From positions 1-64,000 of IMG/VR virus record IMGVR_UViG_3300033463_006479: a stretch of 64,000 nucleotides of DNA; one strand, written 5' to 3'. A program made the translations under genes and the position numbers. Of the stretch, positions 1 to 64,000 are shown piece after piece; positions within the stretch are counted from its first letter, which is position 1, and the number at the start of each line of letters is the position of its first letter. This stretch comes from a virus. Taxonomy: Duplodnaviria; Caudoviricetes. The notes under the pieces are model-generated. The model was not told the DNA's origin. It was given only the letters and a program-made list of their open reading frames with translations, and ran no database searches.

Positions 1-206
1 CGATTGCATATAAGACAACAGCAACAGCCACAATAAACGGAAAGGACGTTGCTGACATAATCAGAATGGCGGCAGACCTCGCACATTCCGTACTTGAAGA
101 ACTTTCTGTTTACAGACAGCGTAATGACATTGTTGAAGATTTCAAATGCGAGGGCGAAGCCTGCGAGTTCCTTGATATGATTGGCGACTAAATAAATGAA
201 AACAAT

Positions 207-1169
207 ATGATTGATAATTATACAAGATTATTGAAAATTCAAGAATTTTCGGAAGAATTGATTAAACTACAAGAGCGTATCACCGCTATTGATAATGAAA
301 TTTTAATTTCAGAAAAAAATATAGAATTAGAAAAAGAAAAAATAGAACAAGAAAAGGAAAAAATATCAACACTTTTATCAAAAAAGAAAAATAATCTTTT
401 AAAAATCAAACAAATAAACATAAAAGCAAACACAATAAAAAATGAAATAGCCAAATCTAATGATGAAAAATATATTTGCGTTGGATATGTTCGTTTATCT
501 AAAAAAGGAGAACAAAATTTTGAAAGACAGTATCATACTATATATGATTCAAATTTTATTATTGTAAAAACATTTAAGGAAATCACATCAGCGCATAATA
601 CTGAATTATCTAAAAGAATATTAAATGATTGTATAGATTATTGTTTTGATAGTGGTATAAGTCTTATTGTTATATCAGAAGCAACAAGATTGAGTAGAAG
701 TGTACAACTATTTAAAGAAATATGTGCTAAACTTATAGATAAATGTATAAATGTTTATTCTTGTAGTGAACGCATATATCTTTTTGATAATGAGTTCAAC
801 ATAACTGATGATTTTTATAATAAAATAATTTATGCAGAAAAAGAGGCCGAACAGATAAACAATAGATTGATGCAAGGACGTGAATTATATAAAAGCAATG
901 GCGGTATACTTGGGAGAAGAGTCGGTAGTTGTAAAACATTAGAACAATTAGAAGATAAATATACAAATCAAATAAAACTTTTACGTGATGGTGTATCAAT
1001 TAGAAAGGTTGCACACAGAACTGGTGTAAGTGTGTCAACCATCCAAAGATTAAAACGTAAATTTAACATTACAACGCAAAAACAAAATAATAAAAATATA
1101 ATTTCATCTATTGAAAAACCAGAAATAAAAAATACAAAAACAACAATAGATAACAAAACATTATTCTAA
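207..1169 (+). CDS. Serine recombinase (resolvase/invertase type) with N-terminal coiled coil and C-terminal HTH
   Basis: GYVRLS catalytic motif, QNFERQ, SEATRLSR, and C-terminal SIRKVAHRTGVSVSTIQR HTH. Visibly more AT-rich than its neighbours. Confidence 0.85.
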   Translation: MIDNYTRLLKIQEFSEELIKLQERITAIDNEILISEKNIELEKEKIEQEKEKISTLLSKKKNNLLKIKQINIKANTIKNEIAKSNDEKYICVGYVRLSKKGEQNFERQYHTIYDSNFIIVKTFKEITSAHNTELSKRILNDCIDYCFDSGISLIVISEATRLSRSVQLFKEICAKLIDKCINVYSCSERIYLFDNEFNITDDFYNKIIYAEKEAEQINNRLMQGRELYKSNGGILGRRVGSCKTLEQLEDKYTNQIKLLRDGVSIRKVAHRTGVSVSTIQRLKRKFNITTQKQNNKNIISSIEKPEIKNTKTTIDNKTLF

Positions 1170-1179
1170 CATTAGTCAA

Positions 1180-1431
1180 ATGAAATTCATTGAAAAAATA
1201 AAGAAGTTCTTTAAAAAAGAAGATGACTTGCGAACCAAGTGCATTGAAGCATACGGGGAGGAATTTGGAGAAATTTACGACACTCTCGGAACTGGTGGCA
1301 CAGTTGGCGATTTTGTCGTAACATTGGCGTATATCCAAATGATAGAGGATGTCAAAAATGGTAATCCGAAAACGCAGTCAGACGAAAAACCAAGCATTAA
1401 AGTAACTGGAATCTATATACCAAAAGAATAA
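1180..1431 (+). CDS. Hypothetical phage protein
   Basis: ORF in a tightly packed + operon. Confidence 0.6.
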   Translation: MKFIEKIKKFFKKEDDLRTKCIEAYGEEFGEIYDTLGTGGTVGDFVVTLAYIQMIEDVKNGNPKTQSDEKPSIKVTGIYIPKE

Positions 1432-1433
1432 TT

Positions 1434-1706
1434 ATGTGTGATATTTTTAAATTGCGTCCTATGACATTGGAAGAGCGTAACAAATTTGCCGAACAGTCTG
1501 ATATTGCAAAGCCAAAGCCAGATGAAAAACCAGAGCCGTTCTTTTATTGCAATGTCGGCGGTATAGCCCCTATATGTTCTGATTGCAAACGCAACTATCT
1601 GAATACCATATTCAGAACAGAAGATATTGGAAATTGGTATTCACCGTACTACACAAGCAATTTTAAAATATGTGAAGGCTACATCTCAACAAAAAATAAC
1701 TTATGA
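1434..1706 (+). CDS. Hypothetical Cys-containing protein
   Basis: Packed ORF with ATGA overlap to the next gene. Confidence 0.55.
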   Translation: MCDIFKLRPMTLEERNKFAEQSDIAKPKPDEKPEPFFYCNVGGIAPICSDCKRNYLNTIFRTEDIGNWYSPYYTSNFKICEGYISTKNNL

Positions 1707-2107
1707 CAAGAAGCCAAAGAAAGACATTGTTTATTGAACTTTGCGAAAAACTCCCGTACAAAGTAAAAGTTTTTGCCGACAATATGCCATCGGATGAATC
1801 CGTGTGCGAACTTGTCAAAACTGACGGCAAAAACGCAGACTTATTCGTAAACAAGAAAACGTACAATGTTTCACTTGACCATATCAAACCATATTTGCGG
1901 TCTGTTTCAAAAATGACAGAAAAGGAAACAAAGCAATATGGCAAACTCACATATATCATACAAGAGTTTAAGGATTCAAACGAGTATTTCTCTATGCCAG
2001 ACTACACCACACTCGACTGGCTCAACAAACACTTTTTTGATTGTCGTGGTTTGATTGAAAAAGGTCTTGCTTTGGAAGCACCAGACAATATGTATGAAAT
2101 GGAATAG
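1703..2107 (+). CDS. Conserved phage protein, paralog of 2856-3305
   Basis: Shares LC..LPY, KPYLR..SMT and DWLNKH..D.R.LI..GLA motifs with 2856-3305. Confidence 0.7.
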   Translation: MTRSQRKTLFIELCEKLPYKVKVFADNMPSDESVCELVKTDGKNADLFVNKKTYNVSLDHIKPYLRSVSKMTEKETKQYGKLTYIIQEFKDSNEYFSMPDYTTLDWLNKHFFDCRGLIEKGLALEAPDNMYEME

Positions 2108-2116
2108 ATTCCTATT

Positions 2117-2854
2117 ATGACAGACTTCCAATTATATAACGGTGATTGCCTTGGCGTGATGGACAATATACCAGACGGCAGCGTTGATATGGTGCTTTGC
2201 GATTTGCCATACGGAACAACGCAATGCAAGTGGGATGTCATAATTCCGTTTGACTTGCTGTGGAATCAGTACAAACGTGTGTGCAAGAAAAATGCGGCCA
2301 TATTATTGTTTGGAAGCCAGCCGTTCACAACCATTGCGATTTCAAGCAACTTGCAAATGTTCAAGTATGAGATAGTATGGGAAAAGAACAACATAACAAA
2401 CCCGATGTTCTCAAAAAGAGGAATACTGAAAGCACACGAGAATATTATGGTGTTTTACGACAAACAACCCACATACAACCCTCAAATGGAATACGGATAT
2501 AAAAACTACAAGCAATTTTCTGGAGATAAAAATATAGGTGACGCTTATGGGGATTCCCCGAAATCACTGCATCGTGAATGCTCTGACGGAAGTCGTTATC
2601 CAAAATCAGTCCTGCGTTTCCAAAAGGAAACAAAATGCGTTCATCCGACACAAAAACCAGTTGCCCTGCTTGAATATCTTATACGCACATTCACCAACGA
2701 AGGCGACATTGTTCTGGACAACACTATGGGAAGCGGCTCTACTGGAGTCGCTTGTATGAATACAAATCGCAATTTTATAGGCATAGAGAAAGATGAAAAA
2801 TACTTTGCCATTGCCGAAAAAAGAATAAAAGAAGCAAACAACAAACTATTTTGA
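2117..2854 (+). CDS. N6-adenine/N4-cytosine DNA methyltransferase (beta class)
   Basis: DLPYG catalytic motif precedes HPTQKP and the LDNTMGSGSTG SAM-binding motif. Confidence 0.93.
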   Translation: MTDFQLYNGDCLGVMDNIPDGSVDMVLCDLPYGTTQCKWDVIIPFDLLWNQYKRVCKKNAAILLFGSQPFTTIAISSNLQMFKYEIVWEKNNITNPMFSKRGILKAHENIMVFYDKQPTYNPQMEYGYKNYKQFSGDKNIGDAYGDSPKSLHRECSDGSRYPKSVLRFQKETKCVHPTQKPVALLEYLIRTFTNEGDIVLDNTMGSGSTGVACMNTNRNFIGIEKDEKYFAIAEKRIKEANNKLF

Positions 2855-2855
2855 T

Positions 2856-3305
2856 ATGGACAAAAAAGACAAGCAACTGCTTTATGAAGACCTTTGCGCC
2901 AGAATACCTTATGGCGTGATTGCCAATGTAATTTATGAAGATACAGACGATGAACTGCCATTGAGAGTTATCGGTGTGTATGAAGACCTCGTTCAAGTTG
3001 AAACCGATACACACGAAAAATGTGTTCACATTAAAAATGTTAGGCCGTATCTCCGACCATTTGAAAGTATGAAGGACGATGAACGCAGTATGTATAACTT
3101 ATATGTCAGTATGGTGAAAGTGAGAAATGGCGATGCACTTTCACAATCTTCAGTCATATTGAATGACTGGCTGAACAAGCACCACATTGACACAAGAAAC
3201 TTGATTGGCCAAGGTCTCGCATACAAGGCTGACGAATACACCTATGACTTGAACAAAATCATAGCAGACGAAACGAGCAAAGAACCTTTTTTCAAAATAC
3301 AATAA
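2856..3305 (+). CDS. Conserved phage protein, paralog of 1703-2107
   Basis: DLCARIPYG, RPYLRPFESM and DWLNKHHIDTRNLIGQGLA motifs. Confidence 0.7.
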   Translation: MDKKDKQLLYEDLCARIPYGVIANVIYEDTDDELPLRVIGVYEDLVQVETDTHEKCVHIKNVRPYLRPFESMKDDERSMYNLYVSMVKVRNGDALSQSSVILNDWLNKHHIDTRNLIGQGLAYKADEYTYDLNKIIADETSKEPFFKIQ

Positions 3306-3323
3306 CATTATAATGCCATTATT

Positions 3324-3554
3324 ATGAAAAATCTAAAAGTTACATTTGAGTACACAAGTGACGAAAACACGAAGTCACTGAAAACTGATTTTGCCGAGAA
3401 CTACACTTATGAGGAACGTGAGGAACTTCTCACCTATATTATTGACACCATTCTCCCAACATCTATGATGTCAGTTGAGGAAAACAAGCTGTATGACGCT
3501 TGGCTGGATTTCAAATATGCAAGAGAGAACGGACGGCACAAGAACGACAATTAG
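3324..3554 (+). CDS. Hypothetical protein
   Basis: ORF with an AT-rich attATG start context. Confidence 0.55.
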   Translation: MKNLKVTFEYTSDENTKSLKTDFAENYTYEEREELLTYIIDTILPTSMMSVEENKLYDAWLDFKYARENGRHKNDN

Positions 3555-3556
3555 TC

Positions 3557-3624
3557 TGTTGATAACTCTGTTGATAACTTTTTCATAAAAGTTGCCGATG
3601 TTCTAAAAATAAGTTGTATTTTTG
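3557..3624 (+). promoter_or_regulatory. Bacteroidota-type early promoter with tandem TGTTGATAAC boxes
   Basis: TGTTGATAAC at 3557 and 3569, TAnnTTTG (TATTTTTG) at 3617-3624. The same architecture occurs at 49726-49793 on the minus strand. Confidence 0.7.
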
Positions 3625-3631
3625 CGCCGTT

Positions 3632-3817
3632 ATGAGAAAGAAAAGAAAACGTGGCAGAAAGCAGCAGATGATTGACTTGCTGAAAGCGGTTAAGGCCAAA
3701 AACCGTGCGGATGAGATTTCCGAGCACGGCAAGCCAGTCTGCATAGCAAACGTGGTTGAAAGCAAGAAAAGATACAAACGGCACAAAAAACACAGAAAGT
3801 ATGAAACAGAAGACTAA
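3632..3817 (+). CDS. Small basic protein
   Basis: ATG lies 7 nt after the TAnnTTTG element. Lys/Arg-rich. Confidence 0.6.
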   Translation: MRKKRKRGRKQQMIDLLKAVKAKNRADEISEHGKPVCIANVVESKKRYKRHKKHRKYETED

Positions 3818-4223
3818 ACAAACAGCAAGAGTTCCGCTTAAAACGGCATTGCTTCTCAAAAAGTGCAGATATCCAAGAAAGCAATGTGATTCAAGTTATT
3901 TCACTGGCAAGACAAGCAGTCATCTGAAATACGGGGAACTGCTTTCGTTCCCTCCGATAACTGGCAACATATATTCTGTGGCCGCACCGACAATCCACGA
4001 AACTATGGATTGGCTTCGTAACAAAAAAGACTTGTTTGTTGAGGTGAGATTCGTTCTGGATGCACACTTGTCTGACCTGCGGCCTTACAGATGGCGTTTG
4101 GTGAAACTGTCAAAGGCAAACGGAATAATCTGCTCTGAAGTGGGTTTCAACACATACGAGGAATGCTGCATTGACTGCATTGACTTCACACTTGAAATGC
4201 TATCGAAAAAACAAAAATCATAA
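3801..4223 (+). CDS. Hypothetical phage protein
   Basis: Probable start MKQKTKQ. Contains APTIHETMDWLR and FNTYEEC motifs. Confidence 0.55.
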   Translation: MKQKTKQTARVPLKTALLLKKCRYPRKQCDSSYFTGKTSSHLKYGELLSFPPITGNIYSVAAPTIHETMDWLRNKKDLFVEVRFVLDAHLSDLRPYRWRLVKLSKANGIICSEVGFNTYEECCIDCIDFTLEMLSKKQKS

Positions 4224-4226
4224 AAA

Positions 4227-4523
4227 ATGAAAACAGCAGTTAAAACCATATTCTTTGTTGTGCTAATCGGGCTTTTGTCGGTTTTTGGTGTTCTCGCATA
4301 CCAAACGATTTCCACATATTCCAAAGTGAACAAAATTGACAAAGGCACGTTGTTCGTCCGCACAATAAAAGTTGATGACCCGTTCACCGACCCGTTTGTC
4401 ACATACGGCAAAATCATAGCAAAAGACGGCAACTATGTACAATATGTGAACGACAGAGGCGACACAGCATCATTCAACGCATACCTTGCATTCAAATACA
4501 ATGAACTTGAAATTATAAAATGA
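4227..4523 (+). CDS. Membrane-anchored protein
   Basis: N-terminal hydrophobic helix. Confidence 0.6.
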   Translation: MKTAVKTIFFVVLIGLLSVFGVLAYQTISTYSKVNKIDKGTLFVRTIKVDDPFTDPFVTYGKIIAKDGNYVQYVNDRGDTASFNAYLAFKYNELEIIK

Positions 4524-4738
4524 TTATGATTCTCATCAGCATTATTCTGGTAATCGCCATTATCTTTTTTATGTCTGTATTGTGCATTGTTTCTTTTGAA
4601 TATATCACAAGCAAATATAAAAAATGCAAGAATTGCGGCCACCGCACAAACTTTACCCATCGTGATATGGATGGGAAATGGTACAAGTGCCCGAATTGCG
4701 GAAACAAGGATTATTTAATTTGTTATAGAAACTTATAA
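4520..4738 (+). CDS. Membrane-anchored zinc-ribbon protein
   Basis: Transmembrane helix followed by CKNCG...CPNCG. Confidence 0.65.
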   Translation: MIMILISIILVIAIIFFMSVLCIVSFEYITSKYKKCKNCGHRTNFTHRDMDGKWYKCPNCGNKDYLICYRNL

Positions 4739-4749
4739 AAACATATATT

Positions 4750-5778
4750 ATGCTTAAAAACGCAAACCTTATTCTTTACCAATATATCCGTGGAAGCAAG
4801 GCTCACGGAATATCAACGCCCCAGTCCGATACTGATATGGGCGGCGTGTTCGCCTGCTCAAACAACCAGCTTCTCGGCCTCGGCCTGCATTACAGCGATG
4901 AGATTTCCGATGAGAAACACGATGTAGTGAACTGGGAACTCAACAAATTCGGTCGGCTGCTTTCAACTTCAAACCCGACAGTCCTTGAAAGTCTTTTCGT
5001 AGATGATGAATTCATTACGGAAAAGAACAAACTCTTTGAGCCTTTCATTGAGAATAGGGATGCGTTTCTCACAAAGGAATGCTTTATGCCTTTCGGCGGC
5101 TATTCAATCGCACAAATCAAAAAGGCATCTGGTCTTAACAAGATGATTAACCAGCCTATGGTGGAGCGCAAAACACCCATTGACTTCTGCTATATCACTT
5201 ATAAAAACGACACAATGCCCGTTACCGAATGGTTTAATGCTGTCGGTTTCAAAGAAAACGACATCTCACTTGCCAAACTTAACCACGCAAGGGATGCCTA
5301 TGCCGTATTCCTCTGGCCAGGCGGTTTCTGCAAACCCAACGGAAACGATGTCCACGTGAACAACCTGCCAAAAGGTATGGCGACCATAGGAACGCTGTTC
5401 TTCAACAAAGACGCATATTCCAAACATTGCAACGACTATAAGCGATACAAAGAATGGGAAAAGAACAGAAACCCAGTACGCTACCAAGCCAATCTGCACA
5501 AGAACTATGATGCGAAGAATATGAGCGAATGCTTCAGACTTGTGCAGACTTGTATTGAAATTGCAAACGGAGAGCCGTACCACGTGAACAGAAAGGACAT
5601 TGACGGCCAGTTCCTGCTTGACATCAGAGCACACAAGTTCGAGTATGACGAACTTATGGGTATGCTGAAAGGCAAGGTTGCTGAAATGAACGATGCCATT
5701 GAGAAATCCACAATCAGAGAATCCGTTGATAAGGAACTCGTTGATGACATCATTATTGACATAAGAAAAAAACTGTAA
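4750..5778 (+). CDS. Pol-beta superfamily nucleotidyltransferase (RlaP/YcgL/T4 NrdC.11-like)
   Basis: RGSKAHG..TPQSDTD (GS...DxD motif), NPTVLESLF, YDAKNMSECFRL. Confidence 0.85.
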   Translation: MLKNANLILYQYIRGSKAHGISTPQSDTDMGGVFACSNNQLLGLGLHYSDEISDEKHDVVNWELNKFGRLLSTSNPTVLESLFVDDEFITEKNKLFEPFIENRDAFLTKECFMPFGGYSIAQIKKASGLNKMINQPMVERKTPIDFCYITYKNDTMPVTEWFNAVGFKENDISLAKLNHARDAYAVFLWPGGFCKPNGNDVHVNNLPKGMATIGTLFFNKDAYSKHCNDYKRYKEWEKNRNPVRYQANLHKNYDAKNMSECFRLVQTCIEIANGEPYHVNRKDIDGQFLLDIRAHKFEYDELMGMLKGKVAEMNDAIEKSTIRESVDKELVDDIIIDIRKKL

Positions 5779-5783
5779 GAGAT

Positions 5784-6722
5784 ATGAAAAGACTTGTTAT
5801 GATGATTGGCCTGCCAGCAAGCGGCAAGTCCACAATCGCCAGAAAAATTTTTAATGACGCATATATCGTTTCAACCGATGCAATCCGTGGTGAGCTGTTC
5901 GGGGATGAAAGCATACAAGGCGACCCGAACAAGGTGTTTGACATTGCGAAAACCCGTATGGTTGATGCTCTTAATGGTGACTGCGAAACCGTCATTTTTG
6001 ATGCGACCAACCTGCGTAAGAAATACCGCATCCCGCTCATTGCCGAAATCCGTAAGCGTGTGAAAACAGAGTTCACCATTGACGCTTTGTGGATTGCTGT
6101 TCCCTATGAGGAATGCTTGAAGCGTGACAAGGAAAGAGAGAGAAATGTCGGTGAGGATGTCATCAGACGAATGTACTTGAACTTTGAGCCTTGCGGTTAT
6201 GAGGAAGGGTTTGACGATATCATTATCCATTTCAACTGCAACGAGCAGGAGATGGCCGAATACTCGGCTGACCAGTTCATATCAAAGGCGTTGCCGTTTG
6301 ACCAGCACAACAAGCACCATACACTCACCCTCGGCCAGCACTGCATTTCAACAAGGGATTATGTTAGGTCGCACGGCGGCGACAACCTTGTATGCTCGGC
6401 TGCTCTTATTCACGACTGCGGAAAACTATTTACGGCATCTTTCAAAAACCACAAAGGGGAAATCACGGAAGAATGCCACTACTACCAGCACCATTGTGTC
6501 GGGGCATACGACAGCGTGTTCTATACAAGGAACATTTGCGGTCAAGAAAGCGGCGGCTATGAAAGTGCTGCATATATCGCAAACCTCATCTTCTATCATA
6601 TGCATCCGTTGCTCAACTGGAAGAATAATGAGAAGAAAATGAAAAAGGACACGGAGAAGATGAATGCTGGTTTTGTGAAAGACCTTATGCTTCTCCACGA
6701 GGCTGACGTACAAGCGCACTAA
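5784..6722 (+). CDS. Polynucleotide-kinase-like P-loop (AAA_33) fused to an HD phosphohydrolase
   Basis: GLPASGKST, STDAIR, DATNL, then HH...H...IHDCGK and HEAD. Confidence 0.88.
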   Translation: MKRLVMMIGLPASGKSTIARKIFNDAYIVSTDAIRGELFGDESIQGDPNKVFDIAKTRMVDALNGDCETVIFDATNLRKKYRIPLIAEIRKRVKTEFTIDALWIAVPYEECLKRDKERERNVGEDVIRRMYLNFEPCGYEEGFDDIIIHFNCNEQEMAEYSADQFISKALPFDQHNKHHTLTLGQHCISTRDYVRSHGGDNLVCSAALIHDCGKLFTASFKNHKGEITEECHYYQHHCVGAYDSVFYTRNICGQESGGYESAAYIANLIFYHMHPLLNWKNNEKKMKKDTEKMNAGFVKDLMLLHEADVQAH

Positions 6723-7762
6723 TGGAAAAAGAGGACAAAGAAAAACTGGTTGACAAGATTCAAGAAGTCCTTGACGAAACTTTTGACAATTCGGAAAAAC
6801 GGAACATTCTTGAATATGAGGACAGAATAAATTTCGCCTGCCCTTATTGCGGAGACTCCGACAATGTTAGGAAAAAACGGGCGAACATTTATCTGTCCAA
6901 TTTGTCATTCCATTGTTTCAACTGCGACAAGCATACCGATTATATGGGTTTCCTGCACGACTTCGGCGTTAGCGCAGGCAGTACCATAGAATCCGCATAC
7001 AATGTCATAAAGACAAAAAAAGCGGAACGCAAGAACTATGTGTTCGACCTCGGCATATTCAAGAAGATTGACGAGCTTGCTTTCACAAGGTCGCAGATTA
7101 GGTCTATGTTCAGACTTAAAGAAATTACCATCGGCAAAATGTACGACTATCTGAACAACCGCTGTCTTGCCAAACACCTTGACCGCTTTATGTACAACTC
7201 ATTCAGAAACGAATTATATGTTTTGAATCTGACACAGAGCGGAAAGATTTGCGGTTTCCAGATACGCTCGTTTGACCCAGACTTCGTGAAATACCGCACA
7301 TATAACATAGCGAAAATATACAAGAAAAAGGAAATTGAATTTCCGATAACCGATGAGGAAGCGGTGAATGCGCTTAACCAGACGAGTATGACCTATAACA
7401 TAACCAACACCAACCTTATGGGGAAGGTGTATGTGTTTGAGGGCGGCATTGACAGCTTCTTCCTGCCGAACAGCATAGGCATTTGCGGTGTCGGACGTAA
7501 TTTTGAACTTGTTGAATCGTTGCCGAACACAAGGTATTTCTTTGACAACGACAAGGCTGGATTTGAAAGAACCATACAGAAGGCTAAAGACGGGAAATTC
7601 GTGTTCCTATGGAAACGCTTTCTTGAAGATTACGGGTTTAAACAAGACATAAAAGACTTTAACGATTTGGTCGTGTATCTTGTACGGAACAGAATAAAGT
7701 TTGATTTTGCGGATATAGACAACTATTTTTCAAACGACCCGTTTGACTTGGTGTATCTGTAA
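6722..7762 (+). CDS. DNA primase, T4 gp61-like
   Basis: Zn ribbon CPYCGDS...FHCFNC and TOPRIM motifs FEGGIDS, FDND, KDFND. Confidence 0.9.
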   Translation: MEKEDKEKLVDKIQEVLDETFDNSEKRNILEYEDRINFACPYCGDSDNVRKKRANIYLSNLSFHCFNCDKHTDYMGFLHDFGVSAGSTIESAYNVIKTKKAERKNYVFDLGIFKKIDELAFTRSQIRSMFRLKEITIGKMYDYLNNRCLAKHLDRFMYNSFRNELYVLNLTQSGKICGFQIRSFDPDFVKYRTYNIAKIYKKKEIEFPITDEEAVNALNQTSMTYNITNTNLMGKVYVFEGGIDSFFLPNSIGICGVGRNFELVESLPNTRYFFDNDKAGFERTIQKAKDGKFVFLWKRFLEDYGFKQDIKDFNDLVVYLVRNRIKFDFADIDNYFSNDPFDLVYL

Positions 7763-7797
7763 CAAAAAAAGCCACCTAAACGATGGCTTTTTTTGTT
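7761..7797. terminator. Bidirectional intrinsic terminator
   Basis: aacaaaaaaagcca...tggctttttttgtt hairpin between convergent genes. Confidence 0.8.
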
Positions 7798-7812
7798 TAT
7801 AGCAATAAAGTT

Positions 7813-8181
7813 TTACGAACAATACACAATAAGATAATCTGCGATATCGTAACACATTTCATATAATGTATTTGGTGTTTTGCAAAAATCTTTCAATTCA
7901 ATTTGCAAATCATTGCAAACAATATTGGTCAATTCGTTAATATCGTTTACTTGTTCTGCAACTTTTTCATATTCATCTTTCTTTTTTCCCCAAAAATCCA
8001 AAGCTGTATCAACAATAACTTCACACTTTTCTTTTGGCAAACGTGTTATTCTATGAATATTATCAATCAAATTTCTATACTCTTCTGTATCTTCATCAAA
8101 AAAAGTATCGTGTTCATAACGACCTTCCGCTTGTGACCAAAATGTATTGTTGTATTCGTCAATTTTCATTATGCGTGCCAT
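7813..8181 (-). CDS. Acidic protein with MARIxxIDE leader
   Basis: Starts MARIMKIDEY. TATAAATA at 8208-8215 (-). Confidence 0.65.
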   Translation of the reverse strand: MARIMKIDEYNNTFWSQAEGRYEHDTFFDEDTEEYRNLIDNIHRITRLPKEKCEVIVDTALDFWGKKKDEYEKVAEQVNDINELTNIVCNDLQIELKDFCKTPNTLYEMCYDIADYLIVYCS

Positions 8182-8206
8182 ATTTAATCTTTATATTTTT
8201 CTTTTA

Positions 8207-8659
8207 TTATTTATATGCAAACAATATGCCTTCACCTTCAAGGTCAGACAATATATAGTCGGATGTTTCAACGACTTCTATATTATCGGTGTCGCCGTTT
8301 TCACAATACATATCAACAACCGTATCATAGTCGGCCAGCCAGACAACACGCTTGATTCTGATATGCCATATTCTTTCCATTTCTGAAATAAGCAACTTGG
8401 CTATATGTTCGGCCATATCCTCATCCATATCTCCGTCCTCTATCAGCTCTATGGCGTTCTCAATCTCATTGTAAATATTTGGGCGCATTTTGTCGCCATA
8501 GTTTTCCAAGCAATAATCTGGAATGTCAGTGTTGCCGAGTTCCCCCATTTCAAACGCAATCACCTCAACTGGGTCGGTTATGTTGTTTCCAGAGTAGTTG
8601 TATCGGTACATAACATTGTCCGACTTTCCTATTTCGTTTGCCCTCTTTATGTGTGCCAT
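8207..8659 (-). CDS. Acidic protein with MAHIKRANE leader
   Basis: N-terminus resembles those of 7813-8181 and 61175-61606. Confidence 0.65.
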   Translation of the reverse strand: MAHIKRANEIGKSDNVMYRYNYSGNNITDPVEVIAFEMGELGNTDIPDYCLENYGDKMRPNIYNEIENAIELIEDGDMDEDMAEHIAKLLISEMERIWHIRIKRVVWLADYDTVVDMYCENGDTDNIEVVETSDYILSDLEGEGILFAYK

Positions 8660-8660
8660 A

Positions 8661-8864
8661 TTATTCGTTTATTGTAATACCTATTATATTTTTGCCGCTC
8701 TTGTCAAGCATTTCCTCAAACATAGTGTTTGAAACATCAATCATTTCCCTATACGGGTAACTCAAATAGCATCCTCCACCAAGTGTGTTGCGTTTCGGCT
8801 TTTTGCGGTGTATGAACACCCTGCCGTCATTATCCCTTGCAATCCATATCTTGACTGGTTTCAT
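8661..8864 (-). CDS. Small hypothetical protein
   Basis: WIARDNDG.VF...KP motif in a packed ORF. Confidence 0.6.
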   Translation of the reverse strand: MKPVKIWIARDNDGRVFIHRKKPKRNTLGGGCYLSYPYREMIDVSNTMFEEMLDKSGKNIIGITINE

Positions 8865-8870
8865 AATAAG

Positions 8871-9590
8871 TTAACTGTTGAATATCGGTTGTTTTTTCGG
8901 ACACTTTTCCATTGGCGATTTCTTGAATGTTTCTGCGCAGTACGCCACTTTCCTCACATCCCATTTTGACAAGTCCTGCTTAAATTTCCTTGCCCCGTAG
9001 AACATACCCTCCATATTTATCACATTGCCTACATTCCAACCAGATAAATCTTGATTGAATTTCGCAGAATAACCGAACATATAATGTGTGTCGGTAACAT
9101 TATGCACATCCCACCCAGATATGTTTCGGTTGAACTCTTTTGTGTATTTGAACATACCACGCATAATCTGCACACTACCGACATCCCATTTTGATATGTT
9201 GCAGTTGAAGTCATCCGCACTATTAAACATATCACTCATATCAATAACATTGCTGACATCCCATCTTGATATGTCGCCGTTGAATCTGTGTGCACAGAAA
9301 AACATATAGGACATATTTTTTACATTCCTCACATTCCATCTGGATATGTTACCATTAAAACTGCATTTTGAAGAAAACAGACTGCTCATATCTGTTATGG
9401 CAGAAGTGTCTATGTCGTTGAGGTCGCACTCGTCTCCAAACATATCAATATGCACATCAACCAATTCAATCAGCTCATCCTTCGTTTTCGGATGGTATTT
9501 GTAAGGGGACAATTCGGACAACCGTGTTTTTGTAATCGGTTTTATGTCAAGTTTCTCGTTTATGTATGCCGCCGAATTGAGTATTCTCAT
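8871..9590 (-). CDS. Tagged DUF285/PARCEL (BspA-like) repeat protein
   Basis: Tag MRILNSAAYINEKLDIKPITKTRL (start moved to 9590), followed by FNGDISRWDVSNVxxMxxMF repeats. Confidence 0.85.
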   Translation of the reverse strand: MRILNSAAYINEKLDIKPITKTRLSELSPYKYHPKTKDELIELVDVHIDMFGDECDLNDIDTSAITDMSSLFSSKCSFNGNISRWNVRNVKNMSYMFFCAHRFNGDISRWDVSNVIDMSDMFNSADDFNCNISKWDVGSVQIMRGMFKYTKEFNRNISGWDVHNVTDTHYMFGYSAKFNQDLSGWNVGNVINMEGMFYGARKFKQDLSKWDVRKVAYCAETFKKSPMEKCPKKQPIFNS

Positions 9591-9609
9591 TATAATGCCG
9601 TTATATGTT

Positions 9610-10119
9610 TCAGTTGCCAAGGACTATCGAACCGCCCTCAACGTGTTTTGCCCTCTCATTTTCACCAAGCATATTTGTCGGGCGTTTCTTCTTTCCACGC
9701 TTGGCATCCCTTTCGTTCAACGCAGCGTTTGTGCTTGCGTTAAGTTTTTCTGCGGCTGAAGTTATCTTGTCCCCAGTTGTCGGCTCTGGCTTGTCTGGCG
9801 GTGTCGCCTTCTGCGGTGTCTTTGCATACACGACAGAAGCATCACCGACTTTCGGTATGCTGACAAAATCATTCAAATCAACGGCAAACGGGTTGTATAT
9901 GTTGTTAGCCCACATAATGGCATCAATCTTTGAACAGTCGCCATAGTATTGGTATGCTATCTTGTCAAGGCGCATTTCCTCGCTTGTCTGTACAAAATGA
10001 ACGCTGTCCGTTATCTCCGATAACAGCTCGTAATTGGCGGTAGGAGCGGATATGTCCAGAAACTCCCCGTCTGGCGTGGTGATTTTCGGTTTTGTTGTCA
10101 ACGTAGGATTGTCCATCAA
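9610..10119 (-). CDS. Baseplate wedge protein, T4 gp53-like (LysM-like)
   Basis: RLDKIAYQYYGD...IMWANNIYNPF...IP motif. Late promoter at 10136-10143. Confidence 0.7.
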   Translation of the reverse strand: MMDNPTLTTKPKITTPDGEFLDISAPTANYELLSEITDSVHFVQTSEEMRLDKIAYQYYGDCSKIDAIMWANNIYNPFAVDLNDFVSIPKVGDASVVYAKTPQKATPPDKPEPTTGDKITSAAEKLNASTNAALNERDAKRGKKKRPTNMLGENERAKHVEGGSIVLGN

Positions 10120-10135
10120 GCAAATATACTATGTA

Positions 10136-10143
10136 TATTTATA
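10136..10143 (-). promoter_or_regulatory. T4-type late promoter TATAAATA
   Basis: Exact match upstream of the baseplate gene. Confidence 0.65.
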
Positions 10144-10166
10144 ACAGCCGTCAAATATGATAACTT

Positions 10167-10874
10167 CTACACGCTAAATTTCGGCTGTTTGTGCGGCTCA
10201 TATTCCAGATTGCAACCACGGAACATATTGTGGTTGTATTTGGCCTTATATGCTTTCCATTTGGAAAGGTCGCCAGTGAATTTTGCGTATTCAAACATAT
10301 GGTTCATCATCTCAACATTTTGCACATCCCAGTCGGATATGTCTTGGTTGAAATCCGAATACCCAAACATTCCAGTCATATACACAACATTTCTGACATT
10401 CCATTTGGAAAGGTCGCCATTGAATATTGAATGCTGGAACATATAACTCATAGTTTCAACATTGCCCACATCCCAGTTTGATATATCACCACAGAAATTG
10501 GAGTTTTTGAACATTCTATACATATTGTTCACTTTTGAAACATCCCATTTTGATATGTCCCCGTTGAAATTTGAGAACATAAACATACCTTCCATATTTC
10601 TCACATTGCCGACATTCCACAATGATATGTCCCCGTTGAACGCAGAACCGTTAAAAAGAAATGACATATCCGTTATTGCGGAGGTGTCTATGTCGTTTAA
10701 ATCACATTCAAACCCAATATCCCCAATTCTGTCTATAACCAAATCCGCAAGTTCGTCCTTGGATTTTGGTGAAAACCTATAAAACCCCCTACCATATTTG
10801 GCGAGTTGGGATTTTGAAATCGGCTTGATTGTGAGCTTTTCTGATATGTATTTTTTTGTGTCAAGTATTTCCAT
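10167..10874 (-). CDS. Tagged DUF285 repeat protein
   Basis: MEILDTKKYISEKLTIKPISKSQL followed by DUF285 repeats. Confidence 0.85.
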   Translation of the reverse strand: MEILDTKKYISEKLTIKPISKSQLAKYGRGFYRFSPKSKDELADLVIDRIGDIGFECDLNDIDTSAITDMSFLFNGSAFNGDISLWNVGNVRNMEGMFMFSNFNGDISKWDVSKVNNMYRMFKNSNFCGDISNWDVGNVETMSYMFQHSIFNGDLSKWNVRNVVYMTGMFGYSDFNQDISDWDVQNVEMMNHMFEYAKFTGDLSKWKAYKAKYNHNMFRGCNLEYEPHKQPKFSV

Positions 10875-10876
10875 AG

Positions 10877-10991
10877 TTAATTGAATCTCGGATGTTTTTC
10901 TATATCGTGTAACAGTCTTGACATATCCGTTATCTTTGATGTGTCAATCTTGTTCCAGTCATAATCATTTTCGTAAATGAGATATCCTAAC
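10877..10991 (-). pseudogene. DUF285-family remnant interrupted by a TnpB element
   Basis: Reads (M)LGYLIYENDYDWNKIDTSKITDMSRLLHDIEKHPRFN*. The IDTSxITDMS motif is shared with the DUF285 genes. Confidence 0.6.
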
Positions 10992-12306
10992 GGAATTATT
11001 CCTTTTAGTCTTGTAAGACTTCAAGTTCAATAGTCGCTTCATTGCTGTCCGTTTGTTCACCAGTTTTCTTGGGTTTTGCAAACGGTTGGTACACAGCTCC
11101 ACGACTGTACTCGGCATTCCTTGCCGAGATATGTCTCTGCCATTCGTCTGGTTCATATTGCTCATTGTTCTTTGCTGCGTTGATATCTCTGTCGTGATGA
11201 GCACCGCAGTTCGGGCAAGTCCAATATCTTACTGCCAGATTTTTGACTTTCTTGTTTATGTAACCGCACTCGCTGCACATTTGGCTTGATGGGTAGTATC
11301 TGTCAACTTTCATCATAGTCTTGCCGTTCCATCTGCATTTGTATTCGAGTGTCTGAACGAACTGATACCAATTACATTCGGATATGGCTTCTGCCAACTT
11401 ATGATTTTTCATCATTCCCTTAATATTCAAATCCTCAACTTTTATCAAGTCATAAGTTTTGACAAGTTCTGTGGTTATCTTATGTATATAATCAGTTTTG
11501 ATGTCTGTAATTTTCTGATATATTCGGTTGCATTTCAACACTTGGTTTTCGTATCTTTTGCTTCCATAAACCTTCCTCGCCAGACATCTCTGATACCTTT
11601 TCAGTTTTCTTTTGTAATATCTGATTATGCTGCGTTTGTTTGCATATTTGAATCCTTTGCTTGTGATTATAAGTTCCTTTATTCCGAGGTCAAGACCGAC
11701 ACGCTCATAGGTTTTGTTGCTTGGCGTGTAGTCCTGCTTGACTGTTATGGCTATATAATATTTGCCAGCCTTGTTCTTTGAGATTGTGGCAAAGCAAATT
11801 TTGCCTATAATCTCACGCTCCATAACTATTTCTATTCCGCTTTTGAGTTTCGGAATATAAAGTTTGCCATCCTTGATATGGAATGTGTTAGGCTGTGCAA
11901 TCTTGAACGACTGCTTGTCCCTTCTGTTCTTGAACTTCGGATAGGAGTTTCTGCGCTTGTAGAAATTGTCATACGCAGTGTGCATATTTCTTAAACTGCA
12001 TTGAAGTGATTGCAAAGGAACGGCATTCAAGAACTCAAACCCTTCAGTCTTACGAAGTTCTGTTAATTTACCAGACTGTACATTATATGAATCACTTGTC
12101 TTGGATTCATTATATTGGTTTTTCTTTTCATTGAGGAAATAGTTGTACACAAGCCTACAACAGCCGAACACATTGGCAAGGTAATCCTGCTGCTCTCTGT
12201 TCGGATACAACCTAAACTTGTATGTGTAAACTCTTTCCATCTGATTGAAATTCTATATTCTATTTATATCAATTGCATTTTTACAAGACTAAAAAGGATA
12301 ATTCCG
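10991..12306 (-). mobile_element. TnpB-only element, type 1, with ~26-bp terminal inverted repeats
   Basis: CGGAATTATTCCTTTTAGTCTTGTAA at 10991 is nearly the reverse complement of TTACAAGACTAAAAAGGATAATTCCG ending at 12306. A second copy lies at 62006-63321. Confidence 0.85.
11005..12240 (-). CDS. tnpB: RNA-guided endonuclease TnpB
   Basis: YKFRLYPN HTH, RuvC motifs GLDLG / VEDL / DRDINAA, and Zn finger CSECG..CPNCG. Confidence 0.95.
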   Translation of the reverse strand: MERVYTYKFRLYPNREQQDYLANVFGCCRLVYNYFLNEKKNQYNESKTSDSYNVQSGKLTELRKTEGFEFLNAVPLQSLQCSLRNMHTAYDNFYKRRNSYPKFKNRRDKQSFKIAQPNTFHIKDGKLYIPKLKSGIEIVMEREIIGKICFATISKNKAGKYYIAITVKQDYTPSNKTYERVGLDLGIKELIITSKGFKYANKRSIIRYYKRKLKRYQRCLARKVYGSKRYENQVLKCNRIYQKITDIKTDYIHKITTELVKTYDLIKVEDLNIKGMMKNHKLAEAISECNWYQFVQTLEYKCRWNGKTMMKVDRYYPSSQMCSECGYINKKVKNLAVRYWTCPNCGAHHDRDINAAKNNEQYEPDEWQRHISARNAEYSRGAVYQPFAKPKKTGEQTDSNEATIELEVLQD

Positions 12307-12311
12307 ATTTT

Positions 12312-12881
12312 CTATAAATCACGGACAAGCCTCAACGGAAATGCGTATCTGCCCTTATCCACCTTTTTCGTATAGACAAACGGGTCGTTGTATCTTCCGC
12401 AAAATCTGTATTTTACGCCGCTTTCTTCCTTAACCCATATCATAAATATGTTATCATCAACGTGTTCCTTGTTCTCCACATAGCCAGAATAGATTGCGTT
12501 GAAACTATATAAGTCATCACCTCCATATTCAGCAGACAGCAAATTTTGGAATTTGTCCATACAATGCGTTCTCAAACTCCTTATGTCATCCATAGTCGGC
12601 ATATGCCACCCCTCTGGTATAATCTTCAATGCACTTTCATAAGTGTAGAATACCCCGTATTCTGGATTGTCGTTGAAATAGAAAAAATCCTTTTGCGGAT
12701 AAAGGCGTTCCTTATATGGTAACAATTTTAAGTTTTCCGTAGTCCAGTATCTGTCACGTATCTTGACTATGCGACCGAGCAAAGCGTCATTATAACAACC
12801 GCTGAATCCCATCAGCCGTTCCCTTGTAATCGGATGTATGTCAAGTTTCTCGTTGAATTGCTGTGCGTTAAGTATTTCCAT
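12312..12881 (-). CDS. Tagged FISUMP-domain protein
   Basis: Tag QQFNEKLDIHPITRERL. FISUMP motifs W..ENL, YG.FY, PEGWHMPT..D and LRLVRD. Confidence 0.75.
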   Translation of the reverse strand: MEILNAQQFNEKLDIHPITRERLMGFSGCYNDALLGRIVKIRDRYWTTENLKLLPYKERLYPQKDFFYFNDNPEYGVFYTYESALKIIPEGWHMPTMDDIRSLRTHCMDKFQNLLSAEYGGDDLYSFNAIYSGYVENKEHVDDNIFMIWVKEESGVKYRFCGRYNDPFVYTKKVDKGRYAFPLRLVRDL

Positions 12882-12912
12882 ATTCTAAATCTTATTTGTT
12901 TGTTTTTCCACG

Positions 12913-14295
12913 TCAAATTGTTTTCATATTTGTAATTTCAAAATTGCCGCTAACCTTTTCAAAATAGTCAAAGTCCATAGGATTTGGCTGGTTATCGTCT
13001 TCCAATAATTCCAATGTTGCAAATGTGTTCACACAAAGATTATCGTCCATATTTGAAACATATCTGTATGTCGCATTTTCATCCCACAATTGGTTATTAT
13101 ATCTGACAAATATGCCTTCCGACAATTTGGTGTCATTCTTTTTTACAATAAAATTGAAAATATCAGTATATTTTTCAATATCGTTTTTGCTTATGTATAT
13201 ATAAGCCCGCTCATCACCATAACCGTATCTGCCTATTGATATGATTCCAGTCCTTAACAGACTTTTCGGATGTAAAACCGAATTGACATACGACTGCAAT
13301 CTGCCGTTTGTCATAGGTTGTATCGCCAGTTTCTCTTTTATATAATCCAATGTATTCAGTATTCTCATATCAATTTTTGCTTTCCATATAAGTGTGGTCT
13401 GCGGAAGTTTCTGGTCGAATGTGATTCTTTTAAAATAATCAAAGTCCATATCACTTGGCTGATTCTTGTCTTTCAATATCTCAACTATGCTGAATTTGGA
13501 ATAAACCAGATTGTCATCCATATCCGAAATATATCTGTACGATAAACCTATGTTCGGAAAATCGCCCTTTAGCCGCACAAGCACGCCGTCTTTGGCATTT
13601 TCAACCTCATCGGAAAACATTGAAAAACCAATAACATCTTTATATTTTTCAATATCGGCATATTCCAAATAGATATAAAACAAGGTATCTTCCAACTCAT
13701 TTTTGAGATTTCTCCATTCACCTTTTGCTATATAACCAGTTTTCAGCAGGTTTTTTGGCGTTTTTGTATAAGAATACGACTTCAGCAGTTCTCTTGTTAC
13801 GGGTTTTATTCCAAGGTTTTCGTTTGCTTTCGCTGGATTCGCATTCGGGTTTTTCCACAATATGTGGCAATTTTCCAACGGAGGGTCATTGAAAAAACTT
13901 ATATCCAACGGCTGATTCAGATTGTCGTTTCGGTAAACGCATACCGCCTTGTCTATGTAATTTGATAATGTGTTGTCAAGCAATCCAAGGTATGATTCAA
14001 AATATCCATCATTGAACGGCTTTGTTGATATAAAACAGCCTTTGTCATATATCTTGACATTGGAAGTGTCTGGCAATTCAAGTTCAAGCATACCATCATA
14101 CTTGTATTTTTTTATGTCTTTATATGTGACATAAACGCTTTTTATTCCGCTTTCCCCCAAAAGTATATCGCCACTTTCCAGCCAGTCCTTTATGTTTGCT
14201 ACTGGAGGAAGATGCAGATTGGACATTCTGCTTTTTGTAAATGGCTTTATGTCAAGTTTCTCGTTTATGTATTGCTTGGTTTTCAATATTCTCAT
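12913..14295 (-). CDS. Tagged three-module protein (three TGD-type domains)
   Basis: Tags at the N-terminus, at ANENLGIKPVT and at MRILNTLDYIKEKLAIQPMT, each followed by an L(E/K/R)(S/T)G domain. Confidence 0.8.
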   Translation of the reverse strand: MRILKTKQYINEKLDIKPFTKSRMSNLHLPPVANIKDWLESGDILLGESGIKSVYVTYKDIKKYKYDGMLELELPDTSNVKIYDKGCFISTKPFNDGYFESYLGLLDNTLSNYIDKAVCVYRNDNLNQPLDISFFNDPPLENCHILWKNPNANPAKANENLGIKPVTRELLKSYSYTKTPKNLLKTGYIAKGEWRNLKNELEDTLFYIYLEYADIEKYKDVIGFSMFSDEVENAKDGVLVRLKGDFPNIGLSYRYISDMDDNLVYSKFSIVEILKDKNQPSDMDFDYFKRITFDQKLPQTTLIWKAKIDMRILNTLDYIKEKLAIQPMTNGRLQSYVNSVLHPKSLLRTGIISIGRYGYGDERAYIYISKNDIEKYTDIFNFIVKKNDTKLSEGIFVRYNNQLWDENATYRYVSNMDDNLCVNTFATLELLEDDNQPNPMDFDYFEKVSGNFEITNMKTI

Positions 14296-14298
14296 AGT

Positions 14299-15129
14299 TT
14301 AATTTATTATATCTCCTTTCAGCCAACTTGGTTTATTTTCTGGTAAAATAAGGTTTGGATTATCACTGCAATAAAAATTCCCACCAACCATACTCGGAGC
14401 TCCTTCAAGGGAAGTCAGACTATTACGACTGCAATTAAAATTTCCACCGACCTTTTGTGTTGCGCATTCAAGTGAGGTCAGTTCATTATCATTGCAATAA
14501 AAATCCCCGCCAACCATACTCGGAGCTCCTTCAAGATTGGTCAGATTGTTACCAATGCAACTAAAATCCCCACAAACTTCATTCGGTGCTCCTTCAAGTG
14601 TGGTAAGTTTATTGTTATAACAATAAAAATTCCCGCTCACTTTCTGCGGTGCTCCTTCAAGTGAAGTCAGTTTATTATCACGGCAACTAAAATCCCCACC
14701 GACTTTCTTCGGTGCACCTTCAAGTGTGGTAAGTTTATTGTTATAACAATAAAAATTCCCGCTCACTTTCTGCGGTGCTCCTTCAAGTGAAGTCAGTTTA
14801 TTATCACGGCAACTAAAATCCCTACCAACTTCCTGCGGTGCACCTTCAAGTGTGGTCAGATTAATATTAGTACAATAAAAACCACCACCAACCTTCCCGA
14901 ATCTTATTTTCAGTTTTCCATTAATTACTATATCCTCTAATACGATAACATCACCTTCGCAATCATAACACATTGTTTTTGGATTCCATATAAGATTGTT
15001 GCTTTCTGTGAATTGTCTTGATTTTTCATCAATATAATGTTCTTCCCTAAATTTGGAAAGCCTATCCTTTGTTACTGGCTGTATGGCCAGTTTTTCGTTT
15101 ATATATTCGTTTGAATCCAGTATTCGCAT
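14299..15129 (-). CDS. Tagged 21-aa LRR protein
   Basis: MRILDSNEYINEKLAIQPVTK followed by LTTLEGAPxxVGGxFxCxxNx repeats. Contains a near-exact 126-nt internal duplication. Confidence 0.85.
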   Translation of the reverse strand: MRILDSNEYINEKLAIQPVTKDRLSKFREEHYIDEKSRQFTESNNLIWNPKTMCYDCEGDVIVLEDIVINGKLKIRFGKVGGGFYCTNINLTTLEGAPQEVGRDFSCRDNKLTSLEGAPQKVSGNFYCYNNKLTTLEGAPKKVGGDFSCRDNKLTSLEGAPQKVSGNFYCYNNKLTTLEGAPNEVCGDFSCIGNNLTNLEGAPSMVGGDFYCNDNELTSLECATQKVGGNFNCSRNSLTSLEGAPSMVGGNFYCSDNPNLILPENKPSWLKGDIIN

Positions 15130-15134
15130 AATTA

Positions 15135-17318
15135 TTATTTTGTTATAAACACACCGTTCACCCAACTTGGCTTCTCTTCTGATAAAACAAGGTTTGGATT
15201 ATCACTGCAAATAAAATTACCGCCAACCACACTCGGAGTTCCTTCAAGTGTGGTCAGTTTATTGTTACCGCAATAAAAATTTCCGACCACTTTATTCGGT
15301 GCTCCATCAAGGGTGGTCAGTTTATTATTACTGCAATTAAAACCACTTCCAACTTTCTGTGATGCTCCTTCAAGGGTGGTCAGATTATTATTACTGCAAT
15401 CAAAATACCCGCCGACTTCATTCGGTGCTCCTTCAAGGGTGGTCAGTTGATTGTGAAAGCAAATAAAATCCCTACCAACTTTTTGTGGCGCACATTCAAG
15501 CGTGGTCAGATTATTAACACTGCAAAGAAAATCACCGCCAACCGCACTCGGAGCTCCTTTAAGTGTGGTAAGTTTATTGTTATTGCAATAAAAATCCCCA
15601 CCGACTTTCTTTGGTGCTCCCTCAAGGGTGGTAAGTTTATTATTACTGCAATCAAAACTTCCGCTCACTTCCTTTGGTGCTCCATCAAGGGTGGTAAGTT
15701 TATTATTACAGCAATCAAAATACCCGCCGACCTTCCCGAATCTTATTTTCAGTTTTCCGTCATTAAATATATCCTCCGATACTCTAATATCACCTTCACA
15801 GTCATAACTCATTGTTTTTTGATTCCAAATCAATCTGTTTTCTTCTATGAATCTCCTTGCGTTTTTGTCAACAGAAGGCTCTTCTTTCATTTTGGCAAGC
15901 ATATCCTTTGTGACTGGGTGTATTGTCAGTTTCTCGTTTATGCTTGCGCCATCAGCTTTCCACACGCATCTCAAATTGTCAATGTTATCAACCAGCATAA
16001 GCAGAAGAGTTGATGTAATCGGTGGATTTATTATATCTCTGTTCCTATATATTGCAACCGCTTTTTCTGTAAATGTGCTTTTCTTCAGATTTAGGTTGTC
16101 ATCATATTTGGATACTGGAAGTGCCAATATGTCATATATAATGTTTTTGCATAAAAACAGACCTTGTGAACAATCCTGCTCTGTAGGTGGCATAGGAACT
16201 TTCCACTCCTTGAAGTCCTTTTCTGCGACAAATATCTGGTATCTTCTTGTGTCTCCCGCATATTCAGTCACAAGCACATCACCGCTTTCAAGCAGCAGTT
16301 TCGGTTTTTTTGAAAACAATTTTTTTACTGAATCCAGTCTGGATTTTGTAACGGGTTTGATGTCAAGTTTCTCGTTCATATCAATGCTTTTTGATTCCCA
16401 CACACATTTGAGATTGTTTTCATAAACAATGGATTCCAGTTTATTCACCAAATCAATTGTCAGCGGAGGCTTTATATCGGTCGTGCCCCTATATATGGCA
16501 AACGGCATTTCTGGAAGAGTTTTATGCGGCTTGATGAGGTCATCATCATATAATGACAACGGATATAATAATATACCGTATAAAAGATTTGCACAAGCAA
16601 ACGTACCTTTAGTGTAATCGTAAAGCTGGGCATCCGTTGGATTCACGTTCCATTTTTTGAAATCCTTTTCTTCTATGAATATTTGATATATTTTCATATT
16701 TTTTGAATACCCAGATACAAGTATGTCCCCCGTTTTAAGCAGTAATTTCGGTTTCCTTTGTAATTCGGCCTTCTCCGCATCAAGTCGGCTCTTTGTCATA
16801 GGTTTTATATCCAGTTTCTCCGCAATCACATCATTGTTTCTTTTTTTCCATACACATCGTTTTCCAGCATCAGTAGGATTTTCAAAATAATTTGAATCCA
16901 AAGGCTGCTGTTTTTTCTCGCCCCTATAAATGGCTGTTATTTGCCTTACAACTTCTTTGCCCGCAATCTGTGTTCTATAATGCAGGTTGTCATCAAATAT
17001 GGAAACAGTCATTATGTGCAATCCGTGGCCGACCATTGGAAACACAAACGCACCTTCCTTGAACTCCGCATCGTCTTTAAGGTGATACAAATTCAGTTTT
17101 GTGTTATAGTCGTAATTTTTGAAATCGTCATAGGACACATACGTCCACAACTGGTATGACTTGGTGTCATTCGGCCTTATATATATCAGAACTTTCACAA
17201 CATCACCAGTTTCAAGAATCGGTTTTGGGTTTCTCTGAATTGCAGCCAGCCGACTTCTTGTCATAGGTTTTATGTCAAGTTTCTCGTTTGCGAATCGTAA
17301 TGTGTCAAGTATTTCCAT
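15135..17318 (-). CDS. Tagged four-module protein (three TGD domains plus LRR)
   Basis: Four EKLxIxP tags. Start moved to MEILDTLRF, downstream of the promoter at 17338. Confidence 0.85.
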   Translation of the reverse strand: MEILDTLRFANEKLDIKPMTRSRLAAIQRNPKPILETGDVVKVLIYIRPNDTKSYQLWTYVSYDDFKNYDYNTKLNLYHLKDDAEFKEGAFVFPMVGHGLHIMTVSIFDDNLHYRTQIAGKEVVRQITAIYRGEKKQQPLDSNYFENPTDAGKRCVWKKRNNDVIAEKLDIKPMTKSRLDAEKAELQRKPKLLLKTGDILVSGYSKNMKIYQIFIEEKDFKKWNVNPTDAQLYDYTKGTFACANLLYGILLYPLSLYDDDLIKPHKTLPEMPFAIYRGTTDIKPPLTIDLVNKLESIVYENNLKCVWESKSIDMNEKLDIKPVTKSRLDSVKKLFSKKPKLLLESGDVLVTEYAGDTRRYQIFVAEKDFKEWKVPMPPTEQDCSQGLFLCKNIIYDILALPVSKYDDNLNLKKSTFTEKAVAIYRNRDIINPPITSTLLLMLVDNIDNLRCVWKADGASINEKLTIHPVTKDMLAKMKEEPSVDKNARRFIEENRLIWNQKTMSYDCEGDIRVSEDIFNDGKLKIRFGKVGGYFDCCNNKLTTLDGAPKEVSGSFDCSNNKLTTLEGAPKKVGGDFYCNNNKLTTLKGAPSAVGGDFLCSVNNLTTLECAPQKVGRDFICFHNQLTTLEGAPNEVGGYFDCSNNNLTTLEGASQKVGSGFNCSNNKLTTLDGAPNKVVGNFYCGNNKLTTLEGTPSVVGGNFICSDNPNLVLSEEKPSWVNGVFITK

Positions 17319-17337
17319 ATATAGATTATTCCGTATA

Positions 17338-17345
17338 TATTTATA
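17338..17345 (-). promoter_or_regulatory. Late promoter TATAAATA
   Basis: Exact match about 20 nt upstream of the ATG at 17318. Confidence 0.65.
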
Positions 17346-17347
17346 AC

Positions 17348-17378
17348 AAAAAACGCAGGAATTTGTATCCTGCGTCCG
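17348..17378 (-). terminator. Intrinsic terminator
   Basis: acgcagga/tcctgcgt stem with a U-tract on the minus strand. Confidence 0.65.
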
Positions 17379-17383
17379 TAATA

Positions 17384-18334
17384 TCATATCCTTGTATGAG
17401 TGCTGAACAAGCCCTCACGCTCATACACAACTTCAGCATTGTCTGTCGGCGGATTTTTGAAATACTCCATCGGCAACGGCTGTTTTATATCATTACGCAA
17501 CACATATTCGGTAACACGATGCATCTTCACACGTTCAAGATTGTCGTTGAACGCAAAAAACGGAGCGTATGTAAATGCGTTTGCTTGATAGTATTTCACA
17601 ACAACGCCTTCCTTTTTTATGTAATCTGGTATGTTGATGAATGGCAAATTGAGAATGCTTCCATAATCATATTTGACAAAATCATCACCAGATATATAGA
17701 CACTCGTGTATTTTAGGTTTCCGTTGGAATTGGCCGAGCGTTCAACGATTATGTCGCCAGTCCTAATCTTGTCTTTCGGTGTCAATGCAAGTTCGGCCAA
17801 TCTTGTCTTTGTTATCGGTGTTATGTCAAGTTTTTCACCAATGACATCAATAAGTCTGGTTGGAAGATGCCAGATACAATCATATCCAGACAAATCTGGG
17901 TGGAAGATTCTGTCGTATATTTCTTTGTTAGTCAGTTCGTTTGACGAATGAAATATCTCCGAAACATACTCAAACCCGTGTATTCTTCTTCTTTGCAACT
18001 GATTGCTGTATTGTTCAATTGGCGTTTTGAACAATTCCTTATCTGTGTGTGAAAAATGAAGAAGCAAACCTTCGGTGTTTCTTATGTTATATGACACTCC
18101 AAGTTTTTCAAAATCATTTTTTGACACAAACACCCTCAACACTATGCGTTCCCGTACAACAATGTCATACGAATTTAAGTCTTGAAATACGCTTTTAACT
18201 ATGTCGCCAGTCTTGAGCATAAGTTTCGGAATTCCGTTATATATCTTATCCACGCCAGACTTCAGAACGGATTTCTTTATCGGCTTTATGTCAAGTTTCT
18301 CGCTAATGTGTTTATCGGTGTCAAGTATTCTCAT
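17384..18334 (-). CDS. Tagged two-module protein (two TGD domains)
   Basis: Tags HISEKLDIKP and VIGEKLDITPITKTRL, followed by LKTGDIV and IRTGDII. Confidence 0.8.
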   Translation of the reverse strand: MRILDTDKHISEKLDIKPIKKSVLKSGVDKIYNGIPKLMLKTGDIVKSVFQDLNSYDIVVRERIVLRVFVSKNDFEKLGVSYNIRNTEGLLLHFSHTDKELFKTPIEQYSNQLQRRRIHGFEYVSEIFHSSNELTNKEIYDRIFHPDLSGYDCIWHLPTRLIDVIGEKLDITPITKTRLAELALTPKDKIRTGDIIVERSANSNGNLKYTSVYISGDDFVKYDYGSILNLPFINIPDYIKKEGVVVKYYQANAFTYAPFFAFNDNLERVKMHRVTEYVLRNDIKQPLPMEYFKNPPTDNAEVVYEREGLFSTHTRI

Positions 18335-18339
18335 AGAAT

Positions 18340-19107
18340 TTATTTATACCAATATGGCGGATTGTATGCAAGCGGAGAATATGCAAACATTCCATCAGTG
18401 TTTGTGCTATCGCCCACATTCCACTTTGACAAATCTTTGTCAAAATAAGTTGCTTGGAAGAACATCTCTTTCATATTTCCAACATTACAAACATTCCAGT
18501 CGGATATGTCGTTATTAAAGACAGAATGCGAAAACATACATTCCATTGTGCGTACATTTGACACATTCCATCTGGAAATGTCCCCGTTGAAATATCTGTT
18601 GCCGTTGAACATACATTCCATTGATGTTACACTTGACACGTCCCAATCGGAAATGTCGCCAAAAAAATCGGATTTATCGAACATTCCCTTCATTTCTTTC
18701 ACATTGCTTACATTCCATCTGGAAATGTCGCCATTGAATTGTGATTCAGAAAACATATACCTCATATCTTTTACGTTCCTCACATCCCATTTTGAAATAT
18801 CCCCGTCAAAGTATGAATTTACAAACATACTATTCATACTCTCAACATTGCTGACATCCCATTTGGATATGTCGCCATTGAACATAGTGTTCATAAACAA
18901 ACAGTTCATATCAGTAACTCTGTATGTCAGTATGAAATTCAAGTCAGCATCATTCCCGTATTCCTTTATGGCATCACGAACCAAGTCACTTATGGTTTTA
19001 TCTGTCGCAACAACCGTATTCCCCCTTAACTCGGAAAGCCTTGTTTTTGTAACTGGGGTTATGTTCAGTTTCTCGTTTATATAGTTATCCGATTTAAGTA
19101 TTTTCAT
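18340..19107 (-). CDS. Tagged DUF285 repeat protein
   Basis: Tag, ADLNFI cap, repeats and a SPL..PxWYK end. Confidence 0.85.
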   Translation of the reverse strand: MKILKSDNYINEKLNITPVTKTRLSELRGNTVVATDKTISDLVRDAIKEYGNDADLNFILTYRVTDMNCLFMNTMFNGDISKWDVSNVESMNSMFVNSYFDGDISKWDVRNVKDMRYMFSESQFNGDISRWNVSNVKEMKGMFDKSDFFGDISDWDVSSVTSMECMFNGNRYFNGDISRWNVSNVRTMECMFSHSVFNNDISDWNVCNVGNMKEMFFQATYFDKDLSKWNVGDSTNTDGMFAYSPLAYNPPYWYK

Positions 19108-19116
19108 TGTTTCAAT

Positions 19117-19737
19117 TTATTCTTTATACCAAGCAGGCTCAAAATGTTCAAGCGGAGAGCCGACAAACATATCGCTCATATCAACATCGTTTTTGACTTT
19201 CCATTTTGATAGGTCTCCGTTGAAATTGGAGTGTGAGAACATACCGCACATATTTTCCACATTTGAAACATACCAATCCGATATGTCCCCGTTGAAACAG
19301 CTGTTGGCAAACATACAGTACATATTGACAACATTTTCAACATTCCATTTTGAGATATCCCCTTCAAATTCCGATTCATTGAACATAAATGCCATAGTTT
19401 CAACATTACGCACATCCCATCTGGAAATGTCGCCGTTGAATGACGAACTTTCAAACATACCGCCCATATCTACAACATTTGAAACATCCCATCTGGAAAT
19501 GTCGCCATTGAATGTTGAGTTCGCAAACAAACTGGGCATATATTTAACCTTATGCGTGAGAATGAAGTTGAGGTCTGCGTTGTCACCATATTTGTCTATG
19601 GCCTCATTCACAATCTCCTCTATGGTTTCATCGGTTGCGACAACAAGGTTTGCCTTTATGTCGGAAAGCCTTGTTTTTGTAATCGGCTGTATGTTCAGTT
19701 TCTCGTTTATATATTTGCTTGAATTGAGTATTTTCAT
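19117..19737 (-). CDS. Tagged DUF285 repeat protein
   Basis: Same architecture as 18340-19107. Confidence 0.85.
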   Translation of the reverse strand: MKILNSSKYINEKLNIQPITKTRLSDIKANLVVATDETIEEIVNEAIDKYGDNADLNFILTHKVKYMPSLFANSTFNGDISRWDVSNVVDMGGMFESSSFNGDISRWDVRNVETMAFMFNESEFEGDISKWNVENVVNMYCMFANSCFNGDISDWYVSNVENMCGMFSHSNFNGDLSKWKVKNDVDMSDMFVGSPLEHFEPAWYKE

Positions 19738-19740
19738 AGT

Positions 19741-20442
19741 TTAGCTTATTAGTTTTCCTTTCAGCCAACTTGGTTTATCTTTTGGTAAAACAAGGTTTGG
19801 ATTATTAATGCAATTAAAATCCCCGCCAACTTTCTGTGGTGCTCCTTCAAGTGAGGTCAGTTTATTATTATCGCAATCAAAATCACCACCAACTTTCTTC
19901 GGTGCGCCTTTAAGTGCGGTAAGTTTATTGTTATTGCAATAAAAGCCCCCACTGACTTCATTCGGTGCACCTTCAAGCGAGGTCAGATTATTATAACTGC
20001 AATAAAAAACTCTACCAACCACACTCGGAGCTCCTTCAAGGGTGGTTAGTTTATTATTAATGCAATTAAAACCTCCGTCAACTTCCTGCGGTGCGCCTAC
20101 AAGCGTGGTCATATTATTATGACCGCAATAAAAATTTCCACCCACATTCTTCGGTGCGCCTTCAAGGGTTGTAAGTTCGTTATAACTGCAATCAAAATTA
20201 CCGCCGACCTTCCCGAATCTTATTTTAAGTTTTCCATCAGTGACCATATCCTCTGGTATAATAACATCACCTTCACAGTCATAACTTTTTGATAATGGAT
20301 TCCATATAAGATTGTTGTCTTTTATGAATCGAATTGTCTCCTCATCAACAGAAGGTTTTTTATAATCGGAAAGCCTATCCTTTGTGACTGGCTGTATGGT
20401 AAGTTTCTCGTTTATATATTGTTCTGTTTTCAGTATTTTCAT
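19741..20442 (-). CDS. Tagged 21-aa LRR protein
   Basis: True start is MKILKTEQYINEKL at 20442. Confidence 0.85.
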   Translation of the reverse strand: MKILKTEQYINEKLTIQPVTKDRLSDYKKPSVDEETIRFIKDNNLIWNPLSKSYDCEGDVIIPEDMVTDGKLKIRFGKVGGNFDCSYNELTTLEGAPKNVGGNFYCGHNNMTTLVGAPQEVDGGFNCINNKLTTLEGAPSVVGRVFYCSYNNLTSLEGAPNEVSGGFYCNNNKLTALKGAPKKVGGDFDCDNNKLTSLEGAPQKVGGDFNCINNPNLVLPKDKPSWLKGKLIS

Positions 20443-20447
20443 AATGA

Positions 20448-21110
20448 TTAAATCTTTTCCCAGACAAAGATGAAAAGTTGCAGGAAACATACAACTTCCA
20501 TAAAGAATATCCACGCCTTGTTGTCCACGTCTACGGAATAGTCTGGATTGTAAACCCCAGGTGTAACCACACCCACCAGTATGAACATTACATACGACAA
20601 AACCATACTGGCAATCGCTATGACGCTCGTCATACAAAGATATGCGGTGATAAGGCCGATGCAGATAAGCGAACTTATATAATGTATAGGTCTTGCCCAT
20701 CCGTACTTCAAAAAGTTGCTCGGCTTGAATTTCTCAATGAGTTCCTTTATGAACTCCTTGAACGATTTTTTCTCAACAGACGGCTTGTAGCTGTCGTATG
20801 TCGGTTTCGGGACGTAGGTGTCCTCCTGCTGACGCTTCGGACCAGACTTGTACCTGCAACTCACGCCAATCATAACCATACAAAGAACAACCACAATCGG
20901 AATCCAGCACAAGTTCTTCGGTGTTACCGTGAACCACCAGAAACCGAATGGTATCGCTGTCAATGCGCACCACGCACTGAACAGCCAGTCCCACTTGTTC
21001 GGAAGCAGGTAATATGTTTCTGAAATTGAAACTGGCACGCCGTACTTGAACAATATGAATATAATGTAGGCGAAGCACAATACTATCGAAATTATAGGTA
21101 ATGAAATCAT
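20448..21110 (-). CDS. Multi-pass membrane protein (untagged)
   Basis: Several hydrophobic helices and a YGVPVSISETYYLL motif. Confidence 0.75.
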   Translation of the reverse strand: MISLPIISIVLCFAYIIFILFKYGVPVSISETYYLLPNKWDWLFSAWCALTAIPFGFWWFTVTPKNLCWIPIVVVLCMVMIGVSCRYKSGPKRQQEDTYVPKPTYDSYKPSVEKKSFKEFIKELIEKFKPSNFLKYGWARPIHYISSLICIGLITAYLCMTSVIAIASMVLSYVMFILVGVVTPGVYNPDYSVDVDNKAWIFFMEVVCFLQLFIFVWEKI

Positions 21111-21122
21111 ATTTTTTTACTT

Positions 21123-21518
21123 TTATTTATCTGTTTTTATTTCGTGGATTACGAGTGTTGTCGGAACGCCGCCCTTCTTAACCTCATCCCACAAATCGAA
21201 TCTGTTATATATGGTCGATGCCGTTGTTGAATTGAGTGTGTTCGCACCGAATATGAACGGCAGTGCTTCCTTTAACAAATCCCTTGTAATATCGTCCTTG
21301 TCTTTTGCGATTCCGTACATAATATTGTTTAGAATACGCAGCTGGGTTTCGCTCGCATCAATGGTGATAAGCTGTCTTTTGTCGCCATACATACGATTTG
21401 TATATAACTCAAACTTGGCGGTTTTCCACATATTGTCAAGCTCGGATGCGTTATCATCCATAATCTTGTCCTTGTATTCGTCAAGCAGTTCTTTTGTAAC
21501 GGGTTTTATTGTGAGCAT
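21123..21518 (-). CDS. Short-tag protein, unknown domain
   Basis: Starts MLTIKPVTKELL. Confidence 0.65.
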   Translation of the reverse strand: MLTIKPVTKELLDEYKDKIMDDNASELDNMWKTAKFELYTNRMYGDKRQLITIDASETQLRILNNIMYGIAKDKDDITRDLLKEALPFIFGANTLNSTTASTIYNRFDLWDEVKKGGVPTTLVIHEIKTDK

Positions 21519-21532
21519 TTTTGTTCTGTGTT

Positions 21533-22294
21533 TTAATATTTGAAGTGTGGCCGCTTTCCATCTCCGCAAGCCAAGTTCATCGGTGAAATATGGAACATAT
21601 CAATGTGCGTTATGACATTTGACACATCCCACCCAGACAAGTCTTGGAAAAACTTTGCGGCGTGGTTGAACATCTTATCCATATTTATGACATTTTTGAC
21701 ATTCCATCTTGATATGTCGCAATTAAAGGCATACGTGTACTCAAACATATAACTCATATTCCGTACATTTGAAACATCCCAATCAGATATATCACCATTA
21801 AATTCTGAATGATTGAACATATTTAACATAGAGTTTACATTTCCGACATCCCACTTTGAAATATCTCCTTTAAATTCTGAATATTCAAACATACCGCTCA
21901 TACCCTTTACGCTTGAAACATCCCAGTTTGAAATGTCCTTGTTGAATTTTGATTTTGAAAACATAAACCTCATACTTTTTACATTTGACACATCCCATTT
22001 GGAAATATCTCCATTGAATTTTGTGTCGTGAAACATACCATTCATTTTTTCCACATTTGACACATCCCATTTTGAAATGTCGCCATCAAACAGCTTAAAT
22101 GCTTCACATACATCACCCAAATATGACATATCCGTTATTGCTGATACATCAATATCGTTGAGGCTACAGCAATATCCTTTTTCCGATATGTGTTTACTTA
22201 TAATTTCCGCAAGTTCCAATTTGTCTTTTGGAAAGTATTTGTATGGCCGAAGTTCGGCAAGTCTTGTTTTAGTGATTGGTTTGATTGATAGCAT
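21533..22294 (-). CDS. Short-tag DUF285 repeat protein
   Basis: MLSIKPITKTRL followed by repeats. Confidence 0.85.
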   Translation of the reverse strand: MLSIKPITKTRLAELRPYKYFPKDKLELAEIISKHISEKGYCCSLNDIDVSAITDMSYLGDVCEAFKLFDGDISKWDVSNVEKMNGMFHDTKFNGDISKWDVSNVKSMRFMFSKSKFNKDISNWDVSSVKGMSGMFEYSEFKGDISKWDVGNVNSMLNMFNHSEFNGDISDWDVSNVRNMSYMFEYTYAFNCDISRWNVKNVINMDKMFNHAAKFFQDLSGWDVSNVITHIDMFHISPMNLACGDGKRPHFKY

Positions 22295-22314
22295 TTTTGT
22301 TCTGTTTTCTATAT

Positions 22315-22917
22315 TTATTGTCTGAAGTGTGGCTGCATTTCCCTTCCGTTACCGAATGCCATAGGCGAATAGTCAAACATAGAATCGTGTACTTTCACTT
22401 TTGCTACATTCCATCCAGACAAATCTTGCTCAAAAATTGTTGCGTGATTGAACATCCTATACATATTTCTTACATTTGAAACATCCCATTTGGAAATGTC
22501 TTGGTTGAAATTTGAGTTGTATTCAAACATACGAGCCATATGCTCCACATTGGAAACATTCCATTTTGTTATGTCTCCGTTGAAATTTGAATAACCGAAC
22601 ATATTGGCCATATTAAGAACATTGGAAACATCCCATTTGGATATGTCGCCGTTAAACTCGGATTCAGCAAACATATCAGCCATATTCTTCACATTAGACA
22701 CATTCCATCTGGATATGTCGCCATTGAAATAAGAGCCGTGGAACAAACCGCTCATATCTGTTATGGCAGAAACGTCTATGTCGTTGAGGTCGCAATAATA
22801 GTCTTTGTCAAGACGTTCATCCAATATATCTGCAAGTTCACCAAATGTTCTTGGATGATATTTGTATGGCCGAAGTTCGGCAAGCCTTGTTTTGGTGATT
22901 GGTTTTATTGTGAGCAT
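22315..22917 (-). CDS. Short-tag DUF285 repeat protein
   Basis: MLTIKPITKTRL followed by repeats. Confidence 0.85.
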   Translation of the reverse strand: MLTIKPITKTRLAELRPYKYHPRTFGELADILDERLDKDYYCDLNDIDVSAITDMSGLFHGSYFNGDISRWNVSNVKNMADMFAESEFNGDISKWDVSNVLNMANMFGYSNFNGDITKWNVSNVEHMARMFEYNSNFNQDISKWDVSNVRNMYRMFNHATIFEQDLSGWNVAKVKVHDSMFDYSPMAFGNGREMQPHFRQ

Positions 22918-22919
22918 TT

Positions 22920-23618
22920 TTATACTATATTTCTATGTGCAAATTTCGGTTGTTTTTTCGGTTGTGTCATAAGCGGACTGTGATTGAACATATTGTCGTA
23001 ATTAGTCACCTTACCGACATTCCAACCAGACAAGTCATTGTCAAAGTATATTGCCCCATTGAACATATCAGCCATAATATGCACATTGGAAACATTCCAT
23101 TTGGACAAATCACCATTAAAAAAAGTGGCTGACTGGAACATACCACACATATCTGTAACATTGCCAACATTCCATTTGGATATGTCTCCATTGAATTTTG
23201 AATATGTGAACATATATTTCATAGTTTTCACATTACTCACATCCCATTTTGAAATGTCACCGTTGAAACTTGAACCATAAAACATATCCACCATATTTGT
23301 AACATTGGAAACATCCCACATTGAAATATCGCCGTCAAATTTTGAGTTTGTAAACATATTATACATTGTTTCCACATTTGAAACATCCCATTTGGAAATA
23401 TCCCCGTTAAATGACCTCAACGCATTGTTTGCATTGAATATGTTTGTCATATCGGTTATTGCGGAAACGTCTATGTCGTTCAAATCACAACAGTTTCCTT
23501 TTAACAATATGCGTCCTATTATGAGTTCTATCAGCTTCATTCTCGTTTTAGGATAATACTTGTAATTGCGTTTGTATCCTAATAATCTCGTCTTTGTGAT
23601 AGGTTTGATTGTGAGCAT
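22920..23618 (-). CDS. Short-tag DUF285 repeat protein
   Basis: MLTIKPITKTRL followed by repeats. Confidence 0.85.
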   Translation of the reverse strand: MLTIKPITKTRLLGYKRNYKYYPKTRMKLIELIIGRILLKGNCCDLNDIDVSAITDMTNIFNANNALRSFNGDISKWDVSNVETMYNMFTNSKFDGDISMWDVSNVTNMVDMFYGSSFNGDISKWDVSNVKTMKYMFTYSKFNGDISKWNVGNVTDMCGMFQSATFFNGDLSKWNVSNVHIMADMFNGAIYFDNDLSGWNVGKVTNYDNMFNHSPLMTQPKKQPKFAHRNIV

Positions 23619-23631
23619 TTTGTTCTGTGTT

Positions 23632-24273
23632 TTAATTGAATTTCGGTTGTTTGCTCGGTTGGTTTTTCAACGGACACATAAGATACATTTGGCTGCGCTC
23701 TTTTTCATACATTATCACATTTTTGACATTCCAGCCAGATATGTCTTGGTCAAATTTTTCGGCAAACATAAACATAAAATCCATTATCTCAACATTTGAA
23801 ACGTCCCACTTTGATATGTCGCCATTGAACTCCGATTCCTTAAACATTTGCCGCATAACCGCACAGCCAGAAACATCCCATTTTGAAATATCATTGTTGA
23901 ATACCGAGTTCAGAAACATACCTTCCATATTATACACCTTGGAAACATTCCATCTGGAAATATCCCCGTTGAATTTGGAATATGCGAACATAAAACGCAT
24001 ATCCTCAACATTTGAAACGTCCCATTGTGATATGCTTCCGTTGAACGGCGAATGATAAAACACTTCACGCATATCGGTTATGCCAGACACATCTATATTG
24101 TTCAAGTTGCAATTCACGCCCTCAACTTCTATCCGTTTGTCTATAAGCTGTTTCAATTCATCTTTGTTTTTTGGAAATGCAGTGTATTTCGATATGGCAT
24201 TAAGCCTTGATTTTTGTATTGGCTTTATGTCAAGTTTTTCATTTATGTATGTTTGTGTGTCAAATATTCTCAT
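23632..24273 (-). CDS. Tagged DUF285 repeat protein
   Basis: MRIFDTQTYINEKLDIKP followed by repeats. Confidence 0.85.
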   Translation of the reverse strand: MRIFDTQTYINEKLDIKPIQKSRLNAISKYTAFPKNKDELKQLIDKRIEVEGVNCNLNNIDVSGITDMREVFYHSPFNGSISQWDVSNVEDMRFMFAYSKFNGDISRWNVSKVYNMEGMFLNSVFNNDISKWDVSGCAVMRQMFKESEFNGDISKWDVSNVEIMDFMFMFAEKFDQDISGWNVKNVIMYEKERSQMYLMCPLKNQPSKQPKFN

Positions 24274-24350
24274 TTGTAAAATTTCGGTTGTTTTTCTGGA
24301 TGTTGTTCAAGTGGCGAATCGTTGCAGAAATTATAAAAGTTCTTTGCCAT

Positions 24351-24461
24351 CGGAATTATCTCTTTTAGTCTTGTAGATTATTTATAGGACTTCAAGTTCA
24401 ATAGTCGCTTCATTGCTGTCCGAGTGCTCACCAGTTTTCTTGGGTTTTGCAAACGGTTGGT
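24351..24461 (-). mobile_element. Orphan right end of a type-1 TnpB element
   Basis: Matches the tnpB 3' ends and inverted repeats at 10991-11090 and 62006-62103. Flanked downstream by a DUF285 C-cap fragment (SPLEQHPEKQPKF). Confidence 0.8.
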
Positions 24462-24563
24462 TCATCAACTTCTGGGTTTTTCAAATCAACAAGCCTTTCT
24501 TTTAGTAACTGGCTTGATGTTCAGTTTCTCGTTTATGTATGTGTCTGACTTCAGTATTCTCAT
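24462..24563 (-). pseudogene. Truncated, frameshifted tagged LRR gene
   Basis: MRILKSDTYINEKLNIKPVTK, then a frameshifted ERLVDLK.PEVDE fused to the TnpB end. Confidence 0.75.
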
Positions 24564-24566
24564 AGT

Positions 24567-25460
24567 TTAACTTATTATTTCTCCTTTCAGCCAACTTGGT
24601 TTATCTTCTGGTAAAACAAGGTTTGGATTATCACTGCAATAAAAATCACCACCAACTTTCTTCGGTGCGCCTTCAAGGGTGGCCAGATTATTGCCACTGC
24701 AATAAAAATCTCTGCCAACCACATTCGGTACACCTTCAAGCGATGTCAGTTTATTATAACTGCAACTAAAATCCTCACCGACTTCTTGCGGTGCGCCTTC
24801 AAGAGTGGTCAGTTTATTATAACTACAACTAAAATTCCCACTGACTTCCTGCGGTGCGCCATCAAGAGTGGCCAGTTCATTAAAACTGCAACCAAAATCT
24901 CTACCGATTTTATTCGGTGCGCTTTCAAGTGTGGTCAGATTATTATGACTGCAATTAAAATACCCGCCAACTTCCTTCGGTGCACCTTCAAGCGATGTCA
25001 GTTTATTGTTACTGCAATAAAAATTTCCACCAACTTCCTGCGGTGCACCTTCAAGGGTTGTAATTTCGTTATAACTGCAATCAAAATCAACACCGACTTT
25101 TCTTGGTGCGCCATCAAGGGTGGTCAGATTATTACCACCGCAATAAAAACTTCCACCAACTTTTTGCGGTGCACCCTCAAGGGTGGTCAGTTTATTACTA
25201 CCGCAATCAAAATACCTGCCAACATTTCCGAATCTTATTTTGAGTTTTCCATCTGTAACTATGTCTTCCGACACATCAACATCACCTTCACAGTCATAGC
25301 TCAATGTTTTAGGATTCCAAACCAAGTAGTTGTCTTTTATGAATCGCCTTGTTTTTTTATCAACAGAAGGCTCTTCTTTCATTTTGGAAAGTCTGTCCTT
25401 TGTGACTGGTTTGATTACCAGTTTCTCGTTTATATATGTGTCTGACTTCAGTATTCTCAT
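24567..25460 (-). CDS. Tagged 21-aa LRR protein
   Basis: Tag, N-cap, LRR repeats and NPNLVLP..KPSW C-cap. Confidence 0.85.
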   Translation of the reverse strand: MRILKSDTYINEKLVIKPVTKDRLSKMKEEPSVDKKTRRFIKDNYLVWNPKTLSYDCEGDVDVSEDIVTDGKLKIRFGNVGRYFDCGSNKLTTLEGAPQKVGGSFYCGGNNLTTLDGAPRKVGVDFDCSYNEITTLEGAPQEVGGNFYCSNNKLTSLEGAPKEVGGYFNCSHNNLTTLESAPNKIGRDFGCSFNELATLDGAPQEVSGNFSCSYNKLTTLEGAPQEVGEDFSCSYNKLTSLEGVPNVVGRDFYCSGNNLATLEGAPKKVGGDFYCSDNPNLVLPEDKPSWLKGEIIS

Positions 25461-25463
25461 AGT

Positions 25464-26165
25464 TTATTTTATTATTTCCCCTTTCAACCAGCTCGGTTTT
25501 TCTTTTGGTAAAACAAGGTTTGGATTATAATAGCAATTAAAATCCCCACCAACTTTCTTCGGTGCGACATCAATGGTGGTCAGATTATTATGAGCGCAAT
25601 TAAAAACCCCACCGACTTCCTTCGGTGCACCTTCAAGATTGGTCAGATTGTTACCAATGCAACTAAAATCCCCACAAACTTCATTCGGTGCTCCTTCAAG
25701 AGTGGTCAGTTTATTGTTATTGCAAGCAAACTCCCCGCCGATTTTATTCGGCGCACCTTCAAGCGAGGTCAGTTTATTAAAACTGCAATAAAAACCCCCG
25801 CATACTTCTTGTGGTGCGCCTTCAAGCGAGGTCAGATTATTATGACTGCAATCAAAATACCCGCCTACTTTTTTCGGTGCTCCTTCAAGAGTGGTTAAGT
25901 TGCTATAACTGCAATCAAAAACACCACCGACATTTCCGAATCTTATTTTCAGTTTTCCACCAGTGACTATATTCTTTGATACCTCAACATCATCATCACA
26001 ATCATAACTTTTTGTTACTGGATTCCATTTTAATTTATTTTCTATTATGAAATCCTTTATATAGTCATCAATTTCTGGGTTTTTCAAATCAACAAGACGT
26101 TCCCTTGTAACTGGCTGTATAACCAATTTCTCGTTTATATATTCGTTTGAATCCAATATTTTCAT
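25464..26165 (-). CDS. Tagged 21-aa LRR protein
   Basis: Starts MKILDSNEY at 26165. Confidence 0.85.
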   Translation of the reverse strand: MKILDSNEYINEKLVIQPVTRERLVDLKNPEIDDYIKDFIIENKLKWNPVTKSYDCDDDVEVSKNIVTGGKLKIRFGNVGGVFDCSYSNLTTLEGAPKKVGGYFDCSHNNLTSLEGAPQEVCGGFYCSFNKLTSLEGAPNKIGGEFACNNNKLTTLEGAPNEVCGDFSCIGNNLTNLEGAPKEVGGVFNCAHNNLTTIDVAPKKVGGDFNCYYNPNLVLPKEKPSWLKGEIIK

Positions 26166-26191
26166 AGTTTTATATATGTTTATATTTAATA

Positions 26192-26833
26192 TCAACTTAT
26201 TATTTCACCCTTCAGCCAACTTGGGTTTTCTTTTGGTAAAACAAGGTTTTGGTTATAACCGCAATAAAAATTCCCACAAACAACATTCGGTACGCCCTCA
26301 AGGGTGGTCAAATTATTACCACGGCAACTAAAATCCCCACCAACTTTTTGCGGTGCTCCTTCAAGCGAAGTCAGTTGATTATTGTTACAAATAAAATGCC
26401 CACCAACTTTTTGCGGTGCTCCTTCAAGCGTGGTCAGTTGATTATTGTTACAATTAAAATGCCCACCAACTTTTTGCGGTGCGCCTTCAAGCGAGGTCAG
26501 ATTATTAAAACTGCAATAAAAATCCCCACCGACTTTTTGCGGTGCTCCTTCAAGTGTGGTCAGATTATTACCACGGCAAATAAAATCACCATCGACTTTC
26601 CCAAATCTTATTTTAAGTTTTCCGTCAGTAACTATATCCTCTGATACGATAACATCATCTTCACAGTCATAGCCTATTGTTTTTGTATTCCATTTGAAAT
26701 GGTTTTCTTCTATGAATTGCCTTGCTTTTTCATCAACAGAAGGCTCTTCTTTCATTTTGGAAAGTCTGTCTTTTGAAACTGGCCGTATGTTCAGTTTTTC
26801 GTTTATGTATTCGTTTGAATCGAGTATCTTCAT
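26192..26833 (-). CDS. Tagged 21-aa LRR protein
   Basis: Tag plus LRR repeats. Confidence 0.85.
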   Translation of the reverse strand: MKILDSNEYINEKLNIRPVSKDRLSKMKEEPSVDEKARQFIEENHFKWNTKTIGYDCEDDVIVSEDIVTDGKLKIRFGKVDGDFICRGNNLTTLEGAPQKVGGDFYCSFNNLTSLEGAPQKVGGHFNCNNNQLTTLEGAPQKVGGHFICNNNQLTSLEGAPQKVGGDFSCRGNNLTTLEGVPNVVCGNFYCGYNQNLVLPKENPSWLKGEIIS

Positions 26834-26836
26834 TGA

Positions 26837-27583
26837 TTAACGTATTATTCTTCCTTTAATCCAACTCGGTTTTTCTTTTGGTAAAACCAGATTTGGGTTA
26901 TCTTCACAAACAAAATTCCCATATATTACATCTGGTGCTCCATCAAGTGTTGTAAGTTCATTATCACTACAATAAAAACTCCCACCAACCTCATTCGGTG
27001 CGCCTTTAAGTGATGTGAGCTTGTTTTTGCTGCAATAAAACCAAGTAACAACTTGTGGTGCACCCTCAAGCGTTATTAGTTGATTGTCCTTACATTCAAA
27101 TTCGCCATTAACTTTTTGCGGTGCACTTTCAAGCGTTATTAATTTATTGGTATTGCATAAGAAATCACCGCCAATCATTTGCGGTGCACCTTTAAGTGAT
27201 ACAAGTGAATTTGAACTGCAATCAAAACTTCCGCCAACATCTTGTGGTGCGCCTTCAAGTGTTGTCAATTTGTTGTTATGACAATAAAAGCAAAAAACAC
27301 TTGTTGGTGCGCCTTCAAGTGTTGTCAAGCCAAGGTCAGAACAGTCAAAATTATCTTTTATTGCGCCAAACTTAATTATTAGTTTTCCATTATGCACTAA
27401 ATCTGATTCGGCTTTAACACTTTTGTTACAATCAAATCTTTTTGTTTTTTCATTCCATATAAGATTATATTTTTTGATGAGGTCTTTGTTCACCTCAACA
27501 AATAAACCACCAAGTCTATCTTTTGTGATTGGCTTGATGTTCAGTTTCTCGTTTATGTATGTGTCTGACTTCAGTATTCTCAT
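26837..27583 (-). CDS. Tagged 21-aa LRR protein (divergent)
   Basis: Tag plus LRR repeats. Confidence 0.85.
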   Translation of the reverse strand: MRILKSDTYINEKLNIKPITKDRLGGLFVEVNKDLIKKYNLIWNEKTKRFDCNKSVKAESDLVHNGKLIIKFGAIKDNFDCSDLGLTTLEGAPTSVFCFYCHNNKLTTLEGAPQDVGGSFDCSSNSLVSLKGAPQMIGGDFLCNTNKLITLESAPQKVNGEFECKDNQLITLEGAPQVVTWFYCSKNKLTSLKGAPNEVGGSFYCSDNELTTLDGAPDVIYGNFVCEDNPNLVLPKEKPSWIKGRIIR

Positions 27584-27586
27584 AAA

Positions 27587-28225
27587 TTAACAGATTATTT
27601 TCCCTTTTATCCAACTTGGCTTTCTTTTTGGCAAAACAAGGTTTGGATTATTATTGCAAATAAAATTACCACCAACATTATTCGGTGCTCCGTCAAGTGT
27701 GGTCAGATTATTGTTACTGCAATTAAAATAACCGCCGATTTCCTTCGGTGAGCCTTCAAGCGAGGTCAGTTTATTGTTATGACAATAAAAATGTCCACCA
27801 ACTTTCTTCGGTGCTCCTTCAAGCGAGGTCAGTTTATTATAACTGCAACTAAAATATCCGCCAACCTTTTTTGGTGCTCCTTCAATGGTAGTCAGACCAT
27901 TGCCACTGCAATCAAAATCTTTACCTATTTCTTGAGGTGCTCCTTCAAGTGTGGTCAATTTATTGTTATTGCAAACAAAATACCCGCCGACCTTCCCGAA
28001 TCCTATTTTCAGTTTTCCGTCAGTGACTATTTCTTCTGATACATTAATATTACCTGCACAGTCATAACTTTTTGTGATTGGATTCCATATAAGATTGTTG
28101 TTTTCTATGAATTGCTTTGTCTTTTCGTCAACTTCTGGGTCTTTCAAATCAACAAGACGTTCTCTTGTAACTGGCTGTATGGTCAGCTTCTCGTTTATGT
28201 ATTCGTTTGAATCAAGTATTTTCAT
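27587..28225 (-). CDS. Tagged 21-aa LRR protein
   Basis: Tag plus LRR repeats. Confidence 0.85.
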   Translation of the reverse strand: MKILDSNEYINEKLTIQPVTRERLVDLKDPEVDEKTKQFIENNNLIWNPITKSYDCAGNINVSEEIVTDGKLKIGFGKVGGYFVCNNNKLTTLEGAPQEIGKDFDCSGNGLTTIEGAPKKVGGYFSCSYNKLTSLEGAPKKVGGHFYCHNNKLTSLEGSPKEIGGYFNCSNNNLTTLDGAPNNVGGNFICNNNPNLVLPKRKPSWIKGKIIC

Positions 28226-28228
28226 ACC

Positions 28229-28999
28229 TTAACGCTTTATTTTTCCATTAATCCAACTCGGCTTCTTTTTGGGTAAAACCAAATTTGGATTGCCACAACA
28301 CCAAAAATCCTTGCCAACATATTGTGGTGCTCCTTCAAGTGATATGAGGTTGTTGTAAGAACAGTCAAAATTACCATCAATCTTTTTTGGTGCGCCTTCA
28401 AGTGAGGTTAGTTTATTATTAAAACAAAAAAAATTACCAACTTTTTGCGGTGCTCCTTTAAGTGATTCCAAATCATTATAACTGCAATCAAATCCGCCAT
28501 CAACTATTTTTGGCGCACCCTCAAGCGTTTTCAAATTATTGCTACTACAATCAAAATATCCGCCGACTTTTTGCGGTGCTCCTTCAAGTGTTGTAAGATT
28601 ATTATGATTGCAATAAAAATCACCACCAACTTTTTGCGGTGCGCCTTTAAGAGATTTGAAATTATTATAATTACAATAGAAATTACCTTCTACTTTTTGC
28701 GGTGCGCCTTCAAGTGATTCCAATTCAAGCCCGCCACAATCAAAATTGCCTTTTACATTTCCGAATTTGATTGTGAATTTTCCATCATCAACAATACAAT
28801 CATTTATTCTAATTTTAATACTGCTATCACAATCATAACTTTTTGTAAACGGATTCCATTTAAGTTTGTGATATTCTATGAATGCCATTGTCACAGCATC
28901 AACAGCTGGTTTTTTGCCATAATCAGTAAGTTTTGTCTTTGTTACTGGACTGATGTTCAGTTTCTCGCTTATGTATTCGTTTGAATTAAGTATTTTCAT
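28229..28999 (-). CDS. Tagged 21-aa LRR protein
   Basis: Tag plus LRR repeats. Confidence 0.85.
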   Translation of the reverse strand: MKILNSNEYISEKLNISPVTKTKLTDYGKKPAVDAVTMAFIEYHKLKWNPFTKSYDCDSSIKIRINDCIVDDGKFTIKFGNVKGNFDCGGLELESLEGAPQKVEGNFYCNYNNFKSLKGAPQKVGGDFYCNHNNLTTLEGAPQKVGGYFDCSSNNLKTLEGAPKIVDGGFDCSYNDLESLKGAPQKVGNFFCFNNKLTSLEGAPKKIDGNFDCSYNNLISLEGAPQYVGKDFWCCGNPNLVLPKKKPSWINGKIKR

Positions 29000-29009
29000 A
29001 GCATTTTAA

Positions 29010-29627
29010 CTATATTGTCCAAGTTCCCAAATCACCTTTTAATGACTGCACTCCGCTGAACATATCACCAATATTCGGAACACTCGACACGTCCCAGTCA
29101 TCTATGTCTGGATTGCCGATTCTTATCTTCCAGCCGTCAAACGGATTTCCGCTTATTCTCGGATTGCTCTTGAAAGGTTCGGCCACCCAAACAATGTCGC
29201 ATTTTTTCGCATCCATTGCTTTTATGTCATCCTTTTCAAACGGAATCATCCTGCGTTTAGGTCTCAATATGGCCACAACTTTTACATCAGTAAGTTCAAA
29301 GTTTCTGTCAAACGAGCCAACGTTGAGATACCATAGACTGCTTGTTGAATTGTCATACCCTATCAAAAACCCGTCCTTGCCATAACTGTTGAGTGAACTC
29401 AACATTTTTTCAAGACCTTCAATATGGTCGTATCTGTATTTTGCGGCCTCGCTATATGACACATAAACGAACAGTTGCAGTATTTCGCTGTTGTCCACAC
29501 TAACCAGCACGCAGTCCCCGCTTTCAAGCTGTTTCTTCGGGGATGCCATACTGCCGAGTCTCGTCTTTGACATAGGCTTTATGTCAAGTTTCTCATTTAT
29601 GTATTCGTTTGAATCAAGTATTCTCAT
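29010..29627 (-). CDS. Tagged TGD-domain protein with a degenerate DUF285 tail
   Basis: PKKQLESGD domain and C-terminal DIDDWDVSSVPNIGDMF. Confidence 0.75.
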   Translation of the reverse strand: MRILDSNEYINEKLDIKPMSKTRLGSMASPKKQLESGDCVLVSVDNSEILQLFVYVSYSEAAKYRYDHIEGLEKMLSSLNSYGKDGFLIGYDNSTSSLWYLNVGSFDRNFELTDVKVVAILRPKRRMIPFEKDDIKAMDAKKCDIVWVAEPFKSNPRISGNPFDGWKIRIGNPDIDDWDVSSVPNIGDMFSGVQSLKGDLGTWTI

Positions 29628-29630
29628 AGT

Positions 29631-30518
29631 TTAGTTTATTATATTTCCTTTCACCCAACTTGGATGCCCTTTTGGTAAAATAAGATTTTGGTTATAACTG
29701 CAATAAAAATCGCCACCAACTTCTTGCGGTGCTCCTTCAAGTGTGGTCAGTTCATTATGACTGCAAATAAAATCACCACCGACTTCTTGTGGTGCTCCTT
29801 CAAGGGTGGTCAGTTTATTACCACGGCAACTAAAATCCCCACCAACCACACTCGGTGCTCCTTTAAGGGCGGTCAGTTTATTTCTGCTGCAATCAAAATT
29901 ACCACCAACTTTCTGCGGTGCATATTCAAGTGATTTAAGTTCATTGCGATTGCAATCAAAATCATCTTCAACTTTTTGTGGTGCATATTCAAGTGATTTA
30001 AGTTTGTTGTTGCTGCAATAAAATTCATAAACTTCTTGTGGTACACCATTTAATGATGTCAAATTGTTAACTGAACAATCAAAAGTACCGTCAACTTCCT
30101 GCGGTGCACCTTCAAGTGTTGTCAGTTCGTTGTATGAACAATTAAAATAGCCACTAACTTTTTGTGGTGCACCTTCAAGTGATGTGAGTTTATTATCATA
30201 ACAATCAAAATGTCCTCCCACATATTTTGGTGCGTCTTCAAGTGTTGTTAAGCCACACTCATAACAATAAAAATCTCCGTTCACAACACCAAATTTAATA
30301 GAAAACTTACCATTAATTATAATGCGTTCATCAACACAAACGTCCCCATTACAATCATAACGTTTCGTTATGGGATTCCACTTCAGTTCATTATCTTCTA
30401 TGAACTCCCTTATTGTATCATCAACCTCTGGTTCTTTAAAATCATTAAGCCGTTCATTTGTAACTGGTGCGATATTCAGTTTCTCGTTTATGTACTCGTT
30501 TGAATTAAGTATTTTCAT
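29631..30518 (-). CDS. Tagged 21-aa LRR protein
   Basis: Tag plus LRR repeats. TATAAATA at 30537-30544. Confidence 0.85.
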   Translation of the reverse strand: MKILNSNEYINEKLNIAPVTNERLNDFKEPEVDDTIREFIEDNELKWNPITKRYDCNGDVCVDERIIINGKFSIKFGVVNGDFYCYECGLTTLEDAPKYVGGHFDCYDNKLTSLEGAPQKVSGYFNCSYNELTTLEGAPQEVDGTFDCSVNNLTSLNGVPQEVYEFYCSNNKLKSLEYAPQKVEDDFDCNRNELKSLEYAPQKVGGNFDCSRNKLTALKGAPSVVGGDFSCRGNKLTTLEGAPQEVGGDFICSHNELTTLEGAPQEVGGDFYCSYNQNLILPKGHPSWVKGNIIN

Positions 30519-30539
30519 ATCATTATAATGTTGTTATAT

Positions 30540-31937
30540 TTATATAAAATTTGGCTGGTTTCCCTTGATTTTTGACAATGGCGAGTTATAGGAAAACTTG
30601 AAATACGTTGCATCTCTCCGCACATTCCATTCTGAAATATCCCCAGAAAAATCAGAATAACTGAACATAAAGGACATATCTTCAACATTGCCGACATTCC
30701 ATTTTGAAATGTCCCCGTTGAAATGCGAATCCTCAAACATACTTTTCATATCATTCACATTGCTGACATTCCATTTGGAAATGTCTCCGTTGAACTCGGA
30801 GTTCATAAACATACTGTTCATATTCTTTACTTTTCCCACATTCCATTTGGATATATCCCCGTTGAACTTGGAAGTGTTGAACATATTCGCCATATCTTCC
30901 ACGTTACCCACATTCCATTTGGAAATGTCCCCGTTGAAATCGGTGTTCATAAACATACTGTGCATAGACACAACATTTGAAACATTCCATTTTGAAATGT
31001 CGCCAGTGAAATATGAATCTTCAAACATATATGACATATACTTCACTTTGCTGACATTCCATCCAGATATATCTTGGTTAAAATCGGTTTCTTCAAACAT
31101 ACAAGTCATATCTCTAACATTGCCGACATTCCATTTGGAAACGTCCCCGTTGAATTTTGAACCAGCAAACATACAATACATATATTCAACATTTGAAACA
31201 TCCCAGCCAGATATATCCCCGTTGAAATCGGAATTACGGAACATATGATTCATATTTCTAACATTTGACACATCCCATTGTGAGATGTCGCCGTTGAAAT
31301 ATGATGATGCGAACAGCCCGCTCATATCAGTAACCCTATGCGTCTTTATAAAATTCAAATCCGCATCGCTTCCGTATTTTTTCACGGAAGATGCCACAAT
31401 ATCCTTTATTGTATCGTTTTCAGCGACCACATAAGTTTTGCATATCTCACCAAGCCTGCTTTTCGTAACGGGTTTTATGCCAAGTTTTTCATCAACCGAA
31501 CCTATGTAGCCGACTTTCGTCTTTCCGAACACGTCCTCTATCACCAAGCAGGTGTCTGTTGCGAACATACCCATTGAAAGATGCGGATTGTCAATAAGCC
31601 CGAAATCCAACCTCAACAATCGCATAAGTTCCTCCGTCAGTTTGTTCGTTCCGAAATGCAAAGGCAGGCAATCTTCCACACGGTCTCTGCCGTGGCTTTT
31701 CAACTTTGCAGCAGCCGCAAACAGTTTCTCATTGAAAACCTCAAGCGTTCTTCTTGACAAGCACAGCGTTATGAAGTAATGGTAAATATGCCCGTCATCG
31801 CCGACCACTCCCCTGCCGATTTTGGCATTGGCCAACTTCGCCTTCAGTGTTTCAATATCTCCCATAAGCCTTGTCCTTGTGACTGGCTTTATGTCAAGTT
31901 TCTCGTTTATATATTTGTCAGAATCAAGTATTTTCAT
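30540..31937 (-). CDS. Tagged two-module protein (unknown domain plus DUF285)
   Basis: Starts MKILDSDKY. Internal tag SVDEKLGIKPVTKSRL. Confidence 0.85.
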   Translation of the reverse strand: MKILDSDKYINEKLDIKPVTRTRLMGDIETLKAKLANAKIGRGVVGDDGHIYHYFITLCLSRRTLEVFNEKLFAAAAKLKSHGRDRVEDCLPLHFGTNKLTEELMRLLRLDFGLIDNPHLSMGMFATDTCLVIEDVFGKTKVGYIGSVDEKLGIKPVTKSRLGEICKTYVVAENDTIKDIVASSVKKYGSDADLNFIKTHRVTDMSGLFASSYFNGDISQWDVSNVRNMNHMFRNSDFNGDISGWDVSNVEYMYCMFAGSKFNGDVSKWNVGNVRDMTCMFEETDFNQDISGWNVSKVKYMSYMFEDSYFTGDISKWNVSNVVSMHSMFMNTDFNGDISKWNVGNVEDMANMFNTSKFNGDISKWNVGKVKNMNSMFMNSEFNGDISKWNVSNVNDMKSMFEDSHFNGDISKWNVGNVEDMSFMFSYSDFSGDISEWNVRRDATYFKFSYNSPLSKIKGNQPNFI

Positions 31938-31944
31938 ATTATTC

Positions 31945-32739
31945 CTATTGTTTTTTCTTCCATTCCATATACCATACTGGTGGGTTTTTTTCAAGCGGCG
32001 AATCAAAAAACATAAACTCCATATCTTTGACATTTGTTACATTCCATTTTGAAATATCACCATTGAAGTATGATTGGTTGAACATATATGACATATCTTC
32101 AGCATTTGAAACATTCCAGTTTGAAATGTTGACGTTGAATTTTGATGACATAAACATTCCTCCCATTTTTTTAACATTCGAAACATCCCATCTGGAAATA
32201 TCGCCGTTAAAATTGGAGTGCATAAACATATCCTCCATACTGGCAACATTGCTGACATCCCATTTGGAAATGTCCCCGTTGAATTTTGCACCAGCAAACA
32301 TACCATACATATTTTTCACATTTGAAACATCCCATTCTGATATGCTCCCTTTGAAATTTGAATATGCGAACATATCCCGCATACTTTCAACGCTTGACAC
32401 ATCCCATTTTGATATGTCCCCATTAAACCTTGTGCTGTTGAACATACAATACATATTTTTCACATTTGAAACATCCCAGTAATATATGTCGCCATTAAAA
32501 AGTTTAAGATTGTCGCTCATTCTAAACAAGTTTGACATATTTGTTATTGCAGAAACGTCAATGTCGTTGAGGTCGCAGCGATATCCTTTTTCGTTTATGC
32601 GTTCCTCTATTATGTCGGCAAGTTCAGTCACGGTACTCGGATGGTGTGTGTATATGACAAGACCAGACAACCTCGTTCTTGTAACTGGGCGTATATTCAG
32701 TTTCTCGTTTATATATTCATTTGTGCCAAGTATTCTCAT
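31945..32739 (-). CDS. Tagged DUF285 repeat protein
   Basis: Tag plus repeats. Confidence 0.85.
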   Translation of the reverse strand: MRILGTNEYINEKLNIRPVTRTRLSGLVIYTHHPSTVTELADIIEERINEKGYRCDLNDIDVSAITNMSNLFRMSDNLKLFNGDIYYWDVSNVKNMYCMFNSTRFNGDISKWDVSSVESMRDMFAYSNFKGSISEWDVSNVKNMYGMFAGAKFNGDISKWDVSNVASMEDMFMHSNFNGDISRWDVSNVKKMGGMFMSSKFNVNISNWNVSNAEDMSYMFNQSYFNGDISKWNVTNVKDMEFMFFDSPLEKNPPVWYMEWKKKQ

Positions 32740-32746
32740 AACGCCA

Positions 32747-33616
32747 TTATAATGTTCTGATTAAATCCTTATACCATTCTGGCGGGGTATTCCATAACGG
32801 AGAATCATCAAACATATCCAGACATCTTTTCAGACTTAACGGTTTCCATTTAGATAGGTCTCCGCTGAAATGCGACTTGTAAAACATACAATACATATCC
32901 ACAACACTTGAAACATCCCAGTCTGATATATCTCCATTGAAGTCCGAGGACTCAAACATATGCCGCATATTCTTAACTTTTGACACATCCCATTTTGATA
33001 TGTCCCCGTTGAAATCTGCGTCATTGAACATTTCCCTCATATCTTCAACATTACCCACATCCCATTTGGAAATGTCGCCATTGAATTTGCTTCTGCGAAA
33101 CATATAACTCATATTAACAACTTTGCCGACATTCCACTTTGAAATGTCGCCATTGAATTTAGACCAATTAAACATAGTGCTCATATCTGTTACATTTGAC
33201 ACATCCCAGTCTGATATGTCCCCGTTGAACGCTGAATTGCTGAACATACTATGCATATTCGTAACATTGCGCACATCCCATTTTGACAAGTCGCCGTTAA
33301 ATGTGCTGTTGTCGTTGAACATACTTACCATAGTTTTTACATTGGAAACATCCCACTCTGACACGTTTCCGTGGAAGTTCGCACCCTCAAACATATAGTC
33401 CATATCCTCAATAAGCGAAACATCAATGTCGTTGAGGTCGCAATCACGGCCAACTTCTTTTATTCTCTTGAATATAAGCTGAACAAGCTCGTCCTTTGTT
33501 TTTGGAAAATACTTGTATTTTCCGTATTTCCGCTTGTATTCGGACAGTGTGCTTTTTCCTATTGGCTTGATTGTGAGCTTTTCACTTATGTATTTTTCTG
33601 ATTTCAGTATTTCCAT
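32747..33616 (-). CDS. Tagged DUF285 repeat protein
   Basis: Tag plus repeats. Confidence 0.85.
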   Translation of the reverse strand: MEILKSEKYISEKLTIKPIGKSTLSEYKRKYGKYKYFPKTKDELVQLIFKRIKEVGRDCDLNDIDVSLIEDMDYMFEGANFHGNVSEWDVSNVKTMVSMFNDNSTFNGDLSKWDVRNVTNMHSMFSNSAFNGDISDWDVSNVTDMSTMFNWSKFNGDISKWNVGKVVNMSYMFRRSKFNGDISKWDVGNVEDMREMFNDADFNGDISKWDVSKVKNMRHMFESSDFNGDISDWDVSSVVDMYCMFYKSHFSGDLSKWKPLSLKRCLDMFDDSPLWNTPPEWYKDLIRTL

Positions 33617-33623
33617 AATGCTA

Positions 33624-34502
33624 TTAAAATTTATTCAAAGCCTTGTACCAGTCTGGCTTTATATATTCTGATGGCAAATAGCGAAACATATCATACGACA
33701 TTTGCAGACTTTTTACATTCCATCTGGAAATGTCACGATTGAATTTTTTCGCACCCATAAACATAAAATTCATATTTTCTACATTTGAAACATCCCAATC
33801 TGATATGTTTCCATTAAATTGTGATTCTTTGAACATACCTTCCATATTGGTCACGTTGGAAACATCCCATTTTGAGATATTGCCGTCAAACACAGAAAAC
33901 GCAAACATCCAACTCATATTGTTAACATTGGAAACATTCCATCTGGAAATGTCACCATTGAATTTTTCAGCACCGTAGAACATATAAGTCATATCCAACA
34001 CCTTTGACACATTCCATTTGGATAAGTCCCCGTTGAAATTAGAATTGCAAAACATATGTGTCATATCCATCACGTTCTTGACATCCCATTTTGATATATC
34101 CCCGTTGAACGCAGAATTGGAAAACATCTCACTCATATTTAAAACATTATACACCTTCCATTTTGACAAATCACCGTCAAACTCCTCATTTCCTTTGAAC
34201 ATACCTTCCATATTCCACACATTGGAAACATCCCATTCCGATATGTCGCCATTGAATTTGTCGTAATGTGCCGAAAACAATTTGGACATATCTTCAATAC
34301 GTGAAACATCAATATCGTTGAGGTTGCACTCCCACCCTTCATTTACTATCCTTGTGTAAAGTATTTCATTCAAATCACACCTTGTTTTTGGGAAATACTT
34401 GTACTTTTCAAACTTTCGCTTATAGTCGGACAGCGTGGTTTTCCCTATCGGCTTGATGCCCAGTTTCTCATTAATGTATTCGTTTGTATCAAATATCTTC
34501 AT
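33624..34502 (-). CDS. Tagged DUF285 repeat protein
   Basis: Starts MKIFDTNEY at 34502. Confidence 0.85.
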   Translation of the reverse strand: MKIFDTNEYINEKLGIKPIGKTTLSDYKRKFEKYKYFPKTRCDLNEILYTRIVNEGWECNLNDIDVSRIEDMSKLFSAHYDKFNGDISEWDVSNVWNMEGMFKGNEEFDGDLSKWKVYNVLNMSEMFSNSAFNGDISKWDVKNVMDMTHMFCNSNFNGDLSKWNVSKVLDMTYMFYGAEKFNGDISRWNVSNVNNMSWMFAFSVFDGNISKWDVSNVTNMEGMFKESQFNGNISDWDVSNVENMNFMFMGAKKFNRDISRWNVKSLQMSYDMFRYLPSEYIKPDWYKALNKF

Positions 34503-34518
34503 AATGTCATTATAATGT

Positions 34519-36039
34519 TTATGCGAGGCTGTCATACCAATATGGTGCTTTTCCGTCAAGCGGTGAGTTGGTGAACATAAACCCGCTCGGTCTCAAACTC
34601 TTCGTGTTCCATCTGGAAAGGTCGCCATTGAATTTTGAATATGCGAACATACAGTCCATATTGACTACATTGGAAACATCCCAGTCCGATATGCTTCCGT
34701 TGAACACAGAAGCTATGAACATACGCTCCATATTCGTAACACTGGAAACGTCCCAATACGATATGTCCCCGTTGAACTTGGAGTTGGCGAACATAAAGGA
34801 CATATCTTCAACATTGGAAACATTCCATTCTGAAATGTCCCCGTTGAAATTTGAATCGGAGAACATTTCTGCCATATATTTCACATTGCCGACATTCCAC
34901 TTTGAAATGTCGCCGTTGAAATTTGACTTTTTGAACATACCGTTCATATTGAAAACACTTGAAACATCCCATCTGGAAATGTCGCCTTGAAATGCCGATT
35001 CAACAAACATCTCTTTCATATTTTCAACTTTGCTGACATCCCATTTTGAAATGTCGCCATTGAAAACCGAATCCTCAAACATATTGTTCATTGCAATAAC
35101 TTTGCCGACATCCCATTTGGAAATGTCACCGTTAAATTTAGACCAGTTGAACATATACGCCATATCTGTTACATTGGAAACGTCCCAGTCCGAGATATTT
35201 TTGTTGAATGACGAATGGCAGAACATCGACCCCATATCCGTAACATTGGAAACATTCCATTTGGAAATATCTCCGTTGAAATATGAACGATAAAACATTC
35301 TATGCATATTTCTGACATTGCTGACATCCCATTCGGATATGTCGCCTTGGAATGTTGTGTTTCTGAACAATTCCACCATTTCGTAAATCATCGAAACATC
35401 AATGTCGTTGAGGTTGCAGAATATGCCTTCTTTCTGTATTCTTTTGTGTATTATGTCCTTCAGCTCTTCTTTCGTTTTCGGAAAATACTTATACTTTCCG
35501 TATTTCCCTTTGTAATCTGAAAGCGTTGTTTTGCTTATCGGCTTGATTATGAGCTTTTCATTCAAGCGTTTTGTGCGTTTCCACACAAATTTGCTGTTGC
35601 CGAGTGTGTAACCCCTTTTGAAAAAATCCAATGTCAGTGGTGTTTGAATTATGTTCGGCCTCATTATGCCACTGATGTGATAGTCTTTGTCAAATGTGGC
35701 GAAAAGATTGTCATTAAATATGCTTGCGTTCATATATTCGAATTTCTTTGAACTATTGTCATAATAAACAAGAAACCCGTCAAGAATAAGGTCTTTGTCG
35801 CCAACAAGTATAAGTTCAAGGCCGCTTAATGATTCGTAGTATTCATTGTATTCCACAACATCCTCATAGGATATGTATGTCAATATGCCAAAAGTGCCTT
35901 TCTGTTTGTTTATTATCACACCATCCCCGCTTTTCAGCATACGCTTCGGCGGATTGCCCAACGTGGAAAGCCTTGTCTTTGTAACTGGCTTTATATCCAA
36001 TTTTTCGTCTATGTATTTGTTTGAATCAAGTATTCTCAT
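34519..36039 (-). CDS. Tagged two-module protein (TGD domain plus DUF285)
   Basis: Internal tag RLNEKLIIKPISKTTL. Confidence 0.85.
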   Translation of the reverse strand: MRILDSNKYIDEKLDIKPVTKTRLSTLGNPPKRMLKSGDGVIINKQKGTFGILTYISYEDVVEYNEYYESLSGLELILVGDKDLILDGFLVYYDNSSKKFEYMNASIFNDNLFATFDKDYHISGIMRPNIIQTPLTLDFFKRGYTLGNSKFVWKRTKRLNEKLIIKPISKTTLSDYKGKYGKYKYFPKTKEELKDIIHKRIQKEGIFCNLNDIDVSMIYEMVELFRNTTFQGDISEWDVSNVRNMHRMFYRSYFNGDISKWNVSNVTDMGSMFCHSSFNKNISDWDVSNVTDMAYMFNWSKFNGDISKWDVGKVIAMNNMFEDSVFNGDISKWDVSKVENMKEMFVESAFQGDISRWDVSSVFNMNGMFKKSNFNGDISKWNVGNVKYMAEMFSDSNFNGDISEWNVSNVEDMSFMFANSKFNGDISYWDVSSVTNMERMFIASVFNGSISDWDVSNVVNMDCMFAYSKFNGDLSRWNTKSLRPSGFMFTNSPLDGKAPYWYDSLA

Positions 36040-36053
36040 AATTCATTTATAGT

Positions 36054-36809
36054 TTAACATTTTATTCCACCAGCAATACCGCTTGGTGTTACTTCTGGCA
36101 AAATCAGATTAGGATTTCGCATACAAATAAGCCTGCCTCTGATTTTGTTCGGCGCACCTTTTATTGATATTAGGTCGTTATCGGAACAATCAAAATCCCC
36201 TCCCACTTCTTGTGGTGCTCCTTCAAGCGATGTCAGTTTGTTGTGGTAACATACAAAATCCCCATTGACAATTTTCGGTGCTCCTTCGAGTGTTGTCAGT
36301 TGGTTTTTGGCACAAATGAAATCCCCGCCAACTATTTGCGGTGCGCCTTCAAGGGAAGTGAGGTTGTTTTCATCACAAAAAAATCCTTTTCCGATTTTAC
36401 TTGTCGCACCTTTAAGCGTTGATAAGTTGCTGTGGCCGCAATAATAATTTCCCATAATGCTTTTTGGGGAATGTTCCAACGATTTAAGCATATTGCTATT
36501 GCAGTTGAAATCCCCTTCTATTTCTTCTGGAACACCATAAAGTGTGGTAAGCCCGATTTTATAACAAGTGAAATCGCCTTCAACACGACCGAACTTTATG
36601 ATTAGTTTCCCGTTATTTACAGCATCAGTGCCAAGAATGACATTATGCTTGCAGTCAAACCGTTTCGTGTTCTCATTCCAGATGAGGTCGTATTTTTCAA
36701 CAAGCTCCCTATTCACCTCAACGCACAAATCACCAAGCCTTGATTTTGAAATCGGCTGGATTGTGAGCTTTTCTGTTATGTATTCTTCTGTCCTTAATAT
36801 CTTTGCCAT
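36054..36809 (-). CDS. Tagged 21-aa LRR protein (divergent)
   Basis: YITEKLTIQPISKSRL followed by LRR repeats. Confidence 0.85.
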   Translation of the reverse strand: MAKILRTEEYITEKLTIQPISKSRLGDLCVEVNRELVEKYDLIWNENTKRFDCKHNVILGTDAVNNGKLIIKFGRVEGDFTCYKIGLTTLYGVPEEIEGDFNCNSNMLKSLEHSPKSIMGNYYCGHSNLSTLKGATSKIGKGFFCDENNLTSLEGAPQIVGGDFICAKNQLTTLEGAPKIVNGDFVCYHNKLTSLEGAPQEVGGDFDCSDNDLISIKGAPNKIRGRLICMRNPNLILPEVTPSGIAGGIKC

Positions 36810-36817
36810 ATCTTTTA

Positions 36818-37621
36818 TTAAATATTGAAATCATCAACGCCTTCAATTACATCGCTCAAATTTACTGATTCCATTTTTTCATTATTGTCAATATACCATC
36901 CGCATTTTCTTTTTAAAGAGCCGCCTTTCCACACCATTTTGATATATTGTACTGGATTTCCATATATGTCCTTACTTATGTCTTTGCCGTCTATGGCTTT
37001 TTCATAATTGTATATGCCGTAAAAATAATCAAAAAATCCTTGGTCTGCATATTTATTATAATTAGGCCGAACTATATCCTTTATGAAAAGGACTGTTAGG
37101 TTTTTTATATTGCTGGTGAATATATCTGACTTGCAATCAATAAGTTCACTCAAATTATAAAAAACATATTTCATACCAAGATAAGTTATTGATGTATCCC
37201 AGATTGCAGCAATCGGTGCTATTTCTACGGATTGGTTGCTGCTACAAACAGTAACATTATTTTTGGTAAGTACGCTTATTGCGGAATCATATATGTTTTT
37301 TGGTACTGTTTTTACCCATTCAGATTTATCATTTTTCAAACACCAAGAAGGCTTAAAAACCAAATCAAATTCATTTTTATTGTTACGGGCATAAGCAAGA
37401 GCATATTCATCATAGTTGAACGAAGGATATGCCCATTTCCGTTTACACCAAAGAGCATAGGCCAGAGTGTATATGGTTTCATCAGTAGTTTGAGGACAAT
37501 CAATGTAATTTTCCGCATTGAAAAAATCCTTATACTTTTTGAATCTGTGCAAACGACCTTTATTAACTGGCTTAATTGTAAGTTTTTCAGCAATATAATC
37601 TTCTGTTCTTAATATGTTCAT
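36818..37621 (-). CDS. Tagged CPxT..ET-domain protein
   Basis: Starts MNILRTEDYIAEKL. Contains CPQTTDETIYTLAYAL, YDSAI and KDIYGN. Confidence 0.75.
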   Translation of the reverse strand: MNILRTEDYIAEKLTIKPVNKGRLHRFKKYKDFFNAENYIDCPQTTDETIYTLAYALWCKRKWAYPSFNYDEYALAYARNNKNEFDLVFKPSWCLKNDKSEWVKTVPKNIYDSAISVLTKNNVTVCSSNQSVEIAPIAAIWDTSITYLGMKYVFYNLSELIDCKSDIFTSNIKNLTVLFIKDIVRPNYNKYADQGFFDYFYGIYNYEKAIDGKDISKDIYGNPVQYIKMVWKGGSLKRKCGWYIDNNEKMESVNLSDVIEGVDDFNI

Positions 37622-37641
37622 AATACTTAAATTGTTGTTTT

Positions 37642-39351
37642 TCAAATGATTAAGTTGTCAAGTCCATCAACAAAATCAGAGAATTTCACTGGTGTCAATT
37701 TGCCGTCAATCTCCATAAGCAATCCGCTGTCCCTATTCCATATAACTTCCAGATATTTCACATCGTTTCCGTATATGTCCTTGGTCAAATCTTTGGCCAT
37801 TTCACCTTCAAAATATTCCTTGTCCGCATATTTCTGGTATTGCGGACGGACGATACTTTTCAAAAAACGAGCGACAAAATACGACTTGGTATATTTTATG
37901 TAACCGTCATACATACTGAAATCGTCAATTTCATATAAGCTGTGAATAACGTCATTATGCTCATCGTGTATGATACACAGTCCGATTTTGGGGGCAATTT
38001 CCATAAGCCCGCTTGCGGCTTGGCAAACCGCCTCCCCGTTTCTGTAAAGTATGTCAATGGCGGAATCATATATACTCTGGCTTGTTATTTTTTTCGACCA
38101 TTTGCATTTTTCAAGTTTTTCACGTTGAAGCTGCAATCTTATCTCTTCAAATTTCACTCTGATGCCTTTCGGACTGTTTGAGTCATACATTAAATAATAA
38201 TCGTACTTATCAAATTTTGGATTTATCCAAAGGTGTGTGGCAAACAGAGCATTTGCCAAAGCGTATGTCGTTTCATCAAAGGTTTTCGGGCATTCAATGA
38301 AATTGTCCGAATCATAGATGTTGTCATACTTTTTTATTCCGTGCAGGCGTTCCCTGCTGACTGGCCGTATGTTGAGTTTTTCATTCACACTTTCTGAAAC
38401 CTTGTCGGCTGGAACATATTTCTTGTTGTACCTGCTCCATATTGTGGCGGTATCCATATTTTCAACCCACTCTCTGTCATCAAGGCGGTTTATGTAATTC
38501 CTTGTGAGTTCCGATTTCTGGTTCACATCCTTCAATATGTAGTTTACCGTAATGTATTTGCTTGAAAGGTTGTTGTCAAGGTCGGCCACCGAAATTGATA
38601 TGCAACTTGCACCACTATCAATATCTCCTTTTTTGAACAATATGCCTTCCTCCGATGCTTTCATTGTTATCATATATCCATAAGAAAGAAGCAGTTTTTC
38701 GTATTTTTTCAAATCGTCCTTTCCTATGAATACCATTGTGAAACCTTCGTATGTGTTGGTATCAATCAGTCTGTCGCCTATAACAATGTCCCCAGTATGC
38801 AGTTTGTTTTTCGGAAGAATTGTGCGTTTGGCGTTGTCAAGCCTTGCTTTGGTGACTGGCCTTATGTCAAGTTTTTCTTCAACATTTTTTGGTCTTTCCC
38901 AAAGCATATAGCTCCCTTCTGGTGCGATGCCCCTTTTCAAGTATTCCATTGTAAGTGGCTTTGGCAAGTTTTTTCCACGCATTATGCCAAACGCTTCAAT
39001 CCTATTGTCGGATGGGAATTTCAGATTTTCGTCAAACAGACCAGCCTTCAGATATGCAAATGTGTTTTTATTTTTATCGAAACCGATAAAAACGCCATCA
39101 TCCAAACTGCCTTGCGCATCGTGGTAAATGTGGTGTATCCCTTTCCATTTGTAGCAGCCAAGTCGTTTGAACTCATCATATGATATATAGAAAAACGCAG
39201 CAAATCTTTGCTCTATGGTATGCATCATAACCAAATCTCCGTCTTTCAACAGTTTCTTCGGTGACTTTGAAAGATTGTGCAGCATTGTTTTTGAAACTGG
39301 CCTTATGTCAAGTTTCTCGTTCATATAGTCGGTGGTTTTCAATATTCTCAT
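37642..39351 (-). CDS. Tagged three-module protein (two TGD domains plus a CPxT..ET domain)
   Basis: Internal tags NVEEKLDIRPVTKARL and SVNEKLNIRPVSRERL. Confidence 0.8.
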   Translation of the reverse strand: MRILKTTDYMNEKLDIRPVSKTMLHNLSKSPKKLLKDGDLVMMHTIEQRFAAFFYISYDEFKRLGCYKWKGIHHIYHDAQGSLDDGVFIGFDKNKNTFAYLKAGLFDENLKFPSDNRIEAFGIMRGKNLPKPLTMEYLKRGIAPEGSYMLWERPKNVEEKLDIRPVTKARLDNAKRTILPKNKLHTGDIVIGDRLIDTNTYEGFTMVFIGKDDLKKYEKLLLSYGYMITMKASEEGILFKKGDIDSGASCISISVADLDNNLSSKYITVNYILKDVNQKSELTRNYINRLDDREWVENMDTATIWSRYNKKYVPADKVSESVNEKLNIRPVSRERLHGIKKYDNIYDSDNFIECPKTFDETTYALANALFATHLWINPKFDKYDYYLMYDSNSPKGIRVKFEEIRLQLQREKLEKCKWSKKITSQSIYDSAIDILYRNGEAVCQAASGLMEIAPKIGLCIIHDEHNDVIHSLYEIDDFSMYDGYIKYTKSYFVARFLKSIVRPQYQKYADKEYFEGEMAKDLTKDIYGNDVKYLEVIWNRDSGLLMEIDGKLTPVKFSDFVDGLDNLII

Positions 39352-40127
39352 AGCGGTTTCCAAATGTTTAAATTGAATTTGTCTTTCATAAAGTCGGAGA
39401 ATTTAAGACAGACTTTCGTTCCAATGCTGTCATTGGCGATATAATAAAGATGCCCGTCATCGTTCACGTCCCAATCCACTGCGAAATACAATATTTCATT
39501 TCCTTTCAAGTCGGTGTTTATATGGTATTTTTTGTTTGCGTAGTTCTGGTATTTTGGAAGAAGCAGGTCTTTTCTTATATATGCCGTGAAATGCTTTATT
39601 TTCTTTTTTATATATTCTTCAAGTTCTTTGATTTCAGAATCGTCAAACAGAAATACTTCAGTATGTGATTTTGCATCATCCCAACCTTTTTGTATCATTT
39701 CAAACCCAATCTTCGGTAAAATCTTGATGAGGTTTGTCTTTTTGTCAAGCCCCATTATTTCGCCGTGGTTTGACAGAACACCAAGTGCGGAGTCGTATGT
39801 GCTTTTGTCTGCTATGTCCTTCACCCAGTCATAAACTGTAACTGTGCTCATCAAATACTTTTCATAAAAAAGAAAGGGTATTGTGTTGGTGCTTGTATAT
39901 CGTATGCAGTATTTGTATTTCTCAAAATTCGGTTTTCTCCAGTATCTTTGCGCAAACAGCGTGTATGCCAGAGTGTATATGGTTTCCTCCATTGTGGTAG
40001 GGCACGTCTTGTAGTTGTCCGCATTGTAGAACTCCCTATACTTCCTTATGTCGGTAAGGCGTGCCCTTGTTATCGGCTTGATGTCCAGTTTCTCGTTTAT
40101 GTATCGGTTTGAATCAAGTATTCTCAT
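39348..40127 (-). CDS. Tagged CPxT..ET-domain protein
   Basis: Contains CPTTMEETIYTLAYTLF. First gene of the minus-strand array. Confidence 0.75.
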   Translation of the reverse strand: MRILDSNRYINEKLDIKPITRARLTDIRKYREFYNADNYKTCPTTMEETIYTLAYTLFAQRYWRKPNFEKYKYCIRYTSTNTIPFLFYEKYLMSTVTVYDWVKDIADKSTYDSALGVLSNHGEIMGLDKKTNLIKILPKIGFEMIQKGWDDAKSHTEVFLFDDSEIKELEEYIKKKIKHFTAYIRKDLLLPKYQNYANKKYHINTDLKGNEILYFAVDWDVNDDGHLYYIANDSIGTKVCLKFSDFMKDKFNLNIWKPL

Positions 40128-40146
40128 AAGCATAATTGTTCACCTA

Positions 40147-40158
40147 TATTTATAAATA
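40147..40158. promoter_or_regulatory. Overlapping divergent late promoters (palindromic TATTTATAAATA)
   Basis: TATAAATA on + (40151-40158) and on - (40147-40154), between divergent genes. Confidence 0.7.
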
Positions 40159-40198
40159 GGATGTGGCTGTTTAATCAATTTTTTTATTATATTATTGT

Positions 40199-42178
40199 AT
40201 GAAATTGCGTGAGATAGACATATCCGACAAACAGCAGGTGCTTGGTTTTTTTGTGTCAGAGCCAAACCCAGACAAGAACGGCAGAATGAAACGTGAGGAA
40301 ACATTCGCAAGGCTGTTTCCAGAACTTTATTCCGAGTTCAAGGTTTTTGTTTTTTCTGCTGACTTGGCCACCTCAACATTCGTTCAAAGGTTATGGCATT
40401 TCTTGCATAATGATAACGGAAATCTTGGCATTTGTCCAGTGTGCGGAAAACGCACGAAGTTTCAGTCGTTCACACTCGGATACCTTACATATTGCTCGTC
40501 AAAATGCGCCAATGCTTGTAATGACAAAAAAGATAAAGTTGCAAAATCGTGGATTGACAGATACGGGGGTGTGGGCTATGCTTCAGATAAAACGCAAGAA
40601 AAAATAAAGGCCACAATGCTTGAACGATATGGCGTTGAGTATTCGTCACAGAATGAAGCCATAAAACAGAAAATCATTGATTCGGAAACAAGAAATTTTG
40701 GCGGTGTCGGATTCGCATCCAAAAAGATTACAGACAAGTTCAAAGGCACTATGCTTGAACGATACGGAGTTGAATGGGCTTCGCAATCCGATGAGGTTAC
40801 GGAACGCAAGCGTATGAAAAAGATTTCTGGCAGCGACAATATTATAAGGATAACCGATGAGACGTTTGTTCTGAAATGCACAAATCCAGAATGTGAACTG
40901 TGCCAAGACAAACAATTTGAAATAAGCAGGAAAACATATCTGGCAAGGTTATCAAGAGGCAATGAACTGTGCACCATATTGAATCCGACAAAGACCATAG
41001 GCAAAGGGACAAGCGATTCCGAACAAAGTCTGTTCAAGTTCATCAAATCCATATATGGCGGAAAAATAATACAGAACGACAGAACCGCACTTGACGGAAT
41101 GGAGATTGACATATACCTGCCAGAGATAAATCTCGGTTTTGAGTTCAATGGGGATTACTGGCATCTGAATCCAAGAATATATGGTATGGATGATTGTGTG
41201 TTTGACCGAAACGCAAAGGATGTGTGGGAACGCATTATGCGAAAAGAATATGCGGCCAACAAGAAAGGCATAACTCTTGTTGAGGTGTGGGAAAATGACT
41301 GGTCTGGAAAATGCGATGAGGTGAAATCGCATATTTCAGATTTTGTGTCATATCCGACATTCAGTCCATCACCATATTATATATTGAAGGAGTTCCTTGA
41401 TTCTCTGCCAGCCAGATATGATGAATCGGAGTTCGGGCATTTTTCGTTCAAAGAGGCCGACATTATATATTCAAACGCATTTTACTTTAACAAAGGCACA
41501 GTACATTCGCACATAAAGTCGGAACAAGAAAAACGTACAATATATGTGTATGACTTTGAGATTAAGGACAATCGAAAATTTGATATTCTGAAAAGTCTCA
41601 TAGGGCACGCACTCGGACTGACGGAAAACAAGATATTTGCAAGAAAGTGCGAATTGAGGGAAATCACAAACACGGAATCCAGAAAGTTCCTTGATGAGAA
41701 CTCTTTGTTCGGGCATAGGGATGCCAATGTGGTGCTTGGCCTTTTTCATAATGGCGAGCTTGTTATGGTTTATAGTTTCGGCCACAACTATTATGGACGG
41801 AAAGACCATATAGAGATTATACGTGTCTGCACAAAGAAGAACACGGTTGTTGTTGGCGGTTCGTCAAAATGCTTGAAATACTTTATGGAGAAATATGGCG
41901 GTGATATCGGTTGCCGCAAAATCATATTCTATGTGGATAGAATACACAATGACGGAAAATCGCTAAAAGGATTCAAATTCTTGAAGCACGAATACGGTGT
42001 TATGAACTACTGGCTGGAAGATTATGTCGGGGATGGGTTTGTCGGTATGGCTGGCACTGCATTCAACAGAATGCCGTCAAAGCACGAAATTATCAAAAAA
42101 CTGACAAAACTCGGAAAAATCGTTCCGATTGAAACTCTTGGCGTTGATGTGTACGAATACGCAAAACCAACAGAGTAA
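40199..42178 (+). CDS. Free-standing homing-endonuclease-like protein (Zn finger, ERYGVE repeats, Vsr-like PD-(D/E)xK, Hef-like C-terminus)
   Basis: CPVCG..YCSSKC, two TMLERYGVE repeats, EIDIYLPEINLGFEFNGDYWH, KIFARKCELREI...VVGGSSK. Confidence 0.75.
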   Translation: MKLREIDISDKQQVLGFFVSEPNPDKNGRMKREETFARLFPELYSEFKVFVFSADLATSTFVQRLWHFLHNDNGNLGICPVCGKRTKFQSFTLGYLTYCSSKCANACNDKKDKVAKSWIDRYGGVGYASDKTQEKIKATMLERYGVEYSSQNEAIKQKIIDSETRNFGGVGFASKKITDKFKGTMLERYGVEWASQSDEVTERKRMKKISGSDNIIRITDETFVLKCTNPECELCQDKQFEISRKTYLARLSRGNELCTILNPTKTIGKGTSDSEQSLFKFIKSIYGGKIIQNDRTALDGMEIDIYLPEINLGFEFNGDYWHLNPRIYGMDDCVFDRNAKDVWERIMRKEYAANKKGITLVEVWENDWSGKCDEVKSHISDFVSYPTFSPSPYYILKEFLDSLPARYDESEFGHFSFKEADIIYSNAFYFNKGTVHSHIKSEQEKRTIYVYDFEIKDNRKFDILKSLIGHALGLTENKIFARKCELREITNTESRKFLDENSLFGHRDANVVLGLFHNGELVMVYSFGHNYYGRKDHIEIIRVCTKKNTVVVGGSSKCLKYFMEKYGGDIGCRKIIFYVDRIHNDGKSLKGFKFLKHEYGVMNYWLEDYVGDGFVGMAGTAFNRMPSKHEIIKKLTKLGKIVPIETLGVDVYEYAKPTE

Positions 42179-42259
42179 AATCACAAACATTTAATTTACA
42201 ACAATTTACACATTGTTTTTGACTTTTTGCGGATTTTGAAAAATCCGTAAAAACGCTGT

Positions 42260-42267
42260 TATAAATA
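42260..42267 (+). promoter_or_regulatory. Late promoter of the major capsid gene
   Basis: TATAAATA preceded by a hairpin at about 42224-42252. Confidence 0.75.
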
Positions 42268-42366
42268 TATTAAGCGAAAAACGCTTCAAAACACAAATAG
42301 TCTGTTAAGTTATAGAAGAAAAGAACTTTCATCGACTGTGTTTATTCAAAAATATTTTTAACAACA

Positions 42367-44169
42367 ATGTATTACAATTCTATTAATGAATCACAAGTTC
42401 TCAACACTTGGGGACAGCACATTAAGGAGAGTTTGGGCATTAACGATGAAAGCAAGTTGGCTTGGATGTCAAAATATGCTTATATGCACGATTTGCACGA
42501 CAAACAAATGTTGAACGAATCCGTGGACGGACACGCTCACCTCAACCCTAATATGACAATCGGCGGAATGGGTCAAATCACATTCCCAGGCGCAACAACC
42601 AACAACACTTACGACCGCTCTTTGGCTGGTTCTGGTGACAATGTTTACAGCGTGCTTCCTTTGGCACTGCAAGTAGCAGCACAGACCATCGCCCTTGACC
42701 TCGTTCCCGTTGTTCCTATGCAGGGACCTCACGGCCTTTTGCAGTACCTCGACTATGTTTACGAAGGTGGCCGTCTGCACAACCAAGGTGGCAGCAAGTA
42801 CACTTCCGAAATCAAGAGCGATGTAATGGGTAACTTCGCATCTCCTTATATGATTAAGGCTATGCTCTTTGACGTTACCGAAGGCGAAGGCAGCGATGCT
42901 CCAAAGCATATGTTTGCTCCTAACGCAAAATACGCCATCAAAGGTCTTGAAGACGATTACGATTTGACTTTCATCTATCCTAACCGTATTGATGGTAAAC
43001 CTTTGTTCCGTGTGATTGAAAAATCCCACTACAATGGCGGACAGAAAATGGTTGGCGGTGAAAACGCTGGTGTTCCTATCTACGTTATCTTCGAAAACCT
43101 CAAAACCACTGAAAACCCAAACGGCAAATACGAACTCGTAGCCCTCGGAACTGGTTCTGACAGCAAAACTCTTACTATCCGCAAATCTGAAGGTTTGCAG
43201 GAAGTTCGTGCTTTTGAAGACCACATCACCTCTTTCAGCGGCGAAGGTTTCTTGAAAGACACCGTTACCTCAAACAATCCTTATACAAGGGAAATGGGCG
43301 AGGCTACTCCTGGCCGTAAGATTGGTTTGAAATCTTACACTCTGGATGTTAAAGCCACCACTTTCCAAGTTGACAGCGCAATCACCCGTGAACAAGTCCA
43401 AGACTTGAAACAGTTTGGTATTGACGCAGTTGCTCAAGCTGAAGCCGCATTGGTTAATGAACTTACCCAATGTATCAACAAGGTCATCCTTGAAAAGATG
43501 TTCAACCTTGGTGCTTTGAACGCTAAACAACTTGAGGAAGTTGAAGGCCGCAACCAAGTTTCCGCTTGGTTCACCAACGGAACTGGTTCTACCCCGACTA
43601 CCAAAATCTGGTTGGGCGACCAAATCAACAAAGAAGGCGAACTGGAAGACAAATATTTCACCGAAGTTCCTTTCACTAACGTGACTGGTGGTGGTGAAGT
43701 TATGGGTACTATCCAAAGACGTGTGATGACCAAAATCATCGCTGCTTCCAACATCATCGCTGTTCGTGGCCGTAGGGGTGCTGGTACTTTCGCTGTCGTA
43801 AGCGGAACTATCGGAACTGCTCTCCAAGACTGCGCTGGTTTCGTTCCTTATCCGTTGAGCAACACAATCTCCGCTAACGGTAACAGCCTTTATCCTATCG
43901 GTGCTCTCGCTGGTATCAGCATTTATGTTGACCCGAATATGGCATTCAACGACACACGTGTTTGCGTTGGTCGTAAGGGTAAAGAGAACGAACCTGGTAT
44001 CGTGTTTATGCCTTATTTGATGGCTGACAAAGTGGAAACCACTTCAGAGTTCACGATGGCTCCTGTCATCAGTCTGAAGAGCCGCTTCGCAGTTGTTGAA
44101 GCAGGTATCTACCCGCAGACCCAGTATTATACCTTCGGTATTAAACTGGAAGGCGTTAGCCTTGTGTAA
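42367..44169 (+). CDS. Major capsid protein, T4 gp23-like
   Basis: VPVVPMQGPHGLLQYLDYVY, TREQVQDLK, IYVDP and VGRKG...GIVFMPY. Strong codon bias. N-terminal INE/LNE sites. Confidence 0.9.
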   Translation: MYYNSINESQVLNTWGQHIKESLGINDESKLAWMSKYAYMHDLHDKQMLNESVDGHAHLNPNMTIGGMGQITFPGATTNNTYDRSLAGSGDNVYSVLPLALQVAAQTIALDLVPVVPMQGPHGLLQYLDYVYEGGRLHNQGGSKYTSEIKSDVMGNFASPYMIKAMLFDVTEGEGSDAPKHMFAPNAKYAIKGLEDDYDLTFIYPNRIDGKPLFRVIEKSHYNGGQKMVGGENAGVPIYVIFENLKTTENPNGKYELVALGTGSDSKTLTIRKSEGLQEVRAFEDHITSFSGEGFLKDTVTSNNPYTREMGEATPGRKIGLKSYTLDVKATTFQVDSAITREQVQDLKQFGIDAVAQAEAALVNELTQCINKVILEKMFNLGALNAKQLEEVEGRNQVSAWFTNGTGSTPTTKIWLGDQINKEGELEDKYFTEVPFTNVTGGGEVMGTIQRRVMTKIIAASNIIAVRGRRGAGTFAVVSGTIGTALQDCAGFVPYPLSNTISANGNSLYPIGALAGISIYVDPNMAFNDTRVCVGRKGKENEPGIVFMPYLMADKVETTSEFTMAPVISLKSRFAVVEAGIYPQTQYYTFGIKLEGVSLV

Positions 44170-44188
44170 CCTTTAATTAGGTTTCAAT

Positions 44189-44222
44189 AAAAAAAGGAGT
44201 TGAGCAATCAACTCCTTTTTTG
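44189..44222 (+). terminator. Intrinsic terminator after the capsid gene
   Basis: aaaaaggagttga-gcaa-tcaactccttttt. Confidence 0.85.
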
Positions 44223-44225
44223 TTT

Positions 44226-44233
44226 TATAAATA
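44226..44233 (+). promoter_or_regulatory. Late promoter TATAAATA
   Basis: Lies 18 nt upstream of the ATG at 44252. Confidence 0.7.
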
Positions 44234-44251
44234 TAGTAACAATTTGTGAAT

Positions 44252-44800
44252 ATGCAAATACTCAAATCTGAAAGTTATATAAGCGAGAAACTCGGTATTA
44301 AACCAGTTACAAAAACAAGGCTGATTGACATAAAGGAAAGTTTTGTTATTGCAACCGACCGTAATATAGAAGATATTTTGAGTAAAGCCATAGAAAAATA
44401 CGGAAACAATGCCGATTTGAATTTCATATTGACACATAAAGTTACTGATATGCATAGTTTGTTCACATATGAATCTGAATTTAATGGCGACATTTCAAAA
44501 TGGGATGTAGGCAACGTGACAAATATGAGTTATATGTTTCGCAGAAGCAAATTCAATGGCGACATTTCCAAATGGGATGTGTCAAATGTGACTTCTATGT
44601 ATGCTATGTTTTGCCAATCAAAATTCAATGGTGATATTTCCAAGTGGAATGTTTCAAATGTTATTGATATGGAACATATGTTTTTTATGTCAGAATTTAA
44701 TGGAAACATATCAGAGTGGAATGTAAACAAATATGCCATTATGAATGAAACGTTTTACAAATCTCCACTTGAAAAAAATCCGCCAGCTTGGTACAAATAA
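44252..44800 (+). CDS. Tagged DUF285 repeat protein
   Basis: MQILKSESYISEKLGIKPVTKTRL. Confidence 0.85.
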   Translation: MQILKSESYISEKLGIKPVTKTRLIDIKESFVIATDRNIEDILSKAIEKYGNNADLNFILTHKVTDMHSLFTYESEFNGDISKWDVGNVTNMSYMFRRSKFNGDISKWDVSNVTSMYAMFCQSKFNGDISKWNVSNVIDMEHMFFMSEFNGNISEWNVNKYAIMNETFYKSPLEKNPPAWYK

Positions 44801-44809
44801 TAACTTACT

Positions 44810-45280
44810 ATGAAAATACTAAAATCAGAAAACTATATTTTAGAGAAATTGAGCATACGACCAGTCACCAAGGATATGCTTGCTGGCGTGCCAAAATATA
44901 AAATGTTCAAAACGCCTTATGATATGAAACAGAATTTCAAAACTGGCGACATTGCGATTTTTTCATCTCATATGGGCAATGAATCTGCAATGTTTGTGTC
45001 GTATGATGATTATATGTCAGACAAGTATTCGTTTATTAGAGACGGTTTGCCGCAAAACAAACACGCATTCCCAAATGGCATATTCGTAACAAAGCACTAT
45101 GGTGTTTTGGCGTTGTATTGTTGTCTTTCTGACTGCGATGACAATCTCATTTGTAGCAATTATGAGATAACGAAAGTTTACAGAAGACATAATATGACAA
45201 AACCATTTAAAAAGAGCGATTTTTTAGACCATAATTATGACAATACAACTTTGATATACGAAACAGACTACGAAGAATAA
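44810..45280 (+). CDS. Tagged TGD-domain protein
   Basis: YILEKLSIRPVTK, FKTGDIA and FVSYDD. Confidence 0.75.
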   Translation: MKILKSENYILEKLSIRPVTKDMLAGVPKYKMFKTPYDMKQNFKTGDIAIFSSHMGNESAMFVSYDDYMSDKYSFIRDGLPQNKHAFPNGIFVTKHYGVLALYCCLSDCDDNLICSNYEITKVYRRHNMTKPFKKSDFLDHNYDNTTLIYETDYEE

Positions 45281-45285
45281 TAGTT

Positions 45286-45831
45286 ATGAAAATACTAAAA
45301 TCAGATAAATACATAAACGAGAAACTCGGCATCAAACCAGTTACAAAAACAAGGCTGATTGACATAAAGGAAACATCTGTCGTGGCTACAGATGACACAT
45401 TGCTTGGCATTATTTTTGATGCCATAGAAACATATGGTTATGAAGGTGACTTCAACTTTATACAGACATATAAAGTTACCAGTATGAGCAACTTGTTTGA
45501 ATCTTCGGAGTTTAACGGGGACATTTCAAAATGGGATGTCAGCAACGTGACCAATATGAGCGAAATGTTTGAGGATTCAAAATTCAATAGGGACATTTCA
45601 AAATGGGATGTTTCCAATGTGCGTTTTATGGACTATATGTTCCAAGGGTCTGCATTTAACGGAGACATATCAAGATGGAATGTGTGTAATGTGAAAGATA
45701 TGAGTTATATGTTCACCGATTCAAATTTCAATGGGGATTTGACCTTGTGGAATGTGGGTAAAGATGTTCCTAAAGAATATATGTTTAGCCATTGCCCGCT
45801 TGGAAAAAATCCGCCAGCTTGGTACAAATAA
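45286..45831 (+). CDS. Tagged DUF285 repeat protein
   Basis: Paralog of 44252-44800. Confidence 0.85.
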   Translation: MKILKSDKYINEKLGIKPVTKTRLIDIKETSVVATDDTLLGIIFDAIETYGYEGDFNFIQTYKVTSMSNLFESSEFNGDISKWDVSNVTNMSEMFEDSKFNRDISKWDVSNVRFMDYMFQGSAFNGDISRWNVCNVKDMSYMFTDSNFNGDLTLWNVGKDVPKEYMFSHCPLGKNPPAWYK

Positions 45832-45840
45832 TAACTTGCT

Positions 45841-46440
45841 ATGAAAATATACAAATCCGAAAATTATATAAGCGAAAAACTCGGCATTAAGCCAATATCA
45901 AAAACAAGACTTGGCAAAATTCTGTATGTTGATACGTATAAAAGCGCAGCCGATATGCGTAGCAATCTTCAAACTGGCGATATTGTTGTGATTGGAAATG
46001 AAGATGAAAACATACAAGGGACATACATATCATACAATGATATAAAAAGCGGCGTGTATGATAGTTACTTTCATTTCATAAAAAGAATTTCTGAACTGCC
46101 AAACAGCGAAATTGCTGAAGGCTTGTTTGTTTTTTGGGAGAAAGAGGGGTTTTATACAAAAATTTCAGTACAAGAATTTGATGCTGACCTTAAAAAATAT
46201 AATACATTCAGAATTATGTATGTTTATAGGTTGCCTCTGCTTTTACAAAAACCATTACCAGAAGAGTTCTTTAAAACCAACCATATTCCGAAAGCAAAAC
46301 TGATTTGGAGTTACAACGGAAAATCGGTTAATGAGAAACTTGACATACAGCCAGTTACGAGGGAACGTCTTGGCGACATAAAAGACGGAATGTATGTTAT
46401 AACTGGATGTGTTGTTGAGTGGGATAACAACAGAAGTTGA
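45841..46440 (+). CDS. Tagged TGD-domain protein whose second module is interrupted by a TnpB element
   Basis: Internal tag SVNEKLDIQPVTRERL. The frame resumes at 48273-48431 (GFRDATEKEFDD...). Confidence 0.75.
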   Translation: MKIYKSENYISEKLGIKPISKTRLGKILYVDTYKSAADMRSNLQTGDIVVIGNEDENIQGTYISYNDIKSGVYDSYFHFIKRISELPNSEIAEGLFVFWEKEGFYTKISVQEFDADLKKYNTFRIMYVYRLPLLLQKPLPEEFFKTNHIPKAKLIWSYNGKSVNEKLDIQPVTRERLGDIKDGMYVITGCVVEWDNNRS

Positions 46441-46525
46441 TAAACCTATTCAAAAGTAGTCAAAAATGTTCAAAAGTAACCCGTATAAATATATAAAGTT
46501 CGTGATATTTATTATTAGAATGTTG

Positions 46526-46620
46526 GTGGCACGGCATTCTGAATCAATAGAGATATATTAGAGGTCTTAACCTTGTTGACTCGTGCCACATTAAGTCGCA
46601 AAGTTATCACCTCTTTTTTT
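46526..46620 (+). ncRNA. Structured 5' leader (hairpin plus loop pseudoknot) upstream of tnpB
   Basis: Stem at 46560-46614 followed by a T-run. Loop CGTGCCAC is complementary to GTGGCACG at 46526. Confidence 0.5.
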
Positions 46621-46628
46621 ATTGGAAT

Positions 46629-48266
46629 ATGGTCATCGAGAGCAAATACACGAAAACCTTCAAGTCAAACGACTTAACCCGTCAGAAATATGACGAGTTG
46701 TATGCGTTTGCACTTATGCTACGTGACCATAAAAACCTTGTTTCCGAAAATGTGAACTCAAACCTTGAAAAGTACCTTGAATATTCCAAACTTGACTTCT
46801 TGAAGGAGATGAGGGCAAGATACAAGGATGTCATTCCAAGTTCGTTTTATTATGAGTTGTATTCACAAGTCTTTGCTTGCTACCAGAATAAGTTTGAAGC
46901 AATCCGCAAGCATCTTGACTTTGAAGTTGTAAGATTTGTCGGTTTTGACTTCTACAAGCGTGACACCAAGAAGAACAAGAAAGGAGACTTGAAGAAGGTT
47001 GTGACAGAGAAGAACAAAACACCTCTGTCAATTTGTCTGACCTACCTTGCGAGATATGGAAACGAGAACACACTTGAATACATAGCCAAGCAGTTAGAGA
47101 CCTGCGATGACAAGAAACGTGACTTCTACAACAATATCATCCGTTGCTGTGACAAGTTCGGTTTTGAACGTCTGCTTGGACTTGCTTTGCGGAAACGTAA
47201 CAGAATCATCAAGCGTTATTCAGAGCATCCGATAGGGTTCAAATCGCTTTCATTTGGCGGTCGTTGCAGGAAAACGAGAATCATTGACTACAACAAGAAG
47301 TTCGGTTCGGTCATCAACTCCTTTGTCAGTCTGTCGGGAATCGGGAGGAAGTCGTTTGACATTCCAGTGAAGTTCAACAAGGACTGGCACGGAAGTATGA
47401 AGGACTACCGCAAATCCAACCCCGACTACGAGTATGTCCTTACGTTTAACGAGAAACGACATCAAGTGAACATCAACTTGTGCAAGGACGGTCAGAGATA
47501 CATCCCAGAAGCAGGAGACAACGTGGTCGGCATTGACGTGAACTGTAAACACAATCTTTTCAGTCTGTCAAACGATACAAGTTATGATTATAACCGCAAG
47601 TTAGTCAATGACTTCTGCAAACTCTCGTTGGAGGTTGACGAACTGAAGAAAGACAAGAACTATGTTGTAGGAAAAAGAAAAAAGCGGAAACTTGACACCT
47701 TGAAGATGAAGATGCTGAAATCAGAGCAGCAACTCATATCAAGGATGTGCAAAGAACTTATGGCTGACGGAGTGAACCACATTGTTATGGAAGACCTTGA
47801 CAACGGATTCGGAAGGTGCTATGTCAAGGACAAGGGCAACGAGGATATAAACTACAACCGAAAGGTGAAGTTCCTTGGATTGAGTTCACTGAAAGATGAG
47901 GTTGAACACATTGCAAGGAAGTACGGCATCGCTTTGTCAACCGTGCAAGCGAGTTACACAAGCAAGATGTGCCCGATTTGCGGTTGCATTGCAGACGAGA
48001 ACCGACCTAACCAAGAGACATTTGAATGCGTTGAATGCGGACATAAGGACAATGCCGACCACAACGCATCGGTCAATATAAAGAACAGAGTGACCGTAAC
48101 CGTGTTGCGGGAGCAACTCTTAAAACGACTTGGCAACGGCGCATACGAACCTCGCAAATTAAAGCGAGAGAAGGTGAAGTATGTGCTGCTGTCGTTCCGA
48201 AGAGACTTGCAGAAAGCAAGTGGTGAACGTGGTGAAAGTGATATGACTACTTTTGACTATGTTTAG
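46629..48266 (+). CDS. tnpB: Large (545 aa) TnpB-family RNA-guided nuclease
   Basis: RuvC motifs GIDVN / MEDL / ADHNAS and Zn finger CPICG..CVECG. Confidence 0.85.
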   Translation: MVIESKYTKTFKSNDLTRQKYDELYAFALMLRDHKNLVSENVNSNLEKYLEYSKLDFLKEMRARYKDVIPSSFYYELYSQVFACYQNKFEAIRKHLDFEVVRFVGFDFYKRDTKKNKKGDLKKVVTEKNKTPLSICLTYLARYGNENTLEYIAKQLETCDDKKRDFYNNIIRCCDKFGFERLLGLALRKRNRIIKRYSEHPIGFKSLSFGGRCRKTRIIDYNKKFGSVINSFVSLSGIGRKSFDIPVKFNKDWHGSMKDYRKSNPDYEYVLTFNEKRHQVNINLCKDGQRYIPEAGDNVVGIDVNCKHNLFSLSNDTSYDYNRKLVNDFCKLSLEVDELKKDKNYVVGKRKKRKLDTLKMKMLKSEQQLISRMCKELMADGVNHIVMEDLDNGFGRCYVKDKGNEDINYNRKVKFLGLSSLKDEVEHIARKYGIALSTVQASYTSKMCPICGCIADENRPNQETFECVECGHKDNADHNASVNIKNRVTVTVLREQLLKRLGNGAYEPRKLKREKVKYVLLSFRRDLQKASGERGESDMTTFDYV

Positions 48267-48436
48267 TTCTTCGGATTTAGAGATGCTACAGAAAAAGAAT
48301 TTGATGATTTCTTTGATGGAAAACGCACACTAACAAATGTGTGCTATTATGTTGATATAACCAAAGGCGGTATGCGTGAAAATTTAAGCAGTGAAATGAA
48401 GCAACTGCGTAAGAAATACAATAGCATTTAATAAGC

Positions 48437-48469
48437 AAAAACGCCATTCGCTCTACAAGTGAATGGCGT
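48437..48469. terminator. Intrinsic terminator between convergent units
   Basis: acgccattc...gaatggcgt stem. Confidence 0.6.
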
Positions 48470-48496
48470 GTATAATATCACTATATTCCACACTCT

Positions 48497-49684
48497 TTAT
48501 GTGATGATGAAGCGGTAGTGCGGTGTTACCTTGACGGAGAACTCCGCAGCGAAAATGCTTCTGGCGTGTACCGACTTGAAACCATCGGTCAATGTTATAT
48601 CGTAGTGGATAACGTCTGGATATATGGTTTCAACCTTGAGATTGTTCTCGTCCATATTCATTCGTCTTACCTTTTCTGCGATATGTTCCATATCGTGCTT
48701 GTATTTGGTTTCAGCGTTTTTTACCACCTCATCAACATACTTGCGCTTGTTCCACTGGTAATGGTTTGCCAGCACTTGCGTTTCTGTCTGCGTGCGTAAA
48801 GCCAGTTCTGATGGAAGGTCGGCATACAACTCTCTATTCCGCAGGTCTTCGTTATGCCGCCAAGCATACAGCCAATCCTCTTTCTTTCTGACTGGCTTGG
48901 CCTCAATCAAAGTATTAAAAATTACTGATTTCTTTTTAGGAATATACTCCGTTGAAATCGGTGAAAAACTATATCCGACTTTCTTGATTCTGCGGTAAAC
49001 TTCTGACACGCCGTCCCTCGGATGCTCCTTGCTCTCATATATGGCCGCAACCCTATCTCTATCAAGCGTGCCGAAGAAACTCATAAAATCGTATATGTCA
49101 AAATCCTTAAACTGCTTGAACGTATCAAATCGCTTGTCAGCCCATACCCTTACCTGCTCTATGTATCTGTCGTGAAAATCCTTTGTTTCGGAAAACAGAA
49201 TGGATAGCAGGTTGGTATATCTGCGGTCATTTGCATTTTTGTCCTTGTTGATAAGGCCGAACACATATTTGTCAAACGAGTTCTTCGCCCGTGTCCAGTA
49301 ATCGCTTCGTCTGCCATTGAATATAAGCTCTCCAGCTTTTTTGAGTATGAACTCGAACCAAGGAACGCTTTCACCTTCCAACGCTTTTTTTAGCGTAACG
49401 GATGTTGTCGGTGCGTCAAAACACCTCCACCACCAGAGGAAGTCCTCGTCCGTGTATTCTTCTGGTTTTTTGGATTTATGCACCTCGTTACCGATGAGGT
49501 AGATTGCTTTTTTGATTTCAGAAATCTTATTGGATTCTATGCCGTATTTATCGGCAATCAGTCTTTTCTCCGCCTTTGTATAGGCATTATCAACGGCTTT
49601 CAAATCCTGCTTGGCTGCTTCGTAATCAAATCCGTTCACAACAGATTCATTGATAAATTCACCGAAAGTCTTTATGTTCTCCAT
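48497..49684 (-). CDS. Hypothetical protein with a T4-CTS-like N-terminus
   Basis: Starts MENIKTFGEFINESV. Confidence 0.7.
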   Translation of the reverse strand: MENIKTFGEFINESVVNGFDYEAAKQDLKAVDNAYTKAEKRLIADKYGIESNKISEIKKAIYLIGNEVHKSKKPEEYTDEDFLWWWRCFDAPTTSVTLKKALEGESVPWFEFILKKAGELIFNGRRSDYWTRAKNSFDKYVFGLINKDKNANDRRYTNLLSILFSETKDFHDRYIEQVRVWADKRFDTFKQFKDFDIYDFMSFFGTLDRDRVAAIYESKEHPRDGVSEVYRRIKKVGYSFSPISTEYIPKKKSVIFNTLIEAKPVRKKEDWLYAWRHNEDLRNRELYADLPSELALRTQTETQVLANHYQWNKRKYVDEVVKNAETKYKHDMEHIAEKVRRMNMDENNLKVETIYPDVIHYDITLTDGFKSVHARSIFAAEFSVKVTPHYRFIIT

Positions 49685-49725
49685 AGCGATATGTTTTATT
49701 TATTTATGCCGTTTCAAAAACAATG

Positions 49726-49793
49726 CAAAGATACAAAAATATCTGGTATGATAAGGTGTGTGAATGAAATAGTTATCAACAAAATTATCAACA
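49726..49793 (-). promoter_or_regulatory. Bacteroidota-type early promoter with tandem TGTTGATAA boxes
   Basis: TATCTTTG at 49733-49726, boxes at 49793-49784 and 49781-49772. Confidence 0.7.
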
Positions 49794-49797
49794 TTGT

Positions 49798-49805
49798 TAT
49801 AAATA
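49798..49805 (+). promoter_or_regulatory. Late promoter of the + LRR array
   Basis: TATAAATA 19 nt upstream of the ATG at 49825. Confidence 0.7.
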
Positions 49806-49824
49806 TATAAACATAAATTGTGCT

Positions 49825-50715
49825 ATGGAAATACTGAAAACAGAACAATACATAAACGAGAAATTGGATATTCTTCCAGTCACAAAGGACAGACTTTCCA
49901 AAATGAAAGAATTGGTTTCTGTTGATGAAAAAACAAGGCGATTTATAGAAGAAAACAACTTGGTTTGGAATCCAGTCACAATGAGTTATGATTGTAAAGA
50001 TGATGTTCAAGTATCAGAGGATATAGTAATTAACGGAAAACTCAAAATAATATTCGGGAAAGTCAGTGGGGATTTTGATTGCCGTGATAATAATCTGACC
50101 ACCCTTGAGTGTGTGCCGAAGGAAGTGGGCGGAAGTTTTTATTGCAGTTATAATAATCTGACTACGCTTGAATGCGCACCGAAAGAAGTTGGTGGGTATT
50201 TTGATTGCAGTAACAATAATCTGACTACACTTGAAGGTGTACCGAATGTGGTTGGTAAGAATTTTGATTGTGGTAGAAATAATCTGACCACCCTTAACGG
50301 AGCACCACAAGAAGTTGGCGGGAGTTTTTATTGCAGTGGAAATGAACTGACTACACTTGAAGGAGCACCGCAGGAAGTGGGTGGTTTTTATTGCAGTTGT
50401 AATAGTCTGACTTCCCTTGAAGGTGCACCGAAAAAGGTTGGTGGGTGTTTTTATTGCAGTTTTAATTATCTGACCACGCTTGAAGGAGCACCAAAGGAAA
50501 TTGGCGAAGATTTTAAATGCAATGATAATGAACTGATTTCCCTTGAAGGCGCACCACAGAGAGTCGGCGGTGGTTTTGATTGTAGTGGCAATAAACTGAT
50601 TTCCCTTGAAGGCGCACCACAGAAAGTCGGTAGGGATTTTAAATGCAGTGATAACCCAAATCTTGTTTTATCAGAAGAAAAACCAAGCTGGGTGAAGGGG
50701 AATTTTATAAGATAA
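49825..50715 (+). CDS. Tagged 21-aa LRR protein
   Basis: Tag plus LRR repeats. Confidence 0.85.
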   Translation: MEILKTEQYINEKLDILPVTKDRLSKMKELVSVDEKTRRFIEENNLVWNPVTMSYDCKDDVQVSEDIVINGKLKIIFGKVSGDFDCRDNNLTTLECVPKEVGGSFYCSYNNLTTLECAPKEVGGYFDCSNNNLTTLEGVPNVVGKNFDCGRNNLTTLNGAPQEVGGSFYCSGNELTTLEGAPQEVGGFYCSCNSLTSLEGAPKKVGGCFYCSFNYLTTLEGAPKEIGEDFKCNDNELISLEGAPQRVGGGFDCSGNKLISLEGAPQKVGRDFKCSDNPNLVLSEEKPSWVKGNFIR

Positions 50716-50724
50716 ATCAAAATT

Positions 50725-51240
50725 ATGGAAATACTTAAATCAGAGCAATACATAAGCGAGAAACTGACCATACAGCCAGTAACAAAGGACAGACTTTCCA
50801 AAATGAAAGAAGAACCTTCTGCTGATGAAAAAGCAAGACAATTCATAGAAGACAACAACTTGGTTTGGAATCCCAAAACAATGTGTTATGACTGTGAAGG
50901 TAATATTAAAGTATCAGATGATATAGTCGCTGGAGGAAAACTTAAAATAAGATTTGGAAAAGTTAGTGGGTATTTTTATTGCAGTGATAATAATCTTACC
51001 ACACTTGAAGGAGCACCGAATAAAGTGGTCGGAAGTTTTTATTGCAGTAACAACAAACTAACCACTCTTGATGGCGCACCGCAATATGTTGAAGGAAGTT
51101 TTACTTGTAATGACAATAATTTGGTATCTCTTGAAGGCGCACCGAATGAAGTGTGTGGAAATTTTTGTTGCTATAATAATCCGAATCTGGTTTTGCCAAA
51201 AGAGAAACCGAGCTGGGTGAAAGGGGAAATAATACGTTAA
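50725..51240 (+). CDS. Tagged 21-aa LRR protein
   Basis: Tag plus LRR repeats. Confidence 0.85.
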   Translation: MEILKSEQYISEKLTIQPVTKDRLSKMKEEPSADEKARQFIEDNNLVWNPKTMCYDCEGNIKVSDDIVAGGKLKIRFGKVSGYFYCSDNNLTTLEGAPNKVVGSFYCSNNKLTTLDGAPQYVEGSFTCNDNNLVSLEGAPNEVCGNFCCYNNPNLVLPKEKPSWVKGEIIR

Positions 51241-51243
51241 ACT

Positions 51244-51885
51244 ATGAGAATATTAAAAACCGAACAATATATAAACGAGAAACTGCTAATCAAACCAGTC
51301 ACAAAGAATATGCTTGCCAAAATGAAAGAAGAGCCTTCTGCTGATGAAAAAGTAAGGCAATTTATAGAAGAAAACAACTTGGTTTGGAATCCAAAAACAA
51401 TGAGCTATGACTGTGTGGGTGATGTTAGAGTATCAGAGGATATAGTAATTGACGGAAAACTCAAAATAAGATTCGGGAAAGTCAATGGATATTTTGATTG
51501 CAGTAACAATAATCTGACCACGCTTGAAGGCTCACCGAATGAAGTGGTCGGAAGTTTTTATTGTGATAATAATAATCTTACCACTCTTGATGGCGCACCG
51601 AATAAAGTGGGCAGAGATTTTGATTGCAGTTATGACAAACTGACCTCGCTTGAAGGCGCACCGAATAAAGTGGGCAGGGATTTTGATTGCAGTTCTAATA
51701 ATCTGACTACGCTTGAAGGCGCACCGAATAAAGTGGGCAGGGATTTTTATTGCGGTTATAATGAACTTACCTCGCTTGAAGGCGCACCACAAGAAGTCGG
51801 TGGGGATTTTAATTGCATTTATAATCCAAACCTTATTTTACCAGAAGGGAAACCGAGCTGGCTGAAAGGGGAAATAATAAATTAA
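51244..51885 (+). CDS. Tagged 21-aa LRR protein
   Basis: Tag plus LRR repeats. Confidence 0.85.
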   Translation: MRILKTEQYINEKLLIKPVTKNMLAKMKEEPSADEKVRQFIEENNLVWNPKTMSYDCVGDVRVSEDIVIDGKLKIRFGKVNGYFDCSNNNLTTLEGSPNEVVGSFYCDNNNLTTLDGAPNKVGRDFDCSYDKLTSLEGAPNKVGRDFDCSSNNLTTLEGAPNKVGRDFYCGYNELTSLEGAPQEVGGDFNCIYNPNLILPEGKPSWLKGEIIN

Positions 51886-51888
51886 GTG

Positions 51889-52653
51889 ATGAAAATACTG
51901 GATTCAAACGAATACATTGGCGAAAAACTGGTAATCAAACCAGTTACAAAGGATATGCTTTCCGATTATAAAAATCTATCTGTTGACGAAACCACAAGTC
52001 AATTCATAGAAGAAAACAATCTTATATGGAATCCAATCACAAAAAGTTATGACTGTGGTGGTAATGTTATCGTATCAGAAGATATGGTCATTGACGGAAA
52101 ACTGAAAATAAAATTCGGAAAGGTCGGCGGGGAGTTTCTTTGCTTTAACAAACAACTGACCACGCTTGAAAACTCACCGAATGAAGTCGGAGGTGAGTTT
52201 GATTGCAGTAACAATGGACTGACTTCACTTGAAGGCGCACCGAAAAAAATTGGTGGACATTTTGATTGCAGTTTTAATAATCTGACCACACTTGAGGGAG
52301 CACCGCAGGAAGTCAGCGGAGGTTTTTATTTATATGATAATCATTTGACCTCGCTTGAAGGAGCACCACAGAAAGTTGGCGGAGATTTTAGTTGCAGTTC
52401 TAATAATCTTACAACGCTTGAAGGCTCACCGCAGAAAGTGAGTGGAGATTTCAATTGCAGTGGTAATGAACTGACCACCCTTGAAGGCGCACCGAAGGAA
52501 GTTGGTGGAAATTTTAATTGCAGTTATAATGAATTGACCACCCTTGATGGCGCACCACAGAAAGTTGGTGGAAATTTTGTTTGCAGTGATAACCCAAACC
52601 TTGTTTTACCAAAAAGAAAACCGAGCTGGTTGAAAGGAAAAATAATCAGTTAA
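51889..52653 (+). CDS. Tagged 21-aa LRR protein
   Basis: Tag plus LRR repeats. Confidence 0.85.
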   Translation: MKILDSNEYIGEKLVIKPVTKDMLSDYKNLSVDETTSQFIEENNLIWNPITKSYDCGGNVIVSEDMVIDGKLKIKFGKVGGEFLCFNKQLTTLENSPNEVGGEFDCSNNGLTSLEGAPKKIGGHFDCSFNNLTTLEGAPQEVSGGFYLYDNHLTSLEGAPQKVGGDFSCSSNNLTTLEGSPQKVSGDFNCSGNELTTLEGAPKEVGGNFNCSYNELTTLDGAPQKVGGNFVCSDNPNLVLPKRKPSWLKGKIIS

Positions 52654-52656
52654 GAT

Positions 52657-53736
52657 ATGAAAATATTGGATTCAAACGAATATATAAACGAGAAACTGGT
52701 AATCAAACCAGTAACAAAGGATAGGCTTTCCGATTATAAAAAGCCATATGCTGATGAGGAGACAATTCGATTCATAAAAGACAACAATCTTATATGGAAT
52801 CCATTATCAAAAAGTTATGACTGCGAAGGTTATGTTAATGTATCAGATGACATAGTAATTAATGGAAAACTCAAAATAAGATTCGGAAAGGTCTGTTTGG
52901 ATTTTAATTGCACTGATAATGAACTGACTACTCTTGAAGGAGCACCAAATGAAGTAGGAGGGGATTTTCTTTGCTTTCACAATGAACTGACCGCCCTTGA
53001 AGGCGCACCGAAGAAAGTCGGCGGACATTTTAATTGCAATAGTAATTATCTGACAACACTTGAAGGAGCACCAAATAATGTTGGTGGGAATTTTTATTGC
53101 AGTAACAATCAACTGACTACACTTGAAGGTGCACCGAATAAAGTTGATGGAAATTTTGATTGCAGTAAAAATAAACTGACCACCCTTGAAGGAGCACCGC
53201 AGGAAGTATGTGGAAGTTTTTATTGCGGTAACAATCAACTGACTACACTTGAAGGCGCACCAAATAAAGTTGATGGCGATTTTGATTGTTATAATAATAA
53301 TCTGACCTATCTTAAAGGCGCACCGCAGGAAGTATGTGGAAGTTTTTATTGCAGCAAAAATAAACTGACCTCGCTTGAAGGTGCACTGAAGAAAGTTGGT
53401 GGAGGCTTTAATTGCAGTAGTAATAATCTGGCCACCCTTGAAGGAGCACCGAAGAAAGTTGGTGGAAATTTTAGTTGCCGTAATAATAATCTTACCACCC
53501 TTGAAGGAGCACCGCAGGAAGTTGGTGGAAATTTTAGTTGCCGTAACAATAATCTGACCACGCTTGAAGGAACACCAAAGAAAGTTTGTGGGGATTTTTA
53601 TTGCAGTCATAATAATCTTACCACACTTGAAGGCGCACCAAATGAAGTCGGTGGTGATTTTGATTGCAGCAATAATCCAAACCTTGTTTTACCAAAAGAA
53701 AAACCGAACTGGCTGAAAGGAAAAATAATCAGTTAA
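52657..53736 (+). CDS. Tagged 21-aa LRR protein
   Basis: Tag plus LRR repeats. Confidence 0.85.
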   Translation: MKILDSNEYINEKLVIKPVTKDRLSDYKKPYADEETIRFIKDNNLIWNPLSKSYDCEGYVNVSDDIVINGKLKIRFGKVCLDFNCTDNELTTLEGAPNEVGGDFLCFHNELTALEGAPKKVGGHFNCNSNYLTTLEGAPNNVGGNFYCSNNQLTTLEGAPNKVDGNFDCSKNKLTTLEGAPQEVCGSFYCGNNQLTTLEGAPNKVDGDFDCYNNNLTYLKGAPQEVCGSFYCSKNKLTSLEGALKKVGGGFNCSSNNLATLEGAPKKVGGNFSCRNNNLTTLEGAPQEVGGNFSCRNNNLTTLEGTPKKVCGDFYCSHNNLTTLEGAPNEVGGDFDCSNNPNLVLPKEKPNWLKGKIIS

Positions 53737-53739
53737 GAT

Positions 53740-54828
53740 ATGAAAATACTGGATTCAAACGAATACATAAACGAGAAACTGGACATTAAGCCAGTTACAA
53801 ATGACATACTTTCCAAATTTAGGGAAGAACCTTATATTGATAAAAAGACAAGAAAATTCATAGAAGTCAACAATCTTATATGGAATCCAGTCACAATGAG
53901 TTATGACTGTGATGGCGATGTTGATGTGTGGGAAGGCATAGTTACAGATGGAAAACTCAAAATAAGATTTGGGGATGTCTGTGGTGATTTTGATTGCAGT
54001 TATAATGAACTGACCACCCTTGAAGGCGCACCGAAAAAAGTAGGTGGTGATTTTGATTGTGATATTAATAATCTGACCACACTTGAAGGAGCACCAAATG
54101 TGGTGGGTGGACATTTTATTTGCAATGGCAATAAACTGACTTCACTTAAAGGAGCACCGAATGACGTTGGCGGAGATTTTAATTGCAGTGACAATAGTAT
54201 AACCACGCTTGAAGGTGCACCGAATAAGGTGGGCTGGGATTTTGATTGCAGTATTAATAAACTGACCACCCTTGAAGGAGCACCGAATGAAGTTGGTGGC
54301 GATTTTAATTGCAGTAGTAATAGTCTGACTACCCTTAAAGGCGCACCGAAGAAAGTTGATGGTGATTTTGATTGCAGTGGTAATAATCTGACCGCCCTTG
54401 AAGGTGCATCGAATGAGGTCGGTGGGTATTTTTATTGCTGTTATAATAAACTAACAACCCTTGAAGGTGCACCGAAGAAAGTGAGTGGAAATTTTTATTG
54501 TTATAACAATAATCTGACCACACTTGAAGGAGCACCAAATGAAGTAGGCGGGGATTTTAATTGCTCTTTTAATAATCTGACTGCCATTGAAGGAGCACCG
54601 AAGAAAGTCGGTGGGGATTTTAATTGCAGTAACAATGAACTGACCACCCTTGAAGGAGCACCGACTGTGGTTGGTAAAGGTTTTAATTGCAGTCATAATG
54701 AACTGACCACTCTTGAAGGAGCACCACAGAAAGTCGTTGGCGATTTTTATTGCAGACATAATCCAAACCTTGTTTTACCAGAAGAAAAACCGATTTGGAT
54801 TGAAGGAAAATATATAACTGCTTTATGA
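53740..54828 (+). CDS. Tagged 21-aa LRR protein
   Basis: Tag plus LRR repeats. Confidence 0.85.
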   Translation: MKILDSNEYINEKLDIKPVTNDILSKFREEPYIDKKTRKFIEVNNLIWNPVTMSYDCDGDVDVWEGIVTDGKLKIRFGDVCGDFDCSYNELTTLEGAPKKVGGDFDCDINNLTTLEGAPNVVGGHFICNGNKLTSLKGAPNDVGGDFNCSDNSITTLEGAPNKVGWDFDCSINKLTTLEGAPNEVGGDFNCSSNSLTTLKGAPKKVDGDFDCSGNNLTALEGASNEVGGYFYCCYNKLTTLEGAPKKVSGNFYCYNNNLTTLEGAPNEVGGDFNCSFNNLTAIEGAPKKVGGDFNCSNNELTTLEGAPTVVGKGFNCSHNELTTLEGAPQKVVGDFYCRHNPNLVLPEEKPIWIEGKYITAL

Positions 54829-55592
54829 AAATACTTGATTCAAACGAATATATAAACGAGAAACTGGACATCCAGCCAGTCACAAAGGATAGGTTTGCCA
54901 AATTTAAGGAAGAACCTTATATTGATGAAAAGACAAGAAAATTCATAGAAGACAACAATCTTATATGGAATCCAGTTACAATGAGCTATGACTGTGGAGG
55001 TGGTGTTAAAGCATCAGAGGATATAGTTGCTGACGGAAAACTTAAAATAAGATTCGGGAAGGTTGATGGGGATTTTAATTGCAGTGATAATCAACTGACA
55101 ACCCTTGATGGAGCACCGAAGGAAGTGGGTAGAAATTTTTATTGCAGAAGAAATAAACTGACAACCCTTGAAGGAGCACCGAAGGAAGTGAGCGGAAGTT
55201 TTTATTGCAGTCGTAATAATCTGACCACCCTTAAAGACGCACCACAAAAAGTGGGTGGAGATTTTGATTGCATTGGTAATAAACTAACCACCCTTGAAGG
55301 AGCACCGCAGGAAGTTGGTGGGTATTTTAGTTGCAGTAATAATAATCTTACAACGCTTGAAGGAGCACCTCAAGAAATAGGTAAGGATTTTGATTGCAGT
55401 TTTAATAATCTTACCACCCTTAAAGGAACACCGCAGAAAGTCGGTGGGTATTTTAATTGCAGTGACACCAATCTGACCACCCTTGAGTACGCACCGAATG
55501 AAGTTGACGGTTATTTTTATTGTTATAATAACTCAAGTCTTGTTTTGCCAGAGGAGAAACCGAGCTGGCTGAAAGGGAGAATAATAAGTTAA
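54825..55592 (+). CDS. Tagged 21-aa LRR protein
   Basis: Tag plus LRR repeats. Confidence 0.85.
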   Translation: MKILDSNEYINEKLDIQPVTKDRFAKFKEEPYIDEKTRKFIEDNNLIWNPVTMSYDCGGGVKASEDIVADGKLKIRFGKVDGDFNCSDNQLTTLDGAPKEVGRNFYCRRNKLTTLEGAPKEVSGSFYCSRNNLTTLKDAPQKVGGDFDCIGNKLTTLEGAPQEVGGYFSCSNNNLTTLEGAPQEIGKDFDCSFNNLTTLKGTPQKVGGYFNCSDTNLTTLEYAPNEVDGYFYCYNNSSLVLPEEKPSWLKGRIIS

Positions 55593-55595
55593 ATT

Positions 55596-56300
55596 ATGAA
55601 AACACTGAAAACTGAACAATACATAAGCGAGAAACTGACCATACAGCCAGTCACAAAGGACAGACTTTCCAAAATGAAAGAAGAGCCGTCTGTTGATGAA
55701 AAAGCAAGGCTATACATAGAAGAAAACAACTTGGTTTGGAATTCAAAAACAATAAGCTATGATTGTTATGGAGATGTTGATGTGTCGGAAGACATAGTTA
55801 CAGATGGAAAACTCAAAATAAGATTTGGAAAGATTGGTGGGTATTTTGATTGCAATAACAATAGACTGACTACGCTTGAAGGAGTACCGAAAGAAGTTGG
55901 TGGGTATTTTGATTGCAGTTATAACAATCTGACCACACTTGAAGGAGCACCGAATGTTGTTGGTGAAGATTTTTATTGTGATAACAATAGACTGACCACT
56001 CTTGAAGGCGCACCGAATGAAGTGAGTGGTGATTTTTTTTGCGGTGGCAATAAACTGGCCACACTTGAAGGAGCACCGAAGGAAGTTGGCGGTTGTTTCA
56101 GTTGTAGTAATAATAATCTTACAACGCTTGAAGGTGCACCGAAAAAGGTCGGCGGGTATTTTAATTGCAGTGACAATAATCTGACTACACTTGAAGGAGC
56201 ACCACAGAAAGTTGGTGGGGATTTTAATTGCATTAATAACCCAAACCTTGTTTTACCAGAAGAAAAACCAATCTGGGTGAAAGGTGAAATATATAAATAA
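55596..56300 (+). CDS. Tagged 21-aa LRR protein
   Basis: Tag plus LRR repeats. Confidence 0.85.
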   Translation: MKTLKTEQYISEKLTIQPVTKDRLSKMKEEPSVDEKARLYIEENNLVWNSKTISYDCYGDVDVSEDIVTDGKLKIRFGKIGGYFDCNNNRLTTLEGVPKEVGGYFDCSYNNLTTLEGAPNVVGEDFYCDNNRLTTLEGAPNEVSGDFFCGGNKLATLEGAPKEVGGCFSCSNNNLTTLEGAPKKVGGYFNCSDNNLTTLEGAPQKVGGDFNCINNPNLVLPEEKPIWVKGEIYK

Positions 56301-56303
56301 TTT

Positions 56304-56882
56304 ATGAGAATACTGAAGTCAGACACATATATAAACGAGAAACTGGACATTAAGCCAGTCACAAAGGACAGACTTTCCAAATTTATGGAAAAACTGTATG
56401 TTGATGAAAACACAAGGAAATTTATAGAAAAGAATAATCTTAAATGGAATCCATTATTAAAAGGTTATGACTGTGGAGGTGATGTTAAAGTATCAGAGGA
56501 TATAGTCACTGACGGAAAACTGAAAATAAGATTTGGGAAAGTCGGTGGTAATTTTCATTGCGGTAGTAATAATCTGACCACGCTTGAAGGCGCACCGAAG
56601 GAAGTCGGTGGGTGTTTCAGTTGTAGTAATAATAATCTTACAACGCTTGAAGGAACACCGAAAAATGTCTGTGGGTATTTTAATTGCAGTGATAATAAAC
56701 TGACTTCACTTGAAGGAGCACCGCAGGAAGTCGGTGGGAATTTTTATTGCAGTGGTAATGAACTGACTACGCTTGAAGGCGCACCGAAGGAAGTCGGTGG
56801 GGATTTTATTTGCAGATATAACCAAAACCTTGTTTTACCAAAAGAAAAACCGAGCTGGCTGAAAGGGAATTTTATAAATTAA
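56304..56882 (+). CDS. Tagged 21-aa LRR protein
   Basis: Tag plus LRR repeats. Confidence 0.85.
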   Translation: MRILKSDTYINEKLDIKPVTKDRLSKFMEKLYVDENTRKFIEKNNLKWNPLLKGYDCGGDVKVSEDIVTDGKLKIRFGKVGGNFHCGSNNLTTLEGAPKEVGGCFSCSNNNLTTLEGTPKNVCGYFNCSDNKLTSLEGAPQEVGGNFYCSGNELTTLEGAPKEVGGDFICRYNQNLVLPKEKPSWLKGNFIN

Positions 56883-56891
56883 ATCAAAATT

Positions 56892-57659
56892 ATGGAAATA
56901 CTGAAAACCGAACAATATATAAACGAGAAACTGACCATACAGCCAGTAACAAAGGATAGACTTTCCAAATTTAGGGAAGAACCTTATATTGATGAAAAGA
57001 CAAGGCAATTCATAGAATACAACAACCTTAAATGGAATCCAGTTACAAAAAGTTATGATTGTGAAGGTGATGTTAAAGTATCAGAGGATATTGTTGCTGA
57101 CGGAAAACTGAAAATAAGATTCGGAAAAGTTAGCGGGATTTTTGATTGCAGTAACAATAAACTGACATCGCTTGAAGGAGCACCGAATGAAGTTGGTGGT
57201 AATTTTTATTGCGGTTATAATGAACTGACCACCCTTGATGGCGCACCGCAATATGTTGGTGTTGGTTTTCATTGTTATGGTAATAAACTGACTTCCCTTG
57301 AAGGCGCACCTCAAGAAATAGGTAAAGATTTTGATTGCGGTTATAATAATCTGACCACCCTTGAAGGAGCACCGAAGAAAGTTGGTGGTAATTTTGATTG
57401 CAGCAGTAATGTATTGACCACCCTTGAAGGCGCACCAAAATATGTTGGTGATAATTTTATTTGCAGTTATAATAAACTGACCACTCTTGAATGCGCACCG
57501 CAAGAAGTTGGTGTGGGTTTTTATTGCACTTCCAATAATCTGACCTCTCTTGAAGGTGCACCGAATAAAGTCGGTGGGTATTTTTATTGCAGTGATAATT
57601 CAAACCTTGTTTTACCAAAAGAAAAACCGAGCTGGGTGAAAGGAGAAATAATAAGTTAA
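56892..57659 (+). CDS. Tagged 21-aa LRR protein
   Basis: Tag plus LRR repeats. Confidence 0.85.
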   Translation: MEILKTEQYINEKLTIQPVTKDRLSKFREEPYIDEKTRQFIEYNNLKWNPVTKSYDCEGDVKVSEDIVADGKLKIRFGKVSGIFDCSNNKLTSLEGAPNEVGGNFYCGYNELTTLDGAPQYVGVGFHCYGNKLTSLEGAPQEIGKDFDCGYNNLTTLEGAPKKVGGNFDCSSNVLTTLEGAPKYVGDNFICSYNKLTTLECAPQEVGVGFYCTSNNLTSLEGAPNKVGGYFYCSDNSNLVLPKEKPSWVKGEIIS

Positions 57660-57662
57660 AAT

Positions 57663-58556
57663 ATGCAAATACTGAAAACCGAACAATACATAAACGAGAA
57701 ACTGACCATACAGCCAGTTACAAAGGACAGACTTTCCAAAATGAAAGAAGAGCCTTCTGTTGATAAAAAAGCAAGGCGATTCATAGAAGAAAACAACTTG
57801 GTTTGGAATCCAGTAACAATGAGTTATGACTGTGATGGTGATGTCAAAACATCAAAGGATATAGTTGCTGGTGGAAAATTGAACATAAAATTCGGAAATG
57901 TCGGCGGGGAGTTTAATTGCAATGAAAGTCATCTGACCACACTTGAAGGCGCACCGCAGGAAGTATGTGGAAGTTTTAGTTGCAATCATAATAATCTGAC
58001 CACCCTTGAGGGCGCACCGAAGAAAGTCGGTGGGCATTTTTATTGCATTGGTAATAATCTGACCACCCTTGAATGCGCACCAAATGAAGTTGGTGAAAAT
58101 TTTTATTGCAGTTATAATGAACTTACCTCGCTTGAAGGAGCACCGAAGAAAGTCGGCGGATATTTTGATTGTAGTAACAATAAATTGAAAATACTTGATG
58201 GTGCACCGCAGGAAGTGGGTGGAAATTTTGTTTGCAGTTTTAATAATCTGACCACACTTGATGGCGCACCGAAAAAAGTAGGCTGGTATTTTGATTGCAG
58301 TCATAATAATCTAACTTCACTTGAAGGTGCACCGCAGGAAGTTTATGGAGGTTTTTATTGCAGTAACAATAATTTGACCTCGCTTGAAGGTGCACCGAAT
58401 AAAGTGGATGGGGGTTTTAGTTGCAATAGTAATAATCTGACTTCACTTGAAGGCGCACCGAAAAAGGTTGGCGGTGATTTTTATTGCAGTTATAATCCGA
58501 ATTTGTATTTGCCTAAAGAAAAACCGAGCTGGTTGAAAGGAAATTTTATAAATTAA
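57663..58556 (+). CDS. Tagged 21-aa LRR protein
   Basis: Tag plus LRR repeats. Confidence 0.85.
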   Translation: MQILKTEQYINEKLTIQPVTKDRLSKMKEEPSVDKKARRFIEENNLVWNPVTMSYDCDGDVKTSKDIVAGGKLNIKFGNVGGEFNCNESHLTTLEGAPQEVCGSFSCNHNNLTTLEGAPKKVGGHFYCIGNNLTTLECAPNEVGENFYCSYNELTSLEGAPKKVGGYFDCSNNKLKILDGAPQEVGGNFVCSFNNLTTLDGAPKKVGWYFDCSHNNLTSLEGAPQEVYGGFYCSNNNLTSLEGAPNKVDGGFSCNSNNLTSLEGAPKKVGGDFYCSYNPNLYLPKEKPSWLKGNFIN

Positions 58557-58565
58557 ATCAAAATT

Positions 58566-59585
58566 ATGCAAATACTGAAAACCGAACAATATATAGACGA
58601 GAAACTGGTAGTTAAACCATTAACAAAGGATAGGCTTGTCAAATTTAAAGAAGAGCCTTCTGTTGATGAAAACGCAAGGCAATTCATAGAAAAAAACAAC
58701 TTGGTTTGGAATCCCAAAACAATGAGTTATGACTGTGATGGCGATGTTAGCGTATCAGAAGATATAGTCATTGACGGAAAATTGAAAATAAGATTCGGAA
58801 AAGTTAGTGGATGTTTTGATTGCAGTTATAACAAACTGATATCGCTTGAAGGAGCACCGAAGAAAGTGGGCGGGGATTTTAGTTGCAGTCATAATAAACT
58901 GACCACCCTTGAAGGAGCACCGCAGAATGTGGGCGGGAAATTTAATTGCATTCATAATAAACTGACTACCCTTGAAGGAGCTCCGAATGTGGTTGGTAAC
59001 AGTTTTTATTGCAGCAAAAATGAACTGACCACCCTTGAAGGAGCACCGCAGAAAGTGGGCAGGGATTTTAATTGTAGTGATAATAATCTAACCACACTTG
59101 AGGGCGCACCACAAGAAGTTGGAGGTAAATTTGATTGCGATAACAATATACTGACATCACTTGAAGGCGCACCGAAGAAAGTCGGCTGGGATTTTTATTG
59201 CAGTGTTAACAAGCTAACCTCACTTAAAGGTGCGCCGAATGAAGTGGGCGGGGATTTTTATTGCTATTATAATAAACTGACCTCGCTTGAAGGTGCGCCA
59301 CAAAAGGTTGGTAAAACTTTTGATTGCAGTGACAATAAACTAACAACACTTGAAGGAGCACCGAGTGTTGTTGGCAGAGGTTTTTGTTGCAACAAAAATA
59401 ATCTGACTACCCTTGAAGGAGCACCGCAGAAAGTTGGTGAGGATTTTATTTGCTTTCACAATCAACTTACCACCATTGAAATAGCACCGCAGGAAGTCGG
59501 AGGCGATTTTTTTTGCAGCAATAACCCAACCCTTGTTTTACCAAAAAGAAAACCGAGCTGGCTGAAAGGAAATATAATACGTTAA
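58566..59585 (+). CDS. Tagged 21-aa LRR protein
   Basis: Tag plus LRR repeats. Confidence 0.85.
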   Translation: MQILKTEQYIDEKLVVKPLTKDRLVKFKEEPSVDENARQFIEKNNLVWNPKTMSYDCDGDVSVSEDIVIDGKLKIRFGKVSGCFDCSYNKLISLEGAPKKVGGDFSCSHNKLTTLEGAPQNVGGKFNCIHNKLTTLEGAPNVVGNSFYCSKNELTTLEGAPQKVGRDFNCSDNNLTTLEGAPQEVGGKFDCDNNILTSLEGAPKKVGWDFYCSVNKLTSLKGAPNEVGGDFYCYYNKLTSLEGAPQKVGKTFDCSDNKLTTLEGAPSVVGRGFCCNKNNLTTLEGAPQKVGEDFICFHNQLTTIEIAPQEVGGDFFCSNNPTLVLPKRKPSWLKGNIIR

Positions 59586-59588
59586 ACT

Positions 59589-60101
59589 ATGAAAATACTG
59601 GATTCAAACGAATACATAAACGAGAAACTGAACATACAGCCAGTTACAAAGGATAGGCTTTCCGATTATAAAAAGCCATCTGTTGATAAGGAAACAATAC
59701 GATTTATAGAAGAGAAAAATCTTATATGGAATCCATTATCAAAATGTTATGATTGCGGAGGTAATGTTAGAGTATTAGATGATATGGTCATTGACGGAAA
59801 ACTCAAAATAAAATTCGGGAAAGTCGGTGGTGGTTTTGATTGCAGTAACAATAAACTGACCACACTTGAAGGCGCACCGCAGGAAGTGCGTGGAGGTTTT
59901 TATTGTAATAACAATAATCTGACCTCGCTTGAATGTGCACCACAAAAAGTTGGTGGAAATTTTAATTGCAGTTCTAATAATCTAACCTCGCTTGAATGCG
60001 CACCACAGAAAGTTGGTGGTGATTTTTATTGCAGACATAATCCAAACCTTGTTTTACCAGAAGGAAAACCGAGCTGGCTGAAAGGAGAAATATATGACTA
60101 A
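59589..60101 (+). CDS. Tagged 21-aa LRR protein
   Basis: Tag plus LRR repeats. Confidence 0.85.
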   Translation: MKILDSNEYINEKLNIQPVTKDRLSDYKKPSVDKETIRFIEEKNLIWNPLSKCYDCGGNVRVLDDMVIDGKLKIKFGKVGGGFDCSNNKLTTLEGAPQEVRGGFYCNNNNLTSLECAPQKVGGNFNCSSNNLTSLECAPQKVGGDFYCRHNPNLVLPEGKPSWLKGEIYD

Positions 60102-60104
60102 TTT

Positions 60105-60605
60105 ATGAGAATACTGGATTCAAAAGAATACATAAGCGAGAAACTGGATATTAAACCTATAACAAAGAAAAGATTGAAAAGCGGTATGTTCGATTGGAAA
60201 AATAAATTGAAAACTGGAGATGCCGTTATCATTAAACTTGTGTCGGATTCAAAAAAAGAATATACAGTTGAGTTTTTTTATGTATCTGAAGAAGATTACA
60301 ACCAATACAAATCAATCTTTAACTTTGATATGGCCAGCATAGAAACCGATAAATTGAAAAACGGTATGTTCATAAGGTGGCGTTGGGGTGATAAAAAATA
60401 TGAATTTAGTATGGTAAGCCAGTATGGTGACATTAATGCAATGCGAACAACAAGTGCTGGCAATTATGAGTATGTATGCCGCATATACCGCAACGAGAAA
60501 TTTGAATATCCGCTAACTGGAAAATATTTCAAAGACAACCAAAATCTTGTTTTTGCGTTGTCTTACGGCTGGTCACTTGTTTATGATTCTGTTTTAAATC
60601 ACTAA
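60105..60605 (+). CDS. Tagged TGD-domain protein
   Basis: YISEKLDIKPITKKRL, LKTGDAV, YVSEEDY and IYR. Confidence 0.75.
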   Translation: MRILDSKEYISEKLDIKPITKKRLKSGMFDWKNKLKTGDAVIIKLVSDSKKEYTVEFFYVSEEDYNQYKSIFNFDMASIETDKLKNGMFIRWRWGDKKYEFSMVSQYGDINAMRTTSAGNYEYVCRIYRNEKFEYPLTGKYFKDNQNLVFALSYGWSLVYDSVLNH

Positions 60606-60613
60606 ATTGTTAT

Positions 60614-61105
60614 ATGGAACGGAAAGTATATGTTTTCAGCAAACGTCTTTTTGACAAGTGTATGACGGAAAATAATGTGCCGCACGCATTTCCAGCAAAG
60701 TCTATGGCTATGACAAATCCGATTGCATATATATCAATAAGCGAGCCAGACGAAAAATCGCACTGGTTTTGGTATAGCCAGCCAACTGTGCTTAACATTG
60801 ACTTTTGGGATGTGAACGGATATGATGTTGAAGGAATAAAAGGGCTTACAGATGAGCAGGCCAAAACGATATACGAGTTTATAGATTATGCTATTGAATA
60901 CTGCCCGTTTATGACTTTCTATGTGCATTGTCGGGCTGGTGCTTCACGCTCGCAGGCCGTTGCTGAATTTTTGCGTGACTGCTACGGCTATGAGATTGAA
61001 CGTGTTGCTGACGGCAAAGGATTTGCAAACCAGCACGTCCTACAACTTTTGAAACGAATGTATAGCGAAAACCATAAGGACAAATATCGGCCAGATAACC
61101 GATAA
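60614..61105 (+). CDS. Cys-dependent (PTP/dual-specificity) phosphatase
   Basis: HCRAGASRS (CX5R) active-site motif and FWD loop. Confidence 0.85.
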   Translation: MERKVYVFSKRLFDKCMTENNVPHAFPAKSMAMTNPIAYISISEPDEKSHWFWYSQPTVLNIDFWDVNGYDVEGIKGLTDEQAKTIYEFIDYAIEYCPFMTFYVHCRAGASRSQAVAEFLRDCYGYEIERVADGKGFANQHVLQLLKRMYSENHKDKYRPDNR

Positions 61106-61174
61106 ATTGTGTTTATCGGCTGAATGACCGATAAATGCGATGTATAAATAATATAGAAAATATAATTTGAAGAT

Positions 61175-61606
61175 ATGGCACGAATTAAAAGAATTGACGA
61201 GATGTCAAACAATAAGAAATACACACTCCGTGGGCTTGTTCTCGGAACAGAGCTTGACGGCAAATATATGATGACTGATGACGGACTTAAAGCTGTTTAT
61301 CACGCATTGTATAATGGTGAAGATGTAGATGGCGCAATTGAATTTGCCGAATATGCCGCTGAACGCATAAACAAAAGTGAGTTTGAAGCATACATCAGTG
61401 AATGCATAAAACCATTTATATATGATAAATTAAGCGATGACGCTTCATATAAAAAAATACTTGATACAATCTATGATGGTGATTATTTGAATTATTTGTC
61501 ACCAAGTGTTAGTGCATTTGAAGAATTTGATAACGGTAATTATACACAGTGGGCATACGAGGTTGCAAATTTGATTGGTCTTGGAAAATACTACGAAGAA
61601 AATTAA
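61175..61606 (+). CDS. Acidic protein with MARIKRIDE leader
   Basis: TATAAATA at 61143-61150. Leader resembles that of 7813-8181. Confidence 0.65.
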   Translation: MARIKRIDEMSNNKKYTLRGLVLGTELDGKYMMTDDGLKAVYHALYNGEDVDGAIEFAEYAAERINKSEFEAYISECIKPFIYDKLSDDASYKKILDTIYDGDYLNYLSPSVSAFEEFDNGNYTQWAYEVANLIGLGKYYEEN

Positions 61607-61631
61607 CGGGCAATATACTTATTCCGAAACA

Positions 61632-61661
61632 AAAAATGGCGGACTTGAATCCGCCATTTTT
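61632..61661. terminator. Bidirectional intrinsic terminator
   Basis: aaaaatggcgga-cttgaa-tccgccattttt. Confidence 0.85.
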
Positions 61662-61679
61662 CATATATTGTTGTTTGTG

Positions 61680-62006
61680 CTATTTCTTGAAAACATAATC
61701 AAGCATTTCTTTGCAAAAGTCATTCAGTACATTAAATACAGATGAAACAAATTTGACGGCAAATTTTTCAAAATCTCCGTGAATCAATTTTGAGTAATTT
61801 ACTTGAAAATAATCCATACCACCTTCATCGTTTTCAAGTTCACATTTAATTGGCATAAAGCCGAAATATTTTTTTGCGTTTTTTCTTGTAAAATCTGAAA
61901 GCAATGTAAGAAACGTATTTTCTATACGGAGCAACCTTTCGGTATTGGTGCTGATTACAATTCCGTATTCAAAAAATCTTTTTACTTCATTTTCTGTTAT
62001 TTCATC
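61680..62006 (-). pseudogene. 3' part of a short-tag gene interrupted by a TnpB element
   Basis: DEITENEVKRFF... joins in frame to MTIQPITKGRLTNIKNNKL (63378-63322) when 62007-63321 is removed. Confidence 0.65.
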
Positions 62007-63321
62007 GGAATTATCCCTTTTAGTCTTGTTAAACTTCAAGTTCAATAGTCGCTTCGTTGCTGTCCGTTTGTTCACCAGTTTTCTTGGGTTTTGCAAACGG
62101 TTGATACACAGCTCCACGACTGTACTCGACATTCCTTGCCGAGATATGTCTCTGCCATTCATCTGGCTCGTATGATTCATTATTCTTCGCTGCGTTGATG
62201 TCTCTGTCGTGATGAGCACCGCAGTTCGGGCAAGTCCAATATCTTACACCCAGATTTTTGACTTTCTTGTTTATGTAACCGCACTCGCTGCACATTTGGC
62301 TTGATGGATAATATCTGTCGACTTTCATCATAGTTTTGCCGTTCCATCTGCATTTGTATTCGAGTGTCTGGACAAACTGATGCCAGTTACATTCGGAGAT
62401 GGACTCTGCCAACTTATGATTCTTCATCATTCCTTTAATGTTGAGGTCTTCAACTTTTATCAAATCATAAGTTTTGACAAGTTCTGTGGTTATCTTGTGT
62501 ATGTAATCGGTTTTGATGTCCGTGATTTTCTGGTAGATTCGGTTGCATTTCAACACTTGGTTTTCGTATCTCTTGCTTCCGTGTATCTTTCTTGCCAGAC
62601 ATCTTTGATATTTCTTTAACTTTCTTTTATAATATCTAATTATACTACGTTTACTTGCGTATTTGAATCCCTTGCTTGTTATAATCAACTCCTTTATTCC
62701 GAGGTCAAGACCCACACGCTCATAGGTTTTACTGCTTGGCGTATAATCTTGCTTGACTGTTATCGCTATATAATATCTGCCAGCCTTGTTTTTTGAAATT
62801 GTGGCAAAGCAAATCTTGCCAGTGATTTCTTTGGAGACCACAATGTCTATTCCGCTTTTGAGTTTCGGAATATAAAGTTTATTATCCTTGATTCGGAACG
62901 TGTTTGGCTGTGAAATCCTAAACGACTGTTTGTTCTTTCTGTTCTTGAACTTCGGGTATTTGCTTCTGCGCTTGTAGAAATTGTCATACGCAGTGTGCAT
63001 ATTCCTCAAACTGCATTGCAAAGACTGCAAAGGAATATCATTCAAGAATTCGAATCCTTCAGTCTTGCGGAGTTTGGTCAGTTTAGATTGTTGAATGTTG
63101 TATGAATCGCTTGTCTTTGTTTCTTCGTATTGTTGTTTCTTCTCATTAAGGAAATGGTTGTACACAAGCCTGCAACACCCGAACACATTAGCAAGATAAA
63201 CTTGCTGCTCTCTGTTCGGATATATCCTAAACTTATATGTGTAAACTCTTTCCATCTAATTGAAATACTATACTCTATTTATACCAATTACATTCTTACA
63301 AGACTAAATGGGATAATTCCG
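62006..63321 (-). mobile_element. TnpB-only element, type 1, second copy
   Basis: Inverted repeats CGGAATTATCCCTTTTAGTCTTGT / ACAAGACTAAATGGGATAATTCCG. Internal TATAAATA at 63276-63283. Confidence 0.85.
62029..63255 (-). CDS. tnpB: RNA-guided endonuclease TnpB
   Basis: Close paralog of 11005-12240 with the RuvC D-E-D triad intact. Confidence 0.95.
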   Translation of the reverse strand: MERVYTYKFRIYPNREQQVYLANVFGCCRLVYNHFLNEKKQQYEETKTSDSYNIQQSKLTKLRKTEGFEFLNDIPLQSLQCSLRNMHTAYDNFYKRRSKYPKFKNRKNKQSFRISQPNTFRIKDNKLYIPKLKSGIDIVVSKEITGKICFATISKNKAGRYYIAITVKQDYTPSSKTYERVGLDLGIKELIITSKGFKYASKRSIIRYYKRKLKKYQRCLARKIHGSKRYENQVLKCNRIYQKITDIKTDYIHKITTELVKTYDLIKVEDLNIKGMMKNHKLAESISECNWHQFVQTLEYKCRWNGKTMMKVDRYYPSSQMCSECGYINKKVKNLGVRYWTCPNCGAHHDRDINAAKNNESYEPDEWQRHISARNVEYSRGAVYQPFAKPKKTGEQTDSNEATIELEV

Positions 63322-63374
63322 TAATTTATTATTTTTAATGTTTGTCAATCTTCCTTTTGTTATTGGTTGGATTG

Positions 63375-63749
63375 TCATTTTTCACTAACGCATAAAGATT
63401 CGTTGAATATCTCATCTTCAATAAGCAAGTCATCATATCCTTGGTCTTCAAGTTCTTTGAGCAAATCAGCATATTGTTCCTTTGTAGCTGGGATTGTATC
63501 CTCTTGAACCCAGTCCCACCCGCAGGAACTATGCTGGCCAATATGTGAATAACACATAATAGTACCGTCATTGTTTTCTATATACGGAAACACAGCCACA
63601 ACCTCATCGTTATCTTCGTCATAGCGGAATGTAACAATGGTTTTACCAACAGTTTCCTTGTATTTGGCAAGTCTTGTTTTGGTGACGGGCTTTATGGACA
63701 ACCCTTCATCAAGTTTGTTGTATTCGTTGGATTTAAGAATTTTTGTCAT
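63375..63749 (-). CDS. Tagged protein, unknown acidic domain
   Basis: MTKILKSNEYNKLDEGLSIKPVTKTRL. TATAAATA at 63779-63786. Confidence 0.7.
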   Translation of the reverse strand: MTKILKSNEYNKLDEGLSIKPVTKTRLAKYKETVGKTIVTFRYDEDNDEVVAVFPYIENNDGTIMCYSHIGQHSSCGWDWVQEDTIPATKEQYADLLKELEDQGYDDLLIEDEIFNESLCVSEK

Positions 63750-63789
63750 ATCTGATATGATTCATTATAATGCCATTATATTTATAAAA

Positions 63790-63817
63790 GAAAAGCACCA
63801 GAACTCTGGTGCTTTTC
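63790..63817 (-). terminator. Intrinsic terminator
   Basis: gaaaagcaccaga-ac-tctggtgcttttc. Confidence 0.75.
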
Positions 63818-64000
63818 TATCAGATATGAGGCATACTTATATTCGGCATTTTCGGCATTTTCATACTGCTCTGTGCTTGTTTCATCATATTGCTTCCCAT
63901 CTTCGCTGGGTCGCTCATACCAGATGAAGCCTGCTGCTTGTCCTGCTCTTCCTTTCTCTCTTTCAGTATCTTCTCGTATTCCTCCAAGGAAATCTCGTAT

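Follow-up and report, generated by a model that had tools for sequence, protein, structure and literature searches.

The question raised by this locus is why some fifty phage genes should begin with the same short peptide and then run on into unrelated proteins. The window analysed is a stretch of 64,000 nt, and it forms part of an incomplete 192-kb contig. The contig comes from a huge, uncultivated phage that has a head of the T4 type and whose host probably belongs to the Bacteroidota. A sequence-only reading of the window had proposed that the peptide targets proteins to the capsid as a T4-type presequence and is cut after I-N-E to leave a basic terminus, or else that it is an anchor on the virion surface.

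Number and arrangement of the tagged genes

When a 24-position HMM of the tag was run against the six-frame translation of the window (cut-off E<0.01), 64 tag copies were found, and the same model found no copy in any of ten triplet-shuffled windows (0 in 10/10). Tag-bearing ORFs numbered 52 (8871–63749), of which 51 were intact, the number counted by the sequence-only reading; the other was a remnant (24486–24563, minus strand; 54.2 bits) in which a complete tag is present and a stop follows after 25 residues (3 residues left). Scanning of the full contig and of related phages gave 93 copies in 77 ORFs on the contig and about 60 tagged ORFs in the complete 413-kb relative G001. Among 1.84 billion protein representatives only 171 carried the tag, and it was confined to a single phage clade. 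In the alignment M1, E12, K13, L14 and P18 were invariant and I3, L4, Y9, I10, I16 and L24 were conserved at 90% or more, with Ser or Thr common at position 20. As L4, Y9, L14, I16, R23 and L24 are encoded by several synonymous codons, selection acts on the peptide rather than on a DNA site. The Pfam results showed no domain over the tag.

The arrays read away from the capsid locus (40.2–44.2 kb), as had been noted from the sequence, with minus-strand runs at 8871–40127 and plus-strand runs at 44252–60605. On the minus strand, two genes with DUF285 payloads (8871–9590 and 10167–10874; tag HMM 50.0 and 40.3 bits) are followed by a run of 13 tagged genes (12312–24273), within which lie the FISUMP gene (12312–12881), multi-module ORFs with three (12913–14295), four (15135–17318) and two (17384–18334) tag copies, four core-only starts of the form ML(T/S)IKP (21123–21518, 21533–22294, 22315–22917 and 22920–23618) and an untagged hydrophobic, membrane-type ORF (20448–21110) without a tag HMM match. 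A run of 17 genes with LRR-type, DUF285, TGD and CPxT payloads comes next (24567–40127), and includes multi-module ORFs at 30540–31937 (two copies), 34519–36039 (two) and 37642–39351 (three). On the plus strand, four tagged genes (44252–46440) lie directly downstream of the capsid gene (42367–44169), and a run of 14 (49825–60605) comprises 13 LRR-type genes and one TGD gene (60105–60605). A further minus-strand locus (63307–63749; tag HMM 24.3 and 15.3 bits) holds a tagged gene with a unique payload (63375–63749) and a core-only fragment (63307–63381).

Leader, core and payload

On the evidence of the sequences, the tag consists of two separable parts, a leader (residues 1–12, MxILxSxx[YF]I-x-E) and a conserved basic core (residues 13–24, KLxIxP[VI][TS]KxRL). 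Some genes have only the leader, others only the core, and further leader classes are present as well; at least seven genes on the contig start with the core and lack the leader, and the core is paired with at least four different leaders. Extra tag copies fall exactly at domain boundaries and keep HMM positions 10–24 only ([ILVM]-x-E-K-L-x-I-x-P...), that is, the proposed cut site plus the core; the internal copies inspected had Glu at P1 in 16/16 and an aliphatic P3 in 15/16. Tandem TGD modules with flanking cores also occur. The residues conserved best (E12, K13, L14 and P18) lie across the proposed cut or after it, whereas in T4 the targeting information is located before it. The presequence reading is supported in part, in silico, but needs revision; its basic terminus describes the core but gives it no function. 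Core-only genes are either not loaded or point to the core as the real address; as a guess, the core might tether proteins to DNA or serve as an ejection signal.

The untagged 395-aa gene at 48497–49684 (minus strand), which had no Pfam or PHROG match, starts with a leader and no core, MENIKTFGEFINE-S, resembling the T4 capsid-targeting sequence. A second leader class, ending in I/A-x-E, is found in two small genes (7813–8659, minus strand; MARIMKIDE- and MAHIKRANE-) and in a gene at 61175–61606 (plus strand; MARIKRIDE-) preceded by TATAAATA at 61143, and recurs as M(T/V)HIKRINE in the related huge phages L050, L052, L053 and G001.

The five unrelated payload types named by the sequence-only reading proved to be real classes. 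DUF285 payloads matched PF03382 (6e-61) and the FISUMP payload Fib_succ_major (PF09603, 4e-13); the LRR solenoid gave a weak Pfam match and an AF2 pLDDT of 94–98; the orphan TGD domain was modelled at 86–97, with no PDB or BFVD match, and the CPxT class had no match. A rough census of the window gave 24 LRR-type, 15 DUF285, 7 TGD-only, 3 CPxT, 1 FISUMP and 3 other payloads. Surface proteins are where LRR, DUF285 and FISUMP domains are typically found. The tag had been expected not to be equally common on cytoplasmic enzymes, and it was on none that could be recognised: tagged proteins matched no known cytoplasmic enzyme family, and no tag is present on the methylase, primase, kinase or topoisomerase. 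With a median pI of 5.2 the payloads are acidic, whereas the T4 internal proteins are basic. In the AF2 model of the tag-TGD-core-22 aa gene at 45841–46440 (plus strand) both TGD-flanking tag copies had a pLDDT of 49–59 against 86–97 for the domain, onto which the core was not docked; in the LRR gene 56892–57656 (mean 94) the tag reached 66–72 and the payload 94–98. The tag was thus modelled outside the payload folds and with lower confidence, suggesting a flexible peptide.

Resemblance to the T4 head pathway

In T4 the gp21 protease recognises L/I-X-E and cuts behind it; the capsid-targeting sequences there measure 10–19 aa (PMC9026906), and the T4 sequence reads MKTYQEFIAE (PMC8442874). The tag of 54 tagged ORFs contains [FY]-I-x-E, and variant leaders that L026 and G001 carry in front of this core (MKTYEEYIEE, MKTYEEYISE, MKKYEEFIKE and MKTYSDFIGE) were identical to the T4 sequence at 7/10 positions; strict matches to a T4-type leader numbered four among 6660 open frames. 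The commonest leader of L026, MKILNTxQFNE, has Phe at P3, not Ile or Leu.

The capsid protein belongs to the gp23 family (PF07068, 1.5e-30), is 90% identical to its G001 counterpart and is encoded on the same contig as portal and TerL genes. It starts MYYNSINES, and its N-terminal propeptide carries SINE-S at residues 5–9 and MLNE-S at 48–52, in agreement with the ...SINES...MLNES noted from the sequence; the INE and L-x-E are conserved in LR756500.1. The expected gp21-like protease was located in G001 (S77 type, 49.5 bits; phrog_207, 6.8e-34), beside a conserved ATP-grasp ligase gene, but the main protease-scaffold gene is not on our incomplete contig, so that the link between protease and motif rests on G001 and close relatives. 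The G001 protease family has more than 6000 proteins (PF03420 Peptidase_S77 with PF24554/DUF7603), and in the 60 inspected the C-terminal regions held 8–18 aromatic-[ILVM]-x-E sites, most of them aromatic-[ILV]-A-E, at which a degradable scaffold presumably cleaves itself.

Of the occurrences of [YF][IL]xE[KQ][LMV] in the 509 G001 ORFs, 25 were in tagged ORFs, 11 in the repeats of the protease-scaffold protein (tandem repeats, and so one evolutionary event) and 3 elsewhere, where 2.0 were expected. The tag segment SNEYINEKL resembles the scaffold repeat HNDYLAEKL; tagged proteins are not homologs of the protease-scaffold fusions and share only this 6–8-residue junction motif, which we read as probable mimicry of one scaffold repeat unit. 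Other likely head proteins carry an N-terminal [ILV]-x-E-S: among untagged G001 ORFs, the N-terminal 16 residues contained [ILV]-x-E-S 21 times against 6.4 expected (P=3.6e-6) and E[FY]IxE 4 times against 0.39.

In several runs the first tagged gene has TATAAATA, a motif of the T4 late promoter type, 10–25 nt upstream (plus strand: 44226, 49798 and 56292; minus strand: 17338, 18341, 30537, 40147 and 63779), consistent with the promoters previously suggested at unit starts. A divergent TATTTATAAATA element (40147–40158), in which TATAAATA overlaps on both strands (minus motif 40147, plus motif 40151), lies between the minus-strand tagged run and the capsid locus. Although intergenic DNA makes up 11% of the genome, 78% of TATAAATA copies were intergenic; the motif precedes the capsid (at 42260), portal, TerL and protease genes and 14 run-leading tagged genes, and tagged runs follow immediately after the capsid, portal and TerL genes. 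Tagged runs and head genes have this T4-type late promoter motif in common.

A proposed two-part signal and its alternatives

The explanation that we favour, and consider reasonably likely, is that the shared N-terminus is a linear peptide signal in two parts for head loading, S77 cleavage and delivery of late binding-protein cargo. The leader is related to the T4 capsid-targeting sequence but longer, and would probably bring the protein into the prohead scaffolding core, possibly by mimicking a single repeat of the protease-fused scaffold domain. The S77 protease would then cut after Glu12 at the [I/L]-x-E site, leaving the core on the new N-terminus, and multi-module ORFs would be cut at their domain boundaries into fragments that each start with the core. 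The cargo, a large and fast-diversifying binding-type set (LRR, DUF285, FISUMP and TGD), would be made late with the head proteins and kept in the capsid, from which it would probably enter the host along with the DNA. Targeting, cleavage, capsid residence and injection are all inferred here. The presequence reading gains from the gp23-like capsid protein, the protease in the relative, the leaders, the scaffold motif, the late promoters, the AF2 models and the lack of a tag on any recognisable cytoplasmic enzyme; acidic payloads, their surface-type domains, core-only genes, conserved residues past the cut, the Phe at P3 in L026 and the missing protease-scaffold gene on the contig are counterpoints.

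Tagged proteins might instead enter the prohead and be cut there as structural parts (an inner body, a scaffold-like matrix or capsid components), with repeat domains serving assembly and not host targets. The imitation of a scaffold repeat at the junction, the core-flanked TGD modules in tandem like building blocks, the acidity shared with many scaffold proteins and a 963-aa DUF285 protein that is encoded among large virion-type genes and has several [IL]-x-E sites near its N-terminus would all fit, but the core did not dock onto TGD, and tagged sequences and copy number differ greatly between relatives with 90% identical capsid proteins (by blastn only 25.9 kb of 192 kb aligns to G001). Because of this variation arms-race cargo fits better than conserved structural parts, and we regard a structural role as unlikely. 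A slightly more doubtful idea is that the core, EKLxIxPVTKxRL, is the functional element, recognised by another factor of phage or host (for example a modifying enzyme, chaperone or localisation partner), with the T4 likeness secondary. It is the most conserved part, the sole one kept in internal and core-only copies, it combines with several leaders, and the ATP-grasp gene is conserved beside the protease gene; yet internal copies inspected keep P3 and P1 of the protease site as well, radical-SAM genes number none on the contig with its 77 tagged genes and two, unlinked to the arrays, in G001, and the Ser/Thr at position 20 is not invariant.

Display of a large adhesin set outside the virion, on head or tail fibres or as decoration, would suit the binding-type domains and the predicted late expression alongside virion genes. 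It is nevertheless disfavoured, and in our view very improbable, because the tag motif is shared with the internal scaffold; moreover, a T4-type prohead protease acts inside the prohead, the tag is predicted to be a flexible 24-aa peptide rather than a folded anchor domain, and the proteins are small (150–360 aa) with no sign of trimeric fibres. Tandem arrays clearly grow by duplication, and the shared N-terminus could be a functionless relic of this and of domain shuffling in one family, but we give that hardly any credence: five or more unrelated folds have retained it, as have the diverged phages G001 and L026, conserved residues show synonymous codon changes, it is placed nearly always at residue 1 in the 171 cluster representatives, and extra copies are positioned exactly at domain boundaries.

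Several known systems resemble the proposed two-part signal in part. The signal of T4 IPI, IPII, IPIII and Alt is likewise a short N-terminal leader on unrelated payloads, whose [FY]-I-x-E end fits the gp21 rule, and the T4 head shares the gp23-like capsid protein, S77 protease and TATAAATA late-type promoter. In T-even phages, too, payloads are diverse and conservation is limited to the targeting sequence (PMC3012670, PMC9026906). T4, however, has a handful of signal-bearing genes against 60–80 per genome here, a leader of 10 aa where 12 is usual here, no conserved 12-aa basic core after the cut and no repetition of cut site and core inside ORFs (apparent polyproteins), and its small basic proteins contrast with the acidic repeat or binder proteins of 150–700 aa predicted here. 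In phiKZ, 201phi2-1 and SPN3US a diverged gp21-like protease cuts many head proteins after Glu, paralogous families among them, and giant-phage propeptides can hold several redundant sites (PMC9026906, PMC5694885). The motifs used by those proteases are of the S/A/G-X-E type and not [ILV]-x-E, and no portable shared-sequence leader has been described for them, whereas the leader here is recognisable and transferable. The MuF domain of polymorphic toxins and phage P1 Dar also send variable C-terminal cargo into the capsid with the DNA by means of a conserved N-terminal part. Their addresses are folded domains or longer stretches and are not known to contain a cleavage motif of the T4 type, unlike the 24-aa, apparently flexible peptide found here.

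Capsid-targeting tags are thus known from T4, and what is new here is the core-bearing tag, with its split into leader and core, its internal copies of cut site plus core, and its acidic payloads unlike those of T4. As the leader closely resembles the T4 signal, the head of this phage is probably loaded with a very large repertoire of binding proteins.

A conserved N-terminal peptide on unrelated payloads

The sequence-only reading had described one portable N-terminal tag on about 50 genes with unrelated payloads, and a profile of the 24-residue peptide bore this out, with 64 copies in the window at E<0.01 versus none in ten triplet-shuffled windows. Fifty-two window ORFs (one of them a 25-aa remnant) carry the tag, which lies at residue 1 in 43 of them. 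The whole contig, 192,463 bp of which the window is the first 64 kb, has 93 copies in 77 ORFs, and its completeness is estimated at ~70% (CheckV). Positions M1, E12, K13, L14 and P18 were invariant, and I3, L4, Y9, I10, I16 and L24 were at least 90% conserved. As several synonymous codons are used at the conserved residues, the constraint acts on the peptide; this codon usage, together with copies located inside ORFs, ruled out a DNA-level signal such as a recombination or shufflon site, considered in view of a serine invertase at 207-1169. Extending the profile scan to relatives gave 60 tagged ORFs in G001, a complete 413-kb IMG/VR genome, and 23 and 6 matches in two further IMG/VR contigs, but none in LR756500.1, the nearest named relative. 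Only 171 carriers turned up when 1.84 billion representative proteins were searched with the profile, and in most of the 150 matches listed of these 171 the tag started at residue 1. Pfam gave no family for the tag region, and the LRR array, compared with the phage collection by megablast, had no match there.

The payload types that had been read from the sequence also proved to be real, as judged by Pfam matches and AF2 folds. One leader heads DUF285 (6e-61), Fib_succ_major (FISUMP; 4e-13), LRR, 'TGD' and 'CPxT' payloads and many unique ones, and most payloads among 126 representatives of the tagged clade have no Pfam family. The LRR class was predicted to form a solenoid (pLDDT 94-98), for which the nearest relatives are short bacterial LRR domains of the IpaH/SspH/YopM type. 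The 'TGD' domain has a confident predicted fold with no PDB or BFVD match at E<=0.001, and 'CPxT' gave only weak language-model-atlas leads, namely viral hypothetical clusters and a papain-like peptidase match at 0.89. The payloads range from 124 to 727 aa in length and have a median pI of 5.2. Every small DUF285 and FISUMP gene on the contig carries the tag or its core. No tagged protein matched a known family of cytoplasmic enzymes, and the tag is missing from the methylase, primase, kinase and topoisomerase.

Several other genes were noted in and around the arrays. Among the 126 tagged representatives there is one match to MafB19-like deaminase and APOBEC_C models (2e-5 and 5e-4), and a simple motif search did not single out which member this is; a tagged nucleic-acid deaminase would be effector-like cargo. 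A strongly hydrophobic, membrane-type untagged ORF lies inside the minus-strand array (window 20448-21110, minus strand). Three TnpB (OrfB_IS605/Cas12f-like TNB) genes lie inside or next to the tagged arrays (window 11005-12240, minus; 46629-48266, plus; 62029-63255, minus), each preceded by the promoter motif TATAAATA (at 12261, 46484 and 63276), and TnpA was not seen with any of them.

In AF2 models the tag lay outside every payload fold. Both tag copies of a tag-TGD-core protein had pLDDT values of 49-59, against 86-97 for the domain between them, and in an LRR protein the tag (66-72, versus 94-98) took the form of two short helices with an extended LxIxPVT segment between them. The tag is therefore predicted to behave as an accessible linear motif. 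The TGD domain was considered as a receptor for the core and rejected, as AF2 left both flanking cores undocked (pLDDT 49-59).

Head genes, leader and prohead protease

The source virus is, by inference, a huge phage with a T4-type head. Its gp23-like major capsid protein (window 42367-44169; PF07068, 1.5e-30) shares 90% identity with its G001 counterpart, 44-48% with the one in the 462-kb uncultured phage LR756500.1 and 33% with those of Lak megaphages; the remaining matches are to phages of Tenacibaculum, Flavobacterium and Chryseobacterium, and the host is probably a member of the Bacteroidota. The portal gene (contig 84094-85788; phrog_213) and the large terminase (TerL) gene (contig 110025-111956) lie outside the window. 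The N-terminal region of the capsid protein holds SINE-S and MLNE-S, the latter ~45 residues ahead of the start of the Pfam gp23 match and taken to be the propeptide boundary; the INE and one L-x-E are retained in LR756500.1. Directly upstream of the capsid gene is a 659-aa homing/HNH endonuclease (window 40199-42178, plus strand; phrog_3339 1.2e-68, phrog_559 6.6e-42). Elsewhere in the window, genes for an RlaP-type nucleotidyltransferase, a polynucleotide-kinase-like AAA_33 protein and a primase-like protein stand in a row (4750-7762, plus strand), possibly as an RNA-repair module, with the serine invertase (207-1169) and an N6/N4 DNA methylase (2117-2854) upstream of them.

The motif TATAAATA, the T4 late-promoter consensus, falls in intergenic DNA in 78% of cases, against an intergenic share of 11% in the genome, and its occurrences peak 10-30 nt ahead of start codons. 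The genes for capsid, portal, TerL and protease have it upstream, as do one tail-fibre gene and, in each genome, 14 tagged genes that lead a run. The tagged runs directly follow the capsid, portal and TerL genes.

In T4, the prohead protease gp21 cleaves after L/I-X-E, the targeting propeptides of the internal proteins are 10-19 residues long, and in IPIII residues 4 and 7 matter for targeting and residues 8 and 10 for processing (PMC9026906). The capsid-targeting sequence is MKTYQEFIAE (PMC8442874), and it is all that the otherwise diverse T-even internal proteins have in common (PMC3012670). The leader, residues 1-12 of the tag, likewise stands at the extreme N-terminus, and its E-Y-I-N-E has the same aromatic-Ile-x-Glu ending, the shared consensus being E-[FY]-I-x-E. 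Fifty-four tagged N-termini have [FY]-I-x-E, the exception to the L/I-X-E ending being the majority leader of the related phage L026, with F at P3 (residues numbered back from the proposed cut after Glu12). Among 6660 open frames, four leaders matched ^MK[TKS]Y.[EDQ][FY]I.E, for which chance expectation, roughly estimated, is far below one. Sites of this kind were also enriched in the first 16 residues of untagged G001 ORFs: 21 cases of [ILV]-x-E-S (6.4 expected, P=3.6e-6), 10 of [FY]-I-x-E (2.9 expected) and 4 of E[FY]IxE (0.39 expected). The same enrichment was seen more weakly in our contig, the cases there including a cluster of large ORFs at 138.5-147.2 kb. Within this cluster, outside the window, a 963-aa DUF285-repeat protein (contig 142298-145189, minus strand) contains, within the N-terminal 75 residues, the five [ILV]-x-E sites SISE-K, AINE-S, LLE-K, FLTE-G and VVNE-G, and large untagged ORFs around it have N-termini with RVNE-S, IILE-S and PVLE-S.

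With a gp23-like capsid protein in the window and an S77 (gp21-type) protease in G001, a T4-type head module accompanies these leaders, and we consider it fairly probable that the leader is a prohead-targeting signal cut by the protease. The earlier claim of a capsid-targeting presequence cut after I-N-E was supported in silico as regards the leader ending and the head type; small, basic mature cargo, typical of T4 internal proteins, was not found, as the payloads are acidic, but we do not take this property to be part of the targeting mechanism.

The search for a gp21-like protease succeeded in G001, where 12 tandem 14-residue repeats, H(S/N)DYLAE(K/Q)L..., come after the S77 domain of a 647-aa protease-scaffold protein (290916-292859; PF03420 49.5 bits, phrog_207 6.8e-34); no ortholog was found in the ~70% complete contig. 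The tag's S-N-E-Y-I-N-E-K-L resembles the repeat's H-N-D-Y-L-A-E-K-L at 7 of 9 positions. In G001 the pattern [YF][IL]xE[KQ][LMV] has 25 occurrences in tagged ORFs, 11 in the protease-scaffold protein (as tandem repeats, and so one evolutionary event) and 3 in the other 110,000 residues, versus 2.0 expected there. The protease family has more than 6000 such fusions, and the 60 members inspected each have 8-18 aromatic-[ILVM]-x-E sites in the repeat region, mostly aromatic-[ILV]-A-E. In members at least ~50% identical to the G001 protease the repeat is homogenised to YLAE(K/Q)L, and the tagless LR756500.1 has a degenerate version. By analogy with T4 gp22, the repeats may be self-cleavage sites of a degradable scaffold, and we infer that the tag would be a mimic of one such repeat.

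Other genes were seen near proteases or with S77 likeness. On the contig, a weak S77-like ORF of 150 aa (104441-104893) overlaps the end of a 444-aa ORF, and the pair (104441-106184, minus strand) is matched at ~35% identity by a second G001 locus (37839-39627), which is not the site of the main protease gene; a paralogous protease and a split gene are both possible. A gene for an ATP-grasp (RimK-like) ligase is conserved near the prohead protease in G001 (284586-285992, minus strand) and in the related phages L052 (12571-14007), L053 (12068-13480) and L050 (20823-21953); where the start of the gene is covered (G001, L052 and L053), its product opens with a leader that ends in [IL]-x-E-S, e.g. 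MKTLSQTYSLITE-S, and it may be a packaged enzyme. In L053, a 381-kb phage, an ADP-ribosyltransferase gene (PF03496; 14461-14961), which recalls T4 Alt, a head-packaged ADP-ribosyltransferase, and a gene for a 921-aa DUF285 protein (17354-20119) lie just downstream of the protease. Three more distantly related phages had no full tags up to 10 kb from their proteases, only other leader classes, which left two genomes for the covariation comparison of leader and scaffold repeat.

Leader and core as separable modules

The core (residues 13-24, KLxIxP[VI][TS]KxRL) is basic and the best-conserved part of the tag. Sixteen internal copies that were read off, placed at domain boundaries of multi-module ORFs, retain only [ILVM]-x-E-K-L-x-I-x-P-[VIM]-[TS]-K-x-R-L, with Glu at P1 in all 16 and an aliphatic P3 (I/L/V/M) in 15. 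At least seven genes in the contig start with the core, as ML(T/S)IKP..., and leaders without a core were found at contig 186702 (MKILDSNSFIKE-G), window 48497-49684 (MENIKTFGEFINE-S) and contig 153719 (MVKSYIEFITE-S). The more distant array of L026 has one constant core after MKILNTxQFNE, after MK(T/K)YEE(Y/F)IxE or with no leader, and L050 has a different leader ahead of a core-like segment (MTHIRKIDE-KFYIKPLTADKL). Since each occurs without the other and the core joins differing leaders, leader and core are separable modules. After cleavage at the proposed site the core would remain on every mature fragment. Nothing like a retained core belongs to the T4 capsid-targeting system, and under a strict T4 model core-only genes would not be targeted.

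A second leader class, MA(R/H)I(K/M)(R/K)(I/A)(D/N)E, heads small genes flanking the arrays (window 7813-8181 and 8207-8659, minus strand; 61175-61606, plus strand); TATAAATA was noted at 8208 and ahead of 61175. Leaders almost identical to these, M(T/V)HIKRINE, are present in G001, L050, L052 and L053 too, and this class is probably another head-targeting leader.

Alternative readings and a possible injected repertoire

The core could instead be the binding site of another factor, and the ATP-grasp ligase conserved beside the protease gene, itself preceded by a leader, is of interest here. Recognition of a peptide leader by a co-encoded radical-SAM maturase was not supported: PF04055 had no match in the 192-kb contig, for all its 77 tagged genes, and the two radical-SAM genes of G001 lie away from the arrays. 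Known head-processing and head-packaging systems also differ from the one described here. Processed head proteins of phiKZ and SPN3US have an S/A/G-X-E cleavage motif, whereas here P3 is aliphatic and is I in leaders; MuF-type head-packaged polymorphic toxins carry a folded N-terminal MuF domain, in contrast to the flexible 24-30-aa peptide of the AF2 models.

Returning to the leader as a prohead-targeting signal, the proposed mechanism is that of the T4 capsid-targeting sequence. It differs from T4 in the number of genes (60-80, about a tenth of coding capacity), the retained core, the internal copies of cut site plus core, the acidic, binder-type cargo and the likeness to a scaffold repeat. 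A wider and rather doubtful proposal is that the capsid might be loaded with a combinatorial library of 60-80 fast-diversifying binders (LRR, DUF285, FISUMP and TGD) by a two-part address. The leader would imitate one protease-scaffold repeat and then be clipped off, and the basic core would be kept on every mature fragment as a second signal, e.g. for DNA tethering or ordered ejection; the outcome would be an injected, antibody-like anti-defence repertoire. No prior description of this tag system was found in the Jug-phage paper, a jumbo-phage comparative-genomics paper or keyword literature searches.

The arrays would form a natural library of compact LRR-type binders with searchable targets, perhaps host defence proteins, and engineering could make use of the tag as a packaging handle. 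If the leader is indeed a head-targeting signal, scaffold mimicry would suggest how targeting works physically, and about a tenth of a 400-kb phage genome would encode head-loaded proteins with a readable peptide address. The injected proteome of an uncultivated huge phage would then be predictable from sequence alone, and the T4 capsid-targeting principle would be extended over a very large evolutionary distance.

Follow-up and report, generated by a model that had tools for sequence, protein, structure and literature searches.

A two-part tag repeated at module borders suggests that multi-module proteins of a huge T4-type phage may be precursor chains of capsid cargo

Why should a short peptide that opens many genes of a phage also recur inside its longer reading frames, wherever a new module begins? 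This question was examined in the window, the whole 64,000-nt stretch of DNA analysed here, which lies in a 192-kb contig, a fragment of the genome of a huge uncultured T4-type phage. The original prediction was that such frames encode polyproteins processed into several payloads. Our analysis favors, with a probability of roughly 0.55, the reading that the multi-tag ORFs encode precursor chains of capsid cargo that would be cut in the capsid by the head protease.

The core motif GARAARYTNNNNATHNNNCC (back-translated) has 56 matches in the window, 11 of them internal tag copies, where 0.10 matches are expected from 100 dinucleotide-preserving shuffles. Across the contig, motif scans found ~85 tag copies in 69 of ~258 genes, and the two-part tag opens about a quarter of the contig's genes. 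Its first part, at the N-terminus, spans 12 residues (M-[KR]-I-L-x-[ST]-x-x-[YF]-I-x-E) and ends in hydrophobic-x-Glu, and its second part is a 12-residue leader, K-L-x-I-x-P-[VI]-T-K-x-R-L. Nearly all of the 68 N-terminal tags have the Glu (P1 of the putative site; a slash marks the predicted cut below) at residue 12; 59 have Ile at P3, and 62 have Tyr or Phe at P4. A literature search with the motif strings found no paper.

Either half is also found without the other, and the halves part exactly at the Glu-Lys bond. Some genes start M-L-x-I-x-P, with Met replacing Lys, including the run of four listed here and further starts at genome positions 75994 and 172549.

21123..23618, minus strand: four genes that open directly with the leader, M-L-x-I-K-P-[IV]-T-K, their starts coinciding with the predicted mature terminus
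48497..49684, minus strand: 395-aa protein whose N-terminus resembles a capsid targeting sequence (CTS; ...E-F-I-N-E/S-V), without the leader

The first half alone is carried by four proteins; one protein of the contig opens M-R-I-L-R-S-S-Q-F-I-A-E and continues with G-A-G. The leader, for its part, is found without hydrophobic-x-Glu at one internal place (G-G-K-L-E-I-K-P, genome 98648) and is kept in one N-terminal tag (genome 70291) in which Lys replaces the Glu.

Six-frame motif scans of the seven multi-tag ORFs confirmed every copy number given for them in the original prediction. The ORFs and their internal tags are as follows, copy positions being the first base of the Glu codon.

12913..14295, minus strand: three-tag ORF, X then X then X; copies at 14262, 13821 and 13335
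13783..13827, minus strand: its internal tag A-N-E/N-L-G-I-K-P
13297..13341, minus strand: its other internal copy, an entire N-terminal tag with Met, M-R-I-L...I-K-E/K-L
15135..17318, minus strand: four-tag ORF, propeptide, X, X, X, then an LRR-type module (type A); copies at 17285, 16820, 16373 and 15935
16782..16826, minus strand: its internal tag I-A-E/K-L-D-I-K-P at the X1/X2 border
16335..16379, minus strand: its internal tag M-N-E/K-L at the X2/X3 border
15897..15941, minus strand: its internal tag I-N-E/K-L between X3 and the LRR-type module
17384..18334, minus strand: two-tag ORF, X then X; copies at 18301 and 17836
17798..17842, minus strand: its internal tag I-G-E/K-L
30540..31937, minus strand: two-tag ORF, a 138-aa module other than X, then DUF285 repeats; copies at 31904 and 31490
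31452..31496, minus strand: its internal tag V-D-E/K-L
34519..36039, minus strand: two-tag ORF, X then DUF285; copies at 36006 and 35559
35521..35565, minus strand: its internal tag L-N-E/K-L
37642..39351, minus strand: three-tag ORF, X, X, then module D; copies at 39318, 38877 and 38382
38839..38883, minus strand: its internal tag V-E-E/K-L
38344..38388, minus strand: its internal tag V-N-E/K-L
45841..46440, plus strand: two-tag ORF, X then a small module; copies at 45874 and 46333
46327..46371, plus strand: its internal tag V-N-E/K-L

Alignment placed the internal copies at module borders, and 10 of the 11 in the window lack the M-x-I-L...Y part, both as originally described; the exception is the copy at 13335. 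The X genes that are fused in 12913-14295 are separate in the relatives L011 and L012, and fusion of the third module depends on an A-run, near window position 13350, that is shorter by one base than in a relative. The complete tag at 13297-13341 marks either a recent fusion or an artefact, and this fusion may be a homopolymer error. The ortholog of 15135-17318 in L011 has the identical four-tag layout, with pieces in the window's ORF predicted at 155, 149, 146 and 265 aa. The last module of 45841-46440 is shortened beside a TnpB element; the intact ortholog, P0016, is 243 aa long, and the two cease to be similar near 46431. The genes form tandem arrays with fusions, deletions and paralog hybrids.

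The modules preceding an internal tag are largely of one kind. Twelve of 14 non-terminal modules are X, a new module of ~135 residues, which stands ahead of a varied last module that can be X, a DUF285 repeat, an LRR-type repeat or another payload. The original notion of several payloads overstates the variety. Pfam matches to DUF285 are strong in 30540-31937 (3e-123) and 34519-36039 (4e-158) as well as in many single-tag genes, and a Fib_succ_major domain is also among the payloads. X, DUF285, LRR-type and D modules (the D family has four members in the contig) each occur as single-tag stand-alone genes, and stand-alone X genes stop 5-12 residues past the last strand, at the point where fused forms continue into the internal tag. 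The notion that only X can be non-terminal is weakened by protein P0006 from a relative, in which a DUF285-like repeat (S-D-W-D-V-S-N-I-K) directly precedes an internal tag.

Neither X, module D nor the proteins with only the first tag half have a match in Pfam or PHROGs, and X has no Foldseek match at E <= 0.001 in PDB or BFVD. A word-indexed homolog search with the X-X protein returned one near-identical protein only, whereas an exhaustive profile search of 1.84 billion proteins put X in no more than 90 representative clusters. The tag is rare, and the system is confined to a small clade. The best VIA-align match of X (Z 5.6, YiiX and NlpC-P60-like folds) is no better than noise, and conserved Cys or His residues are absent from X, which is therefore not called a peptidase.

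All 11 internal junctions in the window have hydrophobic-x-Glu, a putative protease site. In sequence logos comparing internal with N-terminal tags, internal conservation starts exactly at P3 and extends to +12. P3 is hydrophobic (V/I/L/A/M) in 16 of 16 internal copies of this contig, and an aromatic P4 (Y/F) appears in one of the 16 rows, where the copy is in fact an N-terminal tag shifted by one residue. Among 42 internal copies from 50%-identity representatives of other phages, Glu is at P1 in all 42 and P3 is hydrophobic in 41; P4 and P5 vary, and P1' can be K, S or G. In one diverged relative the peptide pattern is preserved although residues differ (V-S-E/R-L-K-I-N-P). These alignments support the view that selection maintains hydrophobic-x-Glu plus the leader across diverged relatives. 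The original interpretation is partly supported, cleavage itself being the part that we infer. Within the tag, the leader on the prime side is more strongly conserved than the cut site itself.

AlphaFold models place the internal tags in low-confidence linkers without regular structure, rather than in a strand integral to each fold, the arrangement that would have spoken against the original prediction. X modeled with both flanks is a confident domain (pLDDT 88), with hydrophobic-x-E-K-L-x-I-K-P as lower-confidence coil; the X1/X2 tag (16782-16826) is coil at pLDDT of about 59-72 in the X2 model, and the X2/X3 tag (16335-16379) is likewise coil, with pLDDT 67 over the block and a helix that begins at T-K-x-R-L and belongs to the next module. 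In the full-length model of the X-X chain 17384-18334 (maff890eda8ab; mean pLDDT 84, pTM 0.47), the domains exceed pLDDT 90, while residues 161-167, corresponding to P7-P1 of the internal site, fall below 50. A mixed alignment meant for an X-DUF285 fold was discarded, MAFFT having divided the N-terminal tags between the two tag positions and misplaced X modules. As modeled, then, these ORFs would comprise several independently folding modules joined by exposed linkers. A block around a putative head-protease site recurs in floppy linkers, so the multi-module proteins are probably cut into pieces in the capsid.

The contig carries a capsid protein of the expected type.

42367..44169, plus strand: T4-type major capsid protein (Pfam Gp23 match, 1.5e-30)

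Its N-terminal region contains the site M-[LMI]-[NA]-E/S-V-D-G, conserved in five relatives; megablast of the capsid region against GenBank phages gave no match. No convincing protease gene was found in the 192-kb contig fragment, where the only S77-like match scores 18 bits against a Pfam cut-off of 27 bits. That match, a 150-aa ORF at genome 104441-104893, was dropped as weak and, by BLASTP, unrelated to the enzyme of relatives, of which the fragment has no homolog. The tag-bearing relatives G001 and G002 have S77 proteases above the Pfam cut-off (49.5 and 41.7 bits); G001 is complete at 413 kb and has 66 tag copies, versus 0 in the control. In both relatives the protease is fused to a scaffold tail of 11-13 repeats of 14 residues, each with D-Y-L-A-E-[KQ]-L, matching the P4-P2' pattern of the tag's Y-I-N-E-K-L.

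The octamer TATAAATA, the T4 late-promoter consensus, precedes 12 of the 68 N-terminal tags and none of the 16 internal ones. These 12 sites fall where runs of tagged genes begin, or close by; in the four-tag ORF, a similar octamer directly precedes the Met at 17318. Its 59 copies in the contig, counting both strands, are a modest excess over the ~33 given by a rough base-composition estimate.

From these features we infer capsid targeting, cleavage and delivery to the host. The chains would be produced late in infection, and the N-terminal 12-residue piece, acting as this phage's own version of the T4 capsid targeting sequence, would bring each chain into the prohead core. An S77 (T4 gp21-type) head protease would then cut after hydrophobic-x-Glu, at the N-terminal tag and at each inter-module linker, and each freed module would begin with the common leader K-L-x-I-x-P-[VI]-T-K-x-R-L.

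The strongest alternative, which we regard as possible although somewhat doubtful, is that the chains remain uncut: the 15-residue block, hydrophobic-x-Glu plus leader, would be one conserved linker or docking peptide that travels with each module as modules duplicate or fuse. It would bind a shared partner, for example a chaperone or a site on the capsid, scaffold or fibre, and X would be a fixed N-terminal adaptor. Because the leader is better conserved than the site, and is kept in Met-start genes, where no cut is needed, at the internal place without hydrophobic-x-Glu and in the tag with Lys for Glu, the block could indeed be one functional peptide; yet its conservation ends sharply at P3, and the Glu is invariant even where P1' is S or G. 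The preponderance of X among non-terminal modules is compatible with a fixed accessory domain, and the helix begun by T-K-x-R-L is part of the next module, whereas P7-P1 is the stretch of lowest confidence in the X-X model. A T4-type protease does not need the prime-side motif (PMC9026906), which again suits a docking peptide. However, in at least three separate places the genes that open with the leader do so precisely at +1, other proteins carry the first half alone, ending in hydrophobic-x-Glu, and the protease-scaffold tail of the relatives repeats the identical P4-P2' pattern, all of which speak against an uncut chain.

In a second alternative, an unlikely one, the tag addresses proteins elsewhere than the capsid interior, for example to a varied adhesin coat on the virion surface or to export, with the internal copies as extra anchors. 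DUF285/BspA-like, LRR-type and Fib_succ_major payloads are indeed usual in bacterial surface proteins, but the tag has no hydrophobic stretch resembling a signal peptide, the likeness of its first half to the T4 capsid targeting sequence extends to F-I-A-E, and internal copies drop that half while retaining hydrophobic-x-Glu. Known anchors of receptor-binding proteins, moreover, are much longer than the tag. Lastly, a repeat maintained as DNA or RNA, whether for module-shuffling recombination at a hot spot or as a translation signal with the peptide incidental, would suit the tandem arrays with their fusions, deletions and hybrids but is very improbable, given internal copies without start codon or promoter-like site, a pattern retained with other residues in the diverged relative, and free synonymous variation at the invariant residues (five codons for Leu, four for Pro, three for Ile), from which it follows that the repeat is held at the protein level.

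Returning to the reading of the chains as cleaved capsid cargo, the leader is not required by a T4-type protease and persists where a cut is needless or impossible, so it has a further role, for which retention in the head, ejection and partner docking are candidates. In its most extended form, which we offer tentatively and hold to be less probable than the precursor-chain reading, about a quarter of the genes would encode an arsenal loaded into the capsid and made up of DUF285, LRR-type and X modules for repeat-type binding, single or chained and freed by the protease with a common leader, that leader being a new universal signal for head retention or for tail passage into the host, separable from the T4-like targeting piece. 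If the chains are cut as proposed, huge phages of the gut or rumen would have expanded T4 head-loading to carry modular binding proteins by the dozen. The two-part tag, short and portable, would then define cargo from sequence alone, make the injected proteome of uncultured phages readable and be a candidate for loading foreign proteins into such capsids.

The closest known counterpart is the system of T4 internal proteins. The T4 capsid targeting sequence comprises ~10 residues ending in F-I-A-E (PMC9026906; bioRxiv 10.1101/2021.01.19.427310), and the T4 head protease gp21 cuts by the rule L/I-x-E (PMC9026906). Judged by sequence, the tag would fit T4-type CTS cargo, with a putative propeptide ending in L/I-x-E and a Gp23-type capsid protein in the genome. 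IPI, IPII, IPIII and Alt likewise carry a short N-terminal piece with an aromatic-Ile-x-Glu end on otherwise unrelated proteins, and the two systems have in common a T4-type capsid protein, an S77 protease (here in relatives), the L/I-x-E rule, and sets of tagged genes that are variable and clustered. In contrast to the handful in T4, ~70 genes are tagged here, a quarter of the contig, in a system known from sequence alone. T4 internal proteins have no equivalent of the tag's second half, the strongly conserved 12-residue leader that follows the predicted cut, or of the recurrence of the site within chains, and the payloads are repeat-type binding domains rather than small basic proteins.

Cutting of one chain at several X-x-Glu sites by the head protease has precedent in T4 gp22, gp67 and gp68 and in head proteins of phiKZ, 201phi2-1 and SPN3US (PMC9026906; PMC10052503). 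In such T4 scaffold and phiKZ-type heads, additional cleavage serves mostly to break down propeptides or scaffold, letting the pieces exit the head, whereas here each predicted piece would be a folded module, also encoded as a stand-alone gene, with a common new N-terminus. Bacterial DUF285 (PF03382)/BspA-like leucine-rich repeat proteins, in turn, are surface proteins or lipoproteins, and the DUF285 proteins described here bear the phage tag in place of a signal peptide.

All multi-tag reading frames of the original prediction, and the number of copies in each, were correct, and the back-translated core of the tag has 56 matches in the window versus 0.10 expected from shuffles. Across the contig, ~85 copies are spread over 69 of ~258 called genes, 16 copies being internal (11 in the window, 5 elsewhere). 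Sequence logos resolve the tag into a 12-residue N-terminal piece, M-[KR]-I-L-x-[ST]-x-x-[YF]-I-x-E (part 1), whose Glu is residue 12 in nearly all N-terminal copies, and a 12-residue leader, K-L-x-I-x-P-[VI]-[TS]-[KR]-x-R-L (part 2), the predicted cut falling between Glu (P1) and Lys (P1', or +1). Internal copies had been said mostly to lack M-x-I-L...Y while keeping the remainder; this holds for 10 of the 11 in the window, the copy at 13335 being a complete tag with its Met. Compared with the N-terminal logo, conservation in the internal copies begins at P3 (V, I, L, M or A in 16/16) and extends through the leader, with P4 and positions further upstream free.

The leader is found without part 1 in four adjacent genes at 21123-23618 and in the genes at genome 75994 and 172549, all of which begin M-L-x-I-x-P, exactly at +1, with Met replacing Lys. 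Conversely, four proteins carry part 1, ending in I-A-E, I-N-E, I-K-E or I-V-E, with no adjoining leader:

Proteins with part 1 only
window 48497-49684, part-1-only protein
genome 115497-116495, part-1-only protein
genome 186702-187268, part-1-only protein
genome 149678-149911, part-1-only protein

The protein at genome 115497 additionally has an internal V-D-E followed by the leader at residue 117. Exceptions include an internal leader at genome 98648 without hydrophobic-x-Glu, and an N-terminal tag at genome 70291 in which Glu is replaced by Lys. An orphan tag (M-R-I-L-K-S-D-T-Y-I-N-E-K-L-N-I-K-P-V-T-K, window ~24430-24563, minus strand), followed a few residues later by a stop codon, is all that is left of a tagged gene. 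IMGVR_UViG_3300028888_000071, a relative sharing 80% identity in the capsid protein, bears the variant tag M-K-I-F-K-T-D-N-F-V-S-E / R-L-K-I-N-P-V-T-N-A-E (slash, predicted cut), which makes it useful in co-variation tests.

Splitting the tagged proteins at their tags gave 82 segments, and a single new family of ~135 residues, X, accounts for 12 of the 14 non-terminal ones (alignment A1). X also occurs stand-alone or as the terminal module, and these forms stop 5-12 residues past the last strand, where the internal tag of the fused forms begins. Terminal modules comprise X, DUF285 repeats (3e-123, 4e-158), a Fib_succ_major domain, an LRR-type family (23 members), family D (4 members) and singletons. 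LRR-type genes (23 in the contig) form long tandem arrays at window 49825-60101 (plus strand) and 24567-30518 (minus strand), spaced by 3-10 nt and with near-identical 3' ends (...K-P-S-W-[LVI]-K-G). Downstream of a stand-alone X at 29013-29600 (minus strand) come a decayed internal tag (S-N-P-R-I-S-G-N-P) and apparently one DUF285-like repeat; the locus looks like a fused chain with an eroded joint and payload. An exhaustive profile search among 1.84 billion proteins recovered X in only 90 representative clusters, many with 2-5 X units. In these relatives Glu precedes the internal leader in 42/42 and P3 is hydrophobic in 41/42 (V 20, I 9, L 6, A 4, M 2), with P1' being K in 34, S in 6 and G in 2, and P4 and P5 variable. 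X has no confident match to any solved fold, its weak resemblance to YiiX / NlpC-P60-like folds (Z 5.6) or to viral hypothetical proteins lying within noise.

The possibility, raised with the original prediction, that the motif is a strand integral to each fold was examined with AlphaFold. In a model of the second X copy of 15135-17318 with both flanking tags (121-row alignment; mean pLDDT 88), hydrophobic-x-E-K-L-x-I-K-P is coil, with a block pLDDT of 59-72, and a helix starting at T-K-x-R-L leads into the next module. In the full X-X protein 17384-18334 (pLDDT 84), residues 161-167 (P7-P1 at the internal site) score below 50 and the N-terminal tag 59-69, while the pTM of 0.47 indicates no fixed arrangement between the two domains. 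By these models, the tag is a linker element and not a strand of the fold.

Multi-tag chains are stable, since the four-tag layout of 15135-17318 is kept in a syntenic relative. At another locus this relative has an X-X gene and two further, separate X genes, and the window a single X-X-X ORF, with one A fewer in an A-run at the last junction. The fusion there either arose very recently or reflects a homopolymer error. The fused third copy retains Met and the whole of part 1, suggesting a route in which neighbouring tagged genes fuse and part 1 then decays, hydrophobic-x-Glu and the leader being retained. Three transposase-like genes are interspersed with the tagged ones (PHROG transposase 3e-121, 6e-121; Pfam Cas12f1-like TNB):

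TnpB / IS605-OrfB-type genes
window 11005-12240, minus strand, TnpB / IS605-OrfB-type gene
window 46629-48266, plus strand, TnpB / IS605-OrfB-type gene
window 62029-63255, minus strand, TnpB / IS605-OrfB-type gene

Similarity of 45841-46440 to its intact 243-aa ortholog ends at ~46431, just 5' of a TnpB-type gene.

The window covers the first 64 kb of a linear viral contig, which is 192,463 bp long, ~70% complete (CheckV) and 38% GC. Its T4-type major capsid protein (window 42367-44169, plus strand; Pfam Gp23, 1.5e-30) has its nearest GenBank relatives in uncultured huge phages, at 44% identity, and in Lak megaphages of Prevotella, at 33%, and is closer in IMG/VR to that of a complete 413-kb genome, G001 (88%), and others (79-80%). 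No Shine-Dalgarno-like purine run was found in intergenic spacers, which presumably fits a Bacteroidota-type host. A 659-aa homing-endonuclease / HNH-like gene (40199-42178, plus strand; PHROG 1e-68) lies directly 5' of the capsid gene, and the contig opens with a DNA-invertase-like gene (window 207-1169, plus strand; PHROG 5e-24). Gene arrays in the window are opposed.

No convincing head protease was found in the contig, where the sole match scored 18 bits and the relatives' enzyme has no homolog. In G001, with 66 tag copies versus 0 in the control, and in a second relative, G002, an encoded S77 protease passes the Pfam cut-off; behind its domain come 11-13 repeats, each 14 residues long and containing D-Y-L-A-E-[KQ]-L. 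The pattern aromatic-aliphatic-small-Glu-Lys/Gln-Leu is common to this tail and to Y-I-N-E-K-L of the tag. At two loci, L013 (G001:C1:290934-294281) and L014, the S77 protease makes up the N-terminal domain of a protein of ~645 aa, and the tandem repeat (H-N-D-Y-L-A-E-Q-L-Q-K-N-F-D type) all the rest, so that protease and scaffold-like tail are fused. In the capsid protein, a site at residues 48-52, M-[LMI]-[NA]-E / S-V-D-G, is conserved across five relatives.

Our preferred reading, to which we assign a probability of roughly 0.55, agrees with the original proposal of polyproteins cleaved at the tags: multi-tag ORFs would be capsid-cargo precursors, which the head protease would cut at each inter-module linker, every released module then starting with the leader. 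It is favored by the sharp onset of conservation at P3, the Glu that is invariant even where P1' changes, the genes starting exactly at +1, the lone part 1 ending in hydrophobic-x-Glu, disorder on the P-side, and repeats of matching pattern in the protease-scaffold of the relatives. The main rival, a less probable one, has the multi-domain chains remain uncut, the 15-residue block serving as a single docking or linker peptide and X as an adaptor; it is favored by a prime side that is very highly conserved and is retained where a cut is not needed or not possible, and by the dominance of X at non-terminal positions. That the tagged proteins are destined outside the capsid interior is improbable, the surface-protein character of the payloads being the sole point suggesting it. 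A DNA-level role of the repeat is highly improbable, contradicted by the many synonymous codons at the invariant residues, because of which we regard the repeat as selected as a peptide.

We found no description in the literature of a tag in two parts whose mature-end leader is conserved, of such a tag on ~70 genes, or of its reuse to join folded modules that are also encoded as single genes. Already known are the T4 targeting sequence and processing by gp21, which cuts after L/I-x-E; the 10 N-terminal residues of IPIII are enough for head targeting, and residues 8 and 10 govern processing (PMC9026906). T4 gp22 is cleaved to small peptides (PMC9026906); by analogy, the repeat tail of the relatives' protease may be a self-destructing scaffold. 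The T4 targeting sequence ends in F-I-A-E (10.1101/2021.01.19.427310); part 1 of the tag is of the same kind, and in one protein of the contig it ends with the identical four residues.

What the first reader, a model, noticed from the sequence alone, without database searches (positions are those of the whole stretch)
49825..60101. Antibody-like (VLR-like) LRR library: 13 tandem genes here, 24 in the window
Seen: fixed N-cap (WNP.T.SYDC.G.V...GKLKIRFG) and C-cap (NPNLVLP..KPSW.KG), with a variable number of 63-nt/21-aa repeats LTTLEGAPxxVGGxFxCxxNx. The framework is nearly invariant, while the x positions around F-x-C vary among Y/D/N/S/H/G/F/R/I. Known: in LRR solenoids these positions of the LxLxxN strand form the concave binding face, as in lamprey variable lymphocyte receptors and internalins. 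Inference: a phage-encoded repertoire of binders under diversifying selection, plausibly against host defence proteins or receptors.
Basis: partly seen in the sequence, partly recalled or inferred. Interest (0 to 1): 0.8.

Follow-up and report, generated by a model that had tools for sequence, protein, structure and literature searches.

The report
Strain-variable LRR binder array in megaphage
A huge rumen phage carries 24 intact genes (13 in one tandem operon) for small leucine-rich-repeat binding proteins whose ligand-facing residues differ from gene to gene and whose gene set is almost completely different in a nearly identical sister phage, which suggests a fast-turning arsenal of binders, probably loaded into the capsid and injected into the host.

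Summary
There are 13 tandem + strand genes at 49825-60101 and 24 in the window. Each has a 25-aa leader, a fixed N-cap, 3.5-12.5 repeats of 21 aa and a fixed C-cap. Variation sits at repeat positions 14, 16, 18, 19 and 21.

The repeat is the internalin-J type "cysteine-ladder" LRR. The AlphaFold model (pLDDT 93) resembles the LRR domains of injected effectors SspH1, IpaH and YopM.

The "VLR/antibody-like" label fails. These are complete germline genes, the repeats are 21 aa, there are no Cys-knot caps, and no reverse transcriptase was found.

Diversifying selection is partly supported:
- In recently amplified relatives, concave-site dN/dS is 3-6.
- In the window's own genes it is about 1, because these sites are saturated.
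- Between orthologues, concave residues are mostly conserved.

Repertoire change happens by gene and repeat-unit gain, loss and recombination. A sister phage with a 98.5% identical capsid protein has 4 genes at this locus instead of 13, and only one is orthologous.

Best mechanism (inferred): the leader works like a T4 internal-protein capsid-targeting sequence. Supporting points are a Gp23-type capsid protein, an S77 prohead protease in a relative, and the promoter-like motif shared with the capsid gene.

The scan met this LRR family before on other DNA (e1-4580212, e1-5625466).

The parts
49798..49805 (+). TATAAATA promoter-like motif, 27 nt upstream of the first array gene
   Evidence: The motif occurs 18 times in the window against 4.8 expected. 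It also sits about 100 nt upstream of the capsid gene (42260). It is conserved at both places in relative L023.
49825..50715 (+). LRR gene 1, 296 aa, 9.5 repeats (one unit is 20 aa)
50725..51240 (+). LRR gene 2, 171 aa, 3.5 repeats. It is the only array gene with a clear orthologue (85% aa) in L023, and all 16 concave residues are conserved there.
51244..51885 (+). LRR gene 3, 213 aa, 5.5 repeats
51889..52653 (+). LRR gene 4, 254 aa, 7.5 repeats. Its C-terminal units are found in the chimeric fourth gene of L023.
52657..53736 (+). LRR gene 5, 359 aa, 12.5 repeats
53740..54828 (+). LRR gene 6, 362 aa, 12.5 repeats. Used as query for the PDB, NCBIfam and PHROG searches.
54825..55592 (+). LRR gene 7, 255 aa, 7.5 repeats. 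This is the gene folded with AF2. Its orthologue P0001 lies on bovine contig L013.
55596..56300 (+). LRR gene 8, 234 aa, 6.5 repeats. The L013 orthologue carries one extra unit.
56304..56882 (+). LRR gene 9, 192 aa, 4.5 repeats. A second TATAAATA lies at 56292-56299, just upstream.
56892..57659 (+). LRR gene 10, 255 aa, 7.5 repeats
57663..58556 (+). LRR gene 11, 297 aa, 9.5 repeats
58566..59585 (+). LRR gene 12, 339 aa, 11.5 repeats
59589..60101 (+). LRR gene 13, 170 aa, 3.5 repeats. Its C-cap is the 3' partner of the L023 chimeric junction.
14299..15129 (-). LRR paralogue, 276 aa, with an internal two-unit duplication
15135..17318 (-). 727-aa fusion: three copies of a non-LRR module, then an LRR module. 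Each module is preceded by an internal xxE-KLxIxPxTKxRL copy of the leader's second half.
19741..20442 (-). LRR paralogue, 233 aa. Its orthologue in L025 (95-98% nt identity over the region) lacks one unit, differs by 5 nonsynonymous nucleotide changes in 3 concave codons and has no synonymous change in the LRR part.
24567..30518 (-). Second LRR cluster with seven LRR genes (24567-25460, 25464-26165, 26192-26833, 26837-27583, 27587-28225, 28229-28999, 29631-30518). One non-LRR leader gene (29010-29627) is interleaved.
36054..36809 (-). Divergent LRR paralogue. With 26837 it forms the only subfamily that has a cross-genome orthologue in G001.
60105..60605 (+). Non-LRR gene carrying the same leader. 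It marks the downstream boundary of the array and is 96% aa identical in L023.
48497..49684 (-). 395-aa gene of unknown function. It marks the upstream boundary of the array and is 95% aa identical in L023.
42367..44169 (+). Major capsid protein of the T4 Gp23 family, preceded by TATAAATA at 42260

Best explanation
What is shown:
- The locus is a tandem set of 13 genes preceded by one TATAAATA motif, in a huge rumen phage with a T4-type head. The phage's capsid protein is distantly related to that of Lak megaphages.
- Each gene encodes a small (19-39 kDa), mostly acidic protein with no signal peptide.
- Each protein has a 25-aa leader, a 50-aa N-cap, 3.5-12.5 InlJ-type 21-aa cysteine-ladder LRRs and a 19-aa C-cap.
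- The invariant F, C, N and L residues build the solenoid core. The residues that alternate with them on the beta-strand (positions 14, 16, 18, 19) differ from rung to rung and from gene to gene, so each gene presents its own concave surface.
- New rungs diversify quickly after duplication and are then held by purifying selection.
- The gene set is reshuffled by unequal recombination between the conserved caps and units, by unit gain and loss, and by gene birth and death. Near-identical phages therefore carry largely different sets.

What is inferred:
- The shared leader (M-K/R-I-L-x-S/T-x-x-Y-I-N/S-E-K-L-x-I-x-P-V/I-T-K-x-R-L) acts like the capsid-targeting sequence of T4 internal proteins.
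- It docks the protein on the scaffold core of the prohead and is cut after the Glu of Y-I-x-E by the gp21-type (S77) prohead protease.
- The mature LRR proteins are packed with the DNA and injected into the host.
- There, each binds a particular host protein through its concave face. Defence proteins are the most plausible targets, by analogy with T4 IPI*.

The confidence given (0.5) is for the whole statement including the inferred delivery route. The shown part alone I hold at about 0.9.
For: Fold and variable face:
- InlJ 3bz5 matches at E 5e-26 and aligns F15/C17/N20 on the LRR core. NCBIfam internalin_J also matches.
- The AF2 model has pLDDT 93, with a strand at F15-x16 in every unit. 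The leader is the only low-confidence part (61-66).
- Foldseek's best hits are the SspH1, IpaH and YopM LRR domains.
- Entropy per repeat position shows the variable sites.

Selection:
- Framework dN/dS is 0.12-0.15.
- Concave dN/dS is 3-6.4 where synonymous divergence is low (Vibrio phage SRILMA and L015; the 4.8 for L019 rests on a single unit pair).
- Concave dN/dS is 1.0 and saturated in the window.
- Concave residues are conserved in the orthologues of 50725 (0 of 16 changed) and of 54825 (7 nonsynonymous changes over 32 concave codons, most of them in the last unit).

Turnover:
- L023 and L024, from two independent samples, have a 98.5% identical MCP and flanking genes 95-96% identical. 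They carry 4 LRR genes instead of 13.
- Only one of the four is orthologous (85%). The last is a chimera whose 3' end joins gene 4-like units to the C-cap of gene 13.
- Orthologues in L025 and L013 show unit indels.
- In the N-cap tree, copies cluster by genome (2 label changes against 13.3 in shuffles).

Capsid-targeting model:
- The MCP belongs to the Gp23 family (107 bits). The complete relative G001 encodes an S77 prohead protease. Its C-terminal extension holds 12 tandem DY(L/I)AE(K/Q/H)(L/V/M) repeats that resemble the leader's EYINEKL.
- T4 internal proteins use 10-19-aa N-terminal capsid-targeting propeptides that gp21 removes (PMC9026906). That gp21 cuts after Glu in an (L/I)-x-E context is from my own knowledge; the passage read names only a glutamyl-alanyl bond in gp22 and a gp21 site written 'LIE'.
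- The leader is constrained as a peptide: pS 0.53, dN/dS 0.25.
- The second half of the leader recurs at domain boundaries of fusion proteins.
- TATAAATA precedes both the MCP gene and the array, here and in L023.
- The proteins have no hydrophobic N-terminus.
Against: - There is no proteomic, expression or cleavage data. The leader-protease link rests on motif resemblance only.
- The protease orthologue is not on the 192-kb fragment that holds the window. It is known only from relative G001.
- Conservation continues for 12 residues beyond the proposed cleavage site, unlike the short T4 CTS.
- LRR solenoids of up to 39 kDa would have to pass through the portal and tail channel.
- The nearest bacterial homologues of all the tagged payloads (InlJ, DUF285/BspA-like, Fib_succ_major) are extracellular adhesin-type domains. 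That fits display on the virion surface at least as naturally.
- Concave-face mapping rests on alignment plus DSSP, not on computed solvent exposure.
- The ortholog selection test rests on only five gene pairs.
Confidence: 0.5

Rival explanations
1. The proteins are displayed on the virion surface. The leader and N-cap anchor the LRR, DUF285 and FISUMP modules to the capsid or tail. They would act as accessory adhesins or receptor-binding modules, as T4 Hoc does or as the Goslar DUF7941 proteins with variable C-terminal binding domains do. They would widen or tune adsorption to host surfaces or rumen substrates.
For: - The closest characterised homologues are extracellular adhesins (InlJ). The co-tagged payloads are DUF285 and Fib_succ_major, which are surface-protein domains.
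- In Goslar, one shared N-terminal module carries carbohydrate-binding, GH or LRR domains and forms tail-associated fibres (PMC13742148).
- The motif shared with the capsid gene fits any virion component.
- Strain-level turnover is typical of receptor-binding genes.
Against: - The leader resembles the repeated Y-(L/I)-x-E motif of the protease-scaffold protein, and it recurs at internal domain boundaries. That fits a cleavage site better than an anchor.
- The anchor would be only 25-75 aa, with no recognisable decoration or fibre fold.
- No trimerisation or fibre shaft domain is present.
- About 50 different decorations would be unprecedented.
Confidence: 0.2
2. The proteins are effectors that are not packaged. 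They are made late in the infected cell and act there, for example by sequestering host or competitor-phage proteins or by superinfection exclusion. The conserved leader would serve another purpose, such as localisation, chaperone binding or translation efficiency.
For: - The proteins are soluble, acidic and lack a signal peptide.
- Purifying selection acts on the framework and on each orthologue's concave face.
- Nothing directly shows packaging.
Against: - Anti-defence functions are needed early, whereas the array shares its promoter-like motif with the capsid gene.
- The leader matches the T4 CTS layout and the scaffold repeats.
Confidence: 0.15
3. The diversity comes from templated or targeted hypermutation (DGR-like, or VLR-like cassette assembly) that actively rewrites the concave codons.
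For: - Concave codons are almost all NNT. NAT:NAC is 123:0 at position 14 and 116:2 at position 16, against 48:52 in other genes and 61:39 in the caps of the same genes. Ser is AGY only.
- The L025 orthologue differs at concave codons only, with no synonymous change in the LRR part. One variant string also exists in another paralogue, which would allow micro-conversion.
Against: - There is no RVT_1 reverse transcriptase in G000 or in the complete 413-kb relative G001, and the control genomes did give hits.
- All genes are complete ORFs.
- Orthologues keep most concave residues at 10-20% synonymous divergence.
- The locked third base differs by lineage and by position (T, or C in other phages). 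That points to shared descent of units, not to an AAT template.
Confidence: 0.03
4. The array is non-functional repeat expansion, that is selfish or neutral paralog amplification.
For: Copy number is very variable, and the locus is dispensable in a relative (4 genes against 13).
Against: - All 24 ORFs are intact.
- Framework dN/dS is 0.12-0.15.
- The concave alphabet is restricted to D/N/Y/S/G/H.
- Concave residues are conserved in orthologues.
Confidence: 0.04

Closest known systems
Listeria monocytogenes internalin J (InlJ, PDB 3bz5), the cysteine-ladder LRR
   Same: - 21-residue repeats with Cys at the L6 core position and Asn at N9.
- It is the best sequence match in the PDB (E 5e-26) and in NCBIfam.
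   Different: - The phage proteins have no signal peptide, no internalin helical cap, no Ig-like inter-repeat domain and no LPXTG anchor.
- The score (94 bits) is far below the family cut-off of 1700.
- The proteins are phage-encoded, 170-362 aa long and carry a phage-specific leader and caps.
LRR domains of type III secreted effectors IpaH, SspH1, SlrP and YopM
   Same: - Best structural matches (Foldseek).
- Short bacterial-type LRRs.
- Multigene families of injected proteins in which each paralogue's concave face picks a different host target.
   Different: - No NEL E3-ligase domain and no T3SS signal.
- Delivery, if any, would be by phage ejection.
- Sequence similarity is marginal (E about 1e-3).
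T4 internal proteins (IPI, IPII, IPIII, Alt) with capsid-targeting sequences
   Same: - A short N-terminal leader containing a hydrophobic-x-Glu motif.
- A Gp23-type capsid and an S77 (gp21-type) protease in the clade.
- The gene set varies among close relatives; IP genes are likewise poorly conserved among T4-like phages (PMC9026906).
- IPI* is an injected anti-restriction protein (PMC9026906).
   Different: - Packaging and cleavage are not shown here.
- About 45-50 tagged genes, against 3-4 in T4.
- The payloads are repeat-protein binders, not small basic proteins.
- Conservation extends well past the putative cut site.
Lamprey variable lymphocyte receptors
   Same: An LRR scaffold in which variable residues on the concave beta-sheet give binding diversity, with a variable number of LRR modules.
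   Different: - Here the diversity is a germline multigene family, not somatic assembly of cassettes.
- Units are 21 aa, not 24 aa.
- The caps lack the disulfide-knotted LRRNT and LRRCT.
- There is no stalk or GPI anchor.
Goslar (Chimalliviridae) DUF7941 family
   Same: One shared N-terminal module is placed on about ten phage proteins with different C-terminal binding domains, including LRR/beta-helix (PMC13742148).
   Different: - DUF7941 is a folded domain that forms tail-associated fibres.
- Here the shared part is a 25-aa flexible peptide, and no homology was found.

Membership tests
InlJ-type cysteine-ladder LRR (repeat class) | 21-residue repeat with a Leu-to-Cys replacement at core position 6 and Asn at position 9 | tested here: met
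   C17 is present in 165 of 166 units and N20 in 164 of 166. The period is 21 aa. The alignment to 3bz5 places C on C and N on N.
InlJ-type cysteine-ladder LRR (repeat class) | Right-handed LRR solenoid with a parallel beta-sheet on the concave side | tested here: met
   The AF2 model has pLDDT 93, with a regular strand at F15-x16 in each unit. Foldseek hits are all LRR domains.
Internalin family (Listeria class 1 internalins) | Sec signal peptide, helical N-cap, Ig-like inter-repeat region and LPXTG or GW anchor | tested here: not met
   The N-terminus is hydrophilic, with hydrophobic runs of at most 4 residues. Only 19 aa follow the last repeat. The NCBIfam score is 94 against a cut-off of 1700.
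IpaH/SspH (NEL) effectors | C-terminal novel E3 ligase domain | tested here: not met
   The proteins end 19 aa after the LRR. Pfam and NCBIfam find no NEL domain.
Variable lymphocyte receptors | Incomplete germline gene completed by copying flanking LRR cassettes | tested here: not met
   All 24 copies are complete ORFs with a start codon, caps and a stop codon.
Variable lymphocyte receptors | Cys-rich LRRNT and LRRCT caps and 24-aa LRRV modules | tested here: not met
   The N-cap has one Cys and the C-cap none. Units are 21 aa. The Pfam LRRNT hits fall inside the repeats; all but one (26.4 bits vs 25.8, gene 5, no single stretch passing) are below cut-off.
Diversity-generating retroelement targets | Nearby reverse transcriptase and template repeat | tested here: not met
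   There is no RVT_1 hit in G000 or in the complete relative G001, while the control genomes gave hits.
T4-type internal (capsid-targeted, injected) proteins | N-terminal propeptide with a hydrophobic-x-Glu site for a gp21-type protease | tested here: inconclusive
   The Y-I-(N/S)-E motif lies at residues 9-12 of all copies. An S77 protease exists in G001 and carries 12 similar Y-(L/I)-A-E repeats. Cleavage itself was not tested, and the protease is not on the window's own record.
T4-type internal (capsid-targeted, injected) proteins | Physical presence in the mature head and ejection into the host | not testable with these tools
   This needs virion proteomics or infection assays.
T4-type internal (capsid-targeted, injected) proteins | Gene set that varies among close relatives | tested here: met
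   L023 has 4 genes against 13 here. Only one is an orthologue, although the MCP is 98.5% identical.

The most novel reading that the evidence does not exclude
This megaphage clade loads its capsid with a strain-specific library of dozens of leader-tagged repeat-protein binders (24 LRR proteins plus DUF285, FISUMP and others). It injects them with its DNA as an effector arsenal in which each binder neutralises a different host defence or takeover target. This would be a phage counterpart of the IpaH/YopM effector families, an order of magnitude larger than the T4 internal-protein system, and renewed by cassette recombination.
Probability: 0.35. Interest if true: 0.85.

Novelty: new variant of a known kind. 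Interest (0 to 1): 0.66.

Why it matters
Phage counter-defence is usually described as single small inhibitors. Here a phage devotes more than 10 kb at one locus, and about 20 kb in 64 kb, to a family of modular binders. Their contact surfaces have diversified, and their gene set is replaced between phages that are otherwise 93-98% identical. That pattern is the signature of an arms-race locus.

If the leader is a capsid-targeting tag, the system would be the largest known set of injected phage proteins. It would also be a natural example of a portable packaging tag on interchangeable binder scaffolds, which could be useful for phage engineering and for binder design.

The LRR body is widespread in uncultivated phages and is unnamed in Pfam. 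The nearest ESM Atlas clusters are 98-100% viral. Assigning a role here would therefore annotate thousands of proteins.

Tried and rejected
- DGR-type mutagenesis was suggested by the NNT-only concave codons. It was rejected because G000 and the complete relative G001 have no reverse transcriptase, orthologues keep their concave residues, and the locked third base differs by lineage.
- Binning unit pairs by low pS gave an apparent dN/dS of up to 7. I discarded this because selecting on 21-codon noise biases pS downward. It was replaced by unselected within-gene comparisons and orthologue comparisons.
- A search for long, recent duplications between genes found none. The best three-unit blocks are 87% identical, against a median of 73.5%. 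Paralog dS is therefore near saturation and cannot decide the selection question.
- Each unit contains a terminator-like hairpin followed by a T-run (36 found against 8.2 in shuffles). Base-pair covariation is negligible (4.48 against 4.42 paired positions). I treat it as a by-product of the A-P...V-G-G codons.
- PADLOC gave no hit. Pfam gave only sub-threshold or marginal LRR hits, all inside the repeats.
- The flanking 395-aa gene found no relatives in IMG/VR.
- The G001 protease was not found on the G000 fragment. The weak S77 hit on G000 (18 bits) is a different small ORF.
- The literature searches found no description of this phage LRR family or of its leader.

Full report
**Observation**

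The 13 ORFs at 49825-60101 are real, intact and tandem on the + strand. They are separated by 3-10 nt or overlap by 4 nt.

A motif scan of all ORFs finds 11 further copies on the - strand between 14299 and 36809. One of them is the C-terminal module of a 727-aa fusion protein. That gives 24 in the window. A search of the whole 192-kb record with one copy finds no LRR copy outside the window.

Every copy has the same layout:
- a 25-aa leader;
- an N-cap ending in GKLKIRFG;
- a half unit, followed by 3-12 full units of 21 aa (a few are 20 aa);
- the cap NPNLVLPxxKPSWxKG.

Across 166 full units the entropy is 0.05-0.25 bit at L1, L4, P8, F15, C17 and N20.

**What the proteins are**

- Pfam barely detects them: the LRRNT and LRR_4 hits fall inside the repeats and, with one marginal exception (LRRNT 26.4 vs 25.8 bits on gene 5), are below cut-off.
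- The best solved-structure match by sequence is internalin J (3bz5), the "cysteine ladder" LRR, at E 5e-26. The alignment puts F15 on L, C17 on C and N20 on N. SspH1 and IpaH7.8 LRRs follow at E about 1e-3.
- NCBIfam agrees: internalin_J scores 94 bits, far below the family cut-off.
- An AlphaFold2 model of gene 7 (54825-55592), built on 45 family sequences, has pLDDT 93 and pTM 0.84. DSSP shows a short strand at F15-x16 in each unit. Only residues 1-30, the leader, are of low confidence (61-66).
- Foldseek ranks the LRR domains of SspH1, IpaH7.8, IpaH3 and YopM first.

F15 and C17 are invariant core residues on that strand. By ordinary beta-strand alternation and by homology with InlJ, positions 14, 16 and 18 (and 19 in the following turn) point out of the concave sheet. 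I could not compute solvent exposure from coordinates, so this mapping is well supported but indirect.

The proteins are hydrophilic, mostly acidic (pI 4.5-6) and have no hydrophobic N-terminal segment, so they are not Sec or lipoprotein substrates.

**The genome**

- The window belongs to a 192-kb IMG/VR fragment.
- The 600-aa protein at 42367-44169 is a T4 Gp23-family major capsid protein (107 bits). It is 33% identical to Lak megaphage capsid proteins and 44% identical to that of a 462-kb uncultured phage.
- It is 88% identical to the capsid protein of a complete 413-kb IMG/VR phage, G001.
- Close relatives come from cattle samples; contig L013 is labelled a bovine metagenome.

**Distribution of the family**

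- The LRR body is very common. More than 3,800 proteins match at E no greater than 1e-5 among the 8,000 candidates scored, and all are unnamed.
- The nearest ESM Atlas clusters are 98-100% viral.
- The same repeats occur, with other N-termini, in phages whose capsids are only distantly related (28-44%) and in Vibrio jumbo phage SRILMA.
- By contrast, the leader plus N-cap of this clade finds only 36 cluster representatives among 1.84 billion.

**Turnover among relatives**

Contigs L023 and L024 come from two different samples and show the same arrangement. Their capsid protein is 98.5% identical to the window's. The two genes flanking the array are 95-96% identical, and flanking DNA is about 93% identical. 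Between those flanks they carry 4 LRR genes, not 13:
- One is the orthologue of gene 2 (85%).
- Two have no counterpart better than 55% in the window.
- The fourth is a chimera. Its last units match gene 4 and its C-cap matches gene 13. This is what unequal crossing-over between conserved caps, deleting or adding about 7 kb, would produce.

Other relatives show the same kind of change:
- In L025 (95-98% nt identity) the orthologue of 19741 lacks one 63-nt unit. It differs by five nonsynonymous nucleotide changes in three concave codons and has no synonymous difference in the LRR part. One variant 21-mer also exists in gene 6, so micro-conversion is possible.
- In L013 the orthologue of gene 7 follows three DUF285 genes instead of an LRR gene. 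Its N-terminal third has been swapped for that of another paralogue. The orthologue of gene 8 has one extra unit.
- G001 has LRR genes in several small clusters, none more than 65% identical to the window gene used as query.
- In a tree of the N-cap region, copies group by genome (2 label changes against 13.3 in shuffles, 0 of 500 shuffles as low). This indicates lineage-specific expansion or concerted evolution.

**Selection**

- The framework is under clear purifying selection, with dN/dS of 0.12-0.15.
- Among units within the window's genes, concave sites have pN 0.44 against pS 0.445. The ratio is 1.0, and pN sits on a plateau of 0.35-0.6 that does not fall with pS across 0.26-0.73. The sites are saturated. 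The four genes with the lowest pS give ratios of 1.6-2.0.
- In family members of other phages whose units amplified recently, the ratio is far above 1. It is 6.4 in the Vibrio SRILMA gene (pS 0.06), and 3.0 and 6.4 in two L015 genes. An L019 gene gives 4.8, but from one unit pair only.
- Between orthologues the concave residues are mostly kept. None of 16 changed in gene 2. In gene 7 there are 7 nonsynonymous changes over 32 concave codons, most of them in the last unit.
- Pooled over orthologues, concave dN/dS is 0.5 against overall dS. The changes are clustered in terminal units next to the recombination-prone C-cap.

My reading is that new rungs diversify quickly after duplication, through positive selection on the binding face. 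Each gene's surface is then conserved, and repertoire change between strains comes from recombination and gene turnover. An early analysis that binned unit pairs by low pS was discarded as biased.

**A codon oddity**

At positions 14 and 16 the NAY codons are NAT 123:0 and 116:2. The ratio is 48:52 in other genes of the window and 61:39 in the caps of the same LRR genes. Ser at concave positions is AGY, while framework Ser is TCN.

This looks like a DGR footprint. However, there is no reverse transcriptase in G000 or in the complete G001. In other phage lineages the locked third base is a different one at each position. I therefore read it as units sharing recent descent within each lineage, while the first two codon bases diverge. 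That agrees with the selection result. Synonymous divergence is uneven along the unit, and this unevenness remains unexplained.

**Mechanism**

The 25-aa leader is shared by at least 44 ORFs in the window. About 20 of them have unrelated bodies, such as DUF285 and Fib_succ_major. The first-stage reader filed this as separate findings. I used it only as far as it bears on the LRR genes.

- The leader is constrained as a peptide: pS 0.53 and dN/dS 0.25.
- It is flexible in the model.
- Its second half (x-E-K-L-x-I-x-P-x-T-K-x-R-L) recurs at the domain boundaries of the 727-aa fusion protein.
- The phage has a T4-type capsid protein. The complete relative G001 encodes a T4 gp21-type S77 prohead protease. 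Its C-terminal extension carries 12 tandem DY(L/I)AE(K/Q/H)(L/V/M) repeats, which closely resemble the leader's EYINEKL.
- In T4, 10-19-residue N-terminal capsid-targeting sequences bring internal proteins into the prohead core and are removed by gp21. The proteins are ejected into the host, where IPI* blocks a restriction enzyme, and IP genes are not well conserved among T4-like phages (PMC9026906). That gp21 cuts after Glu in an (L/I)-x-E context is from my own knowledge; the passage read names only a glutamyl-alanyl bond in gp22 and a site written 'LIE'.
- The motif TATAAATA is over-represented (18 occurrences against 4.8 expected). It precedes both the capsid gene and the array, here and in L023.

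I therefore favour a T4-internal-protein-like model: loading by the leader, cleavage after the Glu of Y-I-x-E, and injection. Every step of this model is inferred. The protease orthologue is not on the window's fragment.

The main rival is display on the virion surface as adhesins. All the payload domain types are adhesin-like in bacteria. Goslar shows a precedent for one N-terminal module carrying varied binding domains, including LRR.

**Comparison and novelty**

- The fold and repeat class are known (InlJ-type).
- The proteins are not internalins, not NEL effectors and not VLRs. Defining features of each were tested and not met.
- Functionally the closest concepts are the IpaH/YopM effector families and the T4 internal proteins.
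- New here are the scale (24 LRR genes among about 45-50 leader-tagged genes), the demonstrated strain-level turnover of the array, and the link between a phage LRR family and a CTS-like leader.
- I found no paper describing this.
- The scan has met the same LRR family on other DNA. In e1-4580212 a follow-up also named InlJ as the closest known. e1-5625466 is a further case.

Noticed in passing
window 8871-60605 (for example 18340-19107, 32747-33616, 12312-12881, 60105-60605): At least 44 ORFs share the 25-aa leader M(K/R)IL(D/K)(S/T)xxYI(N/S)EKLxI(K/Q)P(V/I)TKxRL. About 20 of them carry non-LRR bodies such as DUF285, Fib_succ_major or unknown domains. The second half of the leader recurs inside multi-domain ORFs at domain boundaries.
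   Followed up: partly
L020:1-1938 (- strand), which is G001:290934-292871: In the 413-kb relative, the S77 prohead protease is fused to a scaffold-like tail. The tail contains 12 tandem 14-aa repeats, each with DY(L/I)AE(K/Q/H)(L/V/M). This motif resembles the leader's EYINEKL and a gp21-type cleavage site.
   Followed up: partly
window 49825-60101 and all LRR units: Third-base lock at concave codons: NAT 123:0 and 116:2 at positions 14 and 16, Ser as AGY only, F15 as TTT 157:7. Cap regions of the same genes use NAT:NAC at 61:39. Other phage lineages lock a different base at each position. Synonymous divergence is very uneven along the 63-nt unit.
   Followed up: partly
window 49600-61300, + strand, once per repeat unit: Each unit can form a 5-6-bp hairpin (CACCG..N6-8..CGGTG) followed by GGNATTTTT. 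The scan found 36 terminator-like sites against 8.2 in shuffles. Covariation between the arms is negligible, so the hairpin is probably a by-product of the A-P...V-G-G codons.
   Followed up: yes
window 46629-48266 (+), compared with L023: The 545-aa TnpB/Cas12f-like gene (Cas12f1-like_TNB domain) between the DUF285 genes and the 395-aa gene is absent at the same place in the sister contig L023. It appears to be a recent insertion in this strain. Two further transposase/TnpB-like genes lie at 11005-12240 and 62029-63255.
   Followed up: partly
window 40199-42178 (+): A 659-aa homing-endonuclease/HNH-like protein (PHROG 3339/559; DUF7487 in the L023 annotation) lies directly upstream of the capsid gene. 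A divergent pair of TATAAATA motifs sits at 40147-40158.
   Followed up: no
window 42367-42530 (MCP N-terminus) and L001-L004, L023: The capsid protein N-terminus contains conserved (I/L/M)-x-E motifs: INE at residues 6-8 and (L/M/I)-(N/A)-E at 49-51, just before SVDGHAHLNPNM. These are candidate maturation cleavage sites of the same type as the leader motif.
   Followed up: no
L014:5950-6585 (Vibrio phage VB_VaC_SRILMA, PP083314.1): A cultured Vibrio jumbo phage encodes a 211-aa protein with 7 nearly identical copies of the same 21-aa Cys-LRR unit. The copies differ almost only at concave positions (dN/dS about 6.4). It lacks this clade's leader and caps. It may be a tractable model for the family.
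   Followed up: partly
window 52843-53610 (-) and similar: Long antisense ORFs (up to 255 aa) run through the LRR genes in the codon-aligned reverse frame. They are themselves 21-aa periodic. This is most likely a repeat artefact and not a gene.
   Followed up: no
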